The notes under the pieces were generated by a model, which did no database searches, was not told the origin of the DNA, and saw only the letters and a program-made list of their open reading frames with translations. Both the position numbers and the translations under genes were made by a program. A DNA stretch of 64,000 nucleotides from Eledone cirrhosa. Taxonomy: Eukaryota. Positions 1-64,000 of this stretch are shown here, in pieces. The stretch spans positions 8,990,001 to 9,054,000 of the forward strand of contig OZ024752.1 in NCBI GenBank assembly GCA_964016885.1, in the 5' to 3' direction. How positions within the stretch are numbered: the first letter of the stretch is position 1; every line of letters starts with the position of its first letter.

Positions 1-242
1 TTGAAAGAGGCAATTGTTTGTATTTATCAACTTTTTCTGGATCTAACATACCCACTGCTTCAACAATACATTCTTTAATTATTTCTACGTCACTAAATGG
101 TTTGCCTCTTTTTCCAAGTATATGTGCTATTTTGTAAGTAACATCAACGGCAGTGGATTATTCTTCACAAAAGGACTAAAAGACGTCTGTTGATAATGCC
201 TTTCATTTTTCAATTTTTGAAGTGCAGCTTGTCGAGATTCAC

Positions 243-905
243 CTTCATAGCTTACAGATTATGCACTTCCTATCTATACAGAGAGGTCTTTGAAAAGGGT
301 ATGTATTACTAATTACTGTTTTTATAGAGGTACCTGGTCTTTCCACTATCTTTATATTTAGTTTAAGTTTATCTAGGGCCCTTCTAAATTTGTAAGCTAG
401 TTCACCTCTAGGGGTTGTATTGATGAACATTACACTCTGGTATTTATTGCTATCATACTATCAGTTTATTTTATTAACCTTATTCCTAGTTCTTTCTATT
501 CTATTCCAAAATTTCCCCCTATACAAGGGGCAGGTCCCATTTGTATCATTATCTACCATTTTTTTCCATTTGGTTCTGGCTCCTCTATATACTCTGATTT
601 TATCTCTGATTGTAACCAGAGAACTGCATATGGTGGATGAAGTGTTGTATGTGTCTCTCTAGTTCTTTGGGGTTGCACATGCGGGACACGTTTCTCATCA
701 CCCGTACTAAATCCGTAATCAGTATGTTGATTTTGGTGTGATCCGAAACAGCTGAGTTTCGGTAGATCAGGTATTTGGAAGTCATGGGTTTGGCATAATG
801 GGAATGCAGGATTTGTTTTTTGTTATTAATGGTTTCTAACCAGAGCTCTGTCTAGTACAGGTAATCGATGGTAGGTCTTCTTGTCTGGGATGGGAATGGA
901 CTTAA
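243..905 (-). pseudogene. Penelope-like element fragment (RT C-terminus, thumb and linker), copy 1
   Basis: Frameshifted translation RLPVLD..WLETINNKKQILHSHYAKPMTSKYLIYRNSA..ILITDLVRVMRNVS..FSGY and FINTTPRGELA..IKIVERPG..C..C..C resembles the PLE thumb/linker. Confidence 0.75.
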
Positions 906-2300
906 GTGAGATCCTGCAGTAAGTACTTCCAAAGCAGGAAAGTAAACGTCGTGCATGCTCTCATAGGCATGGATATTCAACAGCATTTGACCAGATTTCT
1001 ATGGGATCCTTTTTAGCCTCAAAAAGGGATTTGAAGATACTATCTTCCCCCAACTCAAATAACTCGACTTGTAGTTCCGTAGGACCCTCGGATATATCTA
1101 CTAAATGTGGTTCAAATACCAGTTTCATAGCAGGTGTGTATTTGTCAAAATCTGAAAATCTTTCAGTATATTCTTCTATTAAAGAATCCAAGACACCTAC
1201 ATATCCATCAAATATTTTATTTTCACATTTCTGCTCATTCAACATTTTTGCTAGCTCCAGGAAGTGTTCTGCAGATATATCCGAGCGAGAGAGTAATGTT
1301 TTGAAAAATGTTAATTTTTTTTTTTGAAACGCTTGGATCTTTTGCCACATTTCATATATATGCTTTGTTTTACCTTGCAAGCAAATATTTAAATTATTTT
1401 GTTTTGTCATGATATCAGACAAAAATGCAATGTTTCTGCAAAATGCTTCATCTGATAGATCACAAAGTTTTCCTTGTTCGTGATAAAAGTTTAAAATTTG
1501 TCGTCGTAAAGTTAAAACTTTTATCAAAACCTCTCCTGTTGATAGCCAGCGAACCTTGCAGTAGATCAACACTGTATGTTTCCTCGTCTAAAGTTAGCAT
1601 CTGCCTAAATTCACGATGATGCATTGCATTAACGCAAATATGGTTGACAATCGCAATTGCTCTATCCAGAGCGTCTTGCAAAATGCAGTGAAATGATATA
1701 AATTTTTTCAAGTTTAAGTTTTCATAAAGCAATGAATCCTTTCATAGAGGGTGCGCCATCGGTGCAGACACTGACTAAATTACTGACATTTAATTGTAAT
1801 CGATGACATACCTCTCTGAAGTTTTCGAAAATGTCAACTCCGCGAGTTCTTCCAGTTAGCATACCCAGCGCAAGAAGTTCTTCGTAACACTGAACATCTT
1901 TAGTTACAGCACGAATAAAATATAAAACTTGCGACAAGTCAGTTTTATCAGTGCTTTCATCCAAAGCAATTGAAAAATAAACAATCTTCATTTTGTATTA
2001 TTGTACAAAGTTGCTCTGTTACATTTTGAGCTAATTCGTGCTGTCGATCTGTTATAGTTCTTCTTGAAAGAGGCAATTGTTTGTATTTATCAACTTTTTC
2101 TGGATCTAACATACCCACTGCTTCAACAATACATTCTTTAATTATTTCTACGTCACTAAATGGTTTGCCTCTTTTTCCAAGTATATGTGCTATTTTGTAA
2201 GTAACATCAACGGCAGTGGATTATTCTTCACAAAAGGACTAAAAGACGTCTGTTGATAATGCCTTTCATTTTTCAATTTTTGAAGTGCAGCTTGTCGAGA
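905..2300 (-). pseudogene. hAT transposase fragment (GTF2IRD2/EPM2AIP1/Spin-like), frameshifted, no TIRs seen
   Basis: GKPFSDVEIIKEC, LPLSRRTI, YFSIALDESTD, VCTDGAPSM, FHCIL, VRWLSTG motifs. Confidence 0.9.
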
Positions 2301-2305
2301 TTCAC

Positions 2306-2968
2306 CTTCATAGCTTACAGATTATGCACTTCCTATCTATACAGAGAGGTCTTTGAAAAGGGTATGTATTACTAATTACTGTTTTTATAGAGGTACCTGG
2401 TCTTTCCACTATCTTTATATTTAGTTTAAGTTTATCTAGGGCCCTTCTAAATTTGTAAGCTAGTTCACCTCTAGGGGTTGTATTGATGAACATTACACTC
2501 TGGTATTTATTGCTATCATACTATCAGTTTATTTTATTAACCTTATTCCTAGTTCTTTCTATTCTATTCCAAAATTTCCCCCTATACAAGGGGCAGGTCC
2601 CATTTGTATCATTATCTACCATTTTTTTCCATTTGGTTCTGGCTCCTCTATATACTCTGATTTTATCTCTGATTGTAACCAGAGAACTGCATATGGTGGA
2701 TGAAGTGTTGTATGTGTCTCTCTAGTTCTTTGGGGTTGCACATGCGGGACACGTTTCTCATCACCCGTACTAAATCCGTAATCAGTATGTTGATTTTGGT
2801 GTGATCCGAAACAGCTGAGTTTCGGTAGATCAGGTATTTGGAAGTCATGGGTTTGGCATAATGGGAATGCAGGATTTGTTTTTTGTTATTAATGGTTTCT
2901 AACCAGAGCTCTGTCTAGTACAGGTAATCGATGGTAGGTCTTCTTGTCTGGGATGGGAATGGACTTAA
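2306..2968 (-). pseudogene. Penelope-like fragment, copy 2 (duplicate of 243-905)
   Basis: Identical ORFs 2308-2493 and 2663-2848. Confidence 0.75.
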
Positions 2969-3169
2969 GTGAGATCCTGCAGTAAGTACTTCCAAAGCAG
3001 GAAAGTAAACGTCGTGCATGCTCTCATAGGCATGGATATTCAACAGCATTTGACCAGATTTCTATGAGATCCTTTTTAGCCTCAAAAAGGGATTTGAAGA
3101 TACTATCTTCCTCCAACTCAAATAACTCAACTTGTAGTTCCGTAGGAGCCTCGGATATATCTACTAAAT

Positions 3170-4140
3170 ATATCTACGGTAATGTTAATAAAAGTTTGGT
3201 CATACAGTATGACGCGTTCAGGGATCTGGGCGATCCTTTCGGGCCTCATTTGAACTAAAAGTTCGAGTCCTGTTCCACTGAACGCGTCACCCGATGCCTT
3301 TCCCATGGATATTAATGTGTCGTCGTCTAAGTCCAGGAAACCTGTCAATACCCACCATATGTCCATAATTGGAAGGATGGTGTGAATTTTTATTTTTTGT
3401 GTCCTACCCATGTATGTAGAGTAGAAGGTGGATGTGATTGGTTTTATTGACAGTTTCGCTGCTGTGTCCCTGTCATTCATGAGAATGTACGGGGACTCCC
3501 GTAGAGTCTTAACCTTCTGAATGAATATGATGTCTTTCATGACATCTTTTAAATGTTGGCTCAGCGCCAACATGGACGCCTTCCGTACGATGTTACAGAT
3601 GTTTGACAGTGTCCAGACCACTGCGGACAGACTGGACGAGATGGACATTGCTCGGACAGATGACCACCACACCACCCTCAAAACAGCCAGCGATAGATTC
3701 TTCCTGACACTCAAAGAATTCCTGAACCAAGACAGACTTTCTACTAGGGACCAGCTGGTCCCTGGTCCCAATCTTTAATGAACCCAGTTAATGATTTAGG
3801 GGCCAGTCTGCTCCCTCCCACCTTTTTTCTATACACTGTTCACTTTGCTGACATTTGTACATTATTCTGTGTACTATACATGCACCTTTGATGAGTTGTA
3901 GTGCACTGTACACAATAATTTCATTATTATTATTTAAAACCAGCTCTATCTCACTCTATGATGGTTGAGCTGGTTTTTTGGTTTTGTTTGAGACTGTCCT
4001 AAACATGACTGTTTAGGAGTCTCTGGCTTTTTAGTTCCGGGGGGGAGTGGATCGAAAATGATCCATTTTCCCCGTACACTACGTATTATTTGGCATCTGC
4101 CAGTAGCTCCTTAGCTTTGCTTATATCTACTGGCAGGTAC
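3170..4140 (-). pseudogene. Non-LTR ORF1 (gag-like) fragment, same family as 16330-17990, interrupted at ~3565-3945
   Basis: KDVMKDIIFIQK..ILM..D..AA...S..PI...TYMG shared with 17058-17537; DNA similarity of 3960-4110 to 17390-17520. Confidence 0.65.
3565..3934 (+). mobile_element. Probable 3' end of a retroposon (LINE/SINE tail) inserted in + orientation
   Basis: Interrupts the ORF1 homology and ends in CACTGTACACAATAATTTC(ATT)n. Confidence 0.4.
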
Positions 4141-4222
4141 TCGAGGGTTTTCTAGTGTTAAAGTTATTGGGGTTGTGGTGAAGTTCTGTGTTATGGCCCT
4201 TAGGTATGTAGTAGATTGACTG

Positions 4223-5395
4223 GGCATACGTCAAAACGGCCGGTCACAAAAGTGAAACTAACTTTTGACAGTTACATACGTCATTACTTTCAATTTGGAT
4301 TGTGAAAATAACTACATAGTTATACGTTTGTTGCATATAAAATATAAATTGACGTACTTATGAAAATCCTTATTACACCCTATAAATAGCTGAAATACAG
4401 TTGATCATCTCGCCAAACTTGTTGGCACCAACTCTCTGCCGCCAAAGAAATTCAGCTAAATATGAGGGGAATAAAGCATCGCTTGTCCCATGCTGGCGAT
4501 GAAGCTTTTTCTTTGCACGGCTCCAAGTGTTCTCTATGAGTTGTGTGTGCACATTAGGGTCTTCTGGATCTACAAAGTTCCGTTGGTGCACAACAACATC
4601 ATGGAGGTAAATGCCACCTTGAATGTGTTCAATATCCGAATAGGAAGCCCAACCATCGGACATGATGTGGCTTCCTGGCAAAATCCATTGCTGTATGATG
4701 GGGACAAGAGTCTCACGGCTTCGATCTGGGACTTTGATGAGGCAGCAGCATCCAGAATGGCGTTCTACAGCGCCGAAGACCCAGTGGCCTTGTCTCCACT
4801 GGCCACGATGATACATTCTATGAAAGTATTTTGATTTGTCGATCTCAACAATGATCGACGAACCATTCTCATCGAATCCTCCAAGCTGTTGAGCCATATT
4901 TGATGTGACACTGTATTACAATCCAGCCTTTCGGTGCTTCGTTTTAAAAAAAAAAAAATTTCCCAGCCCTTCTGACGCCAATCTGTCTTTCTGACCCCAA
5001 GCTGCCCCTCTGACCCAAATCCCTTATCATTCTCTGTCCTTCTTATGACTCTACCTTAATTTCTTTGGCAACAGAGAGTTGGTGCCAACAAGTTTGGCGA
5101 GATGATCAACTGTATTTCAGCTATTTATAGGGTGTAATAAGGATTTTCAATATTTATTTATTTCAACACACAATGTCGTTATTTAAAAAAAAATTTTCTG
5201 TACACACAATACACAAAAAAAGAATAAAAAAAAATTATCACGTACACGCAATACTAATCAACAAAATTCACTTTCACTATTGAGACCTGTTGTAAAAAAA
5301 CAAACAAATTCACAATCCAAATTGAAAGTAATGACGTATGTAACTGTCGTCAAAAATTAGTTTCACGTTTGCGACCGGCCGTTTTGACGTATGCC
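4223..5395 (-). mobile_element. Merlin (IS1016/ISXO2-like) DNA transposon, internally deleted
   Basis: ~80-bp TIRs starting GGCATACGTCAAAACGGCCGG; 9-bp TSD GATTGACTG at 4214-4222 and 5396-5404. Confidence 0.92.
4373..4897 (-). CDS. Truncated Merlin transposase, catalytic domain only (174 aa)
   Basis: Near-identical to the C-terminus of 20413-21387; WVFGAVER, SDGWASY, HTQLIENTW; EIDES changed to EIDKS. Confidence 0.8.
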   Translation of the reverse strand: MAQQLGGFDENGSSIIVEIDKSKYFHRMYHRGQWRQGHWVFGAVERHSGCCCLIKVPDRSRETLVPIIQQWILPGSHIMSDGWASYSDIEHIQGGIYLHDVVVHQRNFVDPEDPNVHTQLIENTWSRAKKKLHRQHGTSDALFPSYLAEFLWRQRVGANKFGEMINCISAIYRV

Positions 5396-5469
5396 GATTG
5401 ACTGTGCATAACCAGATTCAGAAAGGGCCTTATTATAATATGCTGCATGGGCATTAAATATCTGCTTTT

Positions 5470-5893
5470 TAGTTCTGTCACATTGGTAATTCAATCCGAA
5501 TTCACTAAATTCAGATAGATTAAGATCTCCCTCTCAGAGTTGTCTCGTTATATTCCTCGAATTACCCCAATCTAGCCAATATCTGCTATTATCCAAGTAT
5601 GTACCCATAAACGGTCCTGATGCCAGACTGATACAGCCATCTTGAATGACGTAACTGTCGGCCCCTTGGTGGTGATCTTGTGAAAACTTTCCGTTGTTTA
5701 GTAATGTACCGTGTTGAATACAACTACCACCCCATTCAGTATTCGTTAATGGTTTTCTGAGTAGCGAATGATTTGTCCATTCATGTACGAACGTGTCTCC
5801 CTGTCGCAACTCCTTTACTTCGTGCAGCCCTCTCCAATCGTGTAAGAATCTCATCTTAATCTCGCATTTATTCTCCACGAATGTTCCTCCGTA
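5470..5893 (-). pseudogene. Probable endogenous parvoviral capsid fragment (middle region)
   Basis: VKELRQGDTFVHEWTN resembles the parvoviral VP LRTGD motif; lies next to NS1 and VP fragments. Confidence 0.5.
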
Positions 5894-5894
5894 G

Positions 5895-6186
5895 GTATTA
5901 AGAAAAAGAGAAGAAATGGTTTGTATGAGCACCTCTTCCACCAGCGAAGTCAACTTATATTCTATTCTATTTCAATATATATATAGACAGCGACAGCCAA
6001 AGACAACTGTTTGTTCTTTACCAAACAGCCCACAAGGCGCCTTGTGGGCTGTTTAGTAAAGAACAAACAGTTGTCTTTGGCTGTCGCTGTCTATATATAT
6101 ATATATTGAAATAGAATAGAATATAAGTTGACTTCGCTGGTGGAAGAGGTGCTCATACAAACCATTTCTTCTCTTTTTCTTAATAC
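5895..6186. repeat. Near-perfect ~290-bp palindrome with no spacer
   Basis: Arms are reverse complements centred on AAGGCGCCTT (~6034-6043); they differ by one mismatch and (TA)n length. Confidence 0.95.
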
Positions 6187-6212
6187 TAGTGCTTTTCTTC
6201 AAACTTCTTCAC

Positions 6213-6355
6213 CACAATCGATGGCAGGTCCAATATGGCGTCTATTTTATGTATATATATATTGTAACCTGATACACTGGTTCTTATGAATTTAATATAT
6301 TCTTATGTAATTTGATACTCACTTAGCCGCCATTTTGTTGTGACCATCGATTGTG
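6213..6355. mobile_element. Small MITE-like element
   Basis: Terminal inverted repeat CACAATCGATGG/CCATCGATTGTG with subterminal ATGGCG/CGCCAT; no clear TSD. Confidence 0.4.
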
Positions 6356-6448
6356 TAGTAGGTTATGAAATAATGTAGGTCATGCAAATAAAAAAAAATT
6401 TTTTGCTGATTGAAAAATTTATTTTATCCAATCAAAATACAGAGATTA

Positions 6449-7095
6449 TTATTCATAACGGCATTTAAAGTCTGAATGAGGAGGTGAATCACCATTCTCA
6501 AATGGATCATCACTATTGAAAAATTCATGACAATCGTCTTTTAAATGTTCAATTTCTTCTTCTGTGTAAGTCTTCTCTTCTTTTTCTGTTGTATTCGTAT
6601 TTATTTTCTTGTTATTATCTTCTTCTGTGTCTGTATTATCAAGTTTCCTTTTTCTGTCTGTAGTGAAATCTATATCGTAGTTCGTATACATAGTTGATTC
6701 TGGTACTTCGAGCATTTTAGTAGAAAGATATGTATTTTGTTCATAGTCTACTATGTACGTCTTCCAAATAATCAACCACATTAAAGGATTCAGTTCTTTT
6801 TGGCCCCATGACTTTAAGGCATCCATTGCTTTATGTGTTTCGTATATGAACATTCTAGCTCTCAATGCTGTCTCATCCTGCATTACGCGGTCCCATGGAT
6901 CGCTATTTCCTGTACTAATACAGGGTGTTCTGTGCATGATACGTTCGGCCTGGTGCTTTATGTTCACGTAGGTTTCGGTGCCTTCCAGAATACATTTGGC
7001 TTCAATATTAGCCGTAGTAAACCACATCTCGTCTGAAAATCATAGTCTTGTCTACGCAAGTCCCGAACGTGAAGTTATCGCTTCCTTGACACCTC
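6449..7095 (-). pseudogene. Endogenous parvoviral NS1/Rep, C-terminal half of the SF3 helicase plus acidic tail
   Basis: DNFTFGTCVDKTMIF(frameshift)DEMW (cf. AAV Rep NFPFNDCVDKMVIWWEE), KCILEG, VNIKHQ, TPCISTGN, ALRARM; AATAAA downstream of the stop. Confidence 0.85.
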
Positions 7096-7117
7096 ATCCT
7101 TGATTACCCATGTAGAA

Positions 7118-7744
7118 TTATTCATAGTTTGGTAAAAGCAACTGGTCTATTTTCGTTGGATAGATCATTTGAAATCCATCATTTGGAATATGTGACAGTC
7201 CACGTAGATTACTATATCCTATATACTTTCCTCTGTCCACATATACTTGGAAATACGGCAATGGATTACTGATAAATTGATCCTCTCCTTTTGCAACGAT
7301 CCATTCTGAACAGATTATATTTGATATTTTGAATCCAGCTTTTTGGACTCTATATTTCGTGGCCAGTTTTAGATTTGTTTCCCAGTCTATCGGTTTCACC
7401 CATGACGTCAGATAATACGGTACCAAATAATCTGCAGAAAAACAGTATCCCCTTGCCATTTTATTATCCAGACTAACTGGTGGATTTTTGTCTCCCTTTG
7501 TTTGTCTCAATGCAAAGAATTTGCCTGTCGCTTCATTCATGTCCGTACTCTTTACACAGTTTTGGAACTTCCTAGTGAAAACGACAGTTCGTCGAAAGGG
7601 TCCTGTAGGCTCGGGTATGTCTGCAGCAGCACCCTGGGCTTGGCCTCACCATCCACCTCCTCCATCCGTTCTCACAGTTTCTTGATCCGTTTCCATGCCA
7701 GCCATATTAACAGCCCCACCACCGCCAGCAGCTACTTTTGGCAT
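7118..7744 (-). pseudogene. Endogenous parvoviral capsid (VP) N-terminal fragment with an internal stop
   Basis: Gly-rich N-terminus MPKVAAGGGG..DGGGGW*G, then TVVFTRKF, VPYYLTSWVKPIDW, YRVQKAGFKISN, PYFQVYVD in one frame. Confidence 0.7.
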
Positions 7745-7749
7745 CCGTT

Positions 7750-9250
7750 TTAGTGTGTGTGTGGATGCTATTCTTATTACTAGGTTTCCTCATGGACATA
7801 TTGTGCGAGATAATGTTGTAGCTATGTGTTTTCGTAGGTAGGAACTCAATCTCTATATTATGGCCAGATCTAGCTAATGCTTGATTATAATATTGCGAGT
7901 TTTTGCTAAATATGTTTGCGTCATAGGATAGATTAGAGATTCTATTGGATACCCCCTTAGAGATAGAGTCTAATATTGATCTAGGGTGGTTAGACTTGGT
8001 ATCTACGTAAATGAGTTTTTCGTTAGGCTTATGGAAAGGTGTATATATCTTTGAGTCTAGGTATAGTCTGGCGTCTAGGAAGTTAACGTTTTTAGTGTTT
8101 TTGTCCATGGTGATACTAAGGTTATAGTTTTTGAATGTCCTATGCAATAGTTTTCTAGTTCTTTCTATATTGAATTTTTTATATTCTATAAGTAGAAGTG
8201 CATCGTCGCGGTACAAACCACCGTTGAGGTATGGAAGGTCCTTATGGATTTCATTAAGTAAGTATAGGCCGACCAAATCAGTGACCTGCGCCGAGTCACT
8301 AGACCCCATGGTTATATCGAAGTTGTTGTGCGTATCCTTGCGGGTCCATAATTGGTCTTCAAAGGTGATTATGGTTTTACGGGCCGCAAGGATGACATCA
8401 ATCTGGGTTCTAGTCAGGTCGCTATTGTTCATGGCCATGATTAGTGCCTTATTTAATAGGATAGGGGAAATAGAGGTGTAGTATGAATTGATATCAAATT
8501 GAATACATTTTTTGTCCTTGTTATTCTTGATATCTTTGAACGATTCAATAACTTCACCCATATGTGTTTAATCTGTGGGATGATTTTATCTAAAATTTTC
8601 TTACTGATAATGCCAATGTCAGACTTGGAAGGGCAGATAAGTCTAATTGAGGGGTTGCTGATGAAGTCCTCCTTATGGTCCTTCAGAGAGAATCTAGCGG
8701 GGTTTGGGGTATATGGTTGTGTATGCCTCTGAAGTCCTAGTTTAGACACTATATTATATCCCTCTAAATTAATATCCTCTAAGTTTTTCATAGTAGTTTT
8801 CTTGTAGCTTTTATGTAGTTCATTATATATAAACTTTCTATAAGTATTATAATCTAGGCTGTATACGTTATTAGTTTTATCCGCATGTACAATAATTTTT
8901 TTACTAGTTTTGAATTCATTAATACAGGTGTTAAGTTTATTTAAGAAGGTGTTGTTTCTATTACGGTGCTTATTGTATTTAATGTTCTTAACTAGTTTTT
9001 TTAGGTCATTTTCAAAGGAGTTTAGTAGTGTGTTATGAGGGGGGCTTCTAAAGGTTTTAAAGCCGAAGGAGTCAAATTTGTTAGTATTATTAACATTGTT
9101 AGATTTGTTTTTATCATAATGGAATGTCCTCCATCTCACTCTATTGATAAAGGAATTTACACTGTCGATCAACAATTTCTCATATGTGTTCTTGGATGGT
9201 ATTGGTATGTTCTTGGTTGACATGGAGAGTTGGTCTTTGATTAGCATACT
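7750..9250 (-). pseudogene. Penelope-like element RT, frameshifted, 3'-truncated before the GIY-YIG domain
   Basis: KNIPIPS..FINRVRW, ADKT, LKDHK, IRLICPSKS, QFDINSYY, FDITMGSSDSAQ, GGLYRDD, NFLD, SNHP. Confidence 0.92.
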
Positions 9251-9475
9251 GGTAATTTATTGTATGTCAGCTCAACAGTATGGAGCAGTTAATAGTATTA
9301 AGGATACTATTTATGGTTATGCAAATACAAAAACCTTTTGTAGTTATATATATTTTTACAAACCCTAAATAGTGATAGGCAGTAATTTAAATAGCTCAAT
9401 GTACTAACATCAGATGTTTTACAGAGCAGTTATATATAAGTTATAAGAATCAAAGTTCTGATCAAATCATTTATA

Positions 9476-9522
9476 TGCTTACAATTGTTTCCTCCAAACC
9501 GAGGTTTGGATTCTTTGGAACA
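9476..9522 (-). ncRNA. Degenerate type I hammerhead motif upstream of the PLE ORF
   Basis: TGTT-CCAAAGA-stem II (TCCAAACC/GGTTTGGA)-GAAA-CAATTGTA-AGCA; the CUGANGA box is mutated. Confidence 0.55.
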
Positions 9523-10205
9523 ATTTATTAATGGATGATCACATATATGACCTCCTTTTCACCCCAAGAGACATACAGATACATATGCAAACATTGTTGC
9601 TTGGTAGTTCGACAACCATTATAATATTTAGTGTGGCAGTAGTATACATTTAAAGGTTACATTCATATCAAAAGTTAAAGTTAAAATACAACATGAAATT
9701 AATGCGATAGGATAGTCATAAGCAGTTATTGAGTGCAATAGTTACACGTGTGGCACGCACGTGTGTCTTATTTTGTATAATGCTATAATGCGGCAGAGTG
9801 TTACATGCAATAGAAGCACTTAAACGGGTGATCAAGAGTGTCAAGGGGGTTGAACTGGTAATGAATCCTTTATACGAATGTTATAGAAACCTGTGCGTGG
9901 AGAAATATTATAAATATTAAATATTGGAAATGTGTAGCAAAGCGATGATATGGATGATACGTACAGCACCATTTTCTCAGTCTGGGGAGCATAATATCCA
10001 GATTATATGCCCCTCACATAATCTACGACGATTCAATATTGGGCGTTTGACGATTCTGTTAGAGTATCGTAGTTTGTTGGTCTTTAGCTCAATATAGCAG
10101 GTTGTTAAGTTGCGAGAATCAACATCGAATCTGGGTCAGTGCATGTCATATTGGATGTCAAAAGTTAACTATATATATATATATATATAAATATGGTTCA
10201 ATAAT

Positions 10206-10490
10206 ATGGAAAATAAAAATAATCATAAGTTCATTCAAGTGGACATAGCTAGTTACTATTCCTCAATAACTCCTAACCTACCAAATAAGGTGCTATCCTA
10301 TGCATATAAACACACGGATCTATCTAGTGATGAGATAAATATCATTTTAACGGCAAGGCGAACATTAATAGATTTTAATAATGATCTTTGGACTAGATCG
10401 GATAGGCAAAAAACTTTGACATTACTATGGTCTCGTCTGATTCGGCGCAAGTTACCGATCTTGTGGGAATTTTCATCCTTAATCCTTTAG
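10206..10490 (+). pseudogene. PLE RT fragment in + orientation (exception to the strand bias), next to (TA)n
   Basis: FIQVDIASYYSSI..ILTARRT..FNNDLWTR; DSAQVTDLVG follows in a shifted frame. Confidence 0.85.
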
Positions 10491-10639
10491 TATTCGCATT
10501 AATTTTCAAATGTTATGCTTATCTGTTCGCATTATTCAGTTAATCATACTCACGAGGGTTATCAATTTTATTTGTTTGTAATTTTCTTCATTTTCTATGT
10601 GCAGACTCGAAATTTTGTCAGATGTTTAAATATCAATAA

Positions 10640-11240
10640 TTTACAAATATATAATTTTACCTGATTTTTTTTTGGTCAAATTTGACTTTTATGGGCAGGT
10701 GAAATTAATTAATAGGGGCATTTGAAGTATCAACCAGGTGCAAATACTGGTTTAATTTTAAATACGTTGTTTTCGGTATAATACTTGATATGTAAGAATC
10801 ACTAAACCTTATCTCAGTGTTCCAGTAATTCCACAGTCTTGGAAATTGTTTTATACCGAATATAATATTTATGGTAAAAAATGCTTGCATTTCCACAGAT
10901 CTGTCAGTCGCCAAACAGATCGGGTTTTTTCTTGATTTAAAATCTGTTCTTGGGCATATCGATTAAACTCTTCTGCCACAACTTCGAAGAAAGTTTGTGG
11001 TAAAAAAAAAAAGAAATAATCCAGTGCTTTAGCATCCGGAGCTAACGTGTGTTATGGACCAATATTTTGAATAAAATCGGGAACATATATTGGTGTGGTA
11101 TTTTCAACCACGATGCTGAAATATTTTCAATGGCACCCTGGAGACCTCCTTCGTTTTCACTTTCAAAACAACAATCACCGTCGGACGAAATTTCAGAAAT
11201 ATAAACATCAGATTCATTTGAAGATAAATCACTAATATTA
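10640..11240 (-). pseudogene. piggyBac (PGBD4-like) transposase N-terminal fragment
   Basis: Acidic N-terminus, ALDYFFFFLPQTFFEVVAEEFNRYA, EMQAFF..GIKQFPRLWNYW..YLHLVD. Confidence 0.8.
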
Positions 11241-12800
11241 TCGCACCGAGAATAGAGTGGGGTAGGTCCGCTACAACAAAAATCCATTTGAAATCCCGAC
11301 GCAAAGCTAGGTCCAATGATAGAGATATTTGTCCATAATTTTTGATAGGAGACTGGTTTACTGCATACAAGGAAATACCGGAAAAATTTGGCTTGGTACA
11401 GCTGAAACGAAGGGGCCAAATACTGCAACTAGATCCTGTGTCGACCATCAACGATTTGTTTGGAATTCGATCTTTTATGAAAAAGGCACGATAAGGAGAA
11501 TTAATGGGGGAGAGATCTGCCGTGCCCAGACTCTCCAGGTTTAGTTTTCCGAAGTCCCGAAAGAGCAGGGTTGAATACAATGATTCACCTTTTCACGAAA
11601 ACGCACATGAATACCAACATAAAGACGAGTCGTTGGCGGGGATTTTGGCGCGACGATGAAAAGAAGGAGAACGACTTCGTGGATGCCATCTGGAATGTGT
11701 TCGTTCCCGACACAGTTTAGTCACTTGACAAGTTAGCGCATCAATGGCTCTCAATATAGAGTCCTCACAAGGTGGAACAGGCTGTGCTTTAAAAGTAGAA
11801 GAAGCAATGTGTGGATCTGCCGAAGTAGGTACTCAAGAAAATTCCACTATGCGGTTTGCTGAGGCTGCAATTTGGTCCAGTATGTTTGCCAGTATCGTCT
11901 GCGCATTTGTTGGCAAACAGGAGAAGAATAATTGTTTTACGAAAGAGTTGTCCTCTGCTGTTGAGTCGCTCAGTTCCCGGATGCGCCGTAAAAACTGGGA
12001 CGGGGTTCTATCTCCCAGGTTTTCTTCCTCCAACAAGGAACAAAATTTGCTCTCAGGCAAACGGCTGTTCCGTCTCAGCACTTCTGCCTTGATAAGTGAC
12101 ACCTTGTGGGGGATCTGGGAGGATATCCTTTACTGACACGGTGAGCGAGGCAGGGATTCCGCTTATGAGCACGTGCAACCTTTGTTGTACCGCTTGGACG
12201 CCATGTGCAACAAAATACGAATCTAGTTGTGCAAACCACAACTCTGCATCACCTGAATATGTCCATAGCGAAGAATTGCTCTTCATGAATGTAGTAGCTG
12301 CTGGGTGAAATGTTCTCCCTTTTTTAACTGCCACACATGTGCTTTAACTTCCGCGAATCAGCCAATGACAACGCATTTGAAAGAAAATTAGTTGTATTTT
12401 CAAAAATATATGCGCACGTGCGTGGTGGTAACATAAATAGTTTAAGTGATGTAACACGGAGGAAGCAAAATGGCGAATACAAAACGAAGGCTTTGTTGAA
12501 AACGAAGAAACGAGGTGCAAAAAAAATTTTTTTTTTTATGCGTATCCGGAAATTATCATTTTTTGGGGGGTTGGTGTTTCTTTACGTCGGGTCACCATTT
12601 TAGTGTCCTGCCAGACCCAGGGTTATTTACTCAAGTAAATGTCACCGGAATCTAACTACTAAATTTTATAAAGAAAAGGATAAGATATTTTTACAACACC
12701 ATATCGAATGAGAGTTAATTCCCATTACAAAGGTAATGATAAAACGTAAGCAGTTTCTCGGAACGGATATCGAATGTCTTCATTTTTATTGTAGCTTCAT
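11240..12800 (-). mobile_element. 5' part of a Ty3/Gypsy element (PBS, gag, protease), truncated
   Basis: PBS TGGTGACCCGAC at ~12586-12597; gag AELWFAQLDSYF, EENLGDRTPSQFLRR, CWYSCAF; protease LMVDTGSS..WIFVVADLPHSILGA. Confidence 0.88.
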
Positions 12801-13289
12801 GTTATAGTTGCTGTAAACAAATATTCTCGTACATAATTAGGTATAGTCCAGATCCATGATAGGTGGTCAGAGATGAAATGTATGTTTATTTTTGTTGTAG
12901 CATAAATAATGTTGGTTAACTTGTAAGGTTGACGTTACACATAAAAATGAGGTTACAAAAGGGAATGCGCCAAAAAGGAGTGGAATGCTTTCAATCATTT
13001 CCACATAATATGGCCTAGTATCCAAAGGCCAGGCGAGAATCAGAGACTCAAATACATCAGAAGTCTCTACAAAAAAGCGACGAAACTAGGCAGGTACATT
13101 CCAGAATGTCAGAGGATAAAGTTTCCCAGTAGCATGGCGAATTATTTTTTGCCAACCACCACGATACGTACTCATACTTGGCATCGACGATATGAACAAA
13201 ACGTTTTCAGATTGGTGACAAATAGAACATAGGCCAAAACCAGAAGTATCACCTAAACCATCAACAAGCAAAGGACCGATAATACTTAT

Positions 13290-13690
13290 TTCAGGTCATC
13301 CAGTCGTTTTTTAATATCTTTCTGCAGTTTGTTGTTGGTGTTACGTCCTTTGAATTTAATTTTAAGGATTAAGTCCATAAGGTCCTGCTCAAATGCATCT
13401 AATAGTGGGTTAGTGGGTGGGTTTTTACACGTTCTTAAACCAAATTTGTTGTTTACACCACTTTCTGATGGTGAGTTCATACGGCTTCTATCATAGTGGA
13501 GTGTTTTCCACCTGACACGTCGAATGAATTCGTTTGTTTTTTGTATCATACTCAATAAGTATTCCTTTTTACCTTGGGTTGGAATATTTTTAAGTGACAT
13601 ATCCAGGTAGTGCTTTTCCATTGTTGTGGTACGTTTGCTGAGTGGGTTGCTCAACTTTACAGGAGGTAAATATATAGTATTATCCATAGT
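13290..13690 (-). pseudogene. PLE ORF 5' fragment
   Basis: MSLKNIPT..FIRRVRWK..NPLLDAFEQDL. Confidence 0.85.
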
Positions 13691-13959
13691 GTTGTAATAT
13701 GAATATTATACACAGTAGATGGACAGCTCACGTAGGGTTTGCTCGACGGTTCCAGTTGTAGTTTCAAAAGTAATCCGGAGAAAATAGAAGGATTTAAATG
13801 GATACAGTTCAGTAAAAGGAATTTATTAACACGTGTTTCAATAAGTTATATAACCTGAAAACAGCTGCTATCTACAAAGTATTAATTATGCAGACACTCA
13901 ATATTTCAATGTTATTTTCAACTACCATTTTATCAGAATAATATCATTGAGAACTTGTT

Positions 13960-15525
13960 TGGTTTTTATAGAGACTATTAATATTGTTACAACATCACAT
14001 GCATAAACAATATTCTTAATGAGGCAATTGCCTTTTAAAGGCCAATTTTTACTCCTACAATTACAATTACGGTGTGTGTTGTTATTCATACCTTGGGATG
14101 GCCTGTTGTTAAAACCCACTTGACATGGAATGTGTTCATCCGAGGTGTTGTTAGTGAGCTAGGTTGTTGTTGGTTATTCACAGATTTAATATCCTCAAAT
14201 CCTCTAATTTTCCGATTATTAGTACGTGCCAGGTGGTAAGTCAGATTCGGTGTAGTGGAGTACGATAATTTAATCGTATTTTTATTGAATATACTATGGT
14301 ATCTACTGCCTGGCGGGAAATTCTTTTCTAGGATTAAGAAGAAGGTTTTGGGAATGTTAGTTGTATGGTGGGTTAAAAAAGGTGTTCATTCTTGTATTTT
14401 TTCTATTTTTCCCCACTACAGTCCGGTTACCACCAGAACTTCTACTCTCCCCTTCGCTGACGAAACCAAACCCACTACATACCTGCCGTGAAACTAACAT
14501 TATATTGGTCAATACGCCCACCTGAAACTCCACCATGAGTACAGTTTCTAGATCTCGACACACTTCCATTAGTGTAACCAGTAGGAGTATTTGGAGGATG
14601 TATATTAGGGCCATTGTGTTTGGGTCGGGCTGAACTAATCACCATATGAGTTCTATTAACATTATAATTCAAGAACATATGTGCGTAATGACATTATTAT
14701 GTCTAGCTTCGGTGGATTGTGAGCTAGTAGGTACGTAATATAGTTTATTCTTATAGCCAGACTTGGCTAGTGCCTCGTTATAATAATCCACATTAGAGTT
14801 GAAAATACCTTCTCCGCATGATAAATGGCTGATCCTATTCGATACTCCTTTAATAGTAGCATTCAGTAGTGATATAATAGGGTGGTTGGATCCAGCATGT
14901 ACATAAGTTAGTTTCTCATTAGGTTTATGGTAAGGTGTGAAAGTCTTATTTTCTAGATCTAGTGTTGCATCCAAGAAATTTACTGTTTTATTATTCTTAT
15001 CAATAGTAATACTAAGGTTAAAACCTTTAAAGAATTTGCACAGGTCTTTCTTTGCCCTTTCAATACTAAATTTTTTATGCTCAAGGGTAAGGAGGGCGTC
15101 GTCTCGGTATAAACCACCACAAAGATATGGAAGTGCCTTATGGAGCTCATGGAGTAGGTAAAGTCTGACTAAATCAGTTACCTGAGCAGAGTCTCCAGAT
15201 CCCATTGTGATATCAAAGTTATTGGTTGTGTTTTTCCTAGTCCATAATTGTTCCTCAAATAATATTAAGGTTTTACTTGGGATCTGGTTAGATCACTATT
15301 CTGCATGGCCATGATGAGGGCCTTATTCAAAAGGATGGGAGATATAGATGTGTAGTAAGAATCGATATCAAACTGGACAAACATAAGGGATTTATGGTTA
15401 CTAATGCTGGAGAACCATTTGATTACTTCCTCCGTATTCCCCCACAAATTAAGGTAAATTTTGTTTCTGATTGCTGGAATAACTCTGTCTAAAATCTTCT
15501 TACTTATGATCCCAATGTTCGACTT
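13960..15525 (-). pseudogene. PLE RT, linker and start of GIY-YIG, degenerate
   Basis: QFDIDSYY, MGSGDSAQ, GGLYRDD, FFNPPYN, CNCRSKNWPLKGNCLIKNIVY. Confidence 0.9.
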
Positions 15526-15729
15526 GATGTGTATGAATATAACAAAAGTCTCAGTTGTGTATATAATGTTTAATTAACAAGTTGAAGTTATGTAGAACAG
15601 AATTGTTGACATGTCAAGAGAAGATGAAATATGAAGTAAAGTTATTTGTTACCGCTTTCAAGTTAGCTCGCAAGAGACCATGTTAGGGTTGCCAGAGAGT
15701 AGAGACTCTCTTTGCGAAAGGGCAAATGA

Positions 15730-16040
15730 GGTTTCTATGGAATTTACTAGTATTGACATGATTTTTCCTGTATTTAACATTCCTTACCATAATTAAAAAA
15801 TCATTTTCAAAGTCATCTAATAAACTGTTATGGATTCTAATATAAGTTCTAATGCCATACCTATCTTCCCAGGTCACCGGTTGGTTATCATCTTGGTTTC
15901 TACCAAAGTGGAAGGCTTTCCACCTAATTCTCTTAACAAAAGAGTTAACACTAGCAATGAACAACCTCTCATATGTATTCTTAGATGGGATGGGTATGTT
16001 CTTAAGTGACAAAGGTAGGTAGTCTTTGGTTAGCATACTG
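15730..16040 (-). pseudogene. PLE ORF 5' fragment
   Basis: SLKNIPIPSKNTY..FVKRIRWKAFHF. Confidence 0.85.
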
Positions 16041-16074
16041 TCAAGTTAATATAAGCATACACCAGTGGATGTGT

Positions 16075-16335
16075 GGGTTATATTTATTAGCTCCCCAGTC
16101 ATAGATTGCTCTCCCGGGCTGAGCCTTGCTCTTTCTTAAGCTCACCCGGACCTCACTCATAACAAGCCGGTGGTCACTGCCCAATGTACTGAAATAGTTG
16201 TATGGTTCTGTGTTTGAAACACTATTTCGCCACTTTTTCCTCACCAGAATGAAATCAATCTGGGACTTGGAGAGGTGCATATCTGAGATGTAGGTCCACA
16301 TCTTCCCCGGATTCTTCCTAAACCTTAGGTTGGTC
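16075..16335 (-). pseudogene. RTE-like LINE apurinic endonuclease fragment
   Basis: FRKNPGKMWTY..SQIDFILVRKKWRNSV..GSDHRLV. Confidence 0.85.
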
Positions 16336-17990
16336 ACTATCAAGTTCGCCTCCAATTTTTTTAGGAGGACGCGGTTGATTGGCTTGGCACAGGGGGGGAC
16401 CCACGTCCTCCGTGAAATTTATTTTCAACGTTTTATATAAGTTCATTGGGACTTTAATCATTTGTAAATGAGGTAGTCCCACAGCAGTTATAAAGTTAGG
16501 CCCTTCAGTTTGACCGAAGGGTTTGACGAAATTGTATTCATTAGTTCTTTGTTGTTTGTTCATGTATGTATATTGTAAAGTCTTTTTTTGCATAGCAGTT
16601 AGTGCTGTGTGATGGGGAGGGGTGGTTTGTATATAATTTGTGTTCTCTTGGGGAGGGTTAATGTTAACAAGTGTGTCTGTGGTGCGCCTCCTCTTCTTTC
16701 TTTTTACTGTTTGGAAGGGATCTTTTTCGTCTTGCGACGAAAGAGGTTCGTCTTCCTTGTTGGGTGGGAGGGGTATGTTTTCTGGTAGTGTATGCGGTGT
16801 GTGTGTTTTTGTATTTATTTTGGGTGGGGAGGGGGTGGGTGGGACAGTGTTCTGTGTTGTTTTTTCACGTGTTTGATGTTGTGGTTGTTGTTGTGGTTGT
16901 TTTTGTTGGTGTATTGGTAGCAATGGTTTTTTCTGGGTGAGCTGGGGACAGGCAGCCCTCAGGTGACCTCTATTGCCACAGAAGTAACAGGAGGGACGCC
17001 TACCCTCCACAATAATGTTGAGGTGGGTACGGTCATCCAGGGATTTGGGTCAGAACTTCAATGCTCGTTCCACTGAACGCGTCGCCGGATGCCTTCACTA
17101 TTGATATGAGGTTGTCCTCGTCTAAGTTGAGGAAACCGGTTAGTAACCACCAGTAGTTTATGTTTGGGGTGATGGTGGTTATCCATATTCTTTGGGTTTT
17201 TTTTACCCATGTAGGTGGGGAAAAATGTGTAATGTCTGGAACGAATTGGCGACACAGAGTATTTTTTCGCCGCCAATTCGTCTTTCATCAATATGGATAA
17301 ACCCCCATAGAGTTTATCCTTTTGTATGAAAATAATGTCTTTCATAGCCTCTTTCAGGACTAACTGAATTTCAGCTTGAGATGGTTGTGCTGGTTTTTTT
17401 GTTTTGTTGTCAATTGTACGGAATACAACAGTTCGTAATTCCGTCTGTTTTTTTAGTTCTGGGGGCGAATTGATAGAAAACGATCCATTTTCGCCAAACG
17501 ATACATATTTTTTTGCATTTGATATATCTTCAAGCACATATGTGACTGATATTTTAGCAGTCTGTGCAAAAGATATTTTGTTTTTGTTGTTGGTTTTGTA
17601 TTGTTTTGTTTCTCGTCATTTGAGTTGTTTTCATTTTTGTTGTTGTTGTCTTTCTCGTTTGGTGTGGTGATAGATAGATAGATAGATAGATAGATAGTTT
17701 TCATTTTCTGTATTTTTTGGTGTCTGTTGTGGGCTGTTATTTTCATTTTTTGTTGTGTGAATTTCCATTTCTTTACGAAAGGAAGTGTTTTCTACATATA
17801 TATCTTTCTGTGTGTGGATACATGTGACGTTTGTGACGTCAGGCGTGTTCAGTTGCTTACAAGCAGCTAGATGTTGAGGCGATGTTGGCCTTTCTTTGTC
17901 CATGTCTGCTACTACCTGCTGGTCAAGTAGGCATGGCTTTCCCTTCCCATCTTCTTGCTTTGGCAAAGAAGTAGGTGCTTCGGCCATTTT
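16335..17990 (-). pseudogene. Non-LTR ORF1-like gag with CCHC zinc knuckle (L1/Tx1-like), frameshifted
   Basis: VEGRRPSCYFCGNRGHLRAACP knuckle, Pro/Gln-rich tail, FQTVKRKKRR; internal (GATA)n at ~17669-17697. Confidence 0.65.
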
Positions 17991-18309
17991 TTAAAAAAAT
18001 GTATTGTTTTGCAAAAATATTTTCGAAGATATTTTGGATGTTTTTGCCCTGAGGGGCACGATATTTTGGAGGACTGACCAGATCAACATTTGACCTGTCA
18101 GTCCCTCTACAAATTGGTATAAAATTAAAAGTTCACAATGACGAATTTCTAAGGAAATTTAAACAAAACTTACCGAGCAAATTTAACACGTGTCCATCCC
18201 AGCGATAGATAGATAGATAGATAGTTTTCCATTTCGGTTGCTGCTCTCCTTACTCAAATGTGGATTGAAGTCCCCCAGAACAAGCAGGATGTTGTGAGCT
18301 TGTGTAGTG

Positions 18310-19440
18310 TTGACAGCTCAGGTGTAATGACTTGGGCTTTGGTGTTCGTGGAGAGCAGTGATATCAGATCCACTATCTTCTTGGGGATTCCATAAGCCTG
18401 TAAGATCTTCATCAGGCAGTGACGGTCCATAGAATCAAAGGCCTTCCTAAAGTCAATGAAAACCATGACTGCAGGAAGGCACTTTGCTCTAGCTCTCTCC
18501 AATATCCTCTTCAGCCCCGGGATGTGACTGGTGGTTGATCTTCCCTCTCTGAAGCCGTTCTGGTTGTCCCTGAGCTTCTCCATCTTGGGCTGGATCCTAT
18601 TGAGGGTCTTTGCCACAAGCGACGTCAGTTAGATCCCCCTGTAGTTGTTGGTGTTAGAGAGACCTCCCTTTTTTGGCACTGGGACGATGTTACTGATTCT
18701 GGGCAACTCCTTTCTCCAGTGCCTGGTTACAGAACTCCAGGATGATATCAAAATCACACCTCTTCATCACCTCTGATGCCACGCCATTTTCTCCATGAGC
18801 CTTGCCCTCCTTGATCTTCTTCTTGACCCTCTGAAGCTCCTCTCTGGTGAAGGGTCCTGACTCAATATCCAGTTCCTCAAACAGCTGCCTGATCTCCCCA
18901 GTGTTCTGGGCTGTGGAGAGCGGCTCTCTTAGTGGGGTCCTGAAATGGTCTAACCATTTCCTCTTCCTATCCTCGGGCCCTGTTCCCTGGATCTGACTCG
19001 AACACCTTCTCTTCCTCCCTGTGATCTCTTGATGATCATCCAGCTCTCCTTACATCCAGAACTGTCAACCGCTCTCTCCACACTTCTGATCTTCTCTATC
19101 AGTGCCTATTCTCTGGCCTCTGAAAGCGGTACAGAATTCTTCCTTCATCACCTCCACATTCTCCTCCATAGGATCTGTATGGAATTGGTCCTTGGCAGCT
19201 TTCAGGTGTTCTCTGGCAGCACACACTTTTGGGTCTGCAGAGCTGACGTGCTTCCTTTTGTTCATTCTCCTCGGCACCAGGGTCTCACTTGCTTCCACCA
19301 CTGCATTGGGGAAGTGCCCATACCTCCTCGTCACACTCTCCTCAGTCCATCCAATCTCTCTCTCCTCTGTCTCTCCACACAGAGCACTGAACCTGTTCCT
19401 CACTTCCACTGTGAACCTCTCCTGTAACTTATCTTCCTTG
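18310..19440 (-). pseudogene. RTE-like LINE ORF2 fragment (linker and RT start)
   Basis: VEVRNRFSAL, IVPVPKKGGLS..NYRG, QNGFREGRSTTSHI, VFIDFRKAFDS. Confidence 0.88.
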
Positions 19441-19920
19441 CTTACCTCGAACCGGCAACGCTCCCTGGTAGGACTGCCAGTTATCTGGAAGTTATCCATA
19501 GGTCCTGGGCTGAAAGTTCTCTAGAAGAGAGCAAACAGCTGATCTTTGACGCCTAGGATCTCTCCGAGAACGTCTTCGCTCTTCCCCTCCACTAGTCATC
19601 TATAGAACGCCGAGGTGGATGTTCCACCGATACTGGTGCCCAGCTGGAAGAGGGCGGTGAGCGCCTGGAGACATTGCAGTTTTCAAGCGCTATCCCTCGG
19701 TCTTTTCCTGAACCAGGACTGCAGCTCCTTCAAGAAGACAAGCTGTGGGAAAACGTACCTGGCGAACGGCAACCACACCTGTTCACTGTCAAGGAAGCAC
19801 CAGAGATGACGCAACCTCAGCGCATGTTTGCGCATCATCAGCCATGGCATGCCCAGTCCTCCACGCAACGGGTGTTGAACCGTCCCTTCGGCTGGTCGCC
19901 GGCTCTTCTCTGAGTATATC
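19440..19920 (-). pseudogene. Tx1/L1-type ORF2 C-terminal fragment
   Basis: RTFSPGPMDNFQ followed in a shifted frame by WQSYQGALPVR, as seen just before the zf-RVT domain. Confidence 0.5.
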
Positions 19921-20256
19921 CGAGTATACGCTCCGGTTGAGTGTCCCTCCTAGATCTCTGAAATCACCAACTCTGTTGGGAATTTCATTTTAACGTTAGT
20001 GTATTCTTTCTGTGATATTCTTACCAGTCTTATGTTCGTTGGTGCTGGTATTATGTAGTCGTGCTGTGAAATGTCTGTGTGTTCAATTATGTACGTCATT
20101 AGTTTCTGTGTGTATTTATTGCTGCGCAATTCTTTTTTTGGGTGTGGGGTGTCGTTGCTGGATGTGTGTTTTGTCGTGTTTGCGATGTTGGTGCTTGTGG
20201 TGGTGTTGTTGTTGGCGGTGGGGTTGCCGCCGCCGGTGGTGATGGTAGTGCTAGTG

Positions 20257-21864
20257 GGCATAGGTAAAATATAACGTTCGAGAAAGTGAAACTAATTTTT
20301 ATGACAAGTGAATGTGTTTGTTTTTTAGTATTGCGTGTGTGATTATTTTTTCTTTTTCTTTTTTTGTGTATTGTGTGTACGGAAAATTAGACGTACCTTA
20401 TCAACATCCTTATTACACCCTATAAATAGCTGAAATACAGTTGATCATCTCGCCAAACTTGTTGGCACCAACTCTCTGCCGCCAAAGAAATTCAGCTAAA
20501 TACGAGGGGAATAAATCGTCGCTTGTCCCATGTTGTCGACGGAGCTTTTTCTTCGCACGGCTCCAAGTGTTCTCTATGAGTTGTGTGTGCACATTAGGGT
20601 CTTCTGGATCTACAAAGTTCCGTTGGTGCACAACAACATCATGGAGGTAAATGCCACCTTGAATTTCCTCAATATCAGAATAGGAAGCCCAACCATCGGA
20701 CATGATGTGGCTTCCTGGCAAAATCCATTGCTGTATGATGGGGACAAGAGTCTCACGGCTTCGATCTGGGACTTCGATGAGGCAGCAGCGTCCAGAATGG
20801 CGTTCTACAGCGCCGAAGACCCAGTGGCCTTGTCTCCACTGGCCACGATGATACTTTCTATGAAAGTATTTTGATTCGTCGATCTCAACAATGATCGACG
20901 AACCATTCTCATCGAATCCTCCAAGCTGTTGAGGATTCGCCTCCAAATACTGCTTACAGATTTCTCTAAGGAAATTGCACCAGTCTATAATTGTCGGCTT
21001 GCTAAGTCCTGTTTCTCTCATCATCTCAGTTTGGGCCTGATCGTTGCACCACATATACATAATGCCAATAAGTTGTTCGAGTCGAAGATGGCTTCGATAA
21101 AATATAGAGTTCCGTCGAACCGATTGACAAAATGTGTCGCGGCAGCATCGCCATCTCCATTTATCTATCCCCTCAGAATATCTTCTCAATGTGCACGCCT
21201 CATTGCAGAGAGGACAAATCACACTGTTCGCCAACAAACGCCGACTCGCAAACCACTCTAACATACATAATGTGTCACCGTGTATCGCCGGACACAGCGT
21301 ATATATTGTTTCGAAGCGCTCAACAATAGCATTAGTATCCAAAATATCTTCAACTAACTTAACGCGACCAACCACTTGTCCAGCCATTGATGTGATACTG
21401 TATTAGAATCCAGCCCTTCGGTGCTTCGTTTAAAAAAAAAAAAATTTCCCAGCCCTTCTGACGCCTATCTGCCTTTCTGACCCGAAGCTGCCCCTCTGAC
21501 CCAAATCCCTTATCATTCTCTGTCCTTCTTATGACCCGGCCTTAATTTGTTTATAGTTGGTGCCAACTTTGGCAAGATATTACAAAAACATCTAAACGAT
21601 GATGATGACACAAACACATATATATATATACAAACACACATATATATATACATACAGACACACATATACACACCCACACATATATATATATATAAGAGAA
21701 AATAATCACACACGCAATACTAATTAACACCATATCACTATAGAGACCTGTTGTAAATAAACAAAGAGTGTATCGTAAATTTCATTGTAAAAAAAAATAA
21801 CAAACACATTCACTTGTCAGAAAATCCACTTTCAGTTTCGCGAACGTTATAATTAACCTATGCC
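20257..21864 (-). mobile_element. Full-length Merlin DNA transposon
   Basis: Imperfect TIRs starting GGCATAGGT; 9-bp TSD GTGCTAGTG at 20248-20256 and 21865-21873. Confidence 0.93.
20413..21387 (-). CDS. Merlin/ISXO2-type DDE transposase, apparently intact (324 aa)
   Basis: Zn ribbon CPLC..WRC..C..SVR, HTH region, VEIDES, WVFGAVER, SDGWASY, HTQLIENTW, YLAEFLWR. Confidence 0.92.
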   Translation of the reverse strand: MAGQVVGRVKLVEDILDTNAIVERFETIYTLCPAIHGDTLCMLEWFASRRLLANSVICPLCNEACTLRRYSEGIDKWRWRCCRDTFCQSVRRNSIFYRSHLRLEQLIGIMYMWCNDQAQTEMMRETGLSKPTIIDWCNFLREICKQYLEANPQQLGGFDENGSSIIVEIDESKYFHRKYHRGQWRQGHWVFGAVERHSGRCCLIEVPDRSRETLVPIIQQWILPGSHIMSDGWASYSDIEEIQGGIYLHDVVVHQRNFVDPEDPNVHTQLIENTWSRAKKKLRRQHGTSDDLFPSYLAEFLWRQRVGANKFGEMINCISAIYRV

Positions 21865-22646
21865 GTGCTAGTGTTGGTGGTGTTGCTACTGTAAGTCTCT
21901 TTGCAGTAACCTTCACCCTTTTTTCATCTCTTGCCTCCCTTTTCAAAGGCGACGATGCACTGCCTCTGCGCTGGTGCCTTCTTGCGATTCCAGGGCACCC
22001 AGCCCACATGATTTGCTCCCATAGTTCACTATACTATGTTAGATCTATCTCACACCCTAGGGTCAAGGCTATCTGGACCCCGGATGCCCAAGCCATCCAC
22101 TTTATAGCTGTGGCAGAGTTTGTTGGGCTTTCGACAGACTATTAGTTAGCGCACAATGGGTGTGTTTAACCGTATCATTATGGTTTGTGTGAGTAGGTGC
22201 CTGTATAGGGTCAAACTGTGCTAGGTATAGTGAAAAGCCTTTTTTCTTCCTCTCTTCCCTAGTTCCTCTTATTGCCAGAAGCCAATAACCCATAGGGTAC
22301 AACCTACTTAAGGCTTTTCACTATACCTAGTACAGTTGACATAGGGAACACGGGGAAACAAGGTTGTTGATGAGGGATGGTAGACATATAGCGATGTGTA
22401 TGGTGGTGGCGATGGGGTGATATGTTCAACATATTTACGGCATCGGATGTTAGAATGGTTTACAAGGTAAAACCTGACAGATAGAACACAATGGTACTGG
22501 GGGGGGGGGGGTGGCGATGTGTCTGTTGGTGGGGGTGATGGATGAGATGATATTTACAAAATCTGAACTTACAAAGGGTTACATGCTATATAAAACAAAT
22601 GCTCTGAGATGGTGTGGAAGGCAAAGGTGGTTATGTTGAGTAAGGG

Positions 22647-25055
22647 TTAGTGTGTGGTCCTCAGTCGAATGTTTGTGCAGAGAAGGTGTTCGACCTGGTG
22701 TCTATAATTTATAATTATGTCAGACCTATAGTTTATGGCAGATTTTAATTTAATTATCTCAGCCGCCTCGGCCAGGCATAACCTGCAGTGGTTTCTGTCA
22801 CTGGGGAGTTGGGCCTCGCGTCTTTTGACTGACCATATGATCTGGAATTCGATGTTCCTGTCTTTGAGGTCCCGGATGAAATCGGCCAGTCTAGTTTGGG
22901 ATCGTTTGAGCCTGTATTTAAAGTAGCTTCTGTGGTTATACCAGCGCTCCTTAAATGTAGTGGAGGTCGTACCTATATAGGAGTACTCTTTTCTGCCAGC
23001 TGTGACATCGCACAGGTAAATAATGTTTTTAACAAGGCACTCTCCGTTTAGTGGGCATTCTACCCGGTTTTTAAAGTTGCAGTTTACAGGTTTGGTGGCA
23101 CGTTGTCGGTTGTTCGTATGCTGTGTGGAGCTGGCATGTAGGTTGTTTTGTTGTGGGGCTACCATGTGTTTGCGTATTTTTGTCCTATTAGTGTGCTATT
23201 GTGTGGCCTAGATTTGGTGCTGTTGAGAAAGAGAATTTTACAGTGTGTCTATTGAAAAGCCTGTGGTATTTATGTGTGTGGGAAGGATTGTTCAGAGCCC
23301 TAAAGAAGGTTCCCGGTATATTGGTGACAACATGTATAGAATACGGTGCGTTGTACCATGTCACAGGTCTAGTTCCGGCTTTATGGTGTGGTTGTGTGGG
23401 TTCGTTTTGGTCAGGCCTAATTGTTAGGGTTCCTAGTATTTTATTGGTGTTATGTCTCTTGTCTCTATTACTACATAAATGCGTGCTATAATCAGAGTCC
23501 TTATTGGTGTTGGAGAGTATAGCTTTATCTCCTTGGCAGTTGTGTGTAACGCTGTCTGCCTTGTCGGCTAAAGAGAGTCTTAGGTTATTATTTGTTCTAG
23601 GTGTGGTGTCCTCGTCTATGTTCGTTTCTAATTTGATCAGGTTTAGCGGCTTTGTGGTTCTAGTTTGATCATTGTAAGATATCTTCTCAAGTGCAGAGTT
23701 GTATTCCGCGTGTGGTTGAAGATAGTTCTATTTGCCGACAGGGTGGACACTCTATAGGAAACGCTTTTAACTATTGAGTTAATTATACTCCTAGGGTGGT
23801 TGAAGTGTCTGTTGACATATTTGTGGTAGACACCTGTGTCTAATTCCAGAGTGACATCTAAAAAGTTTACTGTCCTACTATTAGGTTCAATTTCTACCAC
23901 TAATCCTTGGGTCTTAAAGATATATCTAAGTCGTTTGTGAAGTCTATCTAATTGGCTATTATTGAGTCCACGGGTCATGAGTAGGGCATCGTGACGGTAT
24001 AAGCCACCGTCCAAGGAGGGGATCTCATCTGTTAATATATAGGCCTACTATATCGGTAACTTGCGCGGAGTCGGGCGATCCCATTGTAATGTCGAAGCTA
24101 TCTGGTCTATTCTGTCATTCCCTCAATTTACCGTCAAATTCAAGTAAAGTTTTCCTAGCTACTAGTATGATGTCCACCTCCTTTCTGATGAGGTTTGATC
24201 TGTTCATCGCTGAGATATCTGCCTTGTTAAGGATGACTGGAAATATAGTGGCGTAGTAGTTCGCAATGTCCATTTGGACTAATCGAACTACCGACTTGGT
24301 TTCAATGCCGCAGAACCAGTCGATTACCTCTTTTGTACATGACCAGAGGCTGAGTTTAGTTCTATTTCTAAGTTCTGGTATAACCCTTTCAATGATAGAT
24401 TTGCTTAGTCTACCTAGGTCTTATTTAGAGGGAGCTATAAGTCTGACCGGTAGTTTGGACTGAAAGTCCGGTTTGTGATCTTTAATAGATATCCTCGGTT
24501 TCCTAGGGTTGTAGGGTTGAGTCCTGTCATCTATGCTCAGTTCCGTCATTATTGTTTTCGCCTGTTTGTTTATGTGTGCTATGTTTTCCCGTGTTGATGT
24601 TTTGTATATTTTAGCTATTTCGTTTGTGATCCATTTCTTGTAGGTTTTGTACTCCAAATTGTATAAATTTCCTGTTTTATCGGCTGGTACGATGATGCCA
24701 GGGCTATTCCTGACCTTTATTACAGTAGTTGTGAGCCCAGACAGGAATACACTTCTGTCAGGGTTGAGTGGTGGTTTTCTGAATTTAATAGTCCGGACCT
24801 TGGTAATAATCCTGTCCTCAAACTCCTCTAGGAGTGGGTTGTGCAGTGGGTTTTTCCTCGATTTGAATAGTTTTGTCATGTGGTTGGTGGAATTGTCATC
24901 GGATCCGGGGGGGCCTCCTGTTGTAGTGGTAGGCCCTCCAACCGATCCTTCTAATGAAATTGTTGGTTTGCATTAATAAAAAGTTCATGTATACATCATC
25001 CGAAGGTATAGGTATGTCCTTTAAGGAGGAAGTGTTGTAGAACAATTCCATGGTG
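22647..25055 (-). pseudogene. Near full-length degenerate PLE (RT plus C-terminal GIY-YIG)
   Basis: SLKDIPIPS, IKDHK, FDITMGSPDSAQ, GGLYRHD, WYNAPYS, CN....ECPLNGECL, IIYLC..YIGTT..FKERWYNH, CRLCLAE. Confidence 0.92.
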
Positions 25056-25326
25056 TTCCAGGTAAGCGCTCGACAAAGTAAGGAGCTAGATATCCAGTGA
25101 GCACTCAATGTTTAGGTTCACTTCAGTGTCGAGGTGTACAGAGTGTATTATAGTGAAAAGATAATAAGGACGATTGGTTACTCCTTCATCACATTTATTG
25201 GTTGGGGACGCGCGTTTCACCACTGATCAGCTCAATGTTCGGGTGAACCCAAATTACACTCACTGGATATATATATCTATATGAAACAAAATCAAAGAGC
25301 GCTTACATCATCAATTAATCTTTATT

Positions 25327-25373
25327 TGCTGACAGTGTTTCGTCCTTGCCTAATTGCAGGACTCATCAGAGCG
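25327..25373 (-). ncRNA. Minimal type I hammerhead ribozyme
   Basis: GCT-CTGATGA-GTCC..GGAC-GAAA-CACT-GTC-AGC, followed by AATAAA. Confidence 0.85.
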
Positions 25374-25905
25374 TTATAAAGATGAATTAGATCAATAGTA
25401 TAAACTCTACCGACCTATATCACAAGAACGATCCATATGTAGCACATAAGTTCTGTGAAATCGAGGACGAGAGAGAATAAAGACCATCAAACCTGGTCGA
25501 AATGTGAGTAAGGAAAGAATTTTGCACAAGTCAAACGGGAGGAAGTAGGAGAGGGAGTAGCAGAGAGTGAGTGAGTGAAAGTGTGAGGAAGAGGCAAACA
25601 GAGAGTGACTGTTAGAGGGGGTAAAAGGAAGTGCGAGATACAGAAAAGGGGAAGCAGTAAGAAAGAAACAGACGGGTCACAGCGGAGGAAATTATATATG
25701 AATATGAAAACATGGCGTGCTGCGTGGTTGCAAATGGGTTACATATGAATAGATTTAGTCCTTCATCAGTGATCTTCCAACCTTCATTGGTATTTCATCG
25801 CTTTAAAGACCATATATATACCTTCGGTTGGTGCGAGCAACGGCTAAAGAAAGTCGGGGGAACGAGCGAGACAGTAAACAATCAAAGATGGTAATGCAAC
25901 GAAAA

Positions 25906-25960
<55 letters not shown>

Positions 25961-26003
25961 TATAAATCAACAAAGAAGCCTTTAATACATGAAAAATCTT
26001 TAT

Positions 26004-26048
26004 TCGCTGACAATGTTTCGTCCCAGTAATTAGGACTCTTCAGGGCAA
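26004..26048 (-). ncRNA. Minimal type I hammerhead ribozyme (stem I mismatch)
   Basis: TTGCC-CTGAAGA-GTCC..GGAC-GAAA-CATT-GTC-AGCGA, followed by AATAAA. Confidence 0.75.
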
Positions 26049-26416
26049 GGAAAAGACAAAAAATATCAACGGCTAGAACAAGCCAAAATTCAGAAGAATA
26101 GAGAAATAGAAATATAGAAATTTAAATGTTACATTATAAGATATAATATGCAGGTAATATAAAAACAGGATAAGGAGGCAAGGTCTAGGATGTTGCGACA
26201 TATTAAGATTTCAGGTAACTAAGAAAGGGGTCTTAATTACTAATGGGTAAACATTTATAATATTTATAACACACCCGATAGTATGTAAGGAAGGATATTT
26301 CGGAAAATTATCCAGGAAAGACGTGTCAAACCTATAGGGTACATTGGTACATAAAAACTATAGGGCAAGAGAGCAAGCAAACATTAAAATAGCCACGTTA
26401 AAAGTACAATATACAA

Positions 26417-29400
26417 GCCCTTAAAAGAACTGTTGAGCATGGACAGACGAAAGCACAAGTTGAAAGGACGAAGCAAGGCGAGATGTAAACTATAAAATGA
26501 CTTTGACCAGATTTATGCAGGCGTGATGAATGCGCCTGTTGCAATTTCGGTTGAGCTGCCTGTGAATTGCGTGACAAAAAGTCTAACTGGGCAATGAAGA
26601 TAACCGTAATGTGTGAACTGAATGGCCGTAAGCATGCTGCCTAAAAGTAACAGTTTGCTCCACAGCATATGACTTGAGCGAATGCATGTGGTAAAAAAAA
26701 TACCGAGGCATTCTCGAGCTATTGAGTGAATGTGTACGTGAAAAAAGAAGGCCAGTGTTTTGAGGATGCGATTTGTGAAATGCGTGATCAAAGAGAAAAC
26801 ATTTTGTCGTGTAAGAGTTAGAGGGACACAAATATCTATTGCTCAGTGTATGAACTAAAAGGTGAAACAAACGTGGTTTTGTAGTGTGCATGAAAAACAG
26901 GATATGTACACGCCTTGTATGTATATAAAAATTATGGCAATTACACAATCAATGTTACAAAACAAGAAAAATACAAATTTTGCAAAACAAGAGAGAGAAG
27001 AAAAAAAATGTTATACACAATGTTTGTTCTTAAATAGAGTTTGTAATAAATAATGTTCTTCGTGACATGAGCACATGGTCACTAAAAATTGCAATTGTTC
27101 AAGCAGAAAGTTCATTGTATTTGAAACTGGAAATAGTAAACACAAGAAAAATGGAAATGTTTTGCACGAAGACTGATTAATAAACTCACTTGAGGTTAAC
27201 GGTAATTCACATATTGTGCCAACTTTGCGGGCCAATGGACGTGTCGTCCGCTTCTCGTGACTGGAGATGAAACAGGTGGCTCGCTGGGACAGCAATCTGT
27301 TGGAGTTTCTGGTGTAGAGACTGTAACAGTATCCATGATGGCTTTTTTTAATCTGTCCACGCTGACAGAATTCTGTTTACCGTCTAGATCGAGAATAAAA
27401 TATTTCGGATATTTTTTTAGAACACGATAAGGGCCAGAATATGGAGGTCGAAGATGAGCTGAGATGGTGTCGTTTCGAACGAAAACGTGTGTCCAATCAT
27501 CAATGTCTGAAGGTACGTGTGTGGCCGTGTTCTGTTAACGGGTGCTTGCATGAGCAAGCTGAGACATATATTGTCGAAGACGGTGTACGTATGATCCTGG
27601 GTCTGGAACATACTGAGGAGAGATGGGAGCAACCATCTGACCAGGTAGAACCAGGGTGGTGCTGTACACTAATTCTGCAGGTGTGTGTCCGAATTCCTCT
27701 TTAACGGTGGATCGAATGCCCAAAAGGATGAGTGGTAGGTATTCAAACCAGTGGGTCTTGTCTGGATATGCTTTTATTGCAGCTTTCAATTGACGATGGA
27801 ATCTTTCCACGAGACCTTTAGCTTGCGGGTGATAAGCTGTCGTGCGGATGTGTTTACATCCTAACAGGCGAGTCAATTCCCTGAAGAGGTGGAAGTCAAA
27901 TTGGCGTCCTCTGTCCGTTATCTTCGCTGGGGCGCCATAACGTGATACCCAGTGTAAAACCAAAGTTTTAGCGACTGTTTCCACTGAGGTATCATTTATG
28001 GGAAAAGCCTCAGGCCAACGAGAAAATCGATCTATGCAAGTGAGCAAGTGTGTGTAGTTCTGTGATGGTGGTAGAGGTCCAACGATGTCGGTATGCACAT
28101 GATAAAAACATGCATCAGGTTGCGCGAATGTGCCGAGTGGAGTTTTGATGTGTCTGTGGACTTTAGCTTTCTGGCAGGCAATGCAGCTCCTGGACCAGTC
28201 GCGCACGTCCTTGTTAATGTTAGTCCACACAAAACAAGCAGAGATGAGTTTCTGTGTAGCTCGGATTCCCGGGTGAGACAAGCAGTGTAAAGCAGAAAAA
28301 ACTTGTCGACAATGCATCTGTGGTACGTACGGTCGTTCATGACCGGTAGAAAGGTCGCACCAAATTTGTCCCGGAGAAGAAGGAATGGGAACTTGCTGAA
28401 ACTTGAGGGATGGCGAATCTCGGAGCTTGATAAACTCTTGGTCAGCTGCGATCTGTTGAAGGTCGATGCCTGAATGCACATGTATTGCGTTCAGCTGGAT
28501 TCGGGACAGGGCGTCGGCTGCTACGTTGTCTGATCCCCTGATATGCCGAATATCAGTTAGTATTGGGAGACAAAATCCAGGTGTCGGAGTTCTCTCGGTG
28601 AATGTCAATCAGGTTTGGTACGGAACGCATAAATTAATGGTTTATGGTCCGTGTAGATCACGAAATCTGATCCTTCGAGCATGTGCCGAAAATGTTTAAC
28701 CGAAAGATAGGTTGCCAAGAGTTCGCGGCCAAAGGTACTGTATTTCGTTTCTGCCGGTTGCAACCGCTTAGAAAAGAAGGATAAGGGTTGCCACACGCCG
28801 TCGACATGTTGTAGAACGCCTCCAACCCCCGTGTCTGATGCGTCCACCTGGGGAAAACGAGCAATATTTCTTTCAGGCGGTTAAATGATGTAAATTCTTC
28901 CTCGTTTAGAGTGATCTCTTCGTTTTTGCGAGTCCGGTTACGAAGAAGGTCCGTGAGGAGTCTGGCTTTGTCGGAACTATGCGGGATGAACCGCCTATAA
29001 AAATTCACCAGACCGAGGAATTCACGCAGTTTTCGAAGTGATGTAGGTGCAGGAAAACTGCGGATAGCTTCTACTTTCTCGGGAAGTGGGCGAATGCCGT
29101 CTTTATCGATGATGCGCCCGAGAAAGGACAGTGAAGGAACGCCGAGAAAGCACTTGCTGGGGTTGATGATGATACCGTACTCAGCCTAACGTCGGAAAAG
29201 GAGATCTAACTGCTTCTCGTGTTCATTCTCGGAGGCACTTGCTACCAGTACGTCGTCAATATACGCGTATACGAAGGGTAGATCGCGTAACACGGTGTCG
29301 ATAAACTGCTGAAAAGTTTATGCAGCGTTGCGCAGATCGAACGGCATTCGCAGGAATTCGAATAACCGAATGGTGTTGTGATTGCGGTCTTCGGAATGTC

Positions 29401-31483
29401 TGCAGGCTCCATAGGTATCTGGTTATATGCACGCACCAAATCTACCTTGGAAAAGATACGTGCGCTTTGCAGGTGAGGTACAGGGTAATTATCGGGCACT
29501 GTAGAATTGTTAAGTGCACGATAATCCCCACATGGTCGCCAATCATTCTCGGTTTTTTTTGGAACAAGGTGTAGGGGTGCAGACCAGTTGCTGGAGGAAG
29601 GGCGAATGATTCCGAGGTCCAGCATGTGTTGGAACTCCTGCTTGGCGATTCTCAATCGTCTGGAGGCAGTCTCCTTGGTCGGGCGGCTGTGGGTGTTCCC
29701 TTTGTCTCGATGTGGTGCATGACACTATTCTTAATAGGTCCATCCTTAAATACCGGGCGAGTGATGTCTGGATATTTCTGGAGAATGCCGTTGTACCGCG
29801 AAGGCTCTGACTGGCAAATTACAGGGCTCACTGTGGATTGCGTGGTAAATATACCTCTCACAGTGAGGTTTGTGGTGGTGTCAATAAGCCTCCGGTTCTT
29901 CATATCTACCAGAAGGTTGAAGTGGTGGAGAAAATCGGCCCCTAGGATCGGGGTCGGCAGGTCTGCCACGATGAACACCCATTGAAAACGCCGCCTCAGG
30001 CCTAAATTGAGGGTCAGAGACTTCTCCCCGAAAGTCGGAATTGACGATTGGTTCACTGCCTGCAGAAAGGACGGGGTTGGGTGTCTTTTGCCCGAGATTA
30101 GTGAAACAGGAATAACACTAACCTGGGCTCCTGTATCCACGAGGTAACGGATGCCTGTCGCCTGGTCGTTAATAAAAAATAGACGACTTTTCAGTACCAG
30201 GGGTGAACGGCGTCGCTAGGCCCTGGTCTGCCCGTTTCCATGGGTGGTATTCTGGAAAGAGCACGGGGCCCTACACTTAGATGCCTGAGCGCCGAATTCC
30301 TTGTGATACCAGCAGAGGTTGCCAGACACACGATTTTGACTGGGACTTCTTGATCTTTGACGGTGAAAGGGTCTGAACCGACTGTTGCTGTGCCGCCGGT
30401 GTGTTTGCAAGGTCAGGCTTTCTAATTGGTTTGAGAGGGCTTTGATTTGACCAGCCTGCTCTCTGATCATAGCCCGCAGCTCTGAAATCTCGGAGGTGGA
30501 GTCCGAGGACGCTACGTAAGGGTTCGTCCGACGATCTACCTGTGTTACTGAGGCAAAAGGGATTGATACCTCAGCGATCTTATCTGCGACACTTGTCAGT
30601 TCCTCCGGGGTTGCTGACTCGTTAGTCGACGCCAGAATGCCTTGCATCGATATGGGCTAGCGGTGTATGAACAACCGTTTCAGCAGATCTTCTGAAAGTG
30701 GCTGATCCTCCATCAGCTGTCTCATCTTTTGCAATAGTTGGGATGGTTTTCTGTCCCCCAATTCTTCTGCAGGCACGAGTTGGTTGAGTCGTCTCTGCTG
30801 TGACGCGGTCGTCCGCTTGACCAATTCCTTGCGGAATGATTCATATGACACCGTGCCTGGCGGTGCCATGACGAGGTACCTCACCTCAGCCAAAACTTCT
30901 GGCGGGACAGATCCAATGATGTAGGTGAGCTTTGCGGAATTGCTCTTAATTCTGTTCGCGGTGAATTGCGCTTCTATGTGAGCGAACCACAGAGTCGGGT
31001 CGTGAGACCAAAATGCGGTGACTTTCAATGTTAACGCCGCTTGTGTGGTTGGTATCGCGGCTTCTGTCGTTTTTGACATGTCCATGTTGATATTTTCTTA
31101 GGTGCTGTCTGGTTGCGCGTTCGACTCGCGTTCGGGTCACCAATTGTAGCGACGTGGTTAGTCAGTCTAGTCACTACTTCTGATCAGATCCAAGAATAGC
31201 CCTTAGAAGGACTCTTATCGCACACGGTCTGATCAGATCTGAAGATAGCCCTTAAAAGGACTGTTGTCGCATATAGCCCTTAAAAGAACTGTTGAGGATG
31301 GACAGACGAAAGCACAAGTTGAAAGGACGAAGCAAGGCGAGATGTAAATTCGATCAGCTATTTATTTTCACATGAAGTGACGATACGAGGTACAAAGCGT
31401 GGCAGAGGCGAGGAACACCGATACGCGAGTTGACTCTGCCAAATGTCGACTGGCGAAGTGTTGGGAACCACTCTATTTATACA
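26417..31483 (-). mobile_element. Ty3/Gypsy LTR retrotransposon, near complete, with frameshifts and stops
   Basis: LTR ~31145-31483 with a partial copy at 26417-26489; PBS TGGTGACCCG at ~31134-31143; gag 31085-30216, PR DTGA, RT ([15 protein letters not shown]), RNase H (DASD, RELLA, TDHKPL), integrase (HPG..C..C, DIVGPL, TDRG, VERFHR). Confidence 0.95.
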
Positions 31484-31649
31484 GAAACAATTGTTTGATG
31501 TTTAGCCGATGTGTAGGCGTTTATTCTGGTAGGTTTTAAGGGTTCTTTTTGTTTCATGTTGAAGTAGCTAGCTAACAGGTAGATGGCGCTGTATATTTCA
31601 CATGTTATTTCCGGTGGCTGTATATATATATATATATATACATTAAGAG

Positions 31650-32355
31650 AGTAAAACAAAGAATCCTTTAATACATCAAAAGTTTTTATTAGCCGACAAT
31701 GTTTCGTCCTATTAAGGACTCATCAGGGCAATCAAAACAACAAGAGGTAATTTTGGCAGATACAAGCCAGAAACTCTGAAGAATATGGAGTTTACATACA
31801 CTAATGTCTTACAAAGATATACGATAATAAAAATGAAGATAAAAATAATAAAATTATAATAACTAAGGATGTAGATAACATTAAGAACCATATTACAAAT
31901 ATAGTCCAAAGTCACCAACTTAAATCTAAACAAATTTGGTTATATAGAGCAGGAGTTATATATAACACAGTATAATACATTATAATAATAATATATCTAT
32001 ACCAACATTAAAATTCCAAATTAAAAATCAAAAGGTACAATATATACATGTATATATGTGCGCACACACACACACACACATTACAATACACATATCTATT
32101 TTCTATTACACAGAAATTAAGCCCTATTGGAAGTTTGCACATCAAAAATATCAAAAATAAGCATGGTAATAGTGAAAATAATGCTAATACATCTACCCAA
32201 TATACATGAGGCAATAATATGATATAATTACAAGAAACACTTATAATAAACAACAAAATTATATAATACAATACAATATAATAAAGTAGAATATATAATA
32301 ATCCCCGGTTAATTTACAGAAACAATATAGATGTCACAGTGAAATACAATGATAA
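31650..32355 (-). mobile_element. Non-coding HHR-bearing repeat (PLE pLTR or retrozyme-like), copy A
   Basis: ~700 bp of strong similarity to 61450-62165; (TA)n flank; contains an HHR. Confidence 0.7.
31692..31729 (-). ncRNA. Minimal type I hammerhead ribozyme
   Basis: GCC-CTGATGA-GTCCT taat AGGAC-GAAA-CATT-GTC-GGC, then AATAAA. Confidence 0.88.
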
Positions 32356-32384
32356 ATTGTTAACATATTAACAATTAGCATAAA

Positions 32385-32463
32385 CAATATGTATATATAC
32401 ATACACATAAATACACAAACACACTATATATACATACACATACACATGAATACACAAACACAC

Positions 32464-32498
<35 letters not shown>

Positions 32499-32570
32499 AC
32501 AAACACACTATATATATATATACATACACATACACATGAATACACAAATACATACACTATATATATATAT
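32385..32570. repeat. Compound (TA)n/(CA)n simple repeat with about three copies of a ~55-70 bp unit
   Basis: Recurrent CACATGAATACACAAACACACTATATA. Confidence 0.85.
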
Positions 32571-32622
32571 CAGGAAAGAAGATTGACATGGTTTGCTATA
32601 CAAAAAAGGTTTTTAATCTTAT

Positions 32623-32730
32623 TGCTGACAATTGTTTCTCTGAACTGGTAGGTCTAGAGATCGCTATTCGCTTGTTTTCACGTTACTCGATCGCCAATAC
32701 AAAATTATAACCAGTCAGTTCTTCGGAGCA
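32623..32730 (-). ncRNA. Variant hammerhead motif with extended stem II
   Basis: TGCT-CCGAAGA-ACTGACTGG..~60 nt..CCAGTTCAGA-GAAA-CAATTGTC-AGCA. Confidence 0.5.
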
Positions 32731-34059
32731 TGCGAGAATGAAGAGAATATACAGGCATGTATGGAATATACAGGCTACTATATGAAGTAGTAATGGCATT
32801 CAGTTAGAACAATAACAACAATTACAACAATACTATTAAATTATTTGAGGAGACCCTGACATTACATTAGGTGGGGGGTATAGTGTATCTAAGATTTCGG
32901 CGTGTAAAACTAACTGACATGAAGCAGAAGTATAAGTTTGGCATGTACGGAGTGTCGTAGGGTGTATTGTATCAATTTTAAAGATAAGCCGGCGTTTACA
33001 GTCTTTCTTTTCATCTTCAATAACATACATGAATGGGACAACACTGTCAAAGCTAAATAGTGGGCGAGTTAATACAGAGGTTAAGGAGGTAATATATATA
33101 TATACACATATACACACGCATGTGTACATAGACACATACATACACATCAATATACACTCATACAAAAATATACATACATGCAAAGAGATAAGCGTGCTGA
33201 TTGTAATTATGGCAAAAGGAAGGTAATGTTACATTGTAGTAGTGATTTGAGAAATTCTTGGATTTAGGATCAAGTGATGGCAGCAGCTGAGAAGGAATAA
33301 GTTTCTGGGTTGATGAGGTACTTACAGACATTTGTGTGGTATAGACCTGTGAAGGCTAGAGTGTACTTAATGAGTATATTTCTGTGGTGATTTATGCAGG
33401 GTAGTGGGTATCCTAGTTTAAAGCTATGTTGTGTTGGTTTGATTCACGGAGGTTTGACTCTTATGAATTTAGTGGCAATTCTGTCTGCAGAAGATAGATC
33501 TTTCTAACTTATTGTAAAGTAGCCTTTTTACATTTTTGAGGATATACATTAGTTCTAGATCACATAGCCCGCAGTGGGACATACCTGTACTATAGGTTTT
33601 AGCAGCCGACAACTTCGACCAGTTAATACTGTAGTTAGTGCTGCTGTCCTTCAGTTCCCATATTTTTTTGGCGAGGTTGTGGAACCCATAAGTGCACGGT
33701 TTTTCATTGAGTGCCTGTGCACATACCATCTTTTTTTAAAAGAACCCGCGGTGGATCCTATGTAATTCCAGGTGGAGTTATCCGAGTTGACCGTGCACAT
33801 GTATACTAGGCTCGAATCGAGACATCTGTTCGCCAATGGGCACCTATCTGGTAGGTGAGAGTTACAGTTTGAGGCGCTATTTTGTGCAGCTTCTACGATA
33901 TCCGTACAGTTCTTATAGATGGCCTCGTGGAGTGGAGTATCCCCTCTTTTATTCCGACAATTTACATCCACTCTAGAAGACAGCAAGGATTTCACCTCTT
34001 CATAGTTTTTTTCTGAAAGTAGTAGAAATAAATACAAATACACATATATAGGAAATGAA

Positions 34060-34263
34060 GGCACATGGCTTAGTGGTTAGTGTGTTCTACTGAAGATCAT
34101 GAGGTTGTGAGTTTGATTCCTGGGGATGTCTTGTCCTTGAGCAAGACACTTTATTACATGATGATCCACTCCACTCAGCTAGCAAAACTGAGTTGTACCA
34201 GTAATACAAAGGGTCAGCCTTGTTAATCTGCTTATCCTTGAGAACTACAATAAAGGTACACAT
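34060..34263 (+). mobile_element. tRNA-derived SINE (representative; one per array unit)
   Basis: A box TGGCTTAGTGG, B-box-like GAGTTTGATTCC, CORE-like TGTCCTTGAGCAAGACACTT. Confidence 0.75.
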
Positions 34264-37200
34264 ATGGGTTGATGAGGTACTTACAGACATTTGTGTGGGA
34301 TAGACCTGTGAAGGCTAGAGTGTACTTAATGAGTATATTTCTGTGGTGATTTATGCAGGGTAGTGGGTATCCTAGTTTAAAGCTATGTTGTGTTGGTTTG
34401 ATTCACGGAGGTTTGACTCTTATGAATTTAGTGGCAATTCTGTCTGCAGAAGATAGATCTTTCTAACTTATTGTAAAGTAGCCTTTTTACATTTTTGAGG
34501 ATATACATTAGTTCTAGATCACATAGCCCGCAGTGGGACATACCTGTACTATAGGTTTTAGCAGCCGACAACTTCGACCAGTTAATACTGTAGTTAGTGC
34601 TGCTGTCCTTCAGTTCCCATATTTTTTTGGCGAGGTTGTGGAACCCATAAGTGCATGGTTTTTCATTGAGTGCCTGTGCACATACCATCTTTTTTTAAAA
34701 GAACCCGCGGTGGATCCTATGTAATTCCAGGTGGAGTTATCCGAGTTGACCGTGCACATGTATACTAGGCTCGAATCGAGACATCTGTTCGCCAATGGGT
34801 ACCTATCTGGTAGGTGAGAGTTACAGTTTGAGGCGCTATTTTGTGCAGCTTCTACACTCCTGTTTAGTACTCTGTTATAAGTGGGTTGTGATATATGCTG
34901 ACCCACCTTAATAGCAGGTTTGTTGATTAACAACTGTGCGATATCCGTACAGTTCTTATAGATGGCCTCGTGGAGTGGAGTATCCCCTCATTTATTCCGA
35001 CAATTTATATCCTCTCTAGAAGACAGCAAGGATTTCACCTCTTCATAGTTTTTTTCTGAAAGTAGTAGAAATAAATACAAATACACATATATAGGAAATG
35101 AAGGCACATGGCTTAGTGGTTAGTGTGTTCTACTGAAGATCATGAGGTTGTGAGTTTGATTCCTGGGGATGTCTTGTCCTTGAGCAAGACACTTTATTAC
35201 ATGATGATCCACTCCACTCAGCTAGCAAAACTGAGTTGTACCAGTAATACAAAGGGTCAGCCTTGTTAATCTGCTTATCCTTGAGAACTACAATAAAGGT
35301 ACACATATGGGTTGATGAGGTACTTACAGACATTTGTGTGGGATAGACCTGTGAAGGCTAGAGTGTACTTAATGAGTATATTTCTGTGGTGATTTATGCA
35401 GGGTAGTGGGTATCCTAGTTTAAAGCTATGTTGTGTTGGTTTGATTCACGGAGGTTTGACTCTTATGAATTTAGTGGCAATTCTGTCTGCAGAAGATAGA
35501 TCTTTCTAACTTATTGTAAAGTAGCCTTTTTACATTTTTGAGGATATACATTAGTTCTAGATCACATAGCCCGCAGTGGGACATACCTGTACTATAGGTT
35601 TTAGCAGCCGACAACTTCGACCAGTTAATACTGTAGTTAGTGCTGCTGTCCTTCAGTTCCCATATTTTTTTGGCGAGGTTGTGGAACCCATAAGTGCACG
35701 GTTTTTCATTGAGTGCCTGTGCACATACCATCTTTTTTTAAAAGAACCCGCGGTGGATCCTATGTAATTCCAGGTGGAGTTATCCGAGTTGACCGTGCAC
35801 ATGTATACTAGGCTCGAATCGAGACATCTGTTCGCCAATGGGCACCTATCTGGTAGGTGAGAGTTACAGTTTGAGGCGCTATTTTGTGCAGCTTCTACGA
35901 TATCCGTACAGTTCTTATAGATGGCCTCGTGGAGTGGAGTATCCCCTCTTTTATTCCGACAATTTACATCCACTCTAGAAGACAGCAAGGATTTCATAGT
36001 TTTTTCTGAAAGTAGTAGAAATAAATACAAATACACATATATAGGAAATGAAGGCACATGGCTTAGTGGTTAGTGTGTTCTACTGAAGATCATGAGGTTG
36101 TGAGTTTGATTCCTGGGGATGTCTTGTCCTTGAGCAAGACACTTTATTACATGATGATCCACTCCACTCAGCTAGCAAAACTGAGTTGTACCAGTAATAC
36201 AAAGGGTCAGCCTTGTTAATCTGCTTATCCTTGAGAACTACAATAAAGGTACACATATGGGTTGATGAGGTACTTACAGACATTTGTGTGGTATAGACCT
36301 GTGAAGGCTAGAGTGTACTTAATGAGTATATTTCTGTGGTGATTTATGCAGGGTAGTGGGTATCCTAGTTTAAAGCTATGTTGTGTTGGTTTGATTCACG
36401 GAGGTTTGACTCTTATGAATTTAGTGGCAATTCTGTCTGCAGAAGATAGATCTTTCTAACTTATTGTAAAGTAGCCTTTTTACATTTTTGAGGATATACA
36501 TTAGTTCTAGATCACATAGCCCGCAGTGGGACATACCTGTACTATAGGTTTTAGCAGCTGACAACTTCGACCAGTTAATACTGTAGTTAGTGCTGCTGTC
36601 CTTCAGTTCCCATATTTTTTTGGCGAGGTTGTGGAACCCATAAGTGCACGGTTTTTCATTGAGTGCCTGTGCACATACCATCTTTTTTTAAAAGAACCCG
36701 CGGTGGATCCTATGTAATTCCAGGTGGAGTTATCCGAGTTGACCGTGCACATGTATACTAGGCTCGAATCGAGACATCTGTTCGCCAATGGGCACCTATC
36801 TGGTAGGTGGGAGTTACAGTTTGAGGCGCTATTTTGTGCAGCTTCTACACTCCTGTTTAGTACTCTGTTATAAGTGGGTTGTGATATATGCTGACCCACC
36901 TTAATAGCAGGTTTGTTGATTAACAACTGTGCGATATCCGTACAGTTCTTATAGATGGCCTCGTGGAGTGGAGTATCCCCTCATTTATTCCGACAATTTA
37001 TATCCTCTCTAGAAGACAGCAAGGATTTCACCTCTTCATAGTTTTTTTCTGAAAGTAGTAGAAATAAATACAAATACACATATATAGGAAATGAAGGCAC
37101 ATGGCTTAGTGGTTAGTGTGTTCTACTGAAGATCATGAGGTTGTGAGTTTGATTCCTGGGGATGTCTTGTCCTTGAGCAAGACACTTTATTACATGATGA

Positions 37201-40200
37201 TCCACTCCACTCAGCTAGCAAAACTGAGTTGTACCAGTAATACAAAGGGTCAGCCTTGTTAATCTGCTTATCCTTGAGAACTACAATAAAGGTACACATA
37301 TGGGTTGATGAGGTACTTACAGACATTTGTGTGGTATAGACCTGTGAAGGCTAGAGTGTACTTAATGAGTATATTTCTGTGGTGATTTATGCAGGGTAGT
37401 GGGTATCCTAGTTTAAAGCTATGTTGTGTTGGTTTGATTCACGGAGGTTTGACTCTTATGAATTTAGTGGCAATTCTGTCTGCAGAAGATAGATCTTTCT
37501 AACTTATTGTAAAGTAGCCTTTTTACATTTTTGAGGATATACATTAGTTCTAGATCACATAGCCCGCAGTGGGACATACCTGTACTATAGGTTTTAGCAG
37601 CCGACAACTTCGACCAGTTAATACTGTAGTTAGTGCTGCTGTCCTTCAGTTCCCATATTTTTTTGGCGAGGTTGTGGAACCCATAAGTGCACGGTTTTTC
37701 ATTGAGTGCCTGTGCACATACCATCTTTTTTTAAAAGAACCCGCGGTGGATCCTATGTAATTCCAGGTGGAGTTATCCGAGTTGACCGTGCACATGTATA
37801 CTAGGCTCGAATCGAGACATCTGTTCGCCAATGGGCACCTATCTGGTAGGTGAGAGTTACAGTTTGAGGCGCTATTTTGTGCAGCTTCTACACTCCTGTT
37901 TAGTACTCTGTTATAAGTGGGTTGTGATATATGCTGACCCACCTTAATAGCAGGTGTGTTGATTAACAACTGTGCGATATCCGTACAGTTCTTATAGATG
38001 GCCTCGTGGAGTGGAGTATCCCCTCTTTTATTCCGACAATTTATATCCTCTCTAGAAGACAGCAAGGATTTCACCTCTTCATAGTTTTTTCTGAAAGTAG
38101 TAGAAATAAATACAAATACACATATATAGGAAATGAAGGCACATGGCTTAGTGGTTAGTGTGTTCTACTGAAGATCATAAGGTTGTGAGTTTGATTCCTG
38201 GGTATGTCTTGTGTCCTTGAGCAAGACACTTTATTACATGATGATCCACTCCACTCAGCTAGCAAAACTGAGTTGTACCAGTAATACAAAGGGTCAGCCT
38301 TGTTAATCTGCTTATCCTTGAGAACTACAATAAAGGTACACATATGGGTTGATGAGGTACTTACAGACATTTGTGTGGGATAGACCTGTGAAGGCTAGAG
38401 TGTACTTAATGAGTATATTTCTGTGGTGATTTATGCAGGGTAGTGGGTATCCTAGTTTAAAGCTATGTTGTGTTGGTTTGATTCACGGAGGTTTGACTCT
38501 TATGAATTTAGTGGCAATTCTGTCTGCAGAAGATAGATCTTTCTAACTTATTGTTAAGTAGCCTTTTTACATTTTTGAGGATATACATTAGTTCTAGATC
38601 ACATAGCCCGCAGTGGGACATACCTGTACTATAGGTTTTAGCAGCCGACAACTTCGACCAGTTAATACTGTAGTTAGTGCTGTATTTTTTTGGCGAGGTT
38701 GTGGAACCCATAAGTGCACGGTTTTTCATTGAGTGCCTGTGCACATACCATCTTTTTTTAAAAGAACCCGCGGTGGATCCTATGTAATTCCAGGTGGAGT
38801 TATCCGAGTTGACCGTGCACATGTATACTAGGCTCGAATCGAGACATCTGTTCGCCAATGGGTACCTATCTGGTAGGTGAGAGTTACAGTTTGAGGCGCT
38901 ATTTTGTGCAGCTTCTACACTCCTGTTTAGTACTCTGTTATAAGTGGGTTGTGATATATGCTGACCCACCTTAATAGCAGGTGCGTTGATTAACAACTGT
39001 GCGATATCCGTACAGTTCTTATAGATGGCCTCGTGGAGTGGAGTATCCCCTCATTTATTCCGACAATTTATATCCTCTCTAGAAGACAGCAAGGATTTCA
39101 CCTCTTCATAGTTTTTTTCTGAAAGTAGTAGAAATAAATACAAATACACATATATAGGAAATGAAGGCACATGGCTTAGTGGTTAGTGTGTTCTACTGAA
39201 GATCATGAGGTTGTGAGTTTGATTCCTGGGGATGTCTTGTCCTTGAGCAAGACACTTTATTACATGATGATCCACTCCACTCAGCTAGCAAAACTGAGTT
39301 GTACCAGTAATACAAAGGGTCAGCCTTGTTAATCTGCTTATCCTTGAGAACTACAATAAAGGTACACATATGGGTTGATGAGGTACTTACAGACATTTGT
39401 GTGGGATAGACCTGTGAAGGCTAGAGTGTACTTAATGAGTATATTTCTGTGGTGATTTATGCAGGGTAGTGGGTATCCTAGTTTAAAGCTATGTTGTGTT
39501 GGTTTGATTCACGGAGGTTTGACTCTTATGAATTTAGTGGCAATTCTGTCTGCAGAAGATAGATCTTTCTAACTTATTGTAAAGTAGCCTTTTTACATTT
39601 TTGAGGATATACATTAGTTCTAGATCACATAGCCCGCAGTGGGACATACCTGTACTATAGGTTTTAGCAGCCGACAACTTCGACCAGTTAATACTGTAGT
39701 TAGTGCTGCTGTCCTTCAGTTCCCATATTTTTTTGGCGAGGTTGTGGAACCCATAAGTGCACGGTTTTTCATTGAGTGCCTGTGCACATACCATCTTTTT
39801 TTAAAAGAACCCGCGGTGGATCCTATGTAATTCCAGGTGGAGTTATCCGAGTTGACCGTGCACATGTATACTAGGCTCGAATCGAGACATCTGTTCGCCA
39901 ATGGGCACCTATCTGGTAGGTGAGAGTTACAGTTTGAGGCGCTATTTTGTGCAGCTTCTACGATATCCGTACAGTTCTTATAGATGGCCTCGTGGAGTGG
40001 AGTATCCCCTCTTTTATTCCGACAATTTACATCCACTCTAGAAGACAGCAAGGATTTCATAGTTTTTTCTGAAAGTAGTAGAAATAAATACAAATACACA
40101 TATATAGGAAATGAAGGCACATGGCTTAGTGGTTAGTGTGTTCTACTGAAGATCATGAGGTTGTGAGTTTGATTCCTGGGGATGTCTTGTCCTTGAGCAA

Positions 40201-43200
40201 GACACTTTATTACATGATGATCCACTCCACTCAGCTAGCAAAACTGAGTTGTACCAGTAATACAAAGGGTCAGCCTTGTTAATCTGCTTATCCTTGAGAA
40301 CTACAATAAAGGTACACATATGGGTTGATGAGGTACTTACAGACATTTGTGTGGTATAGACCTGTGAAGGCTAGAGTGTACTTAATGAGTATATTTCTGT
40401 GGTGATTTATGCAGGGTAGTGGGTATCCTAGTTTAAAGCTATGTTGTGTTGGTTTGATTCACGGAGGTTTGACTCTTATGAATTTAGTGGCAATTCTGTC
40501 TGCAGAAGATAGATCTTTCTAACTTATTGTAAAGTAGCCTTTTTACATTTTTGAGGATATACATTAGTTCTAGATCACATAGCCCGCAGTGGGACATACC
40601 TGTACTATAGGTTTTAGCAGCTGACAACTTCGACCAGTTAATACTGTAGTTAGTGCTGCTGTCCTTCAGTTCCCATATTTTTTTGGCGAGGTTGTGGAAC
40701 CCATAAGTGCACGGTTTTTCATTGAGTGCCTGTGCACATACCATCTTTTTTTAAAAGAACCCGCGGTGGATCCTATGTAATTCCAGGTGGAGTTATCCGA
40801 GTTGACCGTGCACATGTATACTAGGCTCGAATCGAGACATCTGTTCGCCAATGGGCACCTATCTGGTAGGTGGGAGTTACAGTTTGAGGCGCTATTTTGT
40901 GCAGCTTCTACACTCCTGTTTAGTACTCTGTTATAAGTGGGTTGTGATATATGCTGACCCACCTTAATAGCAGGTTTGTTGATTAACAACTGTGCGATAT
41001 CCGTACAGTTCTTATAGATGGCCTCGTGGAGTGGAGTATCCCCTCATTTATTCCGACAATTTATATCCTCTCTAGAAGACAGCAAGGATTTCACCTCTTC
41101 ATAGTTTTTTTCTGAAAGTAGTAGAAATAAATACAAATACACATATATAGGAAATGAAGGCACATGGCTTAGTGGTTAGTGTGTTCTACTGAAGATCATG
41201 AGGTTGTGAGTTTGATTCCTGGGGATGTCTTGTCCTTGAGCAAGACACTTTATTACATGATGATCCACTCCACTCAGCTAGCAAAACTGAGTTGTACCAG
41301 TAATACAAAGGGTCAGCCTTGTTAATCTGCTTATCCTTGAGAACTACAATAAAGGTACACATATGGGTTGATGAGGTACTTACAGACATTTGTGTGGTAT
41401 AGACCTGTGAAGGCTAGAGTGTACTTAATGAGTATATTTCTGTGGTGATTTATGCAGGGTAGTGGGTATCCTAGTTTAAAGCTATGTTGTGTTGGTTTGA
41501 TTCACGGAGGTTTGACTCTTATGAATTTAGTGGCAATTCTGTCTGCAGAAGATAGATCTTTCTAACTTATTGTAAAGTAGCCTTTTTACATTTTTGAGGA
41601 TATACATTAGTTCTAGATCACATAGCCCGCAGTGGGACATACCTGTACTATAGGTTTTAGCAGCCGACAACTTCGACCAGTTAATACTGTAGTTAGTGCT
41701 GCTGTCCTTCAGTTCCCATATTTTTTTGGCGAGGTTGTGGAACCCATAAGTGCACGGTTTTTCATTGAGTGCCTGTGCACATACCATCTTTTTTTAAAAG
41801 AACCCGCGGTGGATCCTATGTAATTCCAGGTGGAGTTATCCGAGTTGACCGTGCACATGTATACTAGGCTCGAATCGAGACATCTGTTCACCAATGGGCA
41901 CCTATCTGGTAGGTGAGAGTTACAGTTTGAGGCGCTATTTTGTGCAGCTTCTACACTCCTGTTTAGTACTCTGTTATAAGTGGGTTGTGATATATGCTGA
42001 CCCACCTTAATAGCAGGTGCGTTGATTAACAACTGTGCGATATCCGTACAGTTCTTATAGATGGCCTCGTGGAGTGGAGTATCCCCTCATTTATTCCGAC
42101 AATTTACATCCACTCTAGAAGACAGCAAGGATTTCACCTCTTCATAGTTTTTTCTGAAAGTAGTAGAAATAAATACAAATACACATATATAGGAAATGAA
42201 GGCACATGGCTTAGTGGTTAGTGTGTTCTACTGAAGATCATGAGGTTGTGAGTTTGATTCCTGGGGATGTCTTGTCCTTGAGCAAGACACTTTATTACAT
42301 GATGATCCACTCCACTCAGCTAGCAAAACTGAGTTGTACCAGTAATACAAAGGGTCAGCCTTGTTAATCTGCTTATCCTTGAGAACTACAATAAAGGTAC
42401 ACATATGGGTTGATGAGGTACTTACAGACATTTGTGTGGTATAGACCTGTGAAGGCTAGAGTGTACTTAATGAGTATATTTCTGTGGTGATTTATGCAGG
42501 GTAGTGGGTATCCTAGTTTAAAGCTATGTTGTGTTGGTTTGATTCACGGAGGTTTGACTCTTATGAATTTAGTGGCAATTCTGTCTGCAGAAGATAGATC
42601 TTTCTAACTTATTGTTAAGTAGCCTTTTTACATTTTTGAGGATATACATTAGTTCTAGATCACATAGCCCGCAGTGGGACATACCTGTACTATAGGTTTT
42701 AGCAGCCGACAACTTCGACCAGTTAATACTGTAGTTAGTGCTGCTGTCCTTCAGTTCCCATATTTTTTTGGCGAGGTTGTGGAACCCATAAGTGCATGGT
42801 TTTTCATTGAGTGCCTGTGCACATACCATCTTTTTTTAAAAGAACCCGCGGTGGATCCTATGTAATTCCAGGTGGAGTTATCCGAGTTGACCGTGCACAT
42901 GTATACTAGGCTCGAATCGAGACATCTGTTCGCCAATGGGCACCTATCTGGTAGGTGAGAGTTACAGTTTGAGGCGCTATTTTGTGCAGCTTCTACACTC
43001 CTGTTTAGTACTCTGTTATAAGTGGGTTGTGATATATGCTGACCCACCTTAATAGCAGGTTTGTTGATTAACAACTGTGCGATATCCGTACAGTTCTTAT
43101 AGATGGCCTCGTGGAGTGGAGTATCCCCTCATTTATTCCGACAATTTATATCCTCTCTAGAAGACAGCAAGGATTTCACCTCTTCATAGTTTTTTTCTGA

Positions 43201-44654
43201 AAGTAGTAGAAATAAATACAAATACACATATATAGGAAATGAAGGCACATGGCTTAGTGGTTAGTGTGTTCTACTGAAGATCATGAGGTTGTGAGTTTGA
43301 TTCCTGGGGATGTCTTGTCCTTGAGCAAGACACTTTATTACATGATGATCCACTCCACTCAGCTAGCAAAACTGAGTTGTACCAGTAATACAAAGGGTCA
43401 GCCTTGTTAATCTGCTTATCCTTGAGAACTACAATAAAGGTACACATATGGGTTGATGAGGTACTTACAGACATTTGTGTGGTATAGACCTGTGAAGGCT
43501 AGAGTGTACTTAATGAGTATATTTCTGTGGTGATTTATGCAGGGTAGTGGGTATCCTAGTTTAAAGCTATGTTGTGTTGGTTTGATTCACGGAGGTTTGA
43601 CTCTTATGAATTTAGTGGCAATTCTGTCTGCAGAAGATAGATCTTTCTAACTTATTGTAAAGTAGCCTTTTTACATTTTTGAGGATATACATTAGTTCTA
43701 GATCACATAGCCCGCAGTGGGACATACCTGTACTATAGGTTTTAGCAGCCGACAACTTCGACCAGTTAATACTGTAGTTAGTGCTGCTGTCCTTCAGTTC
43801 CCATATTTTTTTGGCGAGGTTGTGGAACCCATAAGTGCACGGTTTTTCATTGAGTGCCTGTGCACATACCATCTTTTTTTAAAAGAACCCGCGGTGGATC
43901 CTATGTAATTCCAGGTGGAGTTATCCGAGTTGACCGTGCACATGTATACTAGGCTCGAATCGAGACATCTGTTCGCCAATGGGCACCTATCTGGTAGGTG
44001 GGAGTTACAGTTTGAGGCGCTATTTTGTGCAGCTTCTACACTCCTGTTTAGTACTCTGTTATAAGTGGGTTGTGATATATGCTGACCCACCTTAATAGCA
44101 GGTTTGTTGATTAACAACTGTGCGATATCCGTACAGTTCTTATAGATGGCCTCGTGGAGTGGAGTATCCCCTCATTTATTCCGACAATTTATATCCTCTC
44201 TAGAAGACAGCAAGGATTTCACCTCTTCATAGTTTTTTTCTGAAAGTAGTAGAAATAAATACAAATACACATATATAGGAAATGAAGGCACATGGCTTAG
44301 TGGTTAGTGTGTTCTACTGAAGATCATGAGGTTGTGAGTTTGATTCCTGGGGATGTCTTGTCCTTGAGCAAGACACTTTATTACATGATGATCCACTCCA
44401 CTCAGCTAGCAAAACTGAGTTGTACCAGTAATACAAAGGGTCAGCCTTGTTAATCTGCTTATCCTTGAGAACTACAATAAAGGTACACATATGGGTTGAT
44501 GAGGTACTTACAGACATTTGTGTGGGATAGACCTGTGAAGGCTAGAGTGTACTTAATGAGTATATTTCTGTGGTGATTTATGCAGGGTAGTGGGTATCCT
44601 AGTTTAAAGCTATGTTGTGTTGGTTTGATTCACGGAGGTTTGACTCTTATGAAT

Positions 44655-45317
44655 TTAGTGGCAATTCTGTCTGCAGAAGATAGATCTTTCTAACTTATTG
44701 TTAAGTAGCCTTTTTACATTTTTGAGGATATACATTAGTTCTAGATCACATAGCCCGCAGTGGGACATACCTGTACTATAGGTTTTAGCAGCCGACAACT
44801 TCGACCAGTTAATACTGTAGTTAGTGCTGTATTTTTTTGGCGAGGTTGTGGAACCCATAAGTGCACGGTTTTTCATTGAGTGCCTGTGCACATACCATCT
44901 TTTTTTAAAAGAACCCGCGGTGGATCCTATGTAATTCCAGGTGGAGTTATCCGAGTTGACCGTGCACATGTATACTAGGCTCGAATCGAGACATCTGTTC
45001 GCCAATGGGTACCTATCTGGTAGGTGAGAGTTACAGTTTGAGGCGCTATTTTGTGCAGCTTCTACACTCCTGTTTAGTACTCTGTTATAAGTGGGTTGTG
45101 ATATATGCTGACCCACCTTAATAGCAGGTGCGTTGATTAACAACTGTGCGATATCCGTACAGTTCTTATAGATGGCCTCGTGGAGTGGAGTATCCCCTCT
45201 TTTATTCCGACAATTTACATCCACTCTAGAAGACAGCAAGGATTTCACCTCTTCATAGTTTTTTTCTGAAAGTAGTAGAAATAAATACAAATACACATAT
45301 ATAGGAAATGAAGGCAC
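44655..45317 (-). CDS. Chimeric ankyrin repeat-GIY-YIG ORF (220 aa); expression unknown
   Basis: DVNCRNKRGDTPLHEAI..IAQLLIN fused in frame to PLANRCL..LVYMCTV..YIGST..FKKRWY.H..CGLCDLE; the ATG lies in SINE/intron-derived sequence. Confidence 0.5.
   Translation of the reverse strand: MPSFPIYVYLYLFLLLSEKNYEEVKSLLSSRVDVNCRNKRGDTPLHEAIYKNCTDIAQLLINAPAIKVGQHISQPTYNRVLNRSVEAAQNSASNCNSHLPDRYPLANRCLDSSLVYMCTVNSDNSTWNYIGSTAGSFKKRWYVHRHSMKNRALMGSTTSPKKYSTNYSINWSKLSAAKTYSTGMSHCGLCDLELMYILKNVKRLLNNKLERSIFCRQNCH
45117..45265 (-). other. Captured 149-nt host ankyrin-repeat exon (representative copy)
   Basis: Preceded by TTTCTACTACTTTCAG acceptor, followed by AAG/GTGGGT donor; encodes one ANK repeat. Confidence 0.75.
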
Positions 45318-48300
45318 ATGGCTTAGTGGTTAGTGTGTTCTACTGAAGATCATGAGGTTGTGAGTTTGATTCCTGGGGATGTCTTGTTCTTGAGCAAGAC
45401 ACTTTATTACATGATGATCCACTCCACTCAGCTAGCAAAACTGAGTTGTACCAGTAATATCAGCCTTGTTAATCTGCTTATCCTTGAGAACTACAATAAA
45501 GGTACACATATGGGTTGATGAGGTACTTACAGACACTTGTGTGGTATAGACCTGTGAAGGCTAGAGTGTACTTAATGAGTATATTTCTGTGGTGATTTAT
45601 GCAGGGTAGTGGGTATCCTAGTTTAAAGCTATGTTGTGTTGGTTTGATTCACGGAGGTTTGACTCTTATGAATTTAGTGGCAATTCTGTCTGCAGAAGAT
45701 AGATCTTTCTAACTTATTGTTAAGTAGCCTTTTTACATTTTTGAGGATATACATTAGTTCTAGATCACATAGCCCGCAGTGGGACATACCTGTACTATAG
45801 GTTTTAGCAGCCGACAACTTCGACCAGTTAATACTGTAGTTAGTGCTGCTGTCCTTCAGTTCCCATATTTTTTTGGCGAGGTTGTGGAACCCATAAGTGC
45901 ACGGTTTTTCATTGAGTGCCTGTGCACATACCATCTTTTTTTAAAAGAACCCGCGGTGGATCCTATGTAATTCCAGGTGGAGTTATCCGAGTTGACCGTG
46001 CACATGTATACTAGGCTCGAATCGAGACATCTGTTCACCAATGGGCACCTATCTGGTAGGTGAGAGTTACAGTTTGAGGCGCTATTTTGTGCAGCTTCTA
46101 CACTCCTGTTTAGTACTCTGTTATAAGTGGGTTGTGATATATGCTGACCCACCTTAATAGCAGGTGCGTTGATTAACAACTGTGCGATATCCGTACAGTT
46201 CTTATAGATGGCCTCGTGGAGTGGAGTATCCCCTCATTTATTCCGACAATTTACATCCACTCTAGAAGACAGCAAGGATTTCACCTCTTCATAGTTTTTT
46301 CTGAAAGTAGTAGAAATAAATACAAATACACATATATAGGAAATGAAGGCACATGGCTTAGTGGTTAGTGTGTTCTACTGAAGATCATGAGGTTGTGAGT
46401 TTGATTCCTGGGGATGTCTTGTCCTTGAGCAAGACACTTTATTACATGATGATCCACTCCACTCAGCTAGCAAAACTGAGTTGTACCAGTAATACAAAGG
46501 GTCAGCCTTGTTAATCTGCTTATCCTTGAGAACTACAATAAAGGTACACATATGGGTTGATGAGGTACTTACAGACATTTGTGTGGTATAGACCTGTGAA
46601 GGCTAGAGTGTACTTAATGAGTATATTTCTGTGGTGATTTATGCAGGGTAGTGGGTATCCTAGTTTAAAGCTATGTTGTGTTGGTTTGATTCACGGAGGT
46701 TTGACTCTTATGAATTTAGTGGCAATTCTGTCTGCAGAAGATAGATCTTTCTAACTTATTGTAAAGTAGCCTTTTTACATTTTTGAGGATATACATTAGT
46801 TCTAGATCACATAGCCCGCAGTGGGACATACCTGTACTATAGGTTTTAGCAGCCGACAACTTCGACCAGTTAATACTGTAGTTAGTGCTGCTGTCCTTCA
46901 GTTCCCATATTTTTTTGGCGAGGTTGTGGAACCCATAAGTGCATGGTTTTTCATTGAGTGCCTGTGCACATACCATCTTTTTTTAAAAGAACCCGCGGTG
47001 GATCCTATGTAATTCCAGGTGGAGTTATCCGAGTTGACCGTGCACATGTATACTAGGCTCGAATCGAGACATCTGTTCGCCAATGGGCACCTATCTGGTA
47101 GGTGAGAGTTACAGTTTGAGGCGCTATTTTGTGCAGCTTCTACACTCCTGTTTAGTACTCTGTTATAAGTGGGTTGTGATATATGCTGACCCACCTTAAT
47201 AGCAGGTTTGTTGATTAACAACTGTGCGATATCCGTACAGTTCTTATAGATGGCCTCGTGGAGTGGAGTATCCCCTCATTTATTCCGACAATTTATATCC
47301 TCTCTAGAAGACAGCAAGGATTTCACCTCTTCATAGTTTTTTTCTGAAAGTAGTAGAAATAAATACAAATACACATATATAGGAAATGAAGGCACATGGC
47401 TTAGTGGTTAGTGTGTTCTACTGAAGATCATGAGGTTGTGAGTTTGATTCCTGGGGATGTCTTGTCCTTGAGCAAGACACTTTATTACATGATGATCCAC
47501 TCCACTCAGCTAGCAAAACTGAGTTGTACCAGTAATACAAAGGGTCAGCCTTGTTAATCTGCTTATCCTTGAGAACTACAATAAAGGTACACATATGGGT
47601 TGATGAGGTACTTACAGACATTTGTGTGGTATAGACCTGTGAAGGCTAGAGTGTACTTAATGAGTATATTTCTGTGGTGATTTATGCAGGGTAGTGGGTA
47701 TCCTAGTTTAAAGCTATGTTGTGTTGGTTTGATTCACGGAGGTTTGACTCTTATGAATTTAGTGGCAATTCTGTCTGCAGAAGATAGATCTTTCTAACTT
47801 ATTGTAAAGTAGCCTTTTTACATTTTTGAGGATATACATTAGTTCTAGATCACATAGCCCGCAGTGGGACATACCTGTACTATAGGTTTTAGCAGCCGAC
47901 AACTTCGACCAGTTAATACTGTAGTTAGTGCTGCTGTCCTTCAGTTCCCATATTTTTTTGGCGAGGTTGTGGAACCCATAAGTGCACGGTTTTTCATTGA
48001 GTGCCTGTGCACATACCATCTTTTTTTAAAAGAACCCGCGGTGGATCCTATGTAATTCCAGGTGGAGTTATCCGAGTTGACCGTGCACATGTATACTAGG
48101 CTCGAATCGAGACATCTGTTCGCCAATGGGCACCTATCTGGTAGGTGGGAGTTACAGTTTGAGGCGCTATTTTGTGCAGCTTCTACACTCCTGTTTAGTA
48201 CTCTGTTATAAGTGGGTTGTGATATATGCTGACCCACCTTAATAGCAGGTTTGTTGATTAACAACTGTGCGATATCCGTACAGTTCTTATAGATGGCCTC

Positions 48301-48801
48301 GTGGAGTGGAGTATCCCCTCATTTATTCCGACAATTTATATCCTCTCTAGAAGACAGCAAGGATTTCACCTCTTCATAGTTTTTTTCTGAAAGTAGTAGA
48401 AATAAATACAAATACACATATATAGGAAATGAAGGCACATGGCTTAGTGGTTAGTGTGTTCTACTGAAGATCATGAGGTTGTGAGTTTGATTCCTGGGGA
48501 TGTCTTGTCCTTGAGCAAGACACTTTATTACATGATGATCCACTCCACTCAGCTAGCAAAACTGAGTTGTACCAGTAATACAAAGGGTCAGCCTTGTTAA
48601 TCTGCTTATCCTTGAGAACTACAATAAAGGTACACATATGGGTTGATGAGGTACTTACAGACATTTGTGTGGGATAGACCTGTGAAGGCTAGAGTGTACT
48701 TAATGAGTATATTTCTGTGGTGATTTATGCAGGGTAGTGGGTATCCTAGTTTAAAGCTATGTTGTGTTGGTTTGATTCACGGAGGTTTGACTCTTATGAA
48801 T

Positions 48802-49464
48802 TTAGTGGCAATTCTGTCTGCAGAAGATAGATCTTTCTAACTTATTGTTAAGTAGCCTTTTTACATTTTTGAGGATATACATTAGTTCTAGATCACATAG
48901 CCCGCAGTGGGACATACCTGTACTATAGGTTTTAGCAGCCGACAACTTCGACCAGTTAATACTGTAGTTAGTGCTGTATTTTTTTGGCGAGGTTGTGGAA
49001 CCCATAAGTGCACGGTTTTTCATTGAGTGCCTGTGCACATACCATCTTTTTTTAAAAGAACCCGCGGTGGATCCTATGTAATTCCAGGTGGAGTTATCCG
49101 AGTTGACCGTGCACATGTATACTAGGCTCGAATCGAGACATCTGTTCGCCAATGGGTACCTATCTGGTAGGTGAGAGTTACAGTTTGAGGCGCTATTTTG
49201 TGCAGCTTCTACACTCCTGTTTAGTACTCTGTTATAAGTGGGTTGTGATATATGCTGACCCACCTTAATAGCAGGTGCGTTGATTAACAACTGTGCGATA
49301 TCCGTACAGTTCTTATAGATGGCCTCGTGGAGTGGAGTATCCCCTCTTTTATTCCGACAATTTACATCCACTCTAGAAGACAGCAAGGATTTCACCTCTT
49401 CATAGTTTTTTTCTGAAAGTAGTAGAAATAAATACAAATACACATATATAGGAAATGAAGGCAC
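48802..49464 (-). CDS. Second identical ankyrin-GIY-YIG fusion ORF (220 aa)
   Basis: Same translation as 44655-45317, offset 4147 bp. Confidence 0.5.
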   Translation of the reverse strand: MPSFPIYVYLYLFLLLSEKNYEEVKSLLSSRVDVNCRNKRGDTPLHEAIYKNCTDIAQLLINAPAIKVGQHISQPTYNRVLNRSVEAAQNSASNCNSHLPDRYPLANRCLDSSLVYMCTVNSDNSTWNYIGSTAGSFKKRWYVHRHSMKNRALMGSTTSPKKYSTNYSINWSKLSAAKTYSTGMSHCGLCDLELMYILKNVKRLLNNKLERSIFCRQNCH

Positions 49465-52400
49465 ATGGCTTAGTGGTTAGTGTGTTCTACTGAAGATCAT
49501 GAGGTTGTGAGTTTGATTCCTGGGGATGTCTTGTTCTTGAGCAAGACACTTTATTACATGATGATCCACTCCACTCAGCTAGCAAAACTGAGTTGTACCA
49601 GTAATATCAGCCTTGTTAATCTGCTTATCCTTGAGAACTACAATAAAGGTACACATATGGGTTGATGAGGTACTTACAGACACTTGTGTGGTATAGACCT
49701 GTGAAGGCTAGAGTGTACTTAATGAGTATATTTCTGTGGTGATTTATGCAGGGTAGTGGGTATCCTAGTTTAAAGCTATGTTGTGTTGGTTTGATTCACG
49801 GAGGTTTGACTCTTATGAATTTAGTGGCAATTCTGTCTGCAGAAGATAGATCTTTCTAACTTATTGTTAAGTAGCCTTTTTACATTTTTGAGGATATACA
49901 TTAGTTCTAGATCACATAGCCCGCAGTGGGACATACCTGTACTATAGGTTTTAGCAGCCGACAACTTCGACCAGTTAATACTGTAGTTAGTGCTGCTGTC
50001 CTTCAGTTCCCATATTTTTTTGGCGAGGTTGTGGAACCCATAAGTGCACGGTTTTTCATTGAGTGCCTGTGCACATACCATCTTTTTTTAAAAGAACCCG
50101 CGGTGGATCCTATGTAATTCCAGGTGGAGTTATCCGAGTTGACCGTGCACATGTATACTAGGCTCGAATCGAGACATCTGTTCACCAATGGGCACCTATC
50201 TGGTAGGTGAGAGTTACAGTTTGAGGCGCTATTTTGTGCAGCTTCTACACTCCTGTTTAGTACTCTGTTATAAGTGGGTTGTGATATATGCTGACCCACC
50301 TTAATAGCAGGTGCGTTGATTAACAACTGTGCGATATCCGTACAGTTCTTATAGATGGCCTCGTGGAGTGGAGTATCCCCTCATTTATTCCGACAATTTA
50401 CATCCACTCTAGAAGACAGCAAGGATTTCACCTCTTCATAGTTTTTTCTGAAAGTAGTAGAAATAAATACAAATACACATATATAGGAAATGAAGGCACA
50501 TGGCTTAGTGGTTAGTGTGTTCTACTGAAGATCATGAGGTTGTGAGTTTGATTCCTGGGGATGTCTTGTCCTTGAGCAAGACACTTTATTACATGATGAT
50601 CCACTCCACTCAGCTAGCAAAACTGAGTTGTACCAGTAATACAAAGGGTCAGCCTTGTTAATCTGCTTATCCTTGAGAACTACAATAAAGGTACACATAT
50701 GGGTTGATGAGGTACTTACAGACATTTGTGTGGTATAGACTTGTGAAGGCTAGAGTGTACTTAATGAGTATATTTCTGTGGTGATTTATGCAGGGTAGTG
50801 GGTATCCTAGTTTAAAGCTATGTTGTGTTGGTTTGATTCACGGAGGTTTGACTCTTATGAATTTAGTGGCAATTCTGTCTGCAGAAGATAGATCTTTCTA
50901 ACTTATTGTAAAGTAGCCTTTTTACATTTTTGAGGATATACATTAGTTCTAGATCACATAGCCCGCAGTGGGACATACCTGTACTATAGGTTTTAGCAGC
51001 CGACAACTTCGACCAGTTAATACTGTAGTTAGTGCTGCTGTCCTTCAGTTCCCATATTTTTTTGGCGAGGTTGTGGAACCCATAAGTGCATGGTTTTTCA
51101 TTGAGTGCCTGTGCACATACCATCTTTTTTTAAAAGAACCCGCGGTGGATCCTATGTAATTCCAGGTGGAGTTATCCGAGTTGACCGTGCACATGTATAC
51201 TAGGCTCGAATCGAGACATCTGTTCGCCAATGGGCACCTATCTGGTAGGTGAGAGTTACAGTTTGAGGCGCTATTTTGTGCAGCTTCTACACTCCTGTTT
51301 AGTACTCTGTTATAAGTGGGTTGTGATATATGCTGACCCACCTTAATAGCAGGTTTGTTGATTAACAACTGTGCGATATCCGTACAGTTCTTATAGATGG
51401 CCTCGTGGAGTGGAGTATCCCCTCATTTATTCCGACAATTTATATCCTCTCTAGAAGACAGCAAGGATTTCACCTCTTCATAGTTTTTTTCTGAAAGTAG
51501 TAGAAATAAATACAAATACACATATATAGGAAATGAAGGCACATGGCTTAGTGGTTAGTGTGTTCTACTGAAGATCATGAGGTTGTGAGTTTGATTCCTG
51601 GGGATGTCTTGTCCTTGAGCAAGACACTTTATTACATGATGATCCACTCCACTCAGCTAGCAAAACTGAGTTGTACCAGTAATACAAAGGGTCAGCCTTG
51701 TTAATCTGCTTATCCTTGAGAACTACAATAAAGGTACACATATGGGTTGATGAGGTACTTACAGACATTTGTGTGGTATAGACCTGTGAAGGCTAGAGTG
51801 TACTTAATGAGTATATTTCTGTGGTGATTTATGCAGGGTAGTGGGTATCCTAGTTTAAAGCTATGTTGTGTTGGTTTGATTCACGGAGGTTTGACTCTTA
51901 TGAATTTAGTGGCAATTCTGTCTGCAGAAGATAGATCTTTCTAACTTATTGTAAAGTAGCCTTTTTACATTTTTGAGGATATACATTAGTTCTAGATCAC
52001 ATAGCCCGCAGTGGGACATACCTGTACTATAGGTTTTAGCAGCCGACAACTTCGACCAGTTAATACTGTAGTTAGTGCTGCTGTCCTTCAGTTCCCATAT
52101 TTTTTTGGCGAGGTTGTGGAACCCATAAGTGCACGGTTTTTCATTGAGTGCCTGTGCACATACCATCTTTTTTTAAAAGAACCCGCGGTGGATCCTATGT
52201 AATTCCAGGTGGAGTTATCCGAGTTGACCGTGCACATGTATACTAGGCTCGAATCGAGACATCTGTTCGCCAATGGGCACCTATCTGGTAGGTGGGAGTT
52301 ACAGTTTGAGGCGCTATTTTGTGCAGCTTCTACACTCCTGTTTAGTACTCTGTTATAAGTGGGTTGTGATATATGCTGACCCACCTTAATAGCAGGTTTG

Positions 52401-55400
52401 TTGATTAACAACTGTGCGATATCCGTACAGTTCTTATAGATGGCCTCGTGGAGTGGAGTATCCCCTCATTTATTCCGACAATTTATATCCTCTCTAGAAG
52501 ACAGCAAGGATTTCACCTCTTCATAGTTTTTTTCTGAAAGTAGTAGAAATAAATACAAATACACATATATAGGAAATGAAGGCACATGGCTTAGTGGTTA
52601 GTGTGTTCTACTGAAGATCATGAGGTTGTGAGTTTGATTCCTGGGGATGTCTTGTCCTTGAGCAAGACACTTTATTACATGATGATCCACTCCACTCAGC
52701 TAGCAAAACTGAGTTGTACCAGTAATACAAAGGGTCAGCCTTGTTAATCTGCTTATCCTTGAGAACTACAATAAAGGTACACATATGGGTTGATGAGGTA
52801 CTTACAGACATTTGTGTGGGATAGACCTGTGAAGGCTAGAGTGTACTTAATGAGTATATTTCTGTGGTGATTTATGCAGGGTAGTGGGTATCCTAGTTTA
52901 AAGCTATGTTGTGTTGGTTTGATTCACGGAGGTTTGACTCTTATGAATTTAGTGGCAATTCTGTCTGCAGAAGATAGATCTTTCTAACTTATTGTTAAGT
53001 AGCCTTTTTACATTTTTGAGGATATACATTAGTTCTAGATCACATAGCCCGCAGTGGGACATACCTGTACTATAGGTTTTAGCAGCCGACAACTTCGACC
53101 AGTTAATACTGTAGTTAGTGCTGCTGTCCTTCAGTTCCCATATTTTTTTGGCGAGGTTGTGGAACCCATAAAGGCACGGTTTTTCATTGAGTGCCTGTGC
53201 ACATACCATCTTTTTTTAAAAGAACCCGCGGTGGATCCTATGTAATTCCAGGTGGAGTTATCCGAGTTGACCGTGCACATGTATACTAGGCTCGAATCGA
53301 GACATCTGTTCGCCAATGGGTACCTATCTGGTAGGTGAGAGTTACAGTTTGAGGCGCTATTTTGTGCAGCTTCTACACTCCTGTTTAGTATTCTGTTATA
53401 AGTGGGTTGTGATATATGCTGACCCACCTTAATAGCAGGTGCGTTGATTAACAACTGTGCGATATCCGTACAGTTCTTATAGATGGCCTCGTGGAGTGGA
53501 GTATCCCCTCTTTTATTCCGACAATTTACATCCACTCTAGAAGACAGCAAGGATTTCACCTCTTCATAGTTTTTTTCTGAAAGTAGTAGAAATAAATACA
53601 AATACACATATATAGGAAATGAAGGCACATGGCTTAGTGGTTAGTGTGTTCTACTGAAGATCATGAGGTTGTGAGTTTGATTCCTGGGGATGTCTTGTTC
53701 TTGAGCAAGACACTTTATTACATGATGATCCACTCCACTCAGCTAGCAAAACTGAGTTGTACCAGTAATACAAAGGGTCAGCCTTGTTAATCTGCTTATC
53801 CTTGAGAACTACAATAAAGGTACACATATGGGTTGATGAGGTACTTACAGACACTTGTGTGGTATAGACCTGTGAAGGCTAGAGTGTACTTAATGAGTAT
53901 ATTTCTGTGGTGATTTATGCAGGGTAGTGGGTATCCTAGTTTAAAGCTATGTTGTGTTGGTTTGATTCACGGAGGTTTGACTCTTATGAATTTAGTGGCA
54001 ATTCTGTCTGCAGAAGATAGATCTTTCTAACTTATTGTTAAGTAGCCTTTTTACATTTTTGAGGATATACATTAGTTCTAGATCACATAGCCCGCAGTGG
54101 GACATACCTGTACTATAGGTTTTAGCAGCCGACAACTTCGACCAGTTAATACTGTAGTTAGTGCTGCTGTCCTTCAGTTCCCATATTTTTTTGGCGAGGT
54201 TGTGGAACCCATAAGTGCACGGTTTTTCATTGAGTGCCTGTGCACATACCATCTTTTTTTAAAAAAACCCGCGGTGGATCCTATGTAATTCCAGGTGGAG
54301 TTATCCGAGTTGACCGTGCACATGCATACTAGGCTCGAATCGAGACATCTGTTCACCAATGGGCACCTATCTGGTAGGTGGGAGTTACAGTTTGAGGCGC
54401 TATTTTGTGCAGCTTCTACACTCCTGTTTAGTACTCTGTTATAAGTGGGTTGTGATATATGCTGACCCACCTTAATAGCAGGTTTGTTGATTAACAACTG
54501 TGCGATATCCGTACAGTTCTTATAGATGGCCTCGTGGAGTGGAGTATCCCCTCTTTTATTCCGACAATTTACATCCACTCTAGAAGACAGCAAGGATTTC
54601 ACCTCTTCATAGTTTTTTTCTGAAAGTAGTAGAAATAAATACAAATACACATATATAGGAAATGAAGGCACATGGCTTAGTGGTTAGTGTGTTCTACTGA
54701 AGATCATGAGGTTGTGAGTTTGATTCCTGGGGATGTCTTGTTCTTGAGCAAGACACTTTATTACATGATGATCCACTCCACTCAGCTAGCAAAACTGAGT
54801 TGTACCAGTAATACAAAGGGTCAGCCTTGTTAATCTGCTTATCCTTGAGAACTACAATAAAGGTACACATATGGGTTGATGAGGTACTTACAGACACTTG
54901 TGTGGTATAGACCTGTGAAGGCTAGAGTGTACTTAATGAGTATATTTCTGTGGTGATTTATGCAGGGTAGTGGGTATCCTAGTTTAAAGCTATGTTGTGT
55001 TGGTTTGATTCACGGAGGTTTGACTCTTATGAATTTAGTGGCAATTCTGTCTGCAGAAGATAGATCTTTCTAACTTATTGTTAAGTAGCCTTTTTACATT
55101 TTTGAGGATATACATTAGTTCTAGATCACATAGCCCGCAGTGGGACATACCTGTACTATAGGTTTTAGCAGCCGACAACTTCGACCAGTTAATACTGTAG
55201 TTAGTGCTGCTGTCCTTCAGTTCCCATATTTTTTTGGCGAGGTTGTGGAACCCATAAGTGCACGGTTTTTCATTGAGTGCCTGTGCACATACCATCTTTT
55301 TTTAAAAGAACCCGCGGTGGATCCTATGTAATTCCAGGTGGAGTTATCCGAGTTGACCGTGCACATGTATACTAGGCTCGAATCGAGACATCTGTTCACC

Positions 55401-58089
55401 AATGGGCACCTATCTGGTAGGTGAGAGTTACAGTTTGAGGCGCTATTTTGTGCAGCTTCTACACTCCTGTTTAGTACTCTGTTATAAGTGGGTTGTGATA
55501 TATGCTGACCCACCTTAATAGCAGGTGTGTTGATTAACAACTGTGCGATATCCGTACAGTTCTTATAGATGGCCTCGTGGAGTGGAGTATCCCCTCTTTT
55601 ATTCCGACAATTTATATCCTCTCTAGAAGACAGCAAGGATTTCACCTCTTCATAGTTTTTTCTGAAAGTAGTAGAAATAAATACAAATACACATATATAG
55701 GAAATGAAGGCACATGGCTTAGTGGTTAGTGTGTTCTACTGAAGATCATAAGGTTGTGAGTTTGATTCCTGGGTATGTCTTGTGTCCTTGAGCAAGACAC
55801 TTTATTACATGATGATCCACTCCACTCAGCTAGCAAAACTGAGTTGTACCAGTAATACAAAGGGTCAGCCTTGTTAATCTGCTTATCCTTGAGAACTACA
55901 ATAAAGGTACACATATGGGTTGATGAGGTACTTACAGACATTTGTGTGGGATAGACCTGTGAAGGCTAGAGTGTACTTAATGAGTATATTTCTGTGGTGA
56001 TTTATGCAGGGTAGTGGGTATCCTAGTTTAAAGCTATGTTGTGTTGGTTTGATTCACGGAGGTTTGACTCTTATGAATTTAGTGGCAATTCTGTCTGCAG
56101 AAGATAGATCTTTCTAACTTATTGTTAAGTAGCCTTTTTACATTTTTGAGGATATACATTAGTTCTAGATCACATAGCCCGCAGTGGGACATACCTGTAC
56201 TATAGGTTTTAGCAGCCGACAACTTCGACCAGTTAATACTGTAGTTAGTGCTGCTGTCCTTCAGTTCCCATATTTTTTTGGCGAGGTTGTGGAACCCATA
56301 AGTGCACGGTTTTTCATTGAGTGCCTGTGCACATACCATCTTTTTTTAAAAGAACCCGCGGTGGATCCTATGTAATTCCAGGTGGAGTTATCCGAGTTGA
56401 CCGTTCACATGTATACTAGGCTCGAATCGAGACATCTGTTCGCCAATGGGCACCTATCTGGTAGGTGATAGTTACAGTTTGAGGCGCTATTTTGTGCAGC
56501 TTCTACGATACCCGTACAGTTCTTATAGATGGCCTCGTGGAGTGGAGTATCCCCTCTTTTATTCCGACAATTTACATCCACTCTAGAAGACAGCAAGGAT
56601 TTCACCTCTTCATAGTTTTTTCTGAAAGTAGTAAAAATAAATACAAATACACATATATAGGAAATGAAGGCACATGGCTTAGTGGTTAGTGTGTTCTACT
56701 GAAGATCATAAGGTTGTGAGTTTGATTCCTGGGGATGTCTTGTGTCCTTGAGCAAGACACTTTATTACATGATGATCCACTCCACTCAGCTAGCAAAACT
56801 GAGTTGTACCAGTAATACAAAGGGTCAGCCTTGTTAATCTGCTTATCCTTGAGAACTACAATAAAGGTACACATATGGGTTGATGAGGTACTTACAGACA
56901 TTTGTGTGGTATAGACCTGTGAAGGCTAGAGTGTACTTAATGAGTATATTTCTGTGGTGATTTATGCAGGGTAGTGGGTATCCTAGTTTAAAGCTATGTT
57001 GTGTTGGTTTGATTCACGGAGGTTTGACTCTTATTAATTTAGTGGCAATTCTGTCAGCTGAAGATTGATCTTTCTAACTTATTGTTAAGTAGCCTTTTTA
57101 CATTTTTGAGGATATACATTAGTTCTAGATCACATAGCCCGCAGTGGGACATACCTGTACTATAGGTTTTAGCAGCCGACAACTTCGACCAGTTAATACT
57201 GTAGTTAGTGCTGCTGTCCTTCAGTTCCCATATTTTTTTGGCGAGGTTGTGGAACCCATAAGTGCACGGTTTTTCATTGAGTGCCTGTGCACATACCATC
57301 TTTTTTTAAAAGAACCCGCGGTGGATCCTATGTAATTCCAGGTGGAGTTATCCGAGTTGACCGTGCACATGTATACTAGGCTCGAATCGAGACATCTGTT
57401 CACCAATGGGCACCTATCTGGTAGGTGAGAGTTACAGTTTGAGGCGCTATTTTGTGCAGCTTCTACACTCCTGTTTAGTACTCTGTTATAAGTGGGTTGT
57501 GATATATGCTGACCCACCTTAATAGCAGGTGCGTTGATTAACAACTGTGCGATATCCGTACAGTTCTTATAGATGGCCTCGTGGAGTGGAGTATCCCCTC
57601 TTTTATTCCGACAATTTACATCCACTCCAGAAGACAGCAAGGATTTCACCTCTTCATAGTTTTTTCTGAAAGTAGTAGAAATAAATACAATTACACATAT
57701 ATAGGAAATGAAGGCACATGGCTTAGTGGTTAGTGTGTTCTACTGAAGATCATAAGGTTGTGAGTTTGATTCCTGGGGATGTCTTGTGTCCTTGAGCAAG
57801 ACACTTTATTACATGATGATCCACTCCACTCAGCTAGCAAAACTGAGTTGTACCAGTAATACAAAGGGTCATCCTTCTTAATCTGCTTATCCTTGAGAAC
57901 TACAATAAAGGTACACATTCATGTCTGTAAAGTGGTTGGTGATAAGAAGGGCATCCAGACCAGGATACTGGAATAGCCTAGCATCCTCATCTAGGAGAAT
58001 CAACTGATACATTAGTAAGGCCTAGTGATGGTGAGGCTGAGATGCTGAAAGAGCCAAGCACCTTCACCGAGGAGCATCAAGTGACACAT

Positions 58090-59965
58090 CAGTTTTGCTG
58101 CTGCGCGTTTGTATGCGCTTGCGGTTGTGATGTGTTTATGCTTACAATTTGGTGCTACGTTATGCATAGGTGCGGTTGATTTACTAGAGATATTTCTGTG
58201 GTTGATCCTGCGTATGTGTGATTCTATATTTGCTGCTGTCGAGTATGAGAGTTTTATAGTAAATCTATTGAGTATTTTGTGATATCTATGTGAGATAGGG
58301 AAGTGTTTATCTATTAGTTTAAAGAATGTCGAGGGCAATCTAGTTTTTATAGAGGAGTTGAACCATAGGTATTTTCTTTGTCTGTTTCTTCTATTGTTTC
58401 TTGGGTTTACGTTATTAGTGTTTTGACCGTTTACTCCAGGTGCTACGTGCCTAACCCTATGTCTAGTCCAGCTATTTCTATTATTGTGTGAGCGGTTGGT
58501 GTAGTAGTTACTAGGATTGTTTACGTTGTCTTTATTCACTATATACTGCAGTTTATCTTTATGACCGGCCCTACGTAATGCTGCATTATAATAGTCAGCA
58601 TGCTCGTTAAAGATTTCTAGGTTAGAGGATAAGCGGGATATTCGGAGGGATATACTACGTGCTATGGATCTAATTATGGATTTGGGGTGGTTTGAGTTGT
58701 AACTAATGTAGGCAAGATATTCATTATTTTTGTGGAAAGGTTCTATTAATCCCGTATTTAGAGTTACATCTTGAAAGTTTACCTTCTTATGGTTTAGTTC
58801 GTAGGTAATACTTAGGCCTAGTTTTTTGAAGAATATTCTAATATTTTTTCTTAGTCTTTCCATGCTCTGGTTGTTTAGGTTCCTAGCTATAAGTAGCGTG
58901 TCGTCCCTATAAATTCCTCCTTGGAGGTTACTGAATTCCTTATGTAGGTTGTGTGCTATGAATAAATAGCTCCACGATATCTGTGATTTGCGCAGAGTCA
59001 TTTGATCCCATTGTTATATCGAAGCTATTTATCCTATCTTTTCTTACCCAGTAGCTATTTTCAAATTTTATGATAGTCCTTCTAGCCGCTATTATTGTTT
59101 CAATTTCATCATGGGTAAGATCAGAGTTATTTTGGGCAAATATAAGCGCCTTATCTAGGGTAGCTGGGGATATGGATGCATAGTAGTCATCTATATAAAA
59201 TTGTATGAAGTTACACGTCTCCCTATTTTGTATTTTATTGAACCATTTAATTGCCTCGTTAGTGTTGCCCCATAAATTGATTTCTAGTTTACCCTTTATT
59301 TGTGCGATTACCCTATCTAGAATGTTCTTGCTAATTTTACCTATGTCTGACTTGGATGGGCATATTAATCTAATGGTGGGGTTAGTTTCAAAATTATTTT
59401 TGTGATCCTTCAGGTTAAATGTTGGGTTGCACGGGGTTAGCGGTTCGGTCCTATCGGGAATTCCGAGTTTGTTAACTATCTTGAGGCCCTCCACGTTAAT
59501 GCTGGTGAGTGTAGATTCATTTGTCTTTTTATATTTTTTATGTAGTTCACGCTGGATAAAGCTATTGTATGTGTTAATGTCCATAGAGTATACGTTTGAT
59601 GTTTTGTCTGCTTTTACTATGATACCGTTAGTGTCTTTTAGATTTTTTAGTAGTGTATTTAAGTCATTTTGTAATTTGTTGTGATTTGTTCCTTTTTTAA
59701 ATTTAGTTTCACTTATCATGATCATTAGGTCCAGCTCGAAGGCATCGAGTGCGGGGTTGTTTGGCGGGTTTGTGCAGGATTTAAACCCGTAATTCTCCTT
59801 AGAAAATTCCTTTGCGTTGGTATTCGGTCCCTTATCGAAATGGTAAGCTTTCCATCGGACCCTGCGGATGAAATCATTAGTCCGTCGTATCATGCCCAGT
59901 GTATAGTCCTTTTTTGTAGGTATAGGTATGTTTTTCAGTGACATACCTATACGGTGCTTCTCCAT
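58090..59965 (-). pseudogene. PLE RT and linker with one frameshift, cut off before GIY-YIG
   Basis: MSLKNIPIP, ADKTSN, LKDHK, FDITMGSNDSAQ, GGIYRDD, SNHP, LWFN, KLSYST. Confidence 0.93.
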
Positions 59966-61074
59966 GTTGTTGTCGTGCGTTAATGGTGTTGCTCGACCAG
60001 GTGGGAGCTAAATATATATATAGATACATACATACACATAAATACACAAGCACACATATATATATGTAGGAGGTGAGTTTTATTGTAGTATAATAAAGCA
60101 ATGCAGATATCGGATAAGTAGCACTCTACAGTTTGTAGGACTGGAGTATAAATAATATAAGATCAAAAGATGGTTAAAAGAGTTCCATGTATTTTATTAT
60201 GCGCATTTCAAAAACAAATATCATCACATCATGCAATAACATTTGCGTTTTCGTCAGATAAAATAGAGAGACATGATATGAAGGTTAAAACACACTTGTG
60301 AATAGTGCAGTTTTAAATCAACATATGAAATTAGTTTTAGATTGATGTGTGATATTGGGAAAAAATTGAGGGGGGCGGTTGGAAAGTATGAAAAAGAGGA
60401 GGAGATGAGAGTAAAAAGTGGAGGAGTATAATGAGGAAGGATGAGATAGGAGGAGAGATGGGTGATAGAGAGAGAGAGATAGCTTTTATAACTGAGAAAA
60501 ATATATTTTACATAGAGAGGTTGAAAAACCGTTGGAAGATAATATATAAATTAAAAGAATTTGAAAATTAACGAAGAGAAAAATGTTAAATTAAGGTTTG
60601 TATAGTTAAGGGTTTAATAATATGTGCGATGAAAAGAAATTGTTAATATGTATTAAGAATAATATTTAAGGGTTTAATAATATATGCGATGGAAAGAAAT
60701 TGTTGATATGTATTATTAAAAAATATAAAAATAGAGCAATAGTAATGTAATTAAGGATATATTGTGAAAGAAGTAGAAGAGAGGATGAATAAGTGTAATA
60801 TGTATAAGTTAGATGAGCATGAAAGGGAGAAAAAAATAATGAATTGAGGATGAATAGTCTAACGTCAAAAAAATGTTTACGAAGGATTTTTTTTAAGGTG
60901 ATATAAAGTAAGAATATATTGTGCTGTGTAATAATTGTTACTACGTTAGGCACAATGATAATTGAGAAGTGTCTCGGAAGAAAAGGTACAGATTAGGGGT
61001 TAGAAATTAAAAGAAAGAGAAAAGAAAAGGGAAAAGAAAGAAAGGGAAGTGATAAATAGGAGTGAAATAGAATG

Positions 61075-61260
61075 AGTTGGATTGGCAGTATCGGTAGAGG
61101 GTCGGACGCTATGCTTTCCAGCATAGTTACGTCCCTTTACGATCTGAGTTCAAATCCCGCCGAGGTTGACTTTGCCTTTCATCCTTACGGGGTCGATAAA
61201 ATAAAGTACCAGTAATGCACTGGATAATTGCTGGCCTTGTGCCTAAAGTAGAAACAATTA
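61075..61260 (+). mobile_element. tRNA-derived SINE, cephalopod-like
   Basis: TGGCAGTATCGGTAG A box, GAGTTCAAATCC B box, GACTTTGCCTTTCATCCTT.CGGGGTCGATAAAATAAAGTACCAG central domain. Confidence 0.8.
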
Positions 61261-61449
61261 TATAATGTATAATAAATATCATTGAAATAAGGTAGAAAGA
61301 TGGGTATATTTTTAAAGAAATATATATGTATATATATATAAGGATTAGAATACTGGAGCGTGTTTGAGTCAAACACCCTCTTCGTATTATAGAAATGACA
61401 GTAAAAGGTATAGGTCAATGCAGTTAAACAGAGCCAAAAAATTAAGAAA

Positions 61450-62165
61450 GTAAAACAAAGAATCCTTTAATACATCAAAAGTTTTTATTAGCCGACAATG
61501 TTTCGTCCTATTAAGGACTCATCAGGGCAATCAAAACAACAAGAGGTAATATCGGCAGATACAAGCCAGAAACTCTGAAGAATATGGAGTGTACATACAC
61601 TAATGTCTTACAAAAATATATGATAATAAAAATGAAAATAAAGATAAAAATAATAAAAATATATAATAAGAATAACTAAGGATGTAGATAACATTAAGAA
61701 CCATATTACAAATATAGTCCAAAGCAACCAACCTAAATCTAAACAAATTTGGTTATATAGAGCAGGAATTATATATAACAATATAATACATTATAATAAT
61801 AATATACTTTTACCAACATTAAAATTCCAAATTAAAAATCAAAAAGTACAATATATACATGTATATATGTGCGCACACACACACACATATATAACAACAC
61901 ACACATCTATGTTCGACTACACAAAAATTAAGCCCTATTAGAAGTTTGAATATTAAAAATAAGCATGATAAGAGTGAAAATAATACTAATACATCTACCC
62001 AATATACATGAGGCAATAATATGATATAATTACAAGAAACACATATAACAAATAATAAACAACAAAATTATATAATTCAATAAAATATAATAAAATAGAT
62101 ATCCCCGGTTAATTTACAGAAACAATATAGATGTCACAATAAAATACAATGATAAAACGTTAACA
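61450..62165 (-). mobile_element. Non-coding HHR-bearing repeat, copy B
   Basis: Diverged copy of 31650-32355. Confidence 0.7.
61491..61528 (-). ncRNA. Minimal type I hammerhead ribozyme
   Basis: Identical to 31692-31729. Confidence 0.88.
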
Positions 62166-62247
62166 GTGTATTAACATGTACCATAAACAATATATACAAA
62201 TTGATTCATACTGGGTTACAGAATAAATGAGGAAATATAAATTATAT

Positions 62248-63207
62248 AACTAGACATGAAAAATGCGCAAGCTCAAAAGTGCCACAGAATGTTATAATAA
62301 ACCTTCAAAAGTGTGGGACTAGAGTTGTTGCTAAAAAAATATTGTAATCATTATATATCGTACATTCTGTGGCATCCTTTATAAAAATAGCTTAAACCAA
62401 CGAAGCCTTTATTTTTACGCTATTTCACTTAGTTAATTCTTAGAGTGTAACATATAAAAATAAATACATCTATGTTTAATGTAATAACAGCTATAAATAA
62501 TTACGTAATATTATTATCATATACTCATAGTAACAAAATAATTGTGTTGAAAATTAATATGATGCTTATATGAACGATCAAATCTATAATGATAATTTCT
62601 TAAATATACTAATAGTAAAATAATTTAGTTATCTATTGTTACATTTTCATAGAACTATAATATTAACAATCGTATTGCATTATCAAATTTTTATCACTAC
62701 AAACTTTCATATTGGAATTACCTTAAGCCACTTATTATTACTTCGCTTTCGTACTTTTACAGCTGTAGATATTGCGCTGTATCTTATATCTAATATCAAT
62801 ATCTCATGGTAATTTGCATGCAGTGTAAAATAGGTTTATTAATAACTTTAATATGAAATGTATTATACAGGGCTGCGGAGTCGGCCAAAAATTGACTGGC
62901 TCCAACTCAGGATCCGATACTCCATTATTTCCTAAATTTCAGCTCCGCAGCTCTGTTATTATATAAATTAATTTATTTTATAGTTGTAAATCATATTTTT
63001 ATATGTTACACTCTAAGAATTAACTAAGTGAAATAGCGTAAAAATAAAGGCTTTGTTGGTTTAAGCTATTTTTATAAAGGATGCCACAGAATGTACGATA
63101 TATAATGATTACAATATTTTTTAGCAACAACTCTAGTCCCACAATTTTGAAGGTTTATTATAACATTCTGTGGCACTTTTGAGCTTGCGCATTTTTCATG
63201 TCTAGTT
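62248..63207. mobile_element. Non-autonomous element with ~215-bp terminal inverted repeats (MITE/foldback)
   Basis: 62248-~62462 is the near-perfect reverse complement of ~62994-63207. Confidence 0.85.
62868..62955. mobile_element. Tiny hAT-type MITE nested in the foldback element
   Basis: TIR CAGGGCTGCGGAG/CTCCGCAGCTCTG; 8-bp flanks GTATTATA/TTATTATA. Confidence 0.65.
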
Positions 63208-63794
63208 TAATATTTTTTTAAGGCAACGCTTGTAATAACTCTAGTTAAACAGGATATATATTAATAATAAATTATCGTTGTAATGTAATTAGATTATGTA
63301 ATTGTTATTATAAATTATCTTATAAATATTAGTGTAAGATGTATAAAAATATTTTCAGACTTTTAATATAAACAACTACAAAAAACAATCAATATTAAAT
63401 CAATATATTATACATAATAGAAAACATAAAATAAACAATACAAAAACAAAATATTTACATACAATTGCAATTATCAGTGTATATACATTTTCTTTATATT
63501 CCCTGAGCAAATTAATAAGATTTGTTTTTATTGTACATAATTTGATGACTTGTTGGAGTGTATTAAAAGATAGCAACAATTTGTGATTAAATTGTTATCT
63601 TAAGCAACTCACTTTTTAATAGTTGTTGGCTGAGCGAAATTGTAAAAGCCTATGAGCAAATATAAAAAAAAATACACAAACAACATTTCCTTGTGTTATT
63701 ACAACATTAGATAAAATAATTGAGCAATGTCGTTATATTTTGCTCTTATTGCACATTAATAGTGTTTCTATTTTTCGGCACAAATCCATTACGG

Positions 63795-63935
63795 CAGTCC
63801 ATTACTGGTACTTTATTTTATCGAATTAGTAAGTATGAAAGTCGAAGTTAACCTCGGCAGGATTTGAACTTAGAATGCAAAGGACCATAACAATACTGCA
63901 AAGCATGGTGTCTGACGCTCTACCAATACTTGTGT
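63795..63935 (-). mobile_element. Degenerate SINE of the 61075 family
   Basis: Reverse complement of GTTCAAATCC..CCGAGGTT.ACTT and GATAAAATAAAGTACCAG. Confidence 0.7.
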
Positions 63936-64000
63936 TGAGCTGGTCATTAATTTATGGTGGTCGTGCGTGGAGTAGAGCAATCGCTAGTTGAAATATTATG

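Follow-up and report, generated by a model that had tools for sequence, protein, structure and literature searches.

Does the near-uniform orientation of transposon and virus fragments in this part of the Eledone cirrhosa genome reflect a uni-strand piRNA cluster, as a first-pass annotation had proposed, and if so, what would transcribe it? The window (the whole stretch of DNA analysed, 64,000 nucleotides of contig OZ024752.1) contains the following features:

1–3170, minus strand: hAT and Penelope-like element (PLE) fragments, with a 2063-bp tandem duplication (1–1106 corresponds to 2064–3169, 99.6% identity)
3130–4109, minus strand: LINE ORF1-like piece, interrupted by about 380 bp of inserted DNA (6-bp duplication)
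4223–5395, minus strand: first Merlin element (PF12762, E = 9e-22), internally rearranged, with terminal inverted repeats and a 9-bp target duplication
5459–7741, minus strand: parvovirus-derived element, comprising the N-half of VP, the C-half of NS1, a 128-nt palindrome (5975–6102) and the C-half of VP
7710–9256, minus strand: Penelope-like RT fragment
10194–10513, plus strand: short PLE piece, an exception in orientation
10708–12343, minus strand: piggyBac fragment adjoining a Gypsy gag-protease fragment (PF13843, E = 1e-7; PF23055, E = 6e-9)
about 12966–13284, plus strand: parvoviral NS1 piece, an exception in orientation
13289–16045, minus strand: two or more PLE fragments
16044–19949, minus strand: non-LTR pieces in scrambled order, namely endonuclease end, zinc-knuckle ORF1 and RT (PF00098, E = 7e-4; PF00078, E = 3e-10)
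20257–21864, minus strand: second Merlin element (PF12762, E = 6e-23), with a transposase frame free of stops over 329 aa, terminal inverted repeats and a 9-bp target duplication
22650–25057, minus strand: Penelope-like element, from RT to a GIY-YIG-like end
26416–31348, minus strand: frameshifted Gypsy element that runs from gag through integrase and has a 74-bp direct terminal repeat (PF23055, PF00077, PF00078, PF17917, PF00665)
33306–57918, minus strand: ankyrin/PLE tandem array, 24 units of about 1043 bp
58012–60007, minus strand: Penelope-like RT in two long frames

A Pfam search covered 244 ORFs on the two strands of the window, taken from stop to stop with a 58-aa minimum and excluding the array interior. 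It yielded matches to Merlin/ISXO2 (two), piggyBac, Gypsy gag (two), protease/RT/RNaseH/integrase, non-LTR RT and zinc-knuckle ORF1; all were on the minus strand, and plus-strand ORFs gave no transposable element (TE) match. The PLE, hAT and parvovirus pieces, which had no TE or virus match in Pfam, were assigned by tblastn or blastp against Pfam-labelled ORFs from the flanks and other loci. The raw count in the window is 17 minus to 4 plus (p = 0.007), and 13 to 2 (p = 0.007) after collapsing the tandem duplication, a 75-bp inverted Merlin bit and one piece counted twice, which confirms that unrelated classes lie almost uniformly on the minus strand; both Gypsy elements follow this bias, as had been stated. 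The packing first described as about 20 abutting fragments with almost no unique DNA needs correction: coding blocks cover 71% of 1–33300 and 83% of 1–60240, and the single 24-unit array occupies about 40% of 1–60240. Merlin, piggyBac, Gypsy, PLE, hAT, parvovirus and a non-LTR RT, tentatively labelled RTE, were correctly listed, but the label Tx1 was rejected, its basis being the LINE ORF1-like piece. The plus-strand PLE exception is real, but the list of exceptions had overlooked the plus-strand NS1 piece (72% aa identity to residues 81–141 of the L022 NS1, and 70% nt identity to flank copies). The supposed plus-strand retroposon tail at 3565–3934 is indeed an insertion, but its strand is not fixed. 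A tRNA scan gave nothing useful, and an Atlas search with the PLE frame returned HTH_animal clusters at 0.95–0.97, which we treat as a lead.

The polarity originally assigned to positions 1–60240 extends well beyond that interval. A polarised domain of about 125 kb (C12:8,973,800–9,096,700, from about −16 kb to +107 kb in window coordinates) encloses the whole window (1–64000), and 40 of its 43 coding blocks of transposon or parvovirus origin are on the minus strand with duplicates collapsed (p = 3e-9). The minus:plus ratio is 13:0 for DNA transposons, 21:2 for retroelements and 6:1 for parvovirus, and 36:5 overall with a query library taken solely from outside the region. Ten element classes are present together with the array of a captured host exon, and many fragments directly abut; PLEs are the commonest block, and Gypsy accounts for 3 of 43. 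In nine control windows, by contrast, strand concordance is at chance (90 of 178 pairs), with 16 plus and 32 minus blocks when pooled and one window, with LINEs only, reaching 5:0. The domain exceeds the control majority strand (p = 0.005), as the first-pass annotation would have it, and its flanks contain 7 plus and 3 minus blocks. Family diversity per 40 kb is 4–8 in domain tiles vs 1–3 in controls, and DNA transposons make up 14 of 45 blocks in the domain vs 2 of 48 in controls, a comparison in which the query library favours the domain; no transposase was found by Pfam in 124 control ORFs. Tandem repeats outside the array are scarce in the domain (3% vs 42% and 18%), one SINE family has 3 matches there vs 31 in the left flank, and 4 of 29 genome-wide Parvo_NS1 matches fall inside it. 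The domain, with its dense, diverse and strongly strand-biased TE fragments against controls at chance, thereby shows one of the marks of a uni-strand piRNA cluster.

An assembly artefact or chance is hardly credible as the source of this pattern. The assembler may have mis-counted the array units, 24 being the number as assembled, but short-read contigs cross two parvovirus–PLE junctions at single-copy depth, and chance was already rejected by the p value obtained after collapsing duplicates. The element at 5459–7741 likewise shows single-copy depth in DNA-like runs. The three read runs used behave as genomic DNA from a single sample, which may be the one assembled; the junction contigs are therefore not independent of the assembly.

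Several insertions in the domain have independent origins. Both Merlins are minus-strand insertions flanked by target duplications, as first described, and the empty site of the second was found in other copies of its host repeat; the joint 19433–16089 of the non-LTR pieces is also present in other copies. Seven parvoviral blocks occur in the domain and, because they are 66–79% identical over long matches, represent separate events. The element at 5459–7741 has 55–79% aa identity to NS1/VP ORFs of the flanks, where PF01057 (SF3 helicase NS1) was identified in four ORFs and PF08398 (PLA2-bearing VP) in two, and an NS protein named from Octopus vulgaris is 78% identical. With NS1 and VP homology and integration in host DNA, these are endogenous parvoviral elements. 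A PDB search with the VP piece gave no useful match, and an Atlas search with the VP C-half gave scores under 0.9 and nothing useful. The 128-nt palindrome is a possible viral terminus but was not accepted as proof of one, because 360 kb of controls contain 34 hairpins with arms of at least 22 nt. In most of the integrated parvoviruses, the capsid gene precedes NS1.

In every array unit a PLE 3′ end is fused to a segment of about 500 bp, part intron and part exon, that derives from a dispersed family of ankyrin genes; identity among 23 units is 98.4–100%. Twelve parent-like ankyrin matches were found on C18, C27, C26 and C9 (90–95%), and a homologue search with the ankyrin exon gave nothing useful. 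The array has just 32 variable columns, too few to inform on substitution strand asymmetry. The ankyrin–PLE junction, which was matched solely at this locus among the 41 matches scored, could fit a mechanical co-orientation in which Penelope or Helitron machinery built a single giant chimera by linking RNA or DNA molecules head to tail, as could the abundance of PLEs, the abutting fragments and the report that about 90% of EVEs in Aedes point the same way as the TE closest to them (PMC7161354). We consider such a chimera very improbable: both Merlins came in by cut-and-paste and left target duplications, one event could not have yielded parvoviral blocks this divergent, the captured ankyrin piece contains an intron and a SINE, and the fixed relation to the genes NAF1 and FAN1 would be left without reason.

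NAF1 is intact, lies on the plus strand and has its stop codon at window −19199 (19.2 kb left of the window); the first block of the domain, a piggyBac, begins at −16185. Since NAF1 is on the plus strand and ends 3 kb before this block, read-through RNA would be antisense to the elements. A cluster within a giant intron was ruled out because NAF1 ends ahead of the cluster, and a Helitron at −24.6 kb was rejected as the left edge because it sits in a NAF1 intron. A second locus of the same build, on C18 (15.00–15.09 Mb), was found via its parvovirus genes, and the opposite-strand gene predicted there beforehand was then found to be FAN1. Behind FAN1, 27 of 31 blocks are antisense, with antisense:sense ratios of 10:0, 9:1 and 8:3 at rising distance. 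The C12 domain is polarised and bounded behind an intact gene, the C18 locus repeats this arrangement, and both have two marks of read-through clusters: a start right behind the 3′ end of an intact gene and elements that are antisense to it (40/43 and 27/31).

We consider it probable that the domain is a uni-strand piRNA cluster fed by NAF1 read-through, a candidate whose precursor and piRNA output we infer. The cluster interpretation of the first-pass annotation is supported as a candidate, with its main DNA-testable predictions borne out, because the bias exceeds that of controls, runs across unrelated classes and has in NAF1 an independent source of plus-strand precursor. There is a slim chance that the cluster instead has its own promoter, as in the flamenco type, and that NAF1 is a mere neighbour. 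NAF1 carries an ordinary AATAAA about 435 nt past its stop, about 3 kb separates that stop from the first block, and several polarised loci have no host gene in the DNA fetched (Pfam found none beside C25 0.59 Mb, C25 7.45 Mb, C7 and C27), all in keeping with such a promoter. It is countered by the start of both delimitable loci within about 2–3 kb of a stop codon on the matching strand, and by the position of the CpG-rich stretch at the NAF1 5′ end, CpG o/e being low (0.38–0.42) round the 3′ end. At 11 other parvovirus loci co-orientation stands at 52:13, which does not differ significantly from the control majority strand (p = 0.13); parvovirus loci on C19, C14, C3 and C23 are not polarised; a homologue search with an 854-aa C25 ORF gave nothing useful. 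Parvovirus genes served as a marker by which such loci can be found from DNA alone.

Read-through might also act without any piRNA function, in a zone where open chromatin draws insertions and antisense ones accumulate neutrally, sense insertions being eliminated since they would be expressed from the host promoter or would disturb the 3′ end of the gene. We judge this unlikely. It accounts for how the elements are oriented with respect to NAF1 and FAN1 and for the fading bias at C18, and TE blocks within the introns of these genes likewise lean antisense (4 of 6). However, the concentration of rare classes, i.e., the excess of DNA transposons and the seven parvoviral blocks, would be left unexplained, and only one TE block lies in the 20 kb behind a control FYVE-domain exon. 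In mouse gonocytes, it is the most productive piRNA clusters, and not read-through genes generally, that are distinguished by antisense enrichment downstream of genes (PMC11615739).

Under the read-through piRNA cluster reading, part of Pol II would pass the NAF1 poly(A) site and copy the plus strand, and the precursor RNA would be processed into phased piRNAs, biased to 1U, that could base-pair with transposon and virus mRNAs. Insertions would land in either orientation, with antisense ones kept and sense ones lost, while nesting, deletion and local duplication may break elements into abutting fragments. Selective keeping is proposed because cut-and-paste Merlins are not known to have a strand preference. 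Cognate targets exist elsewhere in the genome: the domain Helitron is 97–98% identical (aa) to an unbroken ORF on C27 and the piggyBac 91% to one on C18, and contigs at least 95% identical over the non-LTR, PLE and Merlin pieces have depth far above single copy, summed depth not being equal to copy number. Four Piwi-domain loci of the PIWI or AGO clade were identified in the genome. Work on molluscan Piwil1 and Piwil2 included Octopus bimaculoides (PMC6128900); this species has piRNA-sized loci, and an endo-siRNA pathway was not seen in molluscs (PMC12479628). Evidence against this reading comes from AATAAA, for which no plus-strand depletion was seen in the domain (111 observed vs 94 from base shuffles, the array contributing about two per unit), whereas controls are depleted (462 vs 602). 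By CpG o/e, the domain does not stand out as a methylated gene body.

If the piRNA reading is true, these would be the first described cephalopod piRNA clusters of this build as far as literature searches show, which found none and agree with the first-pass annotation on this point, and their exact loci, strands and driver genes are named here. More tentatively, octopods, which appear to have no siRNA pathway, may keep an inherited memory directed against viruses and transposons, stored in read-through piRNA traps that lie behind housekeeping genes (NAF1, FAN1 and possibly more). Such traps would log successive infections by a capsid-first parvovirus lineage not yet described, and would direct 24 antisense exon copies against the expanded ankyrin/death-domain family of the host. 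If this held, gene read-through clusters would, together with those of mosquitoes and mammals, occur in all three bilaterian branches. The questions raised are whether read-through cluster formation, as in mosquitoes and mammals, also takes place in Spiralia, whether virus-derived piRNAs in molluscs replace an siRNA pathway that appears to be absent there, and whether an expanded host gene family can be regulated by a piRNA locus.

The feature likely belongs to a known kind, the read-through piRNA cluster; the comparisons below refer to the available parts of the sources cited. Drosophila flamenco and flam-like clusters (PMC10643416) similarly exceed 100 kb, carry strand-biased fragments and tolerate sense insertions far from the promoter, as at C18, and flam-like clusters were found by the same DNA signature and then validated by small RNA. 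Their LTR bias is due to Gypsy alone, whereas Gypsy is a minority here; with 3 of 43 blocks Gypsy, DNA transposons at 13:0 and PLEs commonest, membership in flamenco was rejected. The antisense-trap layout first suggested therefore stands, but a read-through cluster is a closer model than flamenco. Cluster 38 of Aedes aegypti (PMC7161354) resembles the domain in size (143 kb vs about 125 kb) and in its TE–EVE hybrids on one coding strand; the accessible text mentions no densovirus and proposes a putative own promoter with a Ci site. Among molluscan clusters (slug, pond snail, oyster and scallop; PMC11615739, PMC6128900, PMC11067994), those of the slug are uni-strand and antisense to packed TEs (PMC11615739), and those of the snail are enriched in Gypsy and DNA transposons. 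They span 2.7–17 kb in PMC11067994, and the portions of these papers available describe no upstream read-through gene, parvoviral content or cephalopod cluster. Mosquito core clusters (bioRxiv 2022.08.22.504762) also lie directly behind an expressed same-strand gene, with viral elements mostly antisense and no need of an own promoter, but the load here consists of ssDNA parvovirus, DNA transposons, Helitrons and PLEs, and read-through and piRNAs were measured there, whereas we infer them here. Mammalian piC-DoG pre-pachytene clusters (PMC11615739) contain LINE-1 and ERV in place of the ten element classes and captured host exon array of this domain. They consist, as here, of antisense TE fragments densely packed beyond the poly(A) site of an intact gene, over up to 100 kb or more, and the same layout gives piRNAs in mouse, human and hamster.

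In the window (G000:C12:8,990,001-9,054,000 of a 3.0-Gb assembly), a Pfam scan of 244 ORFs on both strands revealed Merlin, piggyBac, Gypsy, non-LTR reverse transcriptase (RT), zinc-knuckle and ankyrin domains, all on the minus strand; PLE, hAT and parvovirus pieces took their labels from Pfam-labelled ORFs that they resemble, both close by and at other loci. The minus-strand bias of coding fragments reported in the first-pass annotation holds at 17 minus to 4 plus blocks, or 13 to 2 with duplicates collapsed. Both Merlins, which had been described as duplication-flanked and following the bias, are minus, have inverted ends and are flanked by 9-bp target duplications; other copies of the repeat into which Merlin 2 inserted show its empty site. 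The listed exceptions included the plus-strand PLE piece correctly but overlooked an NS1 piece, and the supposed fragment catalogue at 1-60240 is indeed minus-biased but consists to about 40% of one array. The SINEs presumably are octopus-like.

We also studied 100 kb on either side, where matches are nearly all minus between -16.2 kb and +106.7 kb and of mixed strands outside. The principal features are as follows (window coordinates unless a contig is named; L numbers are assembly segments).

C12:8,951,530-8,970,801 (window -38470 to -19199; L017:1530 to L019:801), plus: NAF1
-16185 to -1 (L019:3815 to L020:10000): left arm, with piggyBac, PLE, parvovirus, non-LTR RT, Gypsy and hAT pieces; exception, a 183-bp PLE, plus
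10194-10513, plus: PLE piece, exception to the minus bias
12966-13284, plus: NS1 piece, exception to the minus bias
33306-57918: single 24-unit array
66856 to 106710 (L021:2856 to L025:2710), every block minus: right arm, with Helitrons, PLE, hAT, pogo, LINE, three VP-NS1 parvovirus units and fragments
G000:C18:15.00-15.09 Mb (L092-L094, L067-L072, L095-L096), at least 90 kb: second cluster

All of the 119 flank ORFs of L018-L025 that have a Pfam match are minus. With duplicates collapsed, 40 of 43 blocks 3' of the NAF1 stop are minus (p=3e-9), a count from which four tandem-duplication blocks, an inverted Merlin fragment of 75 bp, an NS1 piece with two labels and an intronic Helitron were removed. 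It includes as a putative DNA transposon, judged by resemblance, two transposase-like minus frames of 333 and 245 aa without Pfam match (L022:4872-6540). Because the original query library drew partly on the domain, we recounted with 42 queries from outside it and obtained 36 minus and 5 plus. The bias was expected to exceed that of comparison windows, and it does: nine 40-kb controls, chosen blind at round-number positions, hold 48 blocks (16 plus and 32 minus when pooled) from one to three families per window; of 178 pairs of blocks within windows 90 agree in strand, and a single window reached 5:0. Outside the array, the domain has fewer tandem repeats than its flanks and one SINE family is scarcer, which suggests that it was assembled from added material.

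A CpG-rich stretch between -40 and -35 kb, largely free of repeats, forms the 5' end of a gene on the plus strand with nine exons, GT-AG introns throughout and a 666-aa frame free of stops, identified as NAF1 by two exons matching Gar1/Naf1 (PF04410). It ends 3 kb before the first polarised block and fixes the likely transcribed strand without recourse to the transposons; the plus strand proposed initially for the precursor agrees with that of this independent gene. NAF1 is the likely source of the predicted read-through transcript. About 69 kb to the left of the window, the minus strand carries a CHCH-domain exon (L014:758-1069).

We consider it probable, judging from sequence, that the locus is a read-through piRNA cluster. 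Pol II would pass the NAF1 poly(A) site, the read-through RNA would be processed to primary piRNAs, and antisense insertions would be retained and sense ones not. Near-identical copies of several families occur elsewhere, so the predicted piRNAs would have targets. Two observations count against this reading: NAF1 has a normal poly(A) hexamer 3' of it, and loss of AATAAA was not seen on the plus strand of the domain. A functionless pile-up of insertions in a read-through zone is unlikely, a piRNA cluster with its own promoter more doubtful still, and a chimeric element the least probable of the three. Cut-and-paste elements and host DNA containing introns share the bias, and this speaks for selection acting once insertions are in place, against joint reverse transcription.

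The array unit includes about 500 bp copied from a dispersed gene family, with 12 parent-like matches at 90-95% on C18, C27, C26 and C9; in the C18 copy the ankyrin exon is followed, 2.2 kb downstream, by a death-domain exon (L090, L091). If transcribed on the plus strand, the array would yield antisense RNA against host genes. Near the AT-rich window end, 61441-62196 repeats 31642-32393 (89%) and a 224-bp inverted repeat pair (97%) spans 62239-63216.

Four of 29 genome-wide NS1 matches, 18 of which were inspected, fall within the domain. Its nine parvoviral segments form two lineages, 66-79% identical over long matches, and therefore record repeated integration. One NS1 frame has a single named relative, a protein from Octopus vulgaris (78% identity), which together with the SINEs makes an octopod host likely. 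A 66-nt NS1 piece within a LINE ORF1-like frame (L022:7493-8206), 91% like the neighbouring element, is probably a local templated insertion.

DNA around 11 further parvovirus loci served for comparison. The second cluster, at C18:15.0-15.1 Mb and with its elements on the plus strand, was reached through its parvovirus genes; a minus-strand gene at higher coordinates, predicted beforehand, was found to be FAN1 (HTH, SAP, TPR and VRR-NUC exons). Its last visible coding exon lies about 2 kb before a plus-strand frame that resembles a transposase. Here 27 of 31 blocks are antisense to FAN1, with exceptions commoner with distance, and the content comprises parvovirus NS1 twice, a 547-aa piggyBac frame, Gypsy, Helitron and many non-LTR RTs. 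At L071:7044-9998 a Gypsy pol frame continues in frame into parvoviral NS1-like sequence. Across the 11 loci, non-viral blocks share the viral strand 52:13 (25:5 from C18), which departs significantly from 50:50 but not from the majority strand of the controls (p=0.13). Six loci are polarised, four unpolarised and one has no further block. Smaller polarised patches surround parvovirus genes as follows.

G000:C25 0.583-0.603 Mb, 9:1
G000:C25 7.435-7.465 Mb, 8:0
G000:C25 7.906-7.926 Mb, 6:0
G000:C27 17.60-17.65 Mb, 7:0
G000:C7 5.23 Mb, 5:0

Besides C18, two loci have a host-like upstream frame on the predicted strand, a zinc finger on C23 and an 854-aa plus-strand frame ending 12 kb upstream on C25 (7.9 Mb); Pfam analysis of adjoining DNA found no host gene beside four others. 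At C23:3.29-3.32 Mb (L084-L086) the parvovirus element is antisense, 3.5-7 kb beyond a C2H2 zinc-finger exon, with NS before VP.

Parvoviral gene order is usually NS first. In eight junctions at five loci (L022-L024; L077, L078, L079, L101, L102; L085), omitting the rearranged window copy, VP lies immediately ahead of NS1 in the same orientation, at most 75 nt away; among 18 distinct same-strand VP/NS neighbours, 12 are VP first and six NS first, just one of the latter tight. No described case of capsid-first order turned up in the literature search, and we regard the order in these integrated parvoviruses as a separate lead. A C14 insertion (L102:3164-8525), likely very recent, has a 2066-nt inverted repeat (100%) with VP copies facing around NS; NS1 matches on C10 and C998 have the same E-value.

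Full-text literature searches, with subscription journals mostly outside their scope, returned no description of a piRNA cluster or a parvoviral cluster from a cephalopod, nor of a gene upstream of such a piRNA cluster. Molluscan piRNA clusters are reported from snail, oyster and others (PMC6128900, PMC11067994), including TE-antisense uni-strand clusters in a slug (PMC11615739); for O. bimaculoides about 5,700 small-RNA loci are given, more than half piRNA-sized, and molluscs are described as without endo-siRNAs (PMC12479628). Parvovirus-related sequences are reported from molluscs, octopus being unmentioned in the relevant passages (PMC5013282, PMC11357303), and in starfish and anemone parvovirus-like elements are a source of small RNAs that are antisense and 1U (PMC6085071). 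Four mosquito species have read-through clusters, which in the two belonging to Aedes contain antisense viral elements (bioRxiv 2022.08.22.504762), and such clusters are also described 3' of genes in the mouse, in humans and in the hamster (PMC11615739). Flam-like clusters were reportedly discovered via strand bias and then validated, and their bias is Gypsy-specific (PMC10643416); the domain would therefore act like flamenco, not be one. In size and build it resembles Aedes cluster 38 as described (PMC7161354). The mechanism is already known; the lineage is likely new for it, and the load of the candidate cluster is unusual in that DNA transposons and Penelope elements occur together with an ssDNA virus and a host exon that has been amplified.

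Follow-up and report, generated by a model that had tools for sequence, protein, structure and literature searches.

An endogenous parvovirus, broken and out of genomic order, lies at positions 5470-7744 of the window, by which we mean the whole 64,000-nt stretch of Eledone cirrhosa DNA that we analysed (contig OZ024752.1). It is joined to host DNA, has decayed reading frames and is present at low copy number; hence, it is an endogenous viral element. The explanation that we favour, with about even confidence, is that a block carrying the end of NS1 and a palindrome splits a capsid gene, that the viral sequence was captured as DNA, and that antisense reading of the locus would feed piRNA production.

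Layout of the locus

Read along the minus strand, the locus had been described in the initial annotation as a Penelope-like element (PLE) reverse transcriptase (RT), the N-terminal piece of a capsid gene (VP), the C-terminal half of NS1, a palindrome, a third piece and PLE sequence again. We find all of these, in that order, and we agree that the order is not colinear with a genome in which NS precedes VP. The features are as follows.

7745..9256, minus: PLE RT, frameshifted and cut after the thumb, with Hydra-clade-type motifs (open reading frames, RWR and DKT motifs, high copy number)
7101..7744, minus: apparent N-terminal piece of a parvoviral capsid (VP), with a Gly-rich start and predicted jelly-roll strands (ESM, motif)
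6449..7100, minus: C-terminal half of a parvoviral NS1, SF3 helicase from just past Walker A to the stop (58% to P0004)
6187..6448, minus: AT-rich non-coding DNA after NS1 (stops in three plus frames, fold z -4.55)
5895..6186, no strand: near-perfect palindrome of 292 nt, centre 6038/6039 (fold and arm alignment)
5471..5894, minus: probable middle section of the capsid gene represented at 7101..7744, with one in-frame stop near 5535 (motif, composition)
5405..5470, minus: short PLE RT-thumb fragment, of another family than the PLE at 7745..9256 (protein match)
4223..5395, minus: Merlin (IS1595-type) DNA transposon (PF12762, E 9e-22)
12951..13285 (outer limits approximate; core 12975-13148), plus: second parvoviral piece, NS1 N-terminal nuclease region (tblastn, profile)

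The reading of this layout that we find most plausible is of a single capsid gene split by the end of NS1, a poly(A) signal, 3' non-coding DNA and the palindrome. In its simplest form, this reading needs two joints, with an interrupting block of 1.2 kb.

Contigs from sequencing run X1 match the window with 0 differences at 5434-5795, 6157-7574 and 7564-7795, at a depth of 9-12; they span the virus-host joint at either end as well as the junction of VP with NS1, and depth in the PLE flank is 10^3-10^4. Since X1 may be the assembly's own sample, this support is not independent. We considered whether the viral stretch could be chimeric, with reads of a co-sequenced virus wrongly assembled into host DNA. 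Fold-back artefacts are known to arise at palindromes, none of the listed X1 contigs spans the one found here, and the runs that carry the locus come from one sample; however, an exact match across both host joints and the VP/NS1 joint, together with stops and a frameshift in the reading frames, makes a chimera very improbable. Three RAD runs, from other samples, yielded 0 reads over 6470-7739 in every case, and are uninformative because the likely enzyme, apparently SphI, has no site in 5200-9000 and hence none in the viral part.

The NS1 fragment and its relatives

The NS1 fragment matches P0004, a full-length Parvo_NS1 protein, at 58% over 105 aa (E 8e-34; one of 22 longer candidates). P0004 in turn matches PF01057 (Parvo_NS1) with an E value of 4e-16 and AAV2 Rep with an E value of 1e-8, although the fragment queried alone matched nothing in Pfam or the PDB. 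Thus, where the initial annotation had left room for a non-parvoviral SF3 helicase, the helicase matches are parvoviral, and on this evidence the NS1 fragment is parvoviral. Homology begins at 7100, which corresponds to residue 359 of P0004 and lies past Walker A, so that this motif falls outside the fragment, whose stop is at 6449. Of the SF3 motifs that had been reported, Walker B is present but broken by a frameshift near 7040, and B', C and the arginine finger lie downstream.

P0004 has 1,109 relatives at E <=0.001. Among the best 150 of these 1,109, an identity of 40% or more is reached by 44, none of which aligns over more than 400 residues, a pattern expected if they are fragmented endogenous copies or come from short contigs. 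A quick tree of 115 helicase-region rows, built without classified references and with rows of <130 positions excluded save that of the window NS1 itself (P0001), places the window NS1 in a long-branch clade with 11 relatives (SH-aLRT 98). Only one of 20 representatives that we looked up had a name, and it was placed outside this clade. A Euprymna scolopes EST from the supplement of PMC5013282 is identical to the window NS1 at 42 of 73 residues, counted by eye; hence, the two likely belong to the same NS1 lineage, one associated with cephalopods. The NS1 matches, the tree and the contigs that bridge the host joints all support the earlier view that the element derives from a divergent invertebrate parvovirus. 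Scans of contigs for parvoviral loci found none. Two contig matches were discarded as chance: one (L001) covers only 23 residues on a 40-kb contig, and the other (L002) has phage-like genes alongside.

Two capsid pieces

The first capsid piece (7744-7101) is interrupted by stops in frame at about 7646 and 7120 and looks like the N-terminal half of a capsid protein. Its ESM features reach 0.94-0.95 to Cossaviricota capsid clusters, several of them with parvoviral capsid families, and its ESM recognition score of 2049 is under the mark for strong evidence. It matched nothing in Pfam or the PDB, and a protein search among longer proteins supported 0 of 242 candidates. The ESM features of the second capsid piece (5894-5471) reach 0.87, below 0.9, to unrelated, lipocalin-like families; this piece likewise had no Pfam or PDB match, and no candidate was found among proteins of similar length. 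Across the viral pieces, the Pfam and PDB searches returned only endoglucanase matches, in one of them, at E 0.07 or worse. Single-sequence structural models of the two capsid pieces have pLDDT values of 28 and 30, too low for fold comparison.

We compared three AAV2 capsid peptides, taken from PMC5415329, with 82,544 six-frame positions in the window. The peptide from VP 310-318 matches the first piece at 7342, a match equalled at 6 of the 82,544 positions, and that from VP 403-411 matches the second piece at 5809, with 13 of 82,544 positions equally good; each corresponds to about p 0.02, for motifs picked after sequence inspection. The peptide from VP 370-378 gave no ranking match (99 of 82,544 positions equally good). 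Because the two motifs occur in the order that they have in AAV2, we consider it fairly probable that the two pieces are successive parts of one capsid gene. Base make-up is alike in both, with a G content of 0.25 and 0.24, respectively, as compared with 0.13-0.16 in the PLEs, and a contig depth of about 10-20 over the second piece indicates that it is not a repeat. Hence, of the earlier claim that a second VP piece joins PLE sequence, the position and the PLE joint stand, while its likeness to a capsid is a matter of the motif. The AAV-like spacing of motifs in the first piece fits a report in PMC5013282 that a VP transcript from Octopus vulgaris (JR446908) is closest to AAV.

A separate X1 contig of 744 nt, with a depth of 2.7, differs from 7564-7731 at 22 of 168 letters (87%) and then diverges from the window; it may come from another capsid copy akin to this one, or from a related virus.

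Non-coding block and palindrome

NS1 is followed by AATAAA at 6423 on the minus strand, with no poly(A) tail, and a second AATAAA lies at 6387 on the plus strand, about 30 nt away. The opposing signal raised the possibility of an ambisense layout, which we rejected since all three plus frames leading to it are closed. An imperfect inverted repeat occupies about 6213-6357 (fold z -4.55; 0 of 200 shuffles as good). In the adjoining palindrome, a single substitution and a 4-nt (TA)n indel are the only differences between the arms over 144 paired positions, and the palindrome's fold has a z of -26, with 0 of 100 shuffles as good. One read-derived contig stops at 6157, 30 nt inside an arm, as would be expected if the arm occurs twice.

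The palindrome is likely to be a viral terminal hairpin or a replication-dimer junction, but it could be a host-side fold-back. The latter belongs to a broader alternative that we regard as unlikely, in which the viral pieces are neutral debris left among dead repeats, host fold-back produced the palindrome after insertion, and no antiviral piRNA is made. The near identity of the arms beside several breaks in the viral frames favours this alternative, as does the decay of the frames in general; against it, a second structured repeat adjoins the palindrome, as at viral ends.

Since the block passes AATAAA without an A-tail, its template was not a polyadenylated mRNA, and if the palindrome is a terminus or a dimer junction, the source would be viral DNA. 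The distance from the NS1 stop to the palindrome, about 260 nt, is too short for VP. This would fit a defective genome that had lost VP, although a third joint, not seen here, would then be needed; a bipartite genome, like that of the Acheta domesticus segmented densovirus (AdSDV), or a genome with VP first, would fit directly. P0004 is encoded on a contig of 2363 nt, and its cluster mates on contigs of 3703 and 5245 nt, long enough for a normal genome.

A candidate piRNA cluster

Outside a tandem array, 20 of the 22 transposon blocks in the window, representing six kinds of element, lie on the minus strand. The binomial probability of this bias is 1e-4 if the blocks are independent, for queries drawn from minus-strand frames. 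As a control, none of 96 plus-strand frames of at least 60 aa matches Pfam, as compared with 11 of 36 hand-picked minus-strand frames. Dense fragments of transposons facing one way are the anatomy of a unistrand cluster, and transposon-rich piRNA clusters exist in molluscs (PMC6128900). We conclude from this anatomy that the locus is probably a unistrand piRNA cluster. The strand bias, improbable by chance over six kinds of element, also argues against neutral debris.

The initial annotation had described the viral pieces as co-oriented with the transposon fragments. This holds within 5470-7744 and for the 20 of 22 blocks, but not for a PLE piece at 10194-10489, which is on the plus strand against the main bias, nor for the second NS1 piece (12975-13148), also on the plus strand. 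The latter covers the HUH nuclease region, a domain that is absent from the 5470-7744 element, and lies tail-to-tail with a PLE fragment. By tblastn it matches P0022 at 36% (E 9e-9) and P0004 at 28% (E 0.008), and its profile matches have E values of 4e-10 and 0.0012 (1,515 window frames). Because it is closer to P0022 than to P0004, it probably comes from another parvovirus lineage. Its orientation indicates that viral DNA is not invariably filtered into one direction at this locus, and a viral piece on the other strand is a further point in favour of neutral debris.

According to the explanation that we favour, the source virus would have belonged to a cephalopod-associated lineage, and 7744-7101 and 5894-5471 would be successive parts of its capsid gene. 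Taking the palindrome to be a terminal hairpin or the junction of a replication dimer, we would trace the element to rearranged or defective viral DNA, which may have been joined into the chromosome by end-joining and not by way of a spliced or polyadenylated mRNA. Plus-strand transcription of a unistrand piRNA cluster would then render the viral and transposon pieces antisense, and we would expect no protein product from the locus. A bolder version, which we consider quite unlikely, is that this cephalopod-associated parvovirus lineage itself has a non-standard genome, in which NS1 is the gene nearest the terminal hairpin, with VP ahead of it or on another segment, that this terminus is preserved here, and that the host retains pieces of at least two parvoviruses in a single piRNA cluster as a heritable memory against viruses.

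The rest of the window holds several other repeats. The tandem array, at about 33170-57740 on the minus strand, consists of 24 units of about 1043 bp each, mostly 98-100% alike, and each unit contains a fragment of an ankyrin-repeat gene fused to a fragment of a PLE GIY-YIG-type endonuclease. A PLE/hAT stretch is directly duplicated at 1-1106 and 2064-3169 (99.6% over 1106 nt). A near full-length but frameshifted gypsy-type element, with short terminal repeats 98.6% alike, lies at about 26416-31348 on the minus strand, and a MITE-like element with long terminal inverted repeats (arms of about 220 nt, 96-99%) at 62239-63216. A SINE-like stretch at 61100-61250 presumably resembles an octopus SINE. 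Rfam searches of 1-34000 and ARAGORN on the whole window gave no matches.

PLE flanks and the route of capture

The upstream PLE RT, from 9256 to about 7745, is a high-copy repeat. Other genomic copies of it align as far as at least 7749 and the capsid-like frame opens at 7744, so the direct RT/VP joint that had been proposed is borne out. Hydra-clade PLEs are described in PMC8557442 as having RWK and DKT motifs and a C-terminal endonuclease; we found RW[KR] in 4 of 5 N-terminal PLE frames and DK[TG] in 3 of 5, and on these motifs the flanks appear to be Hydra-clade elements. The flanking PLEs matched nothing in Pfam or the PDB, so the assignment of the upstream PLE rests on motifs.

On the downstream side, three PLE thumbs from within the window match 5470-5405 at the protein level, and this PLE resumes at about 4222-4130, past Merlin. 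Other genomic copies of the downstream PLE repeat leave loose ends at 5397 and 5450, where they continue without interruption. Merlin (4223-5395) is a later insertion into this PLE, with terminal inverted repeats and a 9-bp duplication (4214-4222/5396-5404). The Merlin copy is internally deleted and contains an inverted duplication at 5052-5149, and a related Merlin lies at about 20257-21864 (96% over 550 nt).

With PLE sequence on both sides, the initial annotation had suggested capture by template switching, and we find this possible but doubtful. A PLE RT would have jumped from its own RNA to viral RNA or single-stranded DNA and back, and the chimeric copy would have been inserted. The flanking PLEs share one orientation, the capsid-like frame has its first codon at the upstream joint, and three of the four virus-host joints abut PLE. 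By hand arithmetic, the chance of the last observation is 0.05-0.14, taking PLEs as 25% of bases (their approximate share of the window outside the tandem array) or as 8 of 22 blocks. In the array, an ankyrin fragment fused to part of a PLE endonuclease points the same way, and copy-choice with LTR elements has been proposed for mosquito viral elements (10.1101/127498). However, the A-tail that would be expected after AATAAA is missing, and the block includes what is probably untranscribed terminal DNA. A comparison of the two flanking PLEs at the DNA level gave no significant match, and the RT thumb is present in each; thus, the two are different elements, overlapping in RT position, and not one element opened by the virus. 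Hence, neither mark of PLE-mediated capture, a single PLE copy around the virus or an A-tail, was found. The second viral piece is oriented opposite to its PLE neighbour, and a literature search on PLE template switching found three general reviews only. We therefore rank capture at the DNA level ahead of capture by RT, while noting that the abutment of three of four virus-host joints on PLE leans towards a role for RT.

Comparison with known parvoviral elements

Scrambled parvoviral elements in piRNA-like clusters are already in print, as are cephalopod parvoviral sequences. Our literature search found no paper devoted to cephalopod parvoviral elements; the rows of interest in PMC5013282 (François et al. 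2016) appear in its supplement only, and others may be similarly hidden. Besides the O. vulgaris transcript, these rows comprise Euprymna scolopes DW277466/DW283133, Sepia officinalis FO193416 (an NS EST) and Octopus bimaculoides KOF81493; an O. bimaculoides copy is listed as endogenous and adjacent to a transposable element, and that paper places its mollusc sequences outside all named genera. As listed there, the cephalopod sequences are short NS or VP fragments, without termini, gene order or cluster context, and two NS sequences from O. bimaculoides look by eye like lineages other than that of the window. The element described here thus adds a capsid and a probable terminal sequence to a lineage for which short ESTs from squid and cuttlefish have been the main source.

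AdSDV, the one bipartite parvovirus named in the literature that we examined (PMC10267136), has an NS cassette followed by a terminal hairpin, as 7100-5895 suggests for the source of this element. Its termini are T-shaped and 208-220 nt long, whereas the palindrome in the window is linear and 292 nt long. If NS1 truly adjoins a genome end, the significance of the element would be greater.

The general picture has been described in shrimp, psyllid and mosquitoes. In Penaeus monodon, endogenous elements of IHHNV likewise consist of out-of-order parvoviral fragments among retrotransposon pieces in piRNA-like clusters (PMC9357335). As reported there, they run in mixed directions, are 98-99% like IHHNV records and have host direct repeats at their edges, whereas the main block in the window runs in one direction and has no known cognate virus. 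A densovirus element of Diaphorina citri (ENS, EITR; PMC7527727) similarly combines NS with terminal-hairpin sequence and sits in a piRNA cluster. In the psyllid, antisense piRNAs were measured, and those from the element proved dispensable for antiviral piRNA production; the window locus, a candidate cluster, also includes capsid pieces. In Aedes, capture of viral sequences by LTR elements on the same strand has been described (10.1101/127498). With two parvoviral captures in a candidate cephalopod piRNA cluster, antiviral piRNA memory becomes testable in cephalopods.

Follow-up and report, generated by a model that had tools for sequence, protein, structure and literature searches.

Why does a host ankyrin (ANK) exon, joined to part of a retrotransposon, stand 24 times in a row at one locus, and does such an array encode protein, act as a source of antisense RNA against the genes from which the exon came, or do nothing at all? 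The window, a stretch of 64,000 nucleotides (C12:8,990,001-9,054,000, in a genome of 3.0 Gb), had been described in an earlier note as holding a 24-fold amplified chimera with one SINE per unit. Self-comparison bears this out: 24 head-to-tail units fill 33306-57917 on the minus strand, each about 1,043 bp long (range 950-1,044 bp), with an intact SINE A box on the plus strand in 24/24. TRF failed to detect the array, whose period is above 500. On the minus strand each unit runs, in the order that had been claimed, from an antisense SINE through an intron with its 3' splice site, the ANK exon (Pfam Ank_4, E=2e-9) and GTGGGT into a Penelope linker and endonuclease.

33306..57917, minus strand: tandem array, 408 bp of host and 636 bp of Penelope-like element (PLE) sequence per unit, one junction type
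57719..57917, plus strand: SINE of unit 1, A box TGGCTTAGTGG, B box GTTTGATTC
57518..57665, minus strand: ANK exon of unit 1, 148 nt, equivalent to exon 2 of the donor genes and 84-92% identical to them
56874..57509, minus strand: PLE linker, broken GIY-YIG-type endonuclease and start of the 3' UTR of unit 1

Some details of that description needed amending. An exon of 149 nt is found in 14/24 units, where an extra A at the acceptor shifts the splice phase; the native donor exon measures 148 nt, as it does in 6/24 units. The succession of PLE linker, GIY-YIG and 3' UTR holds as an order, but the endonuclease is broken in 24/24 units and the 3' UTR of each unit amounts to only ~150 nt, the other ~740 bp being single-copy at 33305-32565.

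Units differ from one another by a mean of 7.8 substitutions per pair, spread over 37 variable columns that form structured haplotypes; seven pairs are identical, and a 4-unit higher-order repeat spans units 5-16 threefold. Such repetition might have been over-expanded by the assembler, and among the contigs listed none spans the whole stretch, yet that the array is largely an assembly artefact is highly improbable, given both the structured haplotypes and the depths in a genomic-like sequencing run (X2), in which the array-type contig reaches 210, close to the 229 of one unit together with all donors, and depth rises to 472 where array-type and donor contigs overlap. Because of these depths we take the array to be multi-copy in the reads, roughly 14 copies by ratio, depth being no true copy number. 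The array is real, but it is not 24 genes. The ANK exon is in frame with the linker, and units 9 and 13 keep a frame of 201 codons, which would suit a nascent family of ANK-GIY-YIG nuclease genes, as the note had also proposed. The chance of this is negligible, because every endonuclease copy carries two deletions, of 1 nt and 2 nt (24/24 units; 19/30 dispersed copies of the element are open to the normal end), and the two long frames lack six residues and the C-terminus. A TGA stop lies inside the exon in 13/24 units, the splice phase is shifted in 14, an 84-nt deletion removes the exon end and the GT donor in 4/24, and within the unit there is no start codon or upstream exon. An intact fused ANK-nuclease reading frame was sought in all 24 units and found in none.

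The carrier element and the capture

Where the PLE half of the unit came from is answered by its dispersed copies, of which we fetched the best 30 of 41 listed matches (3884 candidates). Past the unit end, 30/30 run on into the single-copy sequence 33305-32565, and upstream most of them extend into a reverse transcriptase (RT); being continuous on both sides, they place the array within one full-length PLE copy. The enclosing element, its RT at 58092-60016 and the extent of the captured piece to 58091 are points absent from the earlier note.

32565..60016, minus strand: full-length PLE with C-terminal endonuclease, holding the whole array; dispersed copies match both sides
58092..60016, minus strand: RT half, frameshifted near 59010
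57510..58091, minus strand: captured genomic ANK-gene fragment, 582 bp, delimited by comparison with dispersed copies and donors
32565..33305, minus strand: single-copy remainder of the element's 3' UTR

The element ends at a TA/TG microsatellite on both sides, and its 5' point, 60016, is the start of 2/4 long dispersed copies; no direct pLTR was found at the 5' end of the array-bearing copy. A 601-aa uninterrupted RT-to-EN frame in one dispersed copy (L125) gives, by its sequence, the single open reading frame with RT and C-terminal GIY-YIG endonuclease, the latter named by motif: a Pfam scan returned no GIY-YIG match for it, and the label is owed to a VY...YIG motif and to continuity with RT in dispersed copies. 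A protein search with the RT gave no named reference among 13 matches. To the extent that they are described in one partly available source, EN+ PLEs of the Neptune/Nematis type share the succession of RT, Cys-rich linker and C-terminal endonuclease, as well as dispersed loci with adjacent inverted truncated copies and microsatellite flanks (PMC8557442). Unlike those elements as described there, ours, tentatively likened to them, has one Cys only between VY and YIG, and no hammerhead was found in its 3' end (PMC8557442). The only Rfam hammerheads, at 31688 and 61487, belong to another repeat that flanks the element. That repeat, present as two copies 89% identical (31642-32393 and 61441-62196, minus strand) on either side of the PLE and with two further partial matches near 25200-25900, is probably a pLTR or retrozyme of another PLE family.

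Measured against dispersed copies, the RT-endonuclease linker lost 8 nt and received 582 bp in their place, comprising SINE, intron, 148-nt ANK exon and splice donor; the breakpoints show microhomology of AC on the left and, after one mismatch, of CATATA on the right. In X2 and in both RAD runs (X5 and X6) the uninterrupted form of the linker appears as a 582-base skip; the RAD reads were too shallow over the array's junctions to reveal it in further individuals. Over 591 bp, the first nine donors aligned are 93-96% identical to the captured piece and share its SINE, its intron and both splice sites, which upholds the earlier view that genomic or unspliced host sequence was taken up; the SINE of the array units was inherited from the donor intron. 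The tandem junction itself has 1 nt of microhomology. The array's junction patterns match the genome 20 and 23 times, always in the array on C12, so the chimera was not mobilised; a mobilised chimeric element, with junctions outside the array, is ruled out. The RT diverges by 1.0% (15/1469) from the column-majority of dispersed copies and the endonuclease by 4-8 of about 600 positions from the family's commonest letters, and since each lies ~1% from the family, insertion, capture and amplification are all young and close in time.

We posit that the element, whose insertion is plainly visible, first entered a one-strand cluster of TE/EVE fragments and then took up intron-containing host DNA, the uptake being recorded in microhomology at both ends and the 8-nt loss. 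The route may have been template switching, either during gap repair or by the RT acting on a pre-mRNA, two possibilities that are not separable here. One non-homologous tandem duplication of a 1,044-bp piece and, later, unequal exchange leading to the 4-unit higher-order repeat would plausibly account for the structure that we observe. As far as a partly available account of Pack-TIRs and Ssk-FB4 goes, these too are single-locus internal captures that show breakpoint microhomology and a short deletion, such as gap filling would leave; Pack-TIRs are carried by a TIR DNA transposon, unlike the PLE carrier here, whose donors lie on other contigs, and the product here, unlike Ssk-FB4, is non-coding (PMC8277862). 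Penelope captures in Adineta vaga likewise include intron-containing host DNA carried by a PLE and an insertion between RT and endonuclease, and in the portion of that work to hand, whole genes were moved between pLTRs or in-frame Asn-rich inserts were kept; unlike them, the present capture stayed in place and was amplified in tandem (PMC3846280).

The donor genes and sequence exchange

The donor of the exon was sought, as had been recommended, by comparing the exon plus flank with the genome for genes that have the same intronic SINE, and such donors were found. The search gave 38 matches: 24 in the array and 14 elsewhere, among them 12 donors with an intact exon (seven on C27, two on C18, two on C26 and one on C9), a processed copy on C10 and an old degenerate copy on C1.

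C27 13.0-15.1 Mb (L063/L064, L080-L085), C26 23.56-23.58 Mb, C18 12.60-12.63 Mb and C9 18.19 Mb: ANK(-RING) donor family

In the C26 and C18 genes a short ANK exon, the donor exon, a longer ANK exon and a zf-C3HC4_3 RING exon follow one another in frame, with 1/4 RING matches above the Pfam cutoff. The processed copy (L075, C10:48,627,6xx) joins exon 2 to exon 3 and contains a stop; it corroborates the splice donor and implies that the family is transcribed in the germline. MIB-type ANK-RING ligases, too, combine ANK repeats with a C3HC4_3 RING at the C-terminus; the C27 donor clade differs from them in that its fetched DNA yielded no RING. We take the donor genes to resemble both these ligases and rapidly evolving ubiquitin-ligase substrate adaptors such as nematode F-box and MATH-BTB proteins. 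In protein and atlas searches neither the donor exon nor the RT had a close relative that is named; the repeats may be octopus-like.

The family varies where it is coding. Among six C27 paralogs, 0-3/430 upstream intron sites differ, versus up to 13/148 exon sites, with indels in loops; over two exons, 71 nonsynonymous changes at 373 sites stand against 2 synonymous changes at 116 (Fisher p=3e-7, a count that ignores recombination), and the introns of the same six have 24 changes in 745 sites. Amino-acid changes are thus ~11-fold in excess, concentrated in the hairpin and first helix, positions that presumably form the ankyrin binding face, and judged by these counts the donor genes are under very strong diversifying selection. 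The array follows the same pattern: its exon is 84-92% and its intron 95-98% identical to donors, with 12-24 exon differences from each donor versus 10-20 of 430 in the intron, and the array exon is, by its sequence, another such hypervariable allele. The exact donor allele is absent from the assembly (best match 94% over 216 nt, 38/38 candidates scored); an intron tree groups the array with C26:23560k (support 80/92, not starred). The ANK(-RING) family may be of more interest than the array.

One haplotype, GAG-GAT-ATA at two sites, occurs in 12/24 units and in exactly one gene, C27:13735872, which also has the array's A at the second base of codon 29 and whose intron differs by 1-2 changes in 430 from those of sister genes without GAG-GAT-ATA. 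For it to stand in both places, array and family must have recombined, or both must have drawn on a third source. The array might on this evidence be a reservoir of silent cassettes that trades short tracts with hypervariable ANK genes by gene conversion and feeds their diversity, the shared haplotype beside a near-identical intron being what such trade would leave. We think this very unlikely: a single tract is involved, it could have moved in either direction, a third allele missing from the assembly might have supplied both, and the array stores little diversity, since its units hardly differ at the hypervariable codons.

Cluster context, possible transcription and possible silencing

What surrounds the array bears on whether it could act in trans.

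1..64000, mostly minus strand: middle of a ~130-kb cluster (about C12:8,974,000-9,105,000) of TE and parvovirus-like fragments

With a custom library built from 24 minus-strand ORFs of the window and 5 from other loci, 30/34 cluster elements lie on the minus strand (binomial p=6e-6, the borders having been set after seeing the data); with the same library, two 80-kb control regions gave 6+/2-, the donor surroundings 16+/18- and the flank beyond 9.105 Mb 6+/4-. In a library-free strand test on all 87 ORFs of >=95 aa that remained after a complexity filter, Pfam matches were found in 18/61 minus-strand versus 0/26 plus-strand ORFs (Fisher p=0.001), those on the minus strand including Helitrons, hAT, Tc5/DDE and Gypsy gag, besides three NS1 ORFs of parvoviral type and two PLA2 ORFs of VP1 type. 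To the 4/34 plus-strand exceptions is added an NS1 fragment at 12966-13281. SINE matches were absent from C12:8964.2-9109.6 kb (145 kb) outside the masked array; the 80-kb controls had 8 in one and none in the other (C12:15.0 Mb). The neighbourhood has features of its own. Parvovirus-like endogenous fragments, with NS1 and PLA2-bearing capsid-type ORFs of up to 551 aa, are concentrated in the cluster (5537-7645, minus; 12966-13281, plus; L095, L078, L096-L098), and PDB searches with two such ORFs gave nothing significant. A large Helitron-like element with a UCH-like fragment and frames of 1168 and 711 aa lies at L079:2543-9240 (minus); young tandem duplications of ~6-kb units, 97-98% identical, occupy C12:9,126,800-9,155,300 (L102-L105); a 2-kb duplication at C12:8,988,799-8,993,169 is 99.5% identical; and minisatellites are found at C12:8.90-8.94 Mb.

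Dense TE/EVE fragments in nearly all one orientation, that of the ANK exon as well, are thus a feature of this locus. A one-strand arrangement of TEs is the signature of a uni-strand piRNA cluster such as flamenco, and the pattern here would fit one read from the plus strand, antisense to the exon. Promoters for plus-strand RNA had also been looked for in the SINEs themselves, whose A and B boxes were proposed to drive Pol III read-through into the ANK exon of the next unit. The A box is intact in all units, as this would require, but the B box deviates, having T where we take the consensus to have C, and runs of 4-7 T, seven in all, are spread from +411 to +775, beginning ~420 nt downstream. 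All seven precede the next ANK exon, which starts at about +793 to +843, so read-through fails to reach it and at most RNA antisense to the 3' part of the PLE would result; together with the deviating B box this makes the proposal extremely improbable, and we set it aside.

Transcription of the locus is suggested by a sequencing run (X1) that is unlabelled and not recorded as RNA, perhaps from the same individual as X2. We judge X1 RNA-like because it assembles into 88 Mb of contigs and has an exon/intron depth ratio above 100: its exon bin reaches 7514 against 26-52 in intron contigs, versus 286 against 229-472 in X2. In X1 a 384-nt contig of depth 7, which carries a variant of units 5, 9, 13, 19 and 23, spans the exon/PLE junction (57279-57662), a 159-nt piece is identical to the RT of the array-bearing copy, and the endonuclease contigs listed are of array type without gaps, whereas in genomic-like X2 dispersed copies dominate. 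This strand-less, unlabelled run suggests that the array locus is transcribed at a low level in preference to dispersed copies. Depths in X1 are 500-7500 for donors, 5-12 for array contigs and 4-12 for the RT part; no 24-fold dosage is visible, because array contigs are no deeper than the RT part, and donors are not silenced in this sample.

The one-strand context and the RNA-like run lend weight to the suggestion that the array is a source of antisense RNA, while its small-RNA output stays putative. By analogy with known clusters we lean towards the array lying in a plus-strand piRNA-cluster precursor that yields antisense small RNAs against the transposon family and the ankyrin genes. That it produces piRNAs at all is probable; that donor genes are measurably repressed is possible, with the odds slightly against it; and that selection drove the amplification we doubt. 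In the sequence of events proposed above, transcription of the locus, for which that single unlabelled run without strand speaks, would be followed by processing into piRNAs and a damping of donor mRNAs. Of 121 28-mers in the unit-1 exon, 29-55 match each of ten donors at <=2 mismatches, versus 13-37/121 in later units, whose match to donors is worse; perfect 28-mers number 0-6/121.

The main rival, the surviving half of the suggestion that the array is a young gene family or satellite, is a neutral young satellite: a single complex repair would have produced both the capture and the initial duplication, unequal exchange would have let the number of copies drift, and such RNA as is made would be a by-product with no effect on donors. 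We rate it as somewhat unlikely. True substitution columns in the exon number 7 of 34 within the array, no notable enrichment of variants; each of the seven creates a stop or changes an amino acid, and apart from states shared with donors none brings the exon closer to them. These columns fit neutrality, as do the worse fit of later units, the lack of a dosage effect in X1 and a region prone to tandem amplification where no host exon is involved (8.90-8.94, 8.989 and 9.127-9.155 Mb). Against it, the sole large tandem array in the cluster is the one whose unit holds a host exon, an argument made post hoc, and the locus seems to be transcribed in preference to dispersed copies.

Parallels and meaning

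The antisense reading has its closest parallels in petrel-pirate, Su(Ste)-Stellate and AT-chX of Drosophila, where, in the portion of the source available, gene-derived sequence was likewise duplicated locally into more than 20 non-coding copies that lie among TEs and at no other locus, with ~90% identity to host genes of a young family (PMC8168559). The array has 84-92% in the exon and 95-98% in the intron. For petrel that portion gives >20 local copies with 91-94% identity and antisense piRNAs (PMC8168559). Many local non-coding copies of a gene sequence, absent elsewhere, are likewise what we find here. Differences from petrel and Su(Ste), as that source presents them, are that one exon was captured inside a retrotransposon and that the setting is a flamenco-like one-strand cluster in place of a Y/X repeat locus (PMC8168559). 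The anatomy would thus be petrel/Su(Ste)-like, built by a Pack-TIR-like capture in a Penelope element within a putative piRNA cluster. Literature searches, mostly of open-access papers and main texts, found no report of this case.

The fullest version of the silencing account strikes us as unlikely: in it, an exon from a hypervariable family of ANK(-RING) ubiquitin ligases engaged in an arms race came with a retrotransposon trapped in a piRNA cluster, its 24-fold amplification was selected for germline silencing of the family, and exchange with the targets continues. If it were true, the selected silencing array would be a suppressor of the Su(Ste)/petrel kind found beyond Drosophila; a neutral array would be no more than a common type of satellite derived from a TE. 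The donor family is notable in itself, since introns that hardly differ, next to hypervariable binding surfaces, suggest conflict of an immune or intragenomic kind, and because the target family can now be named, it becomes directly testable whether piRNAs control host genes in this animal. Breakpoints at base resolution show one way in which a host exon, as part of a retrotransposon, can come to lie in a putative piRNA cluster and be amplified there.
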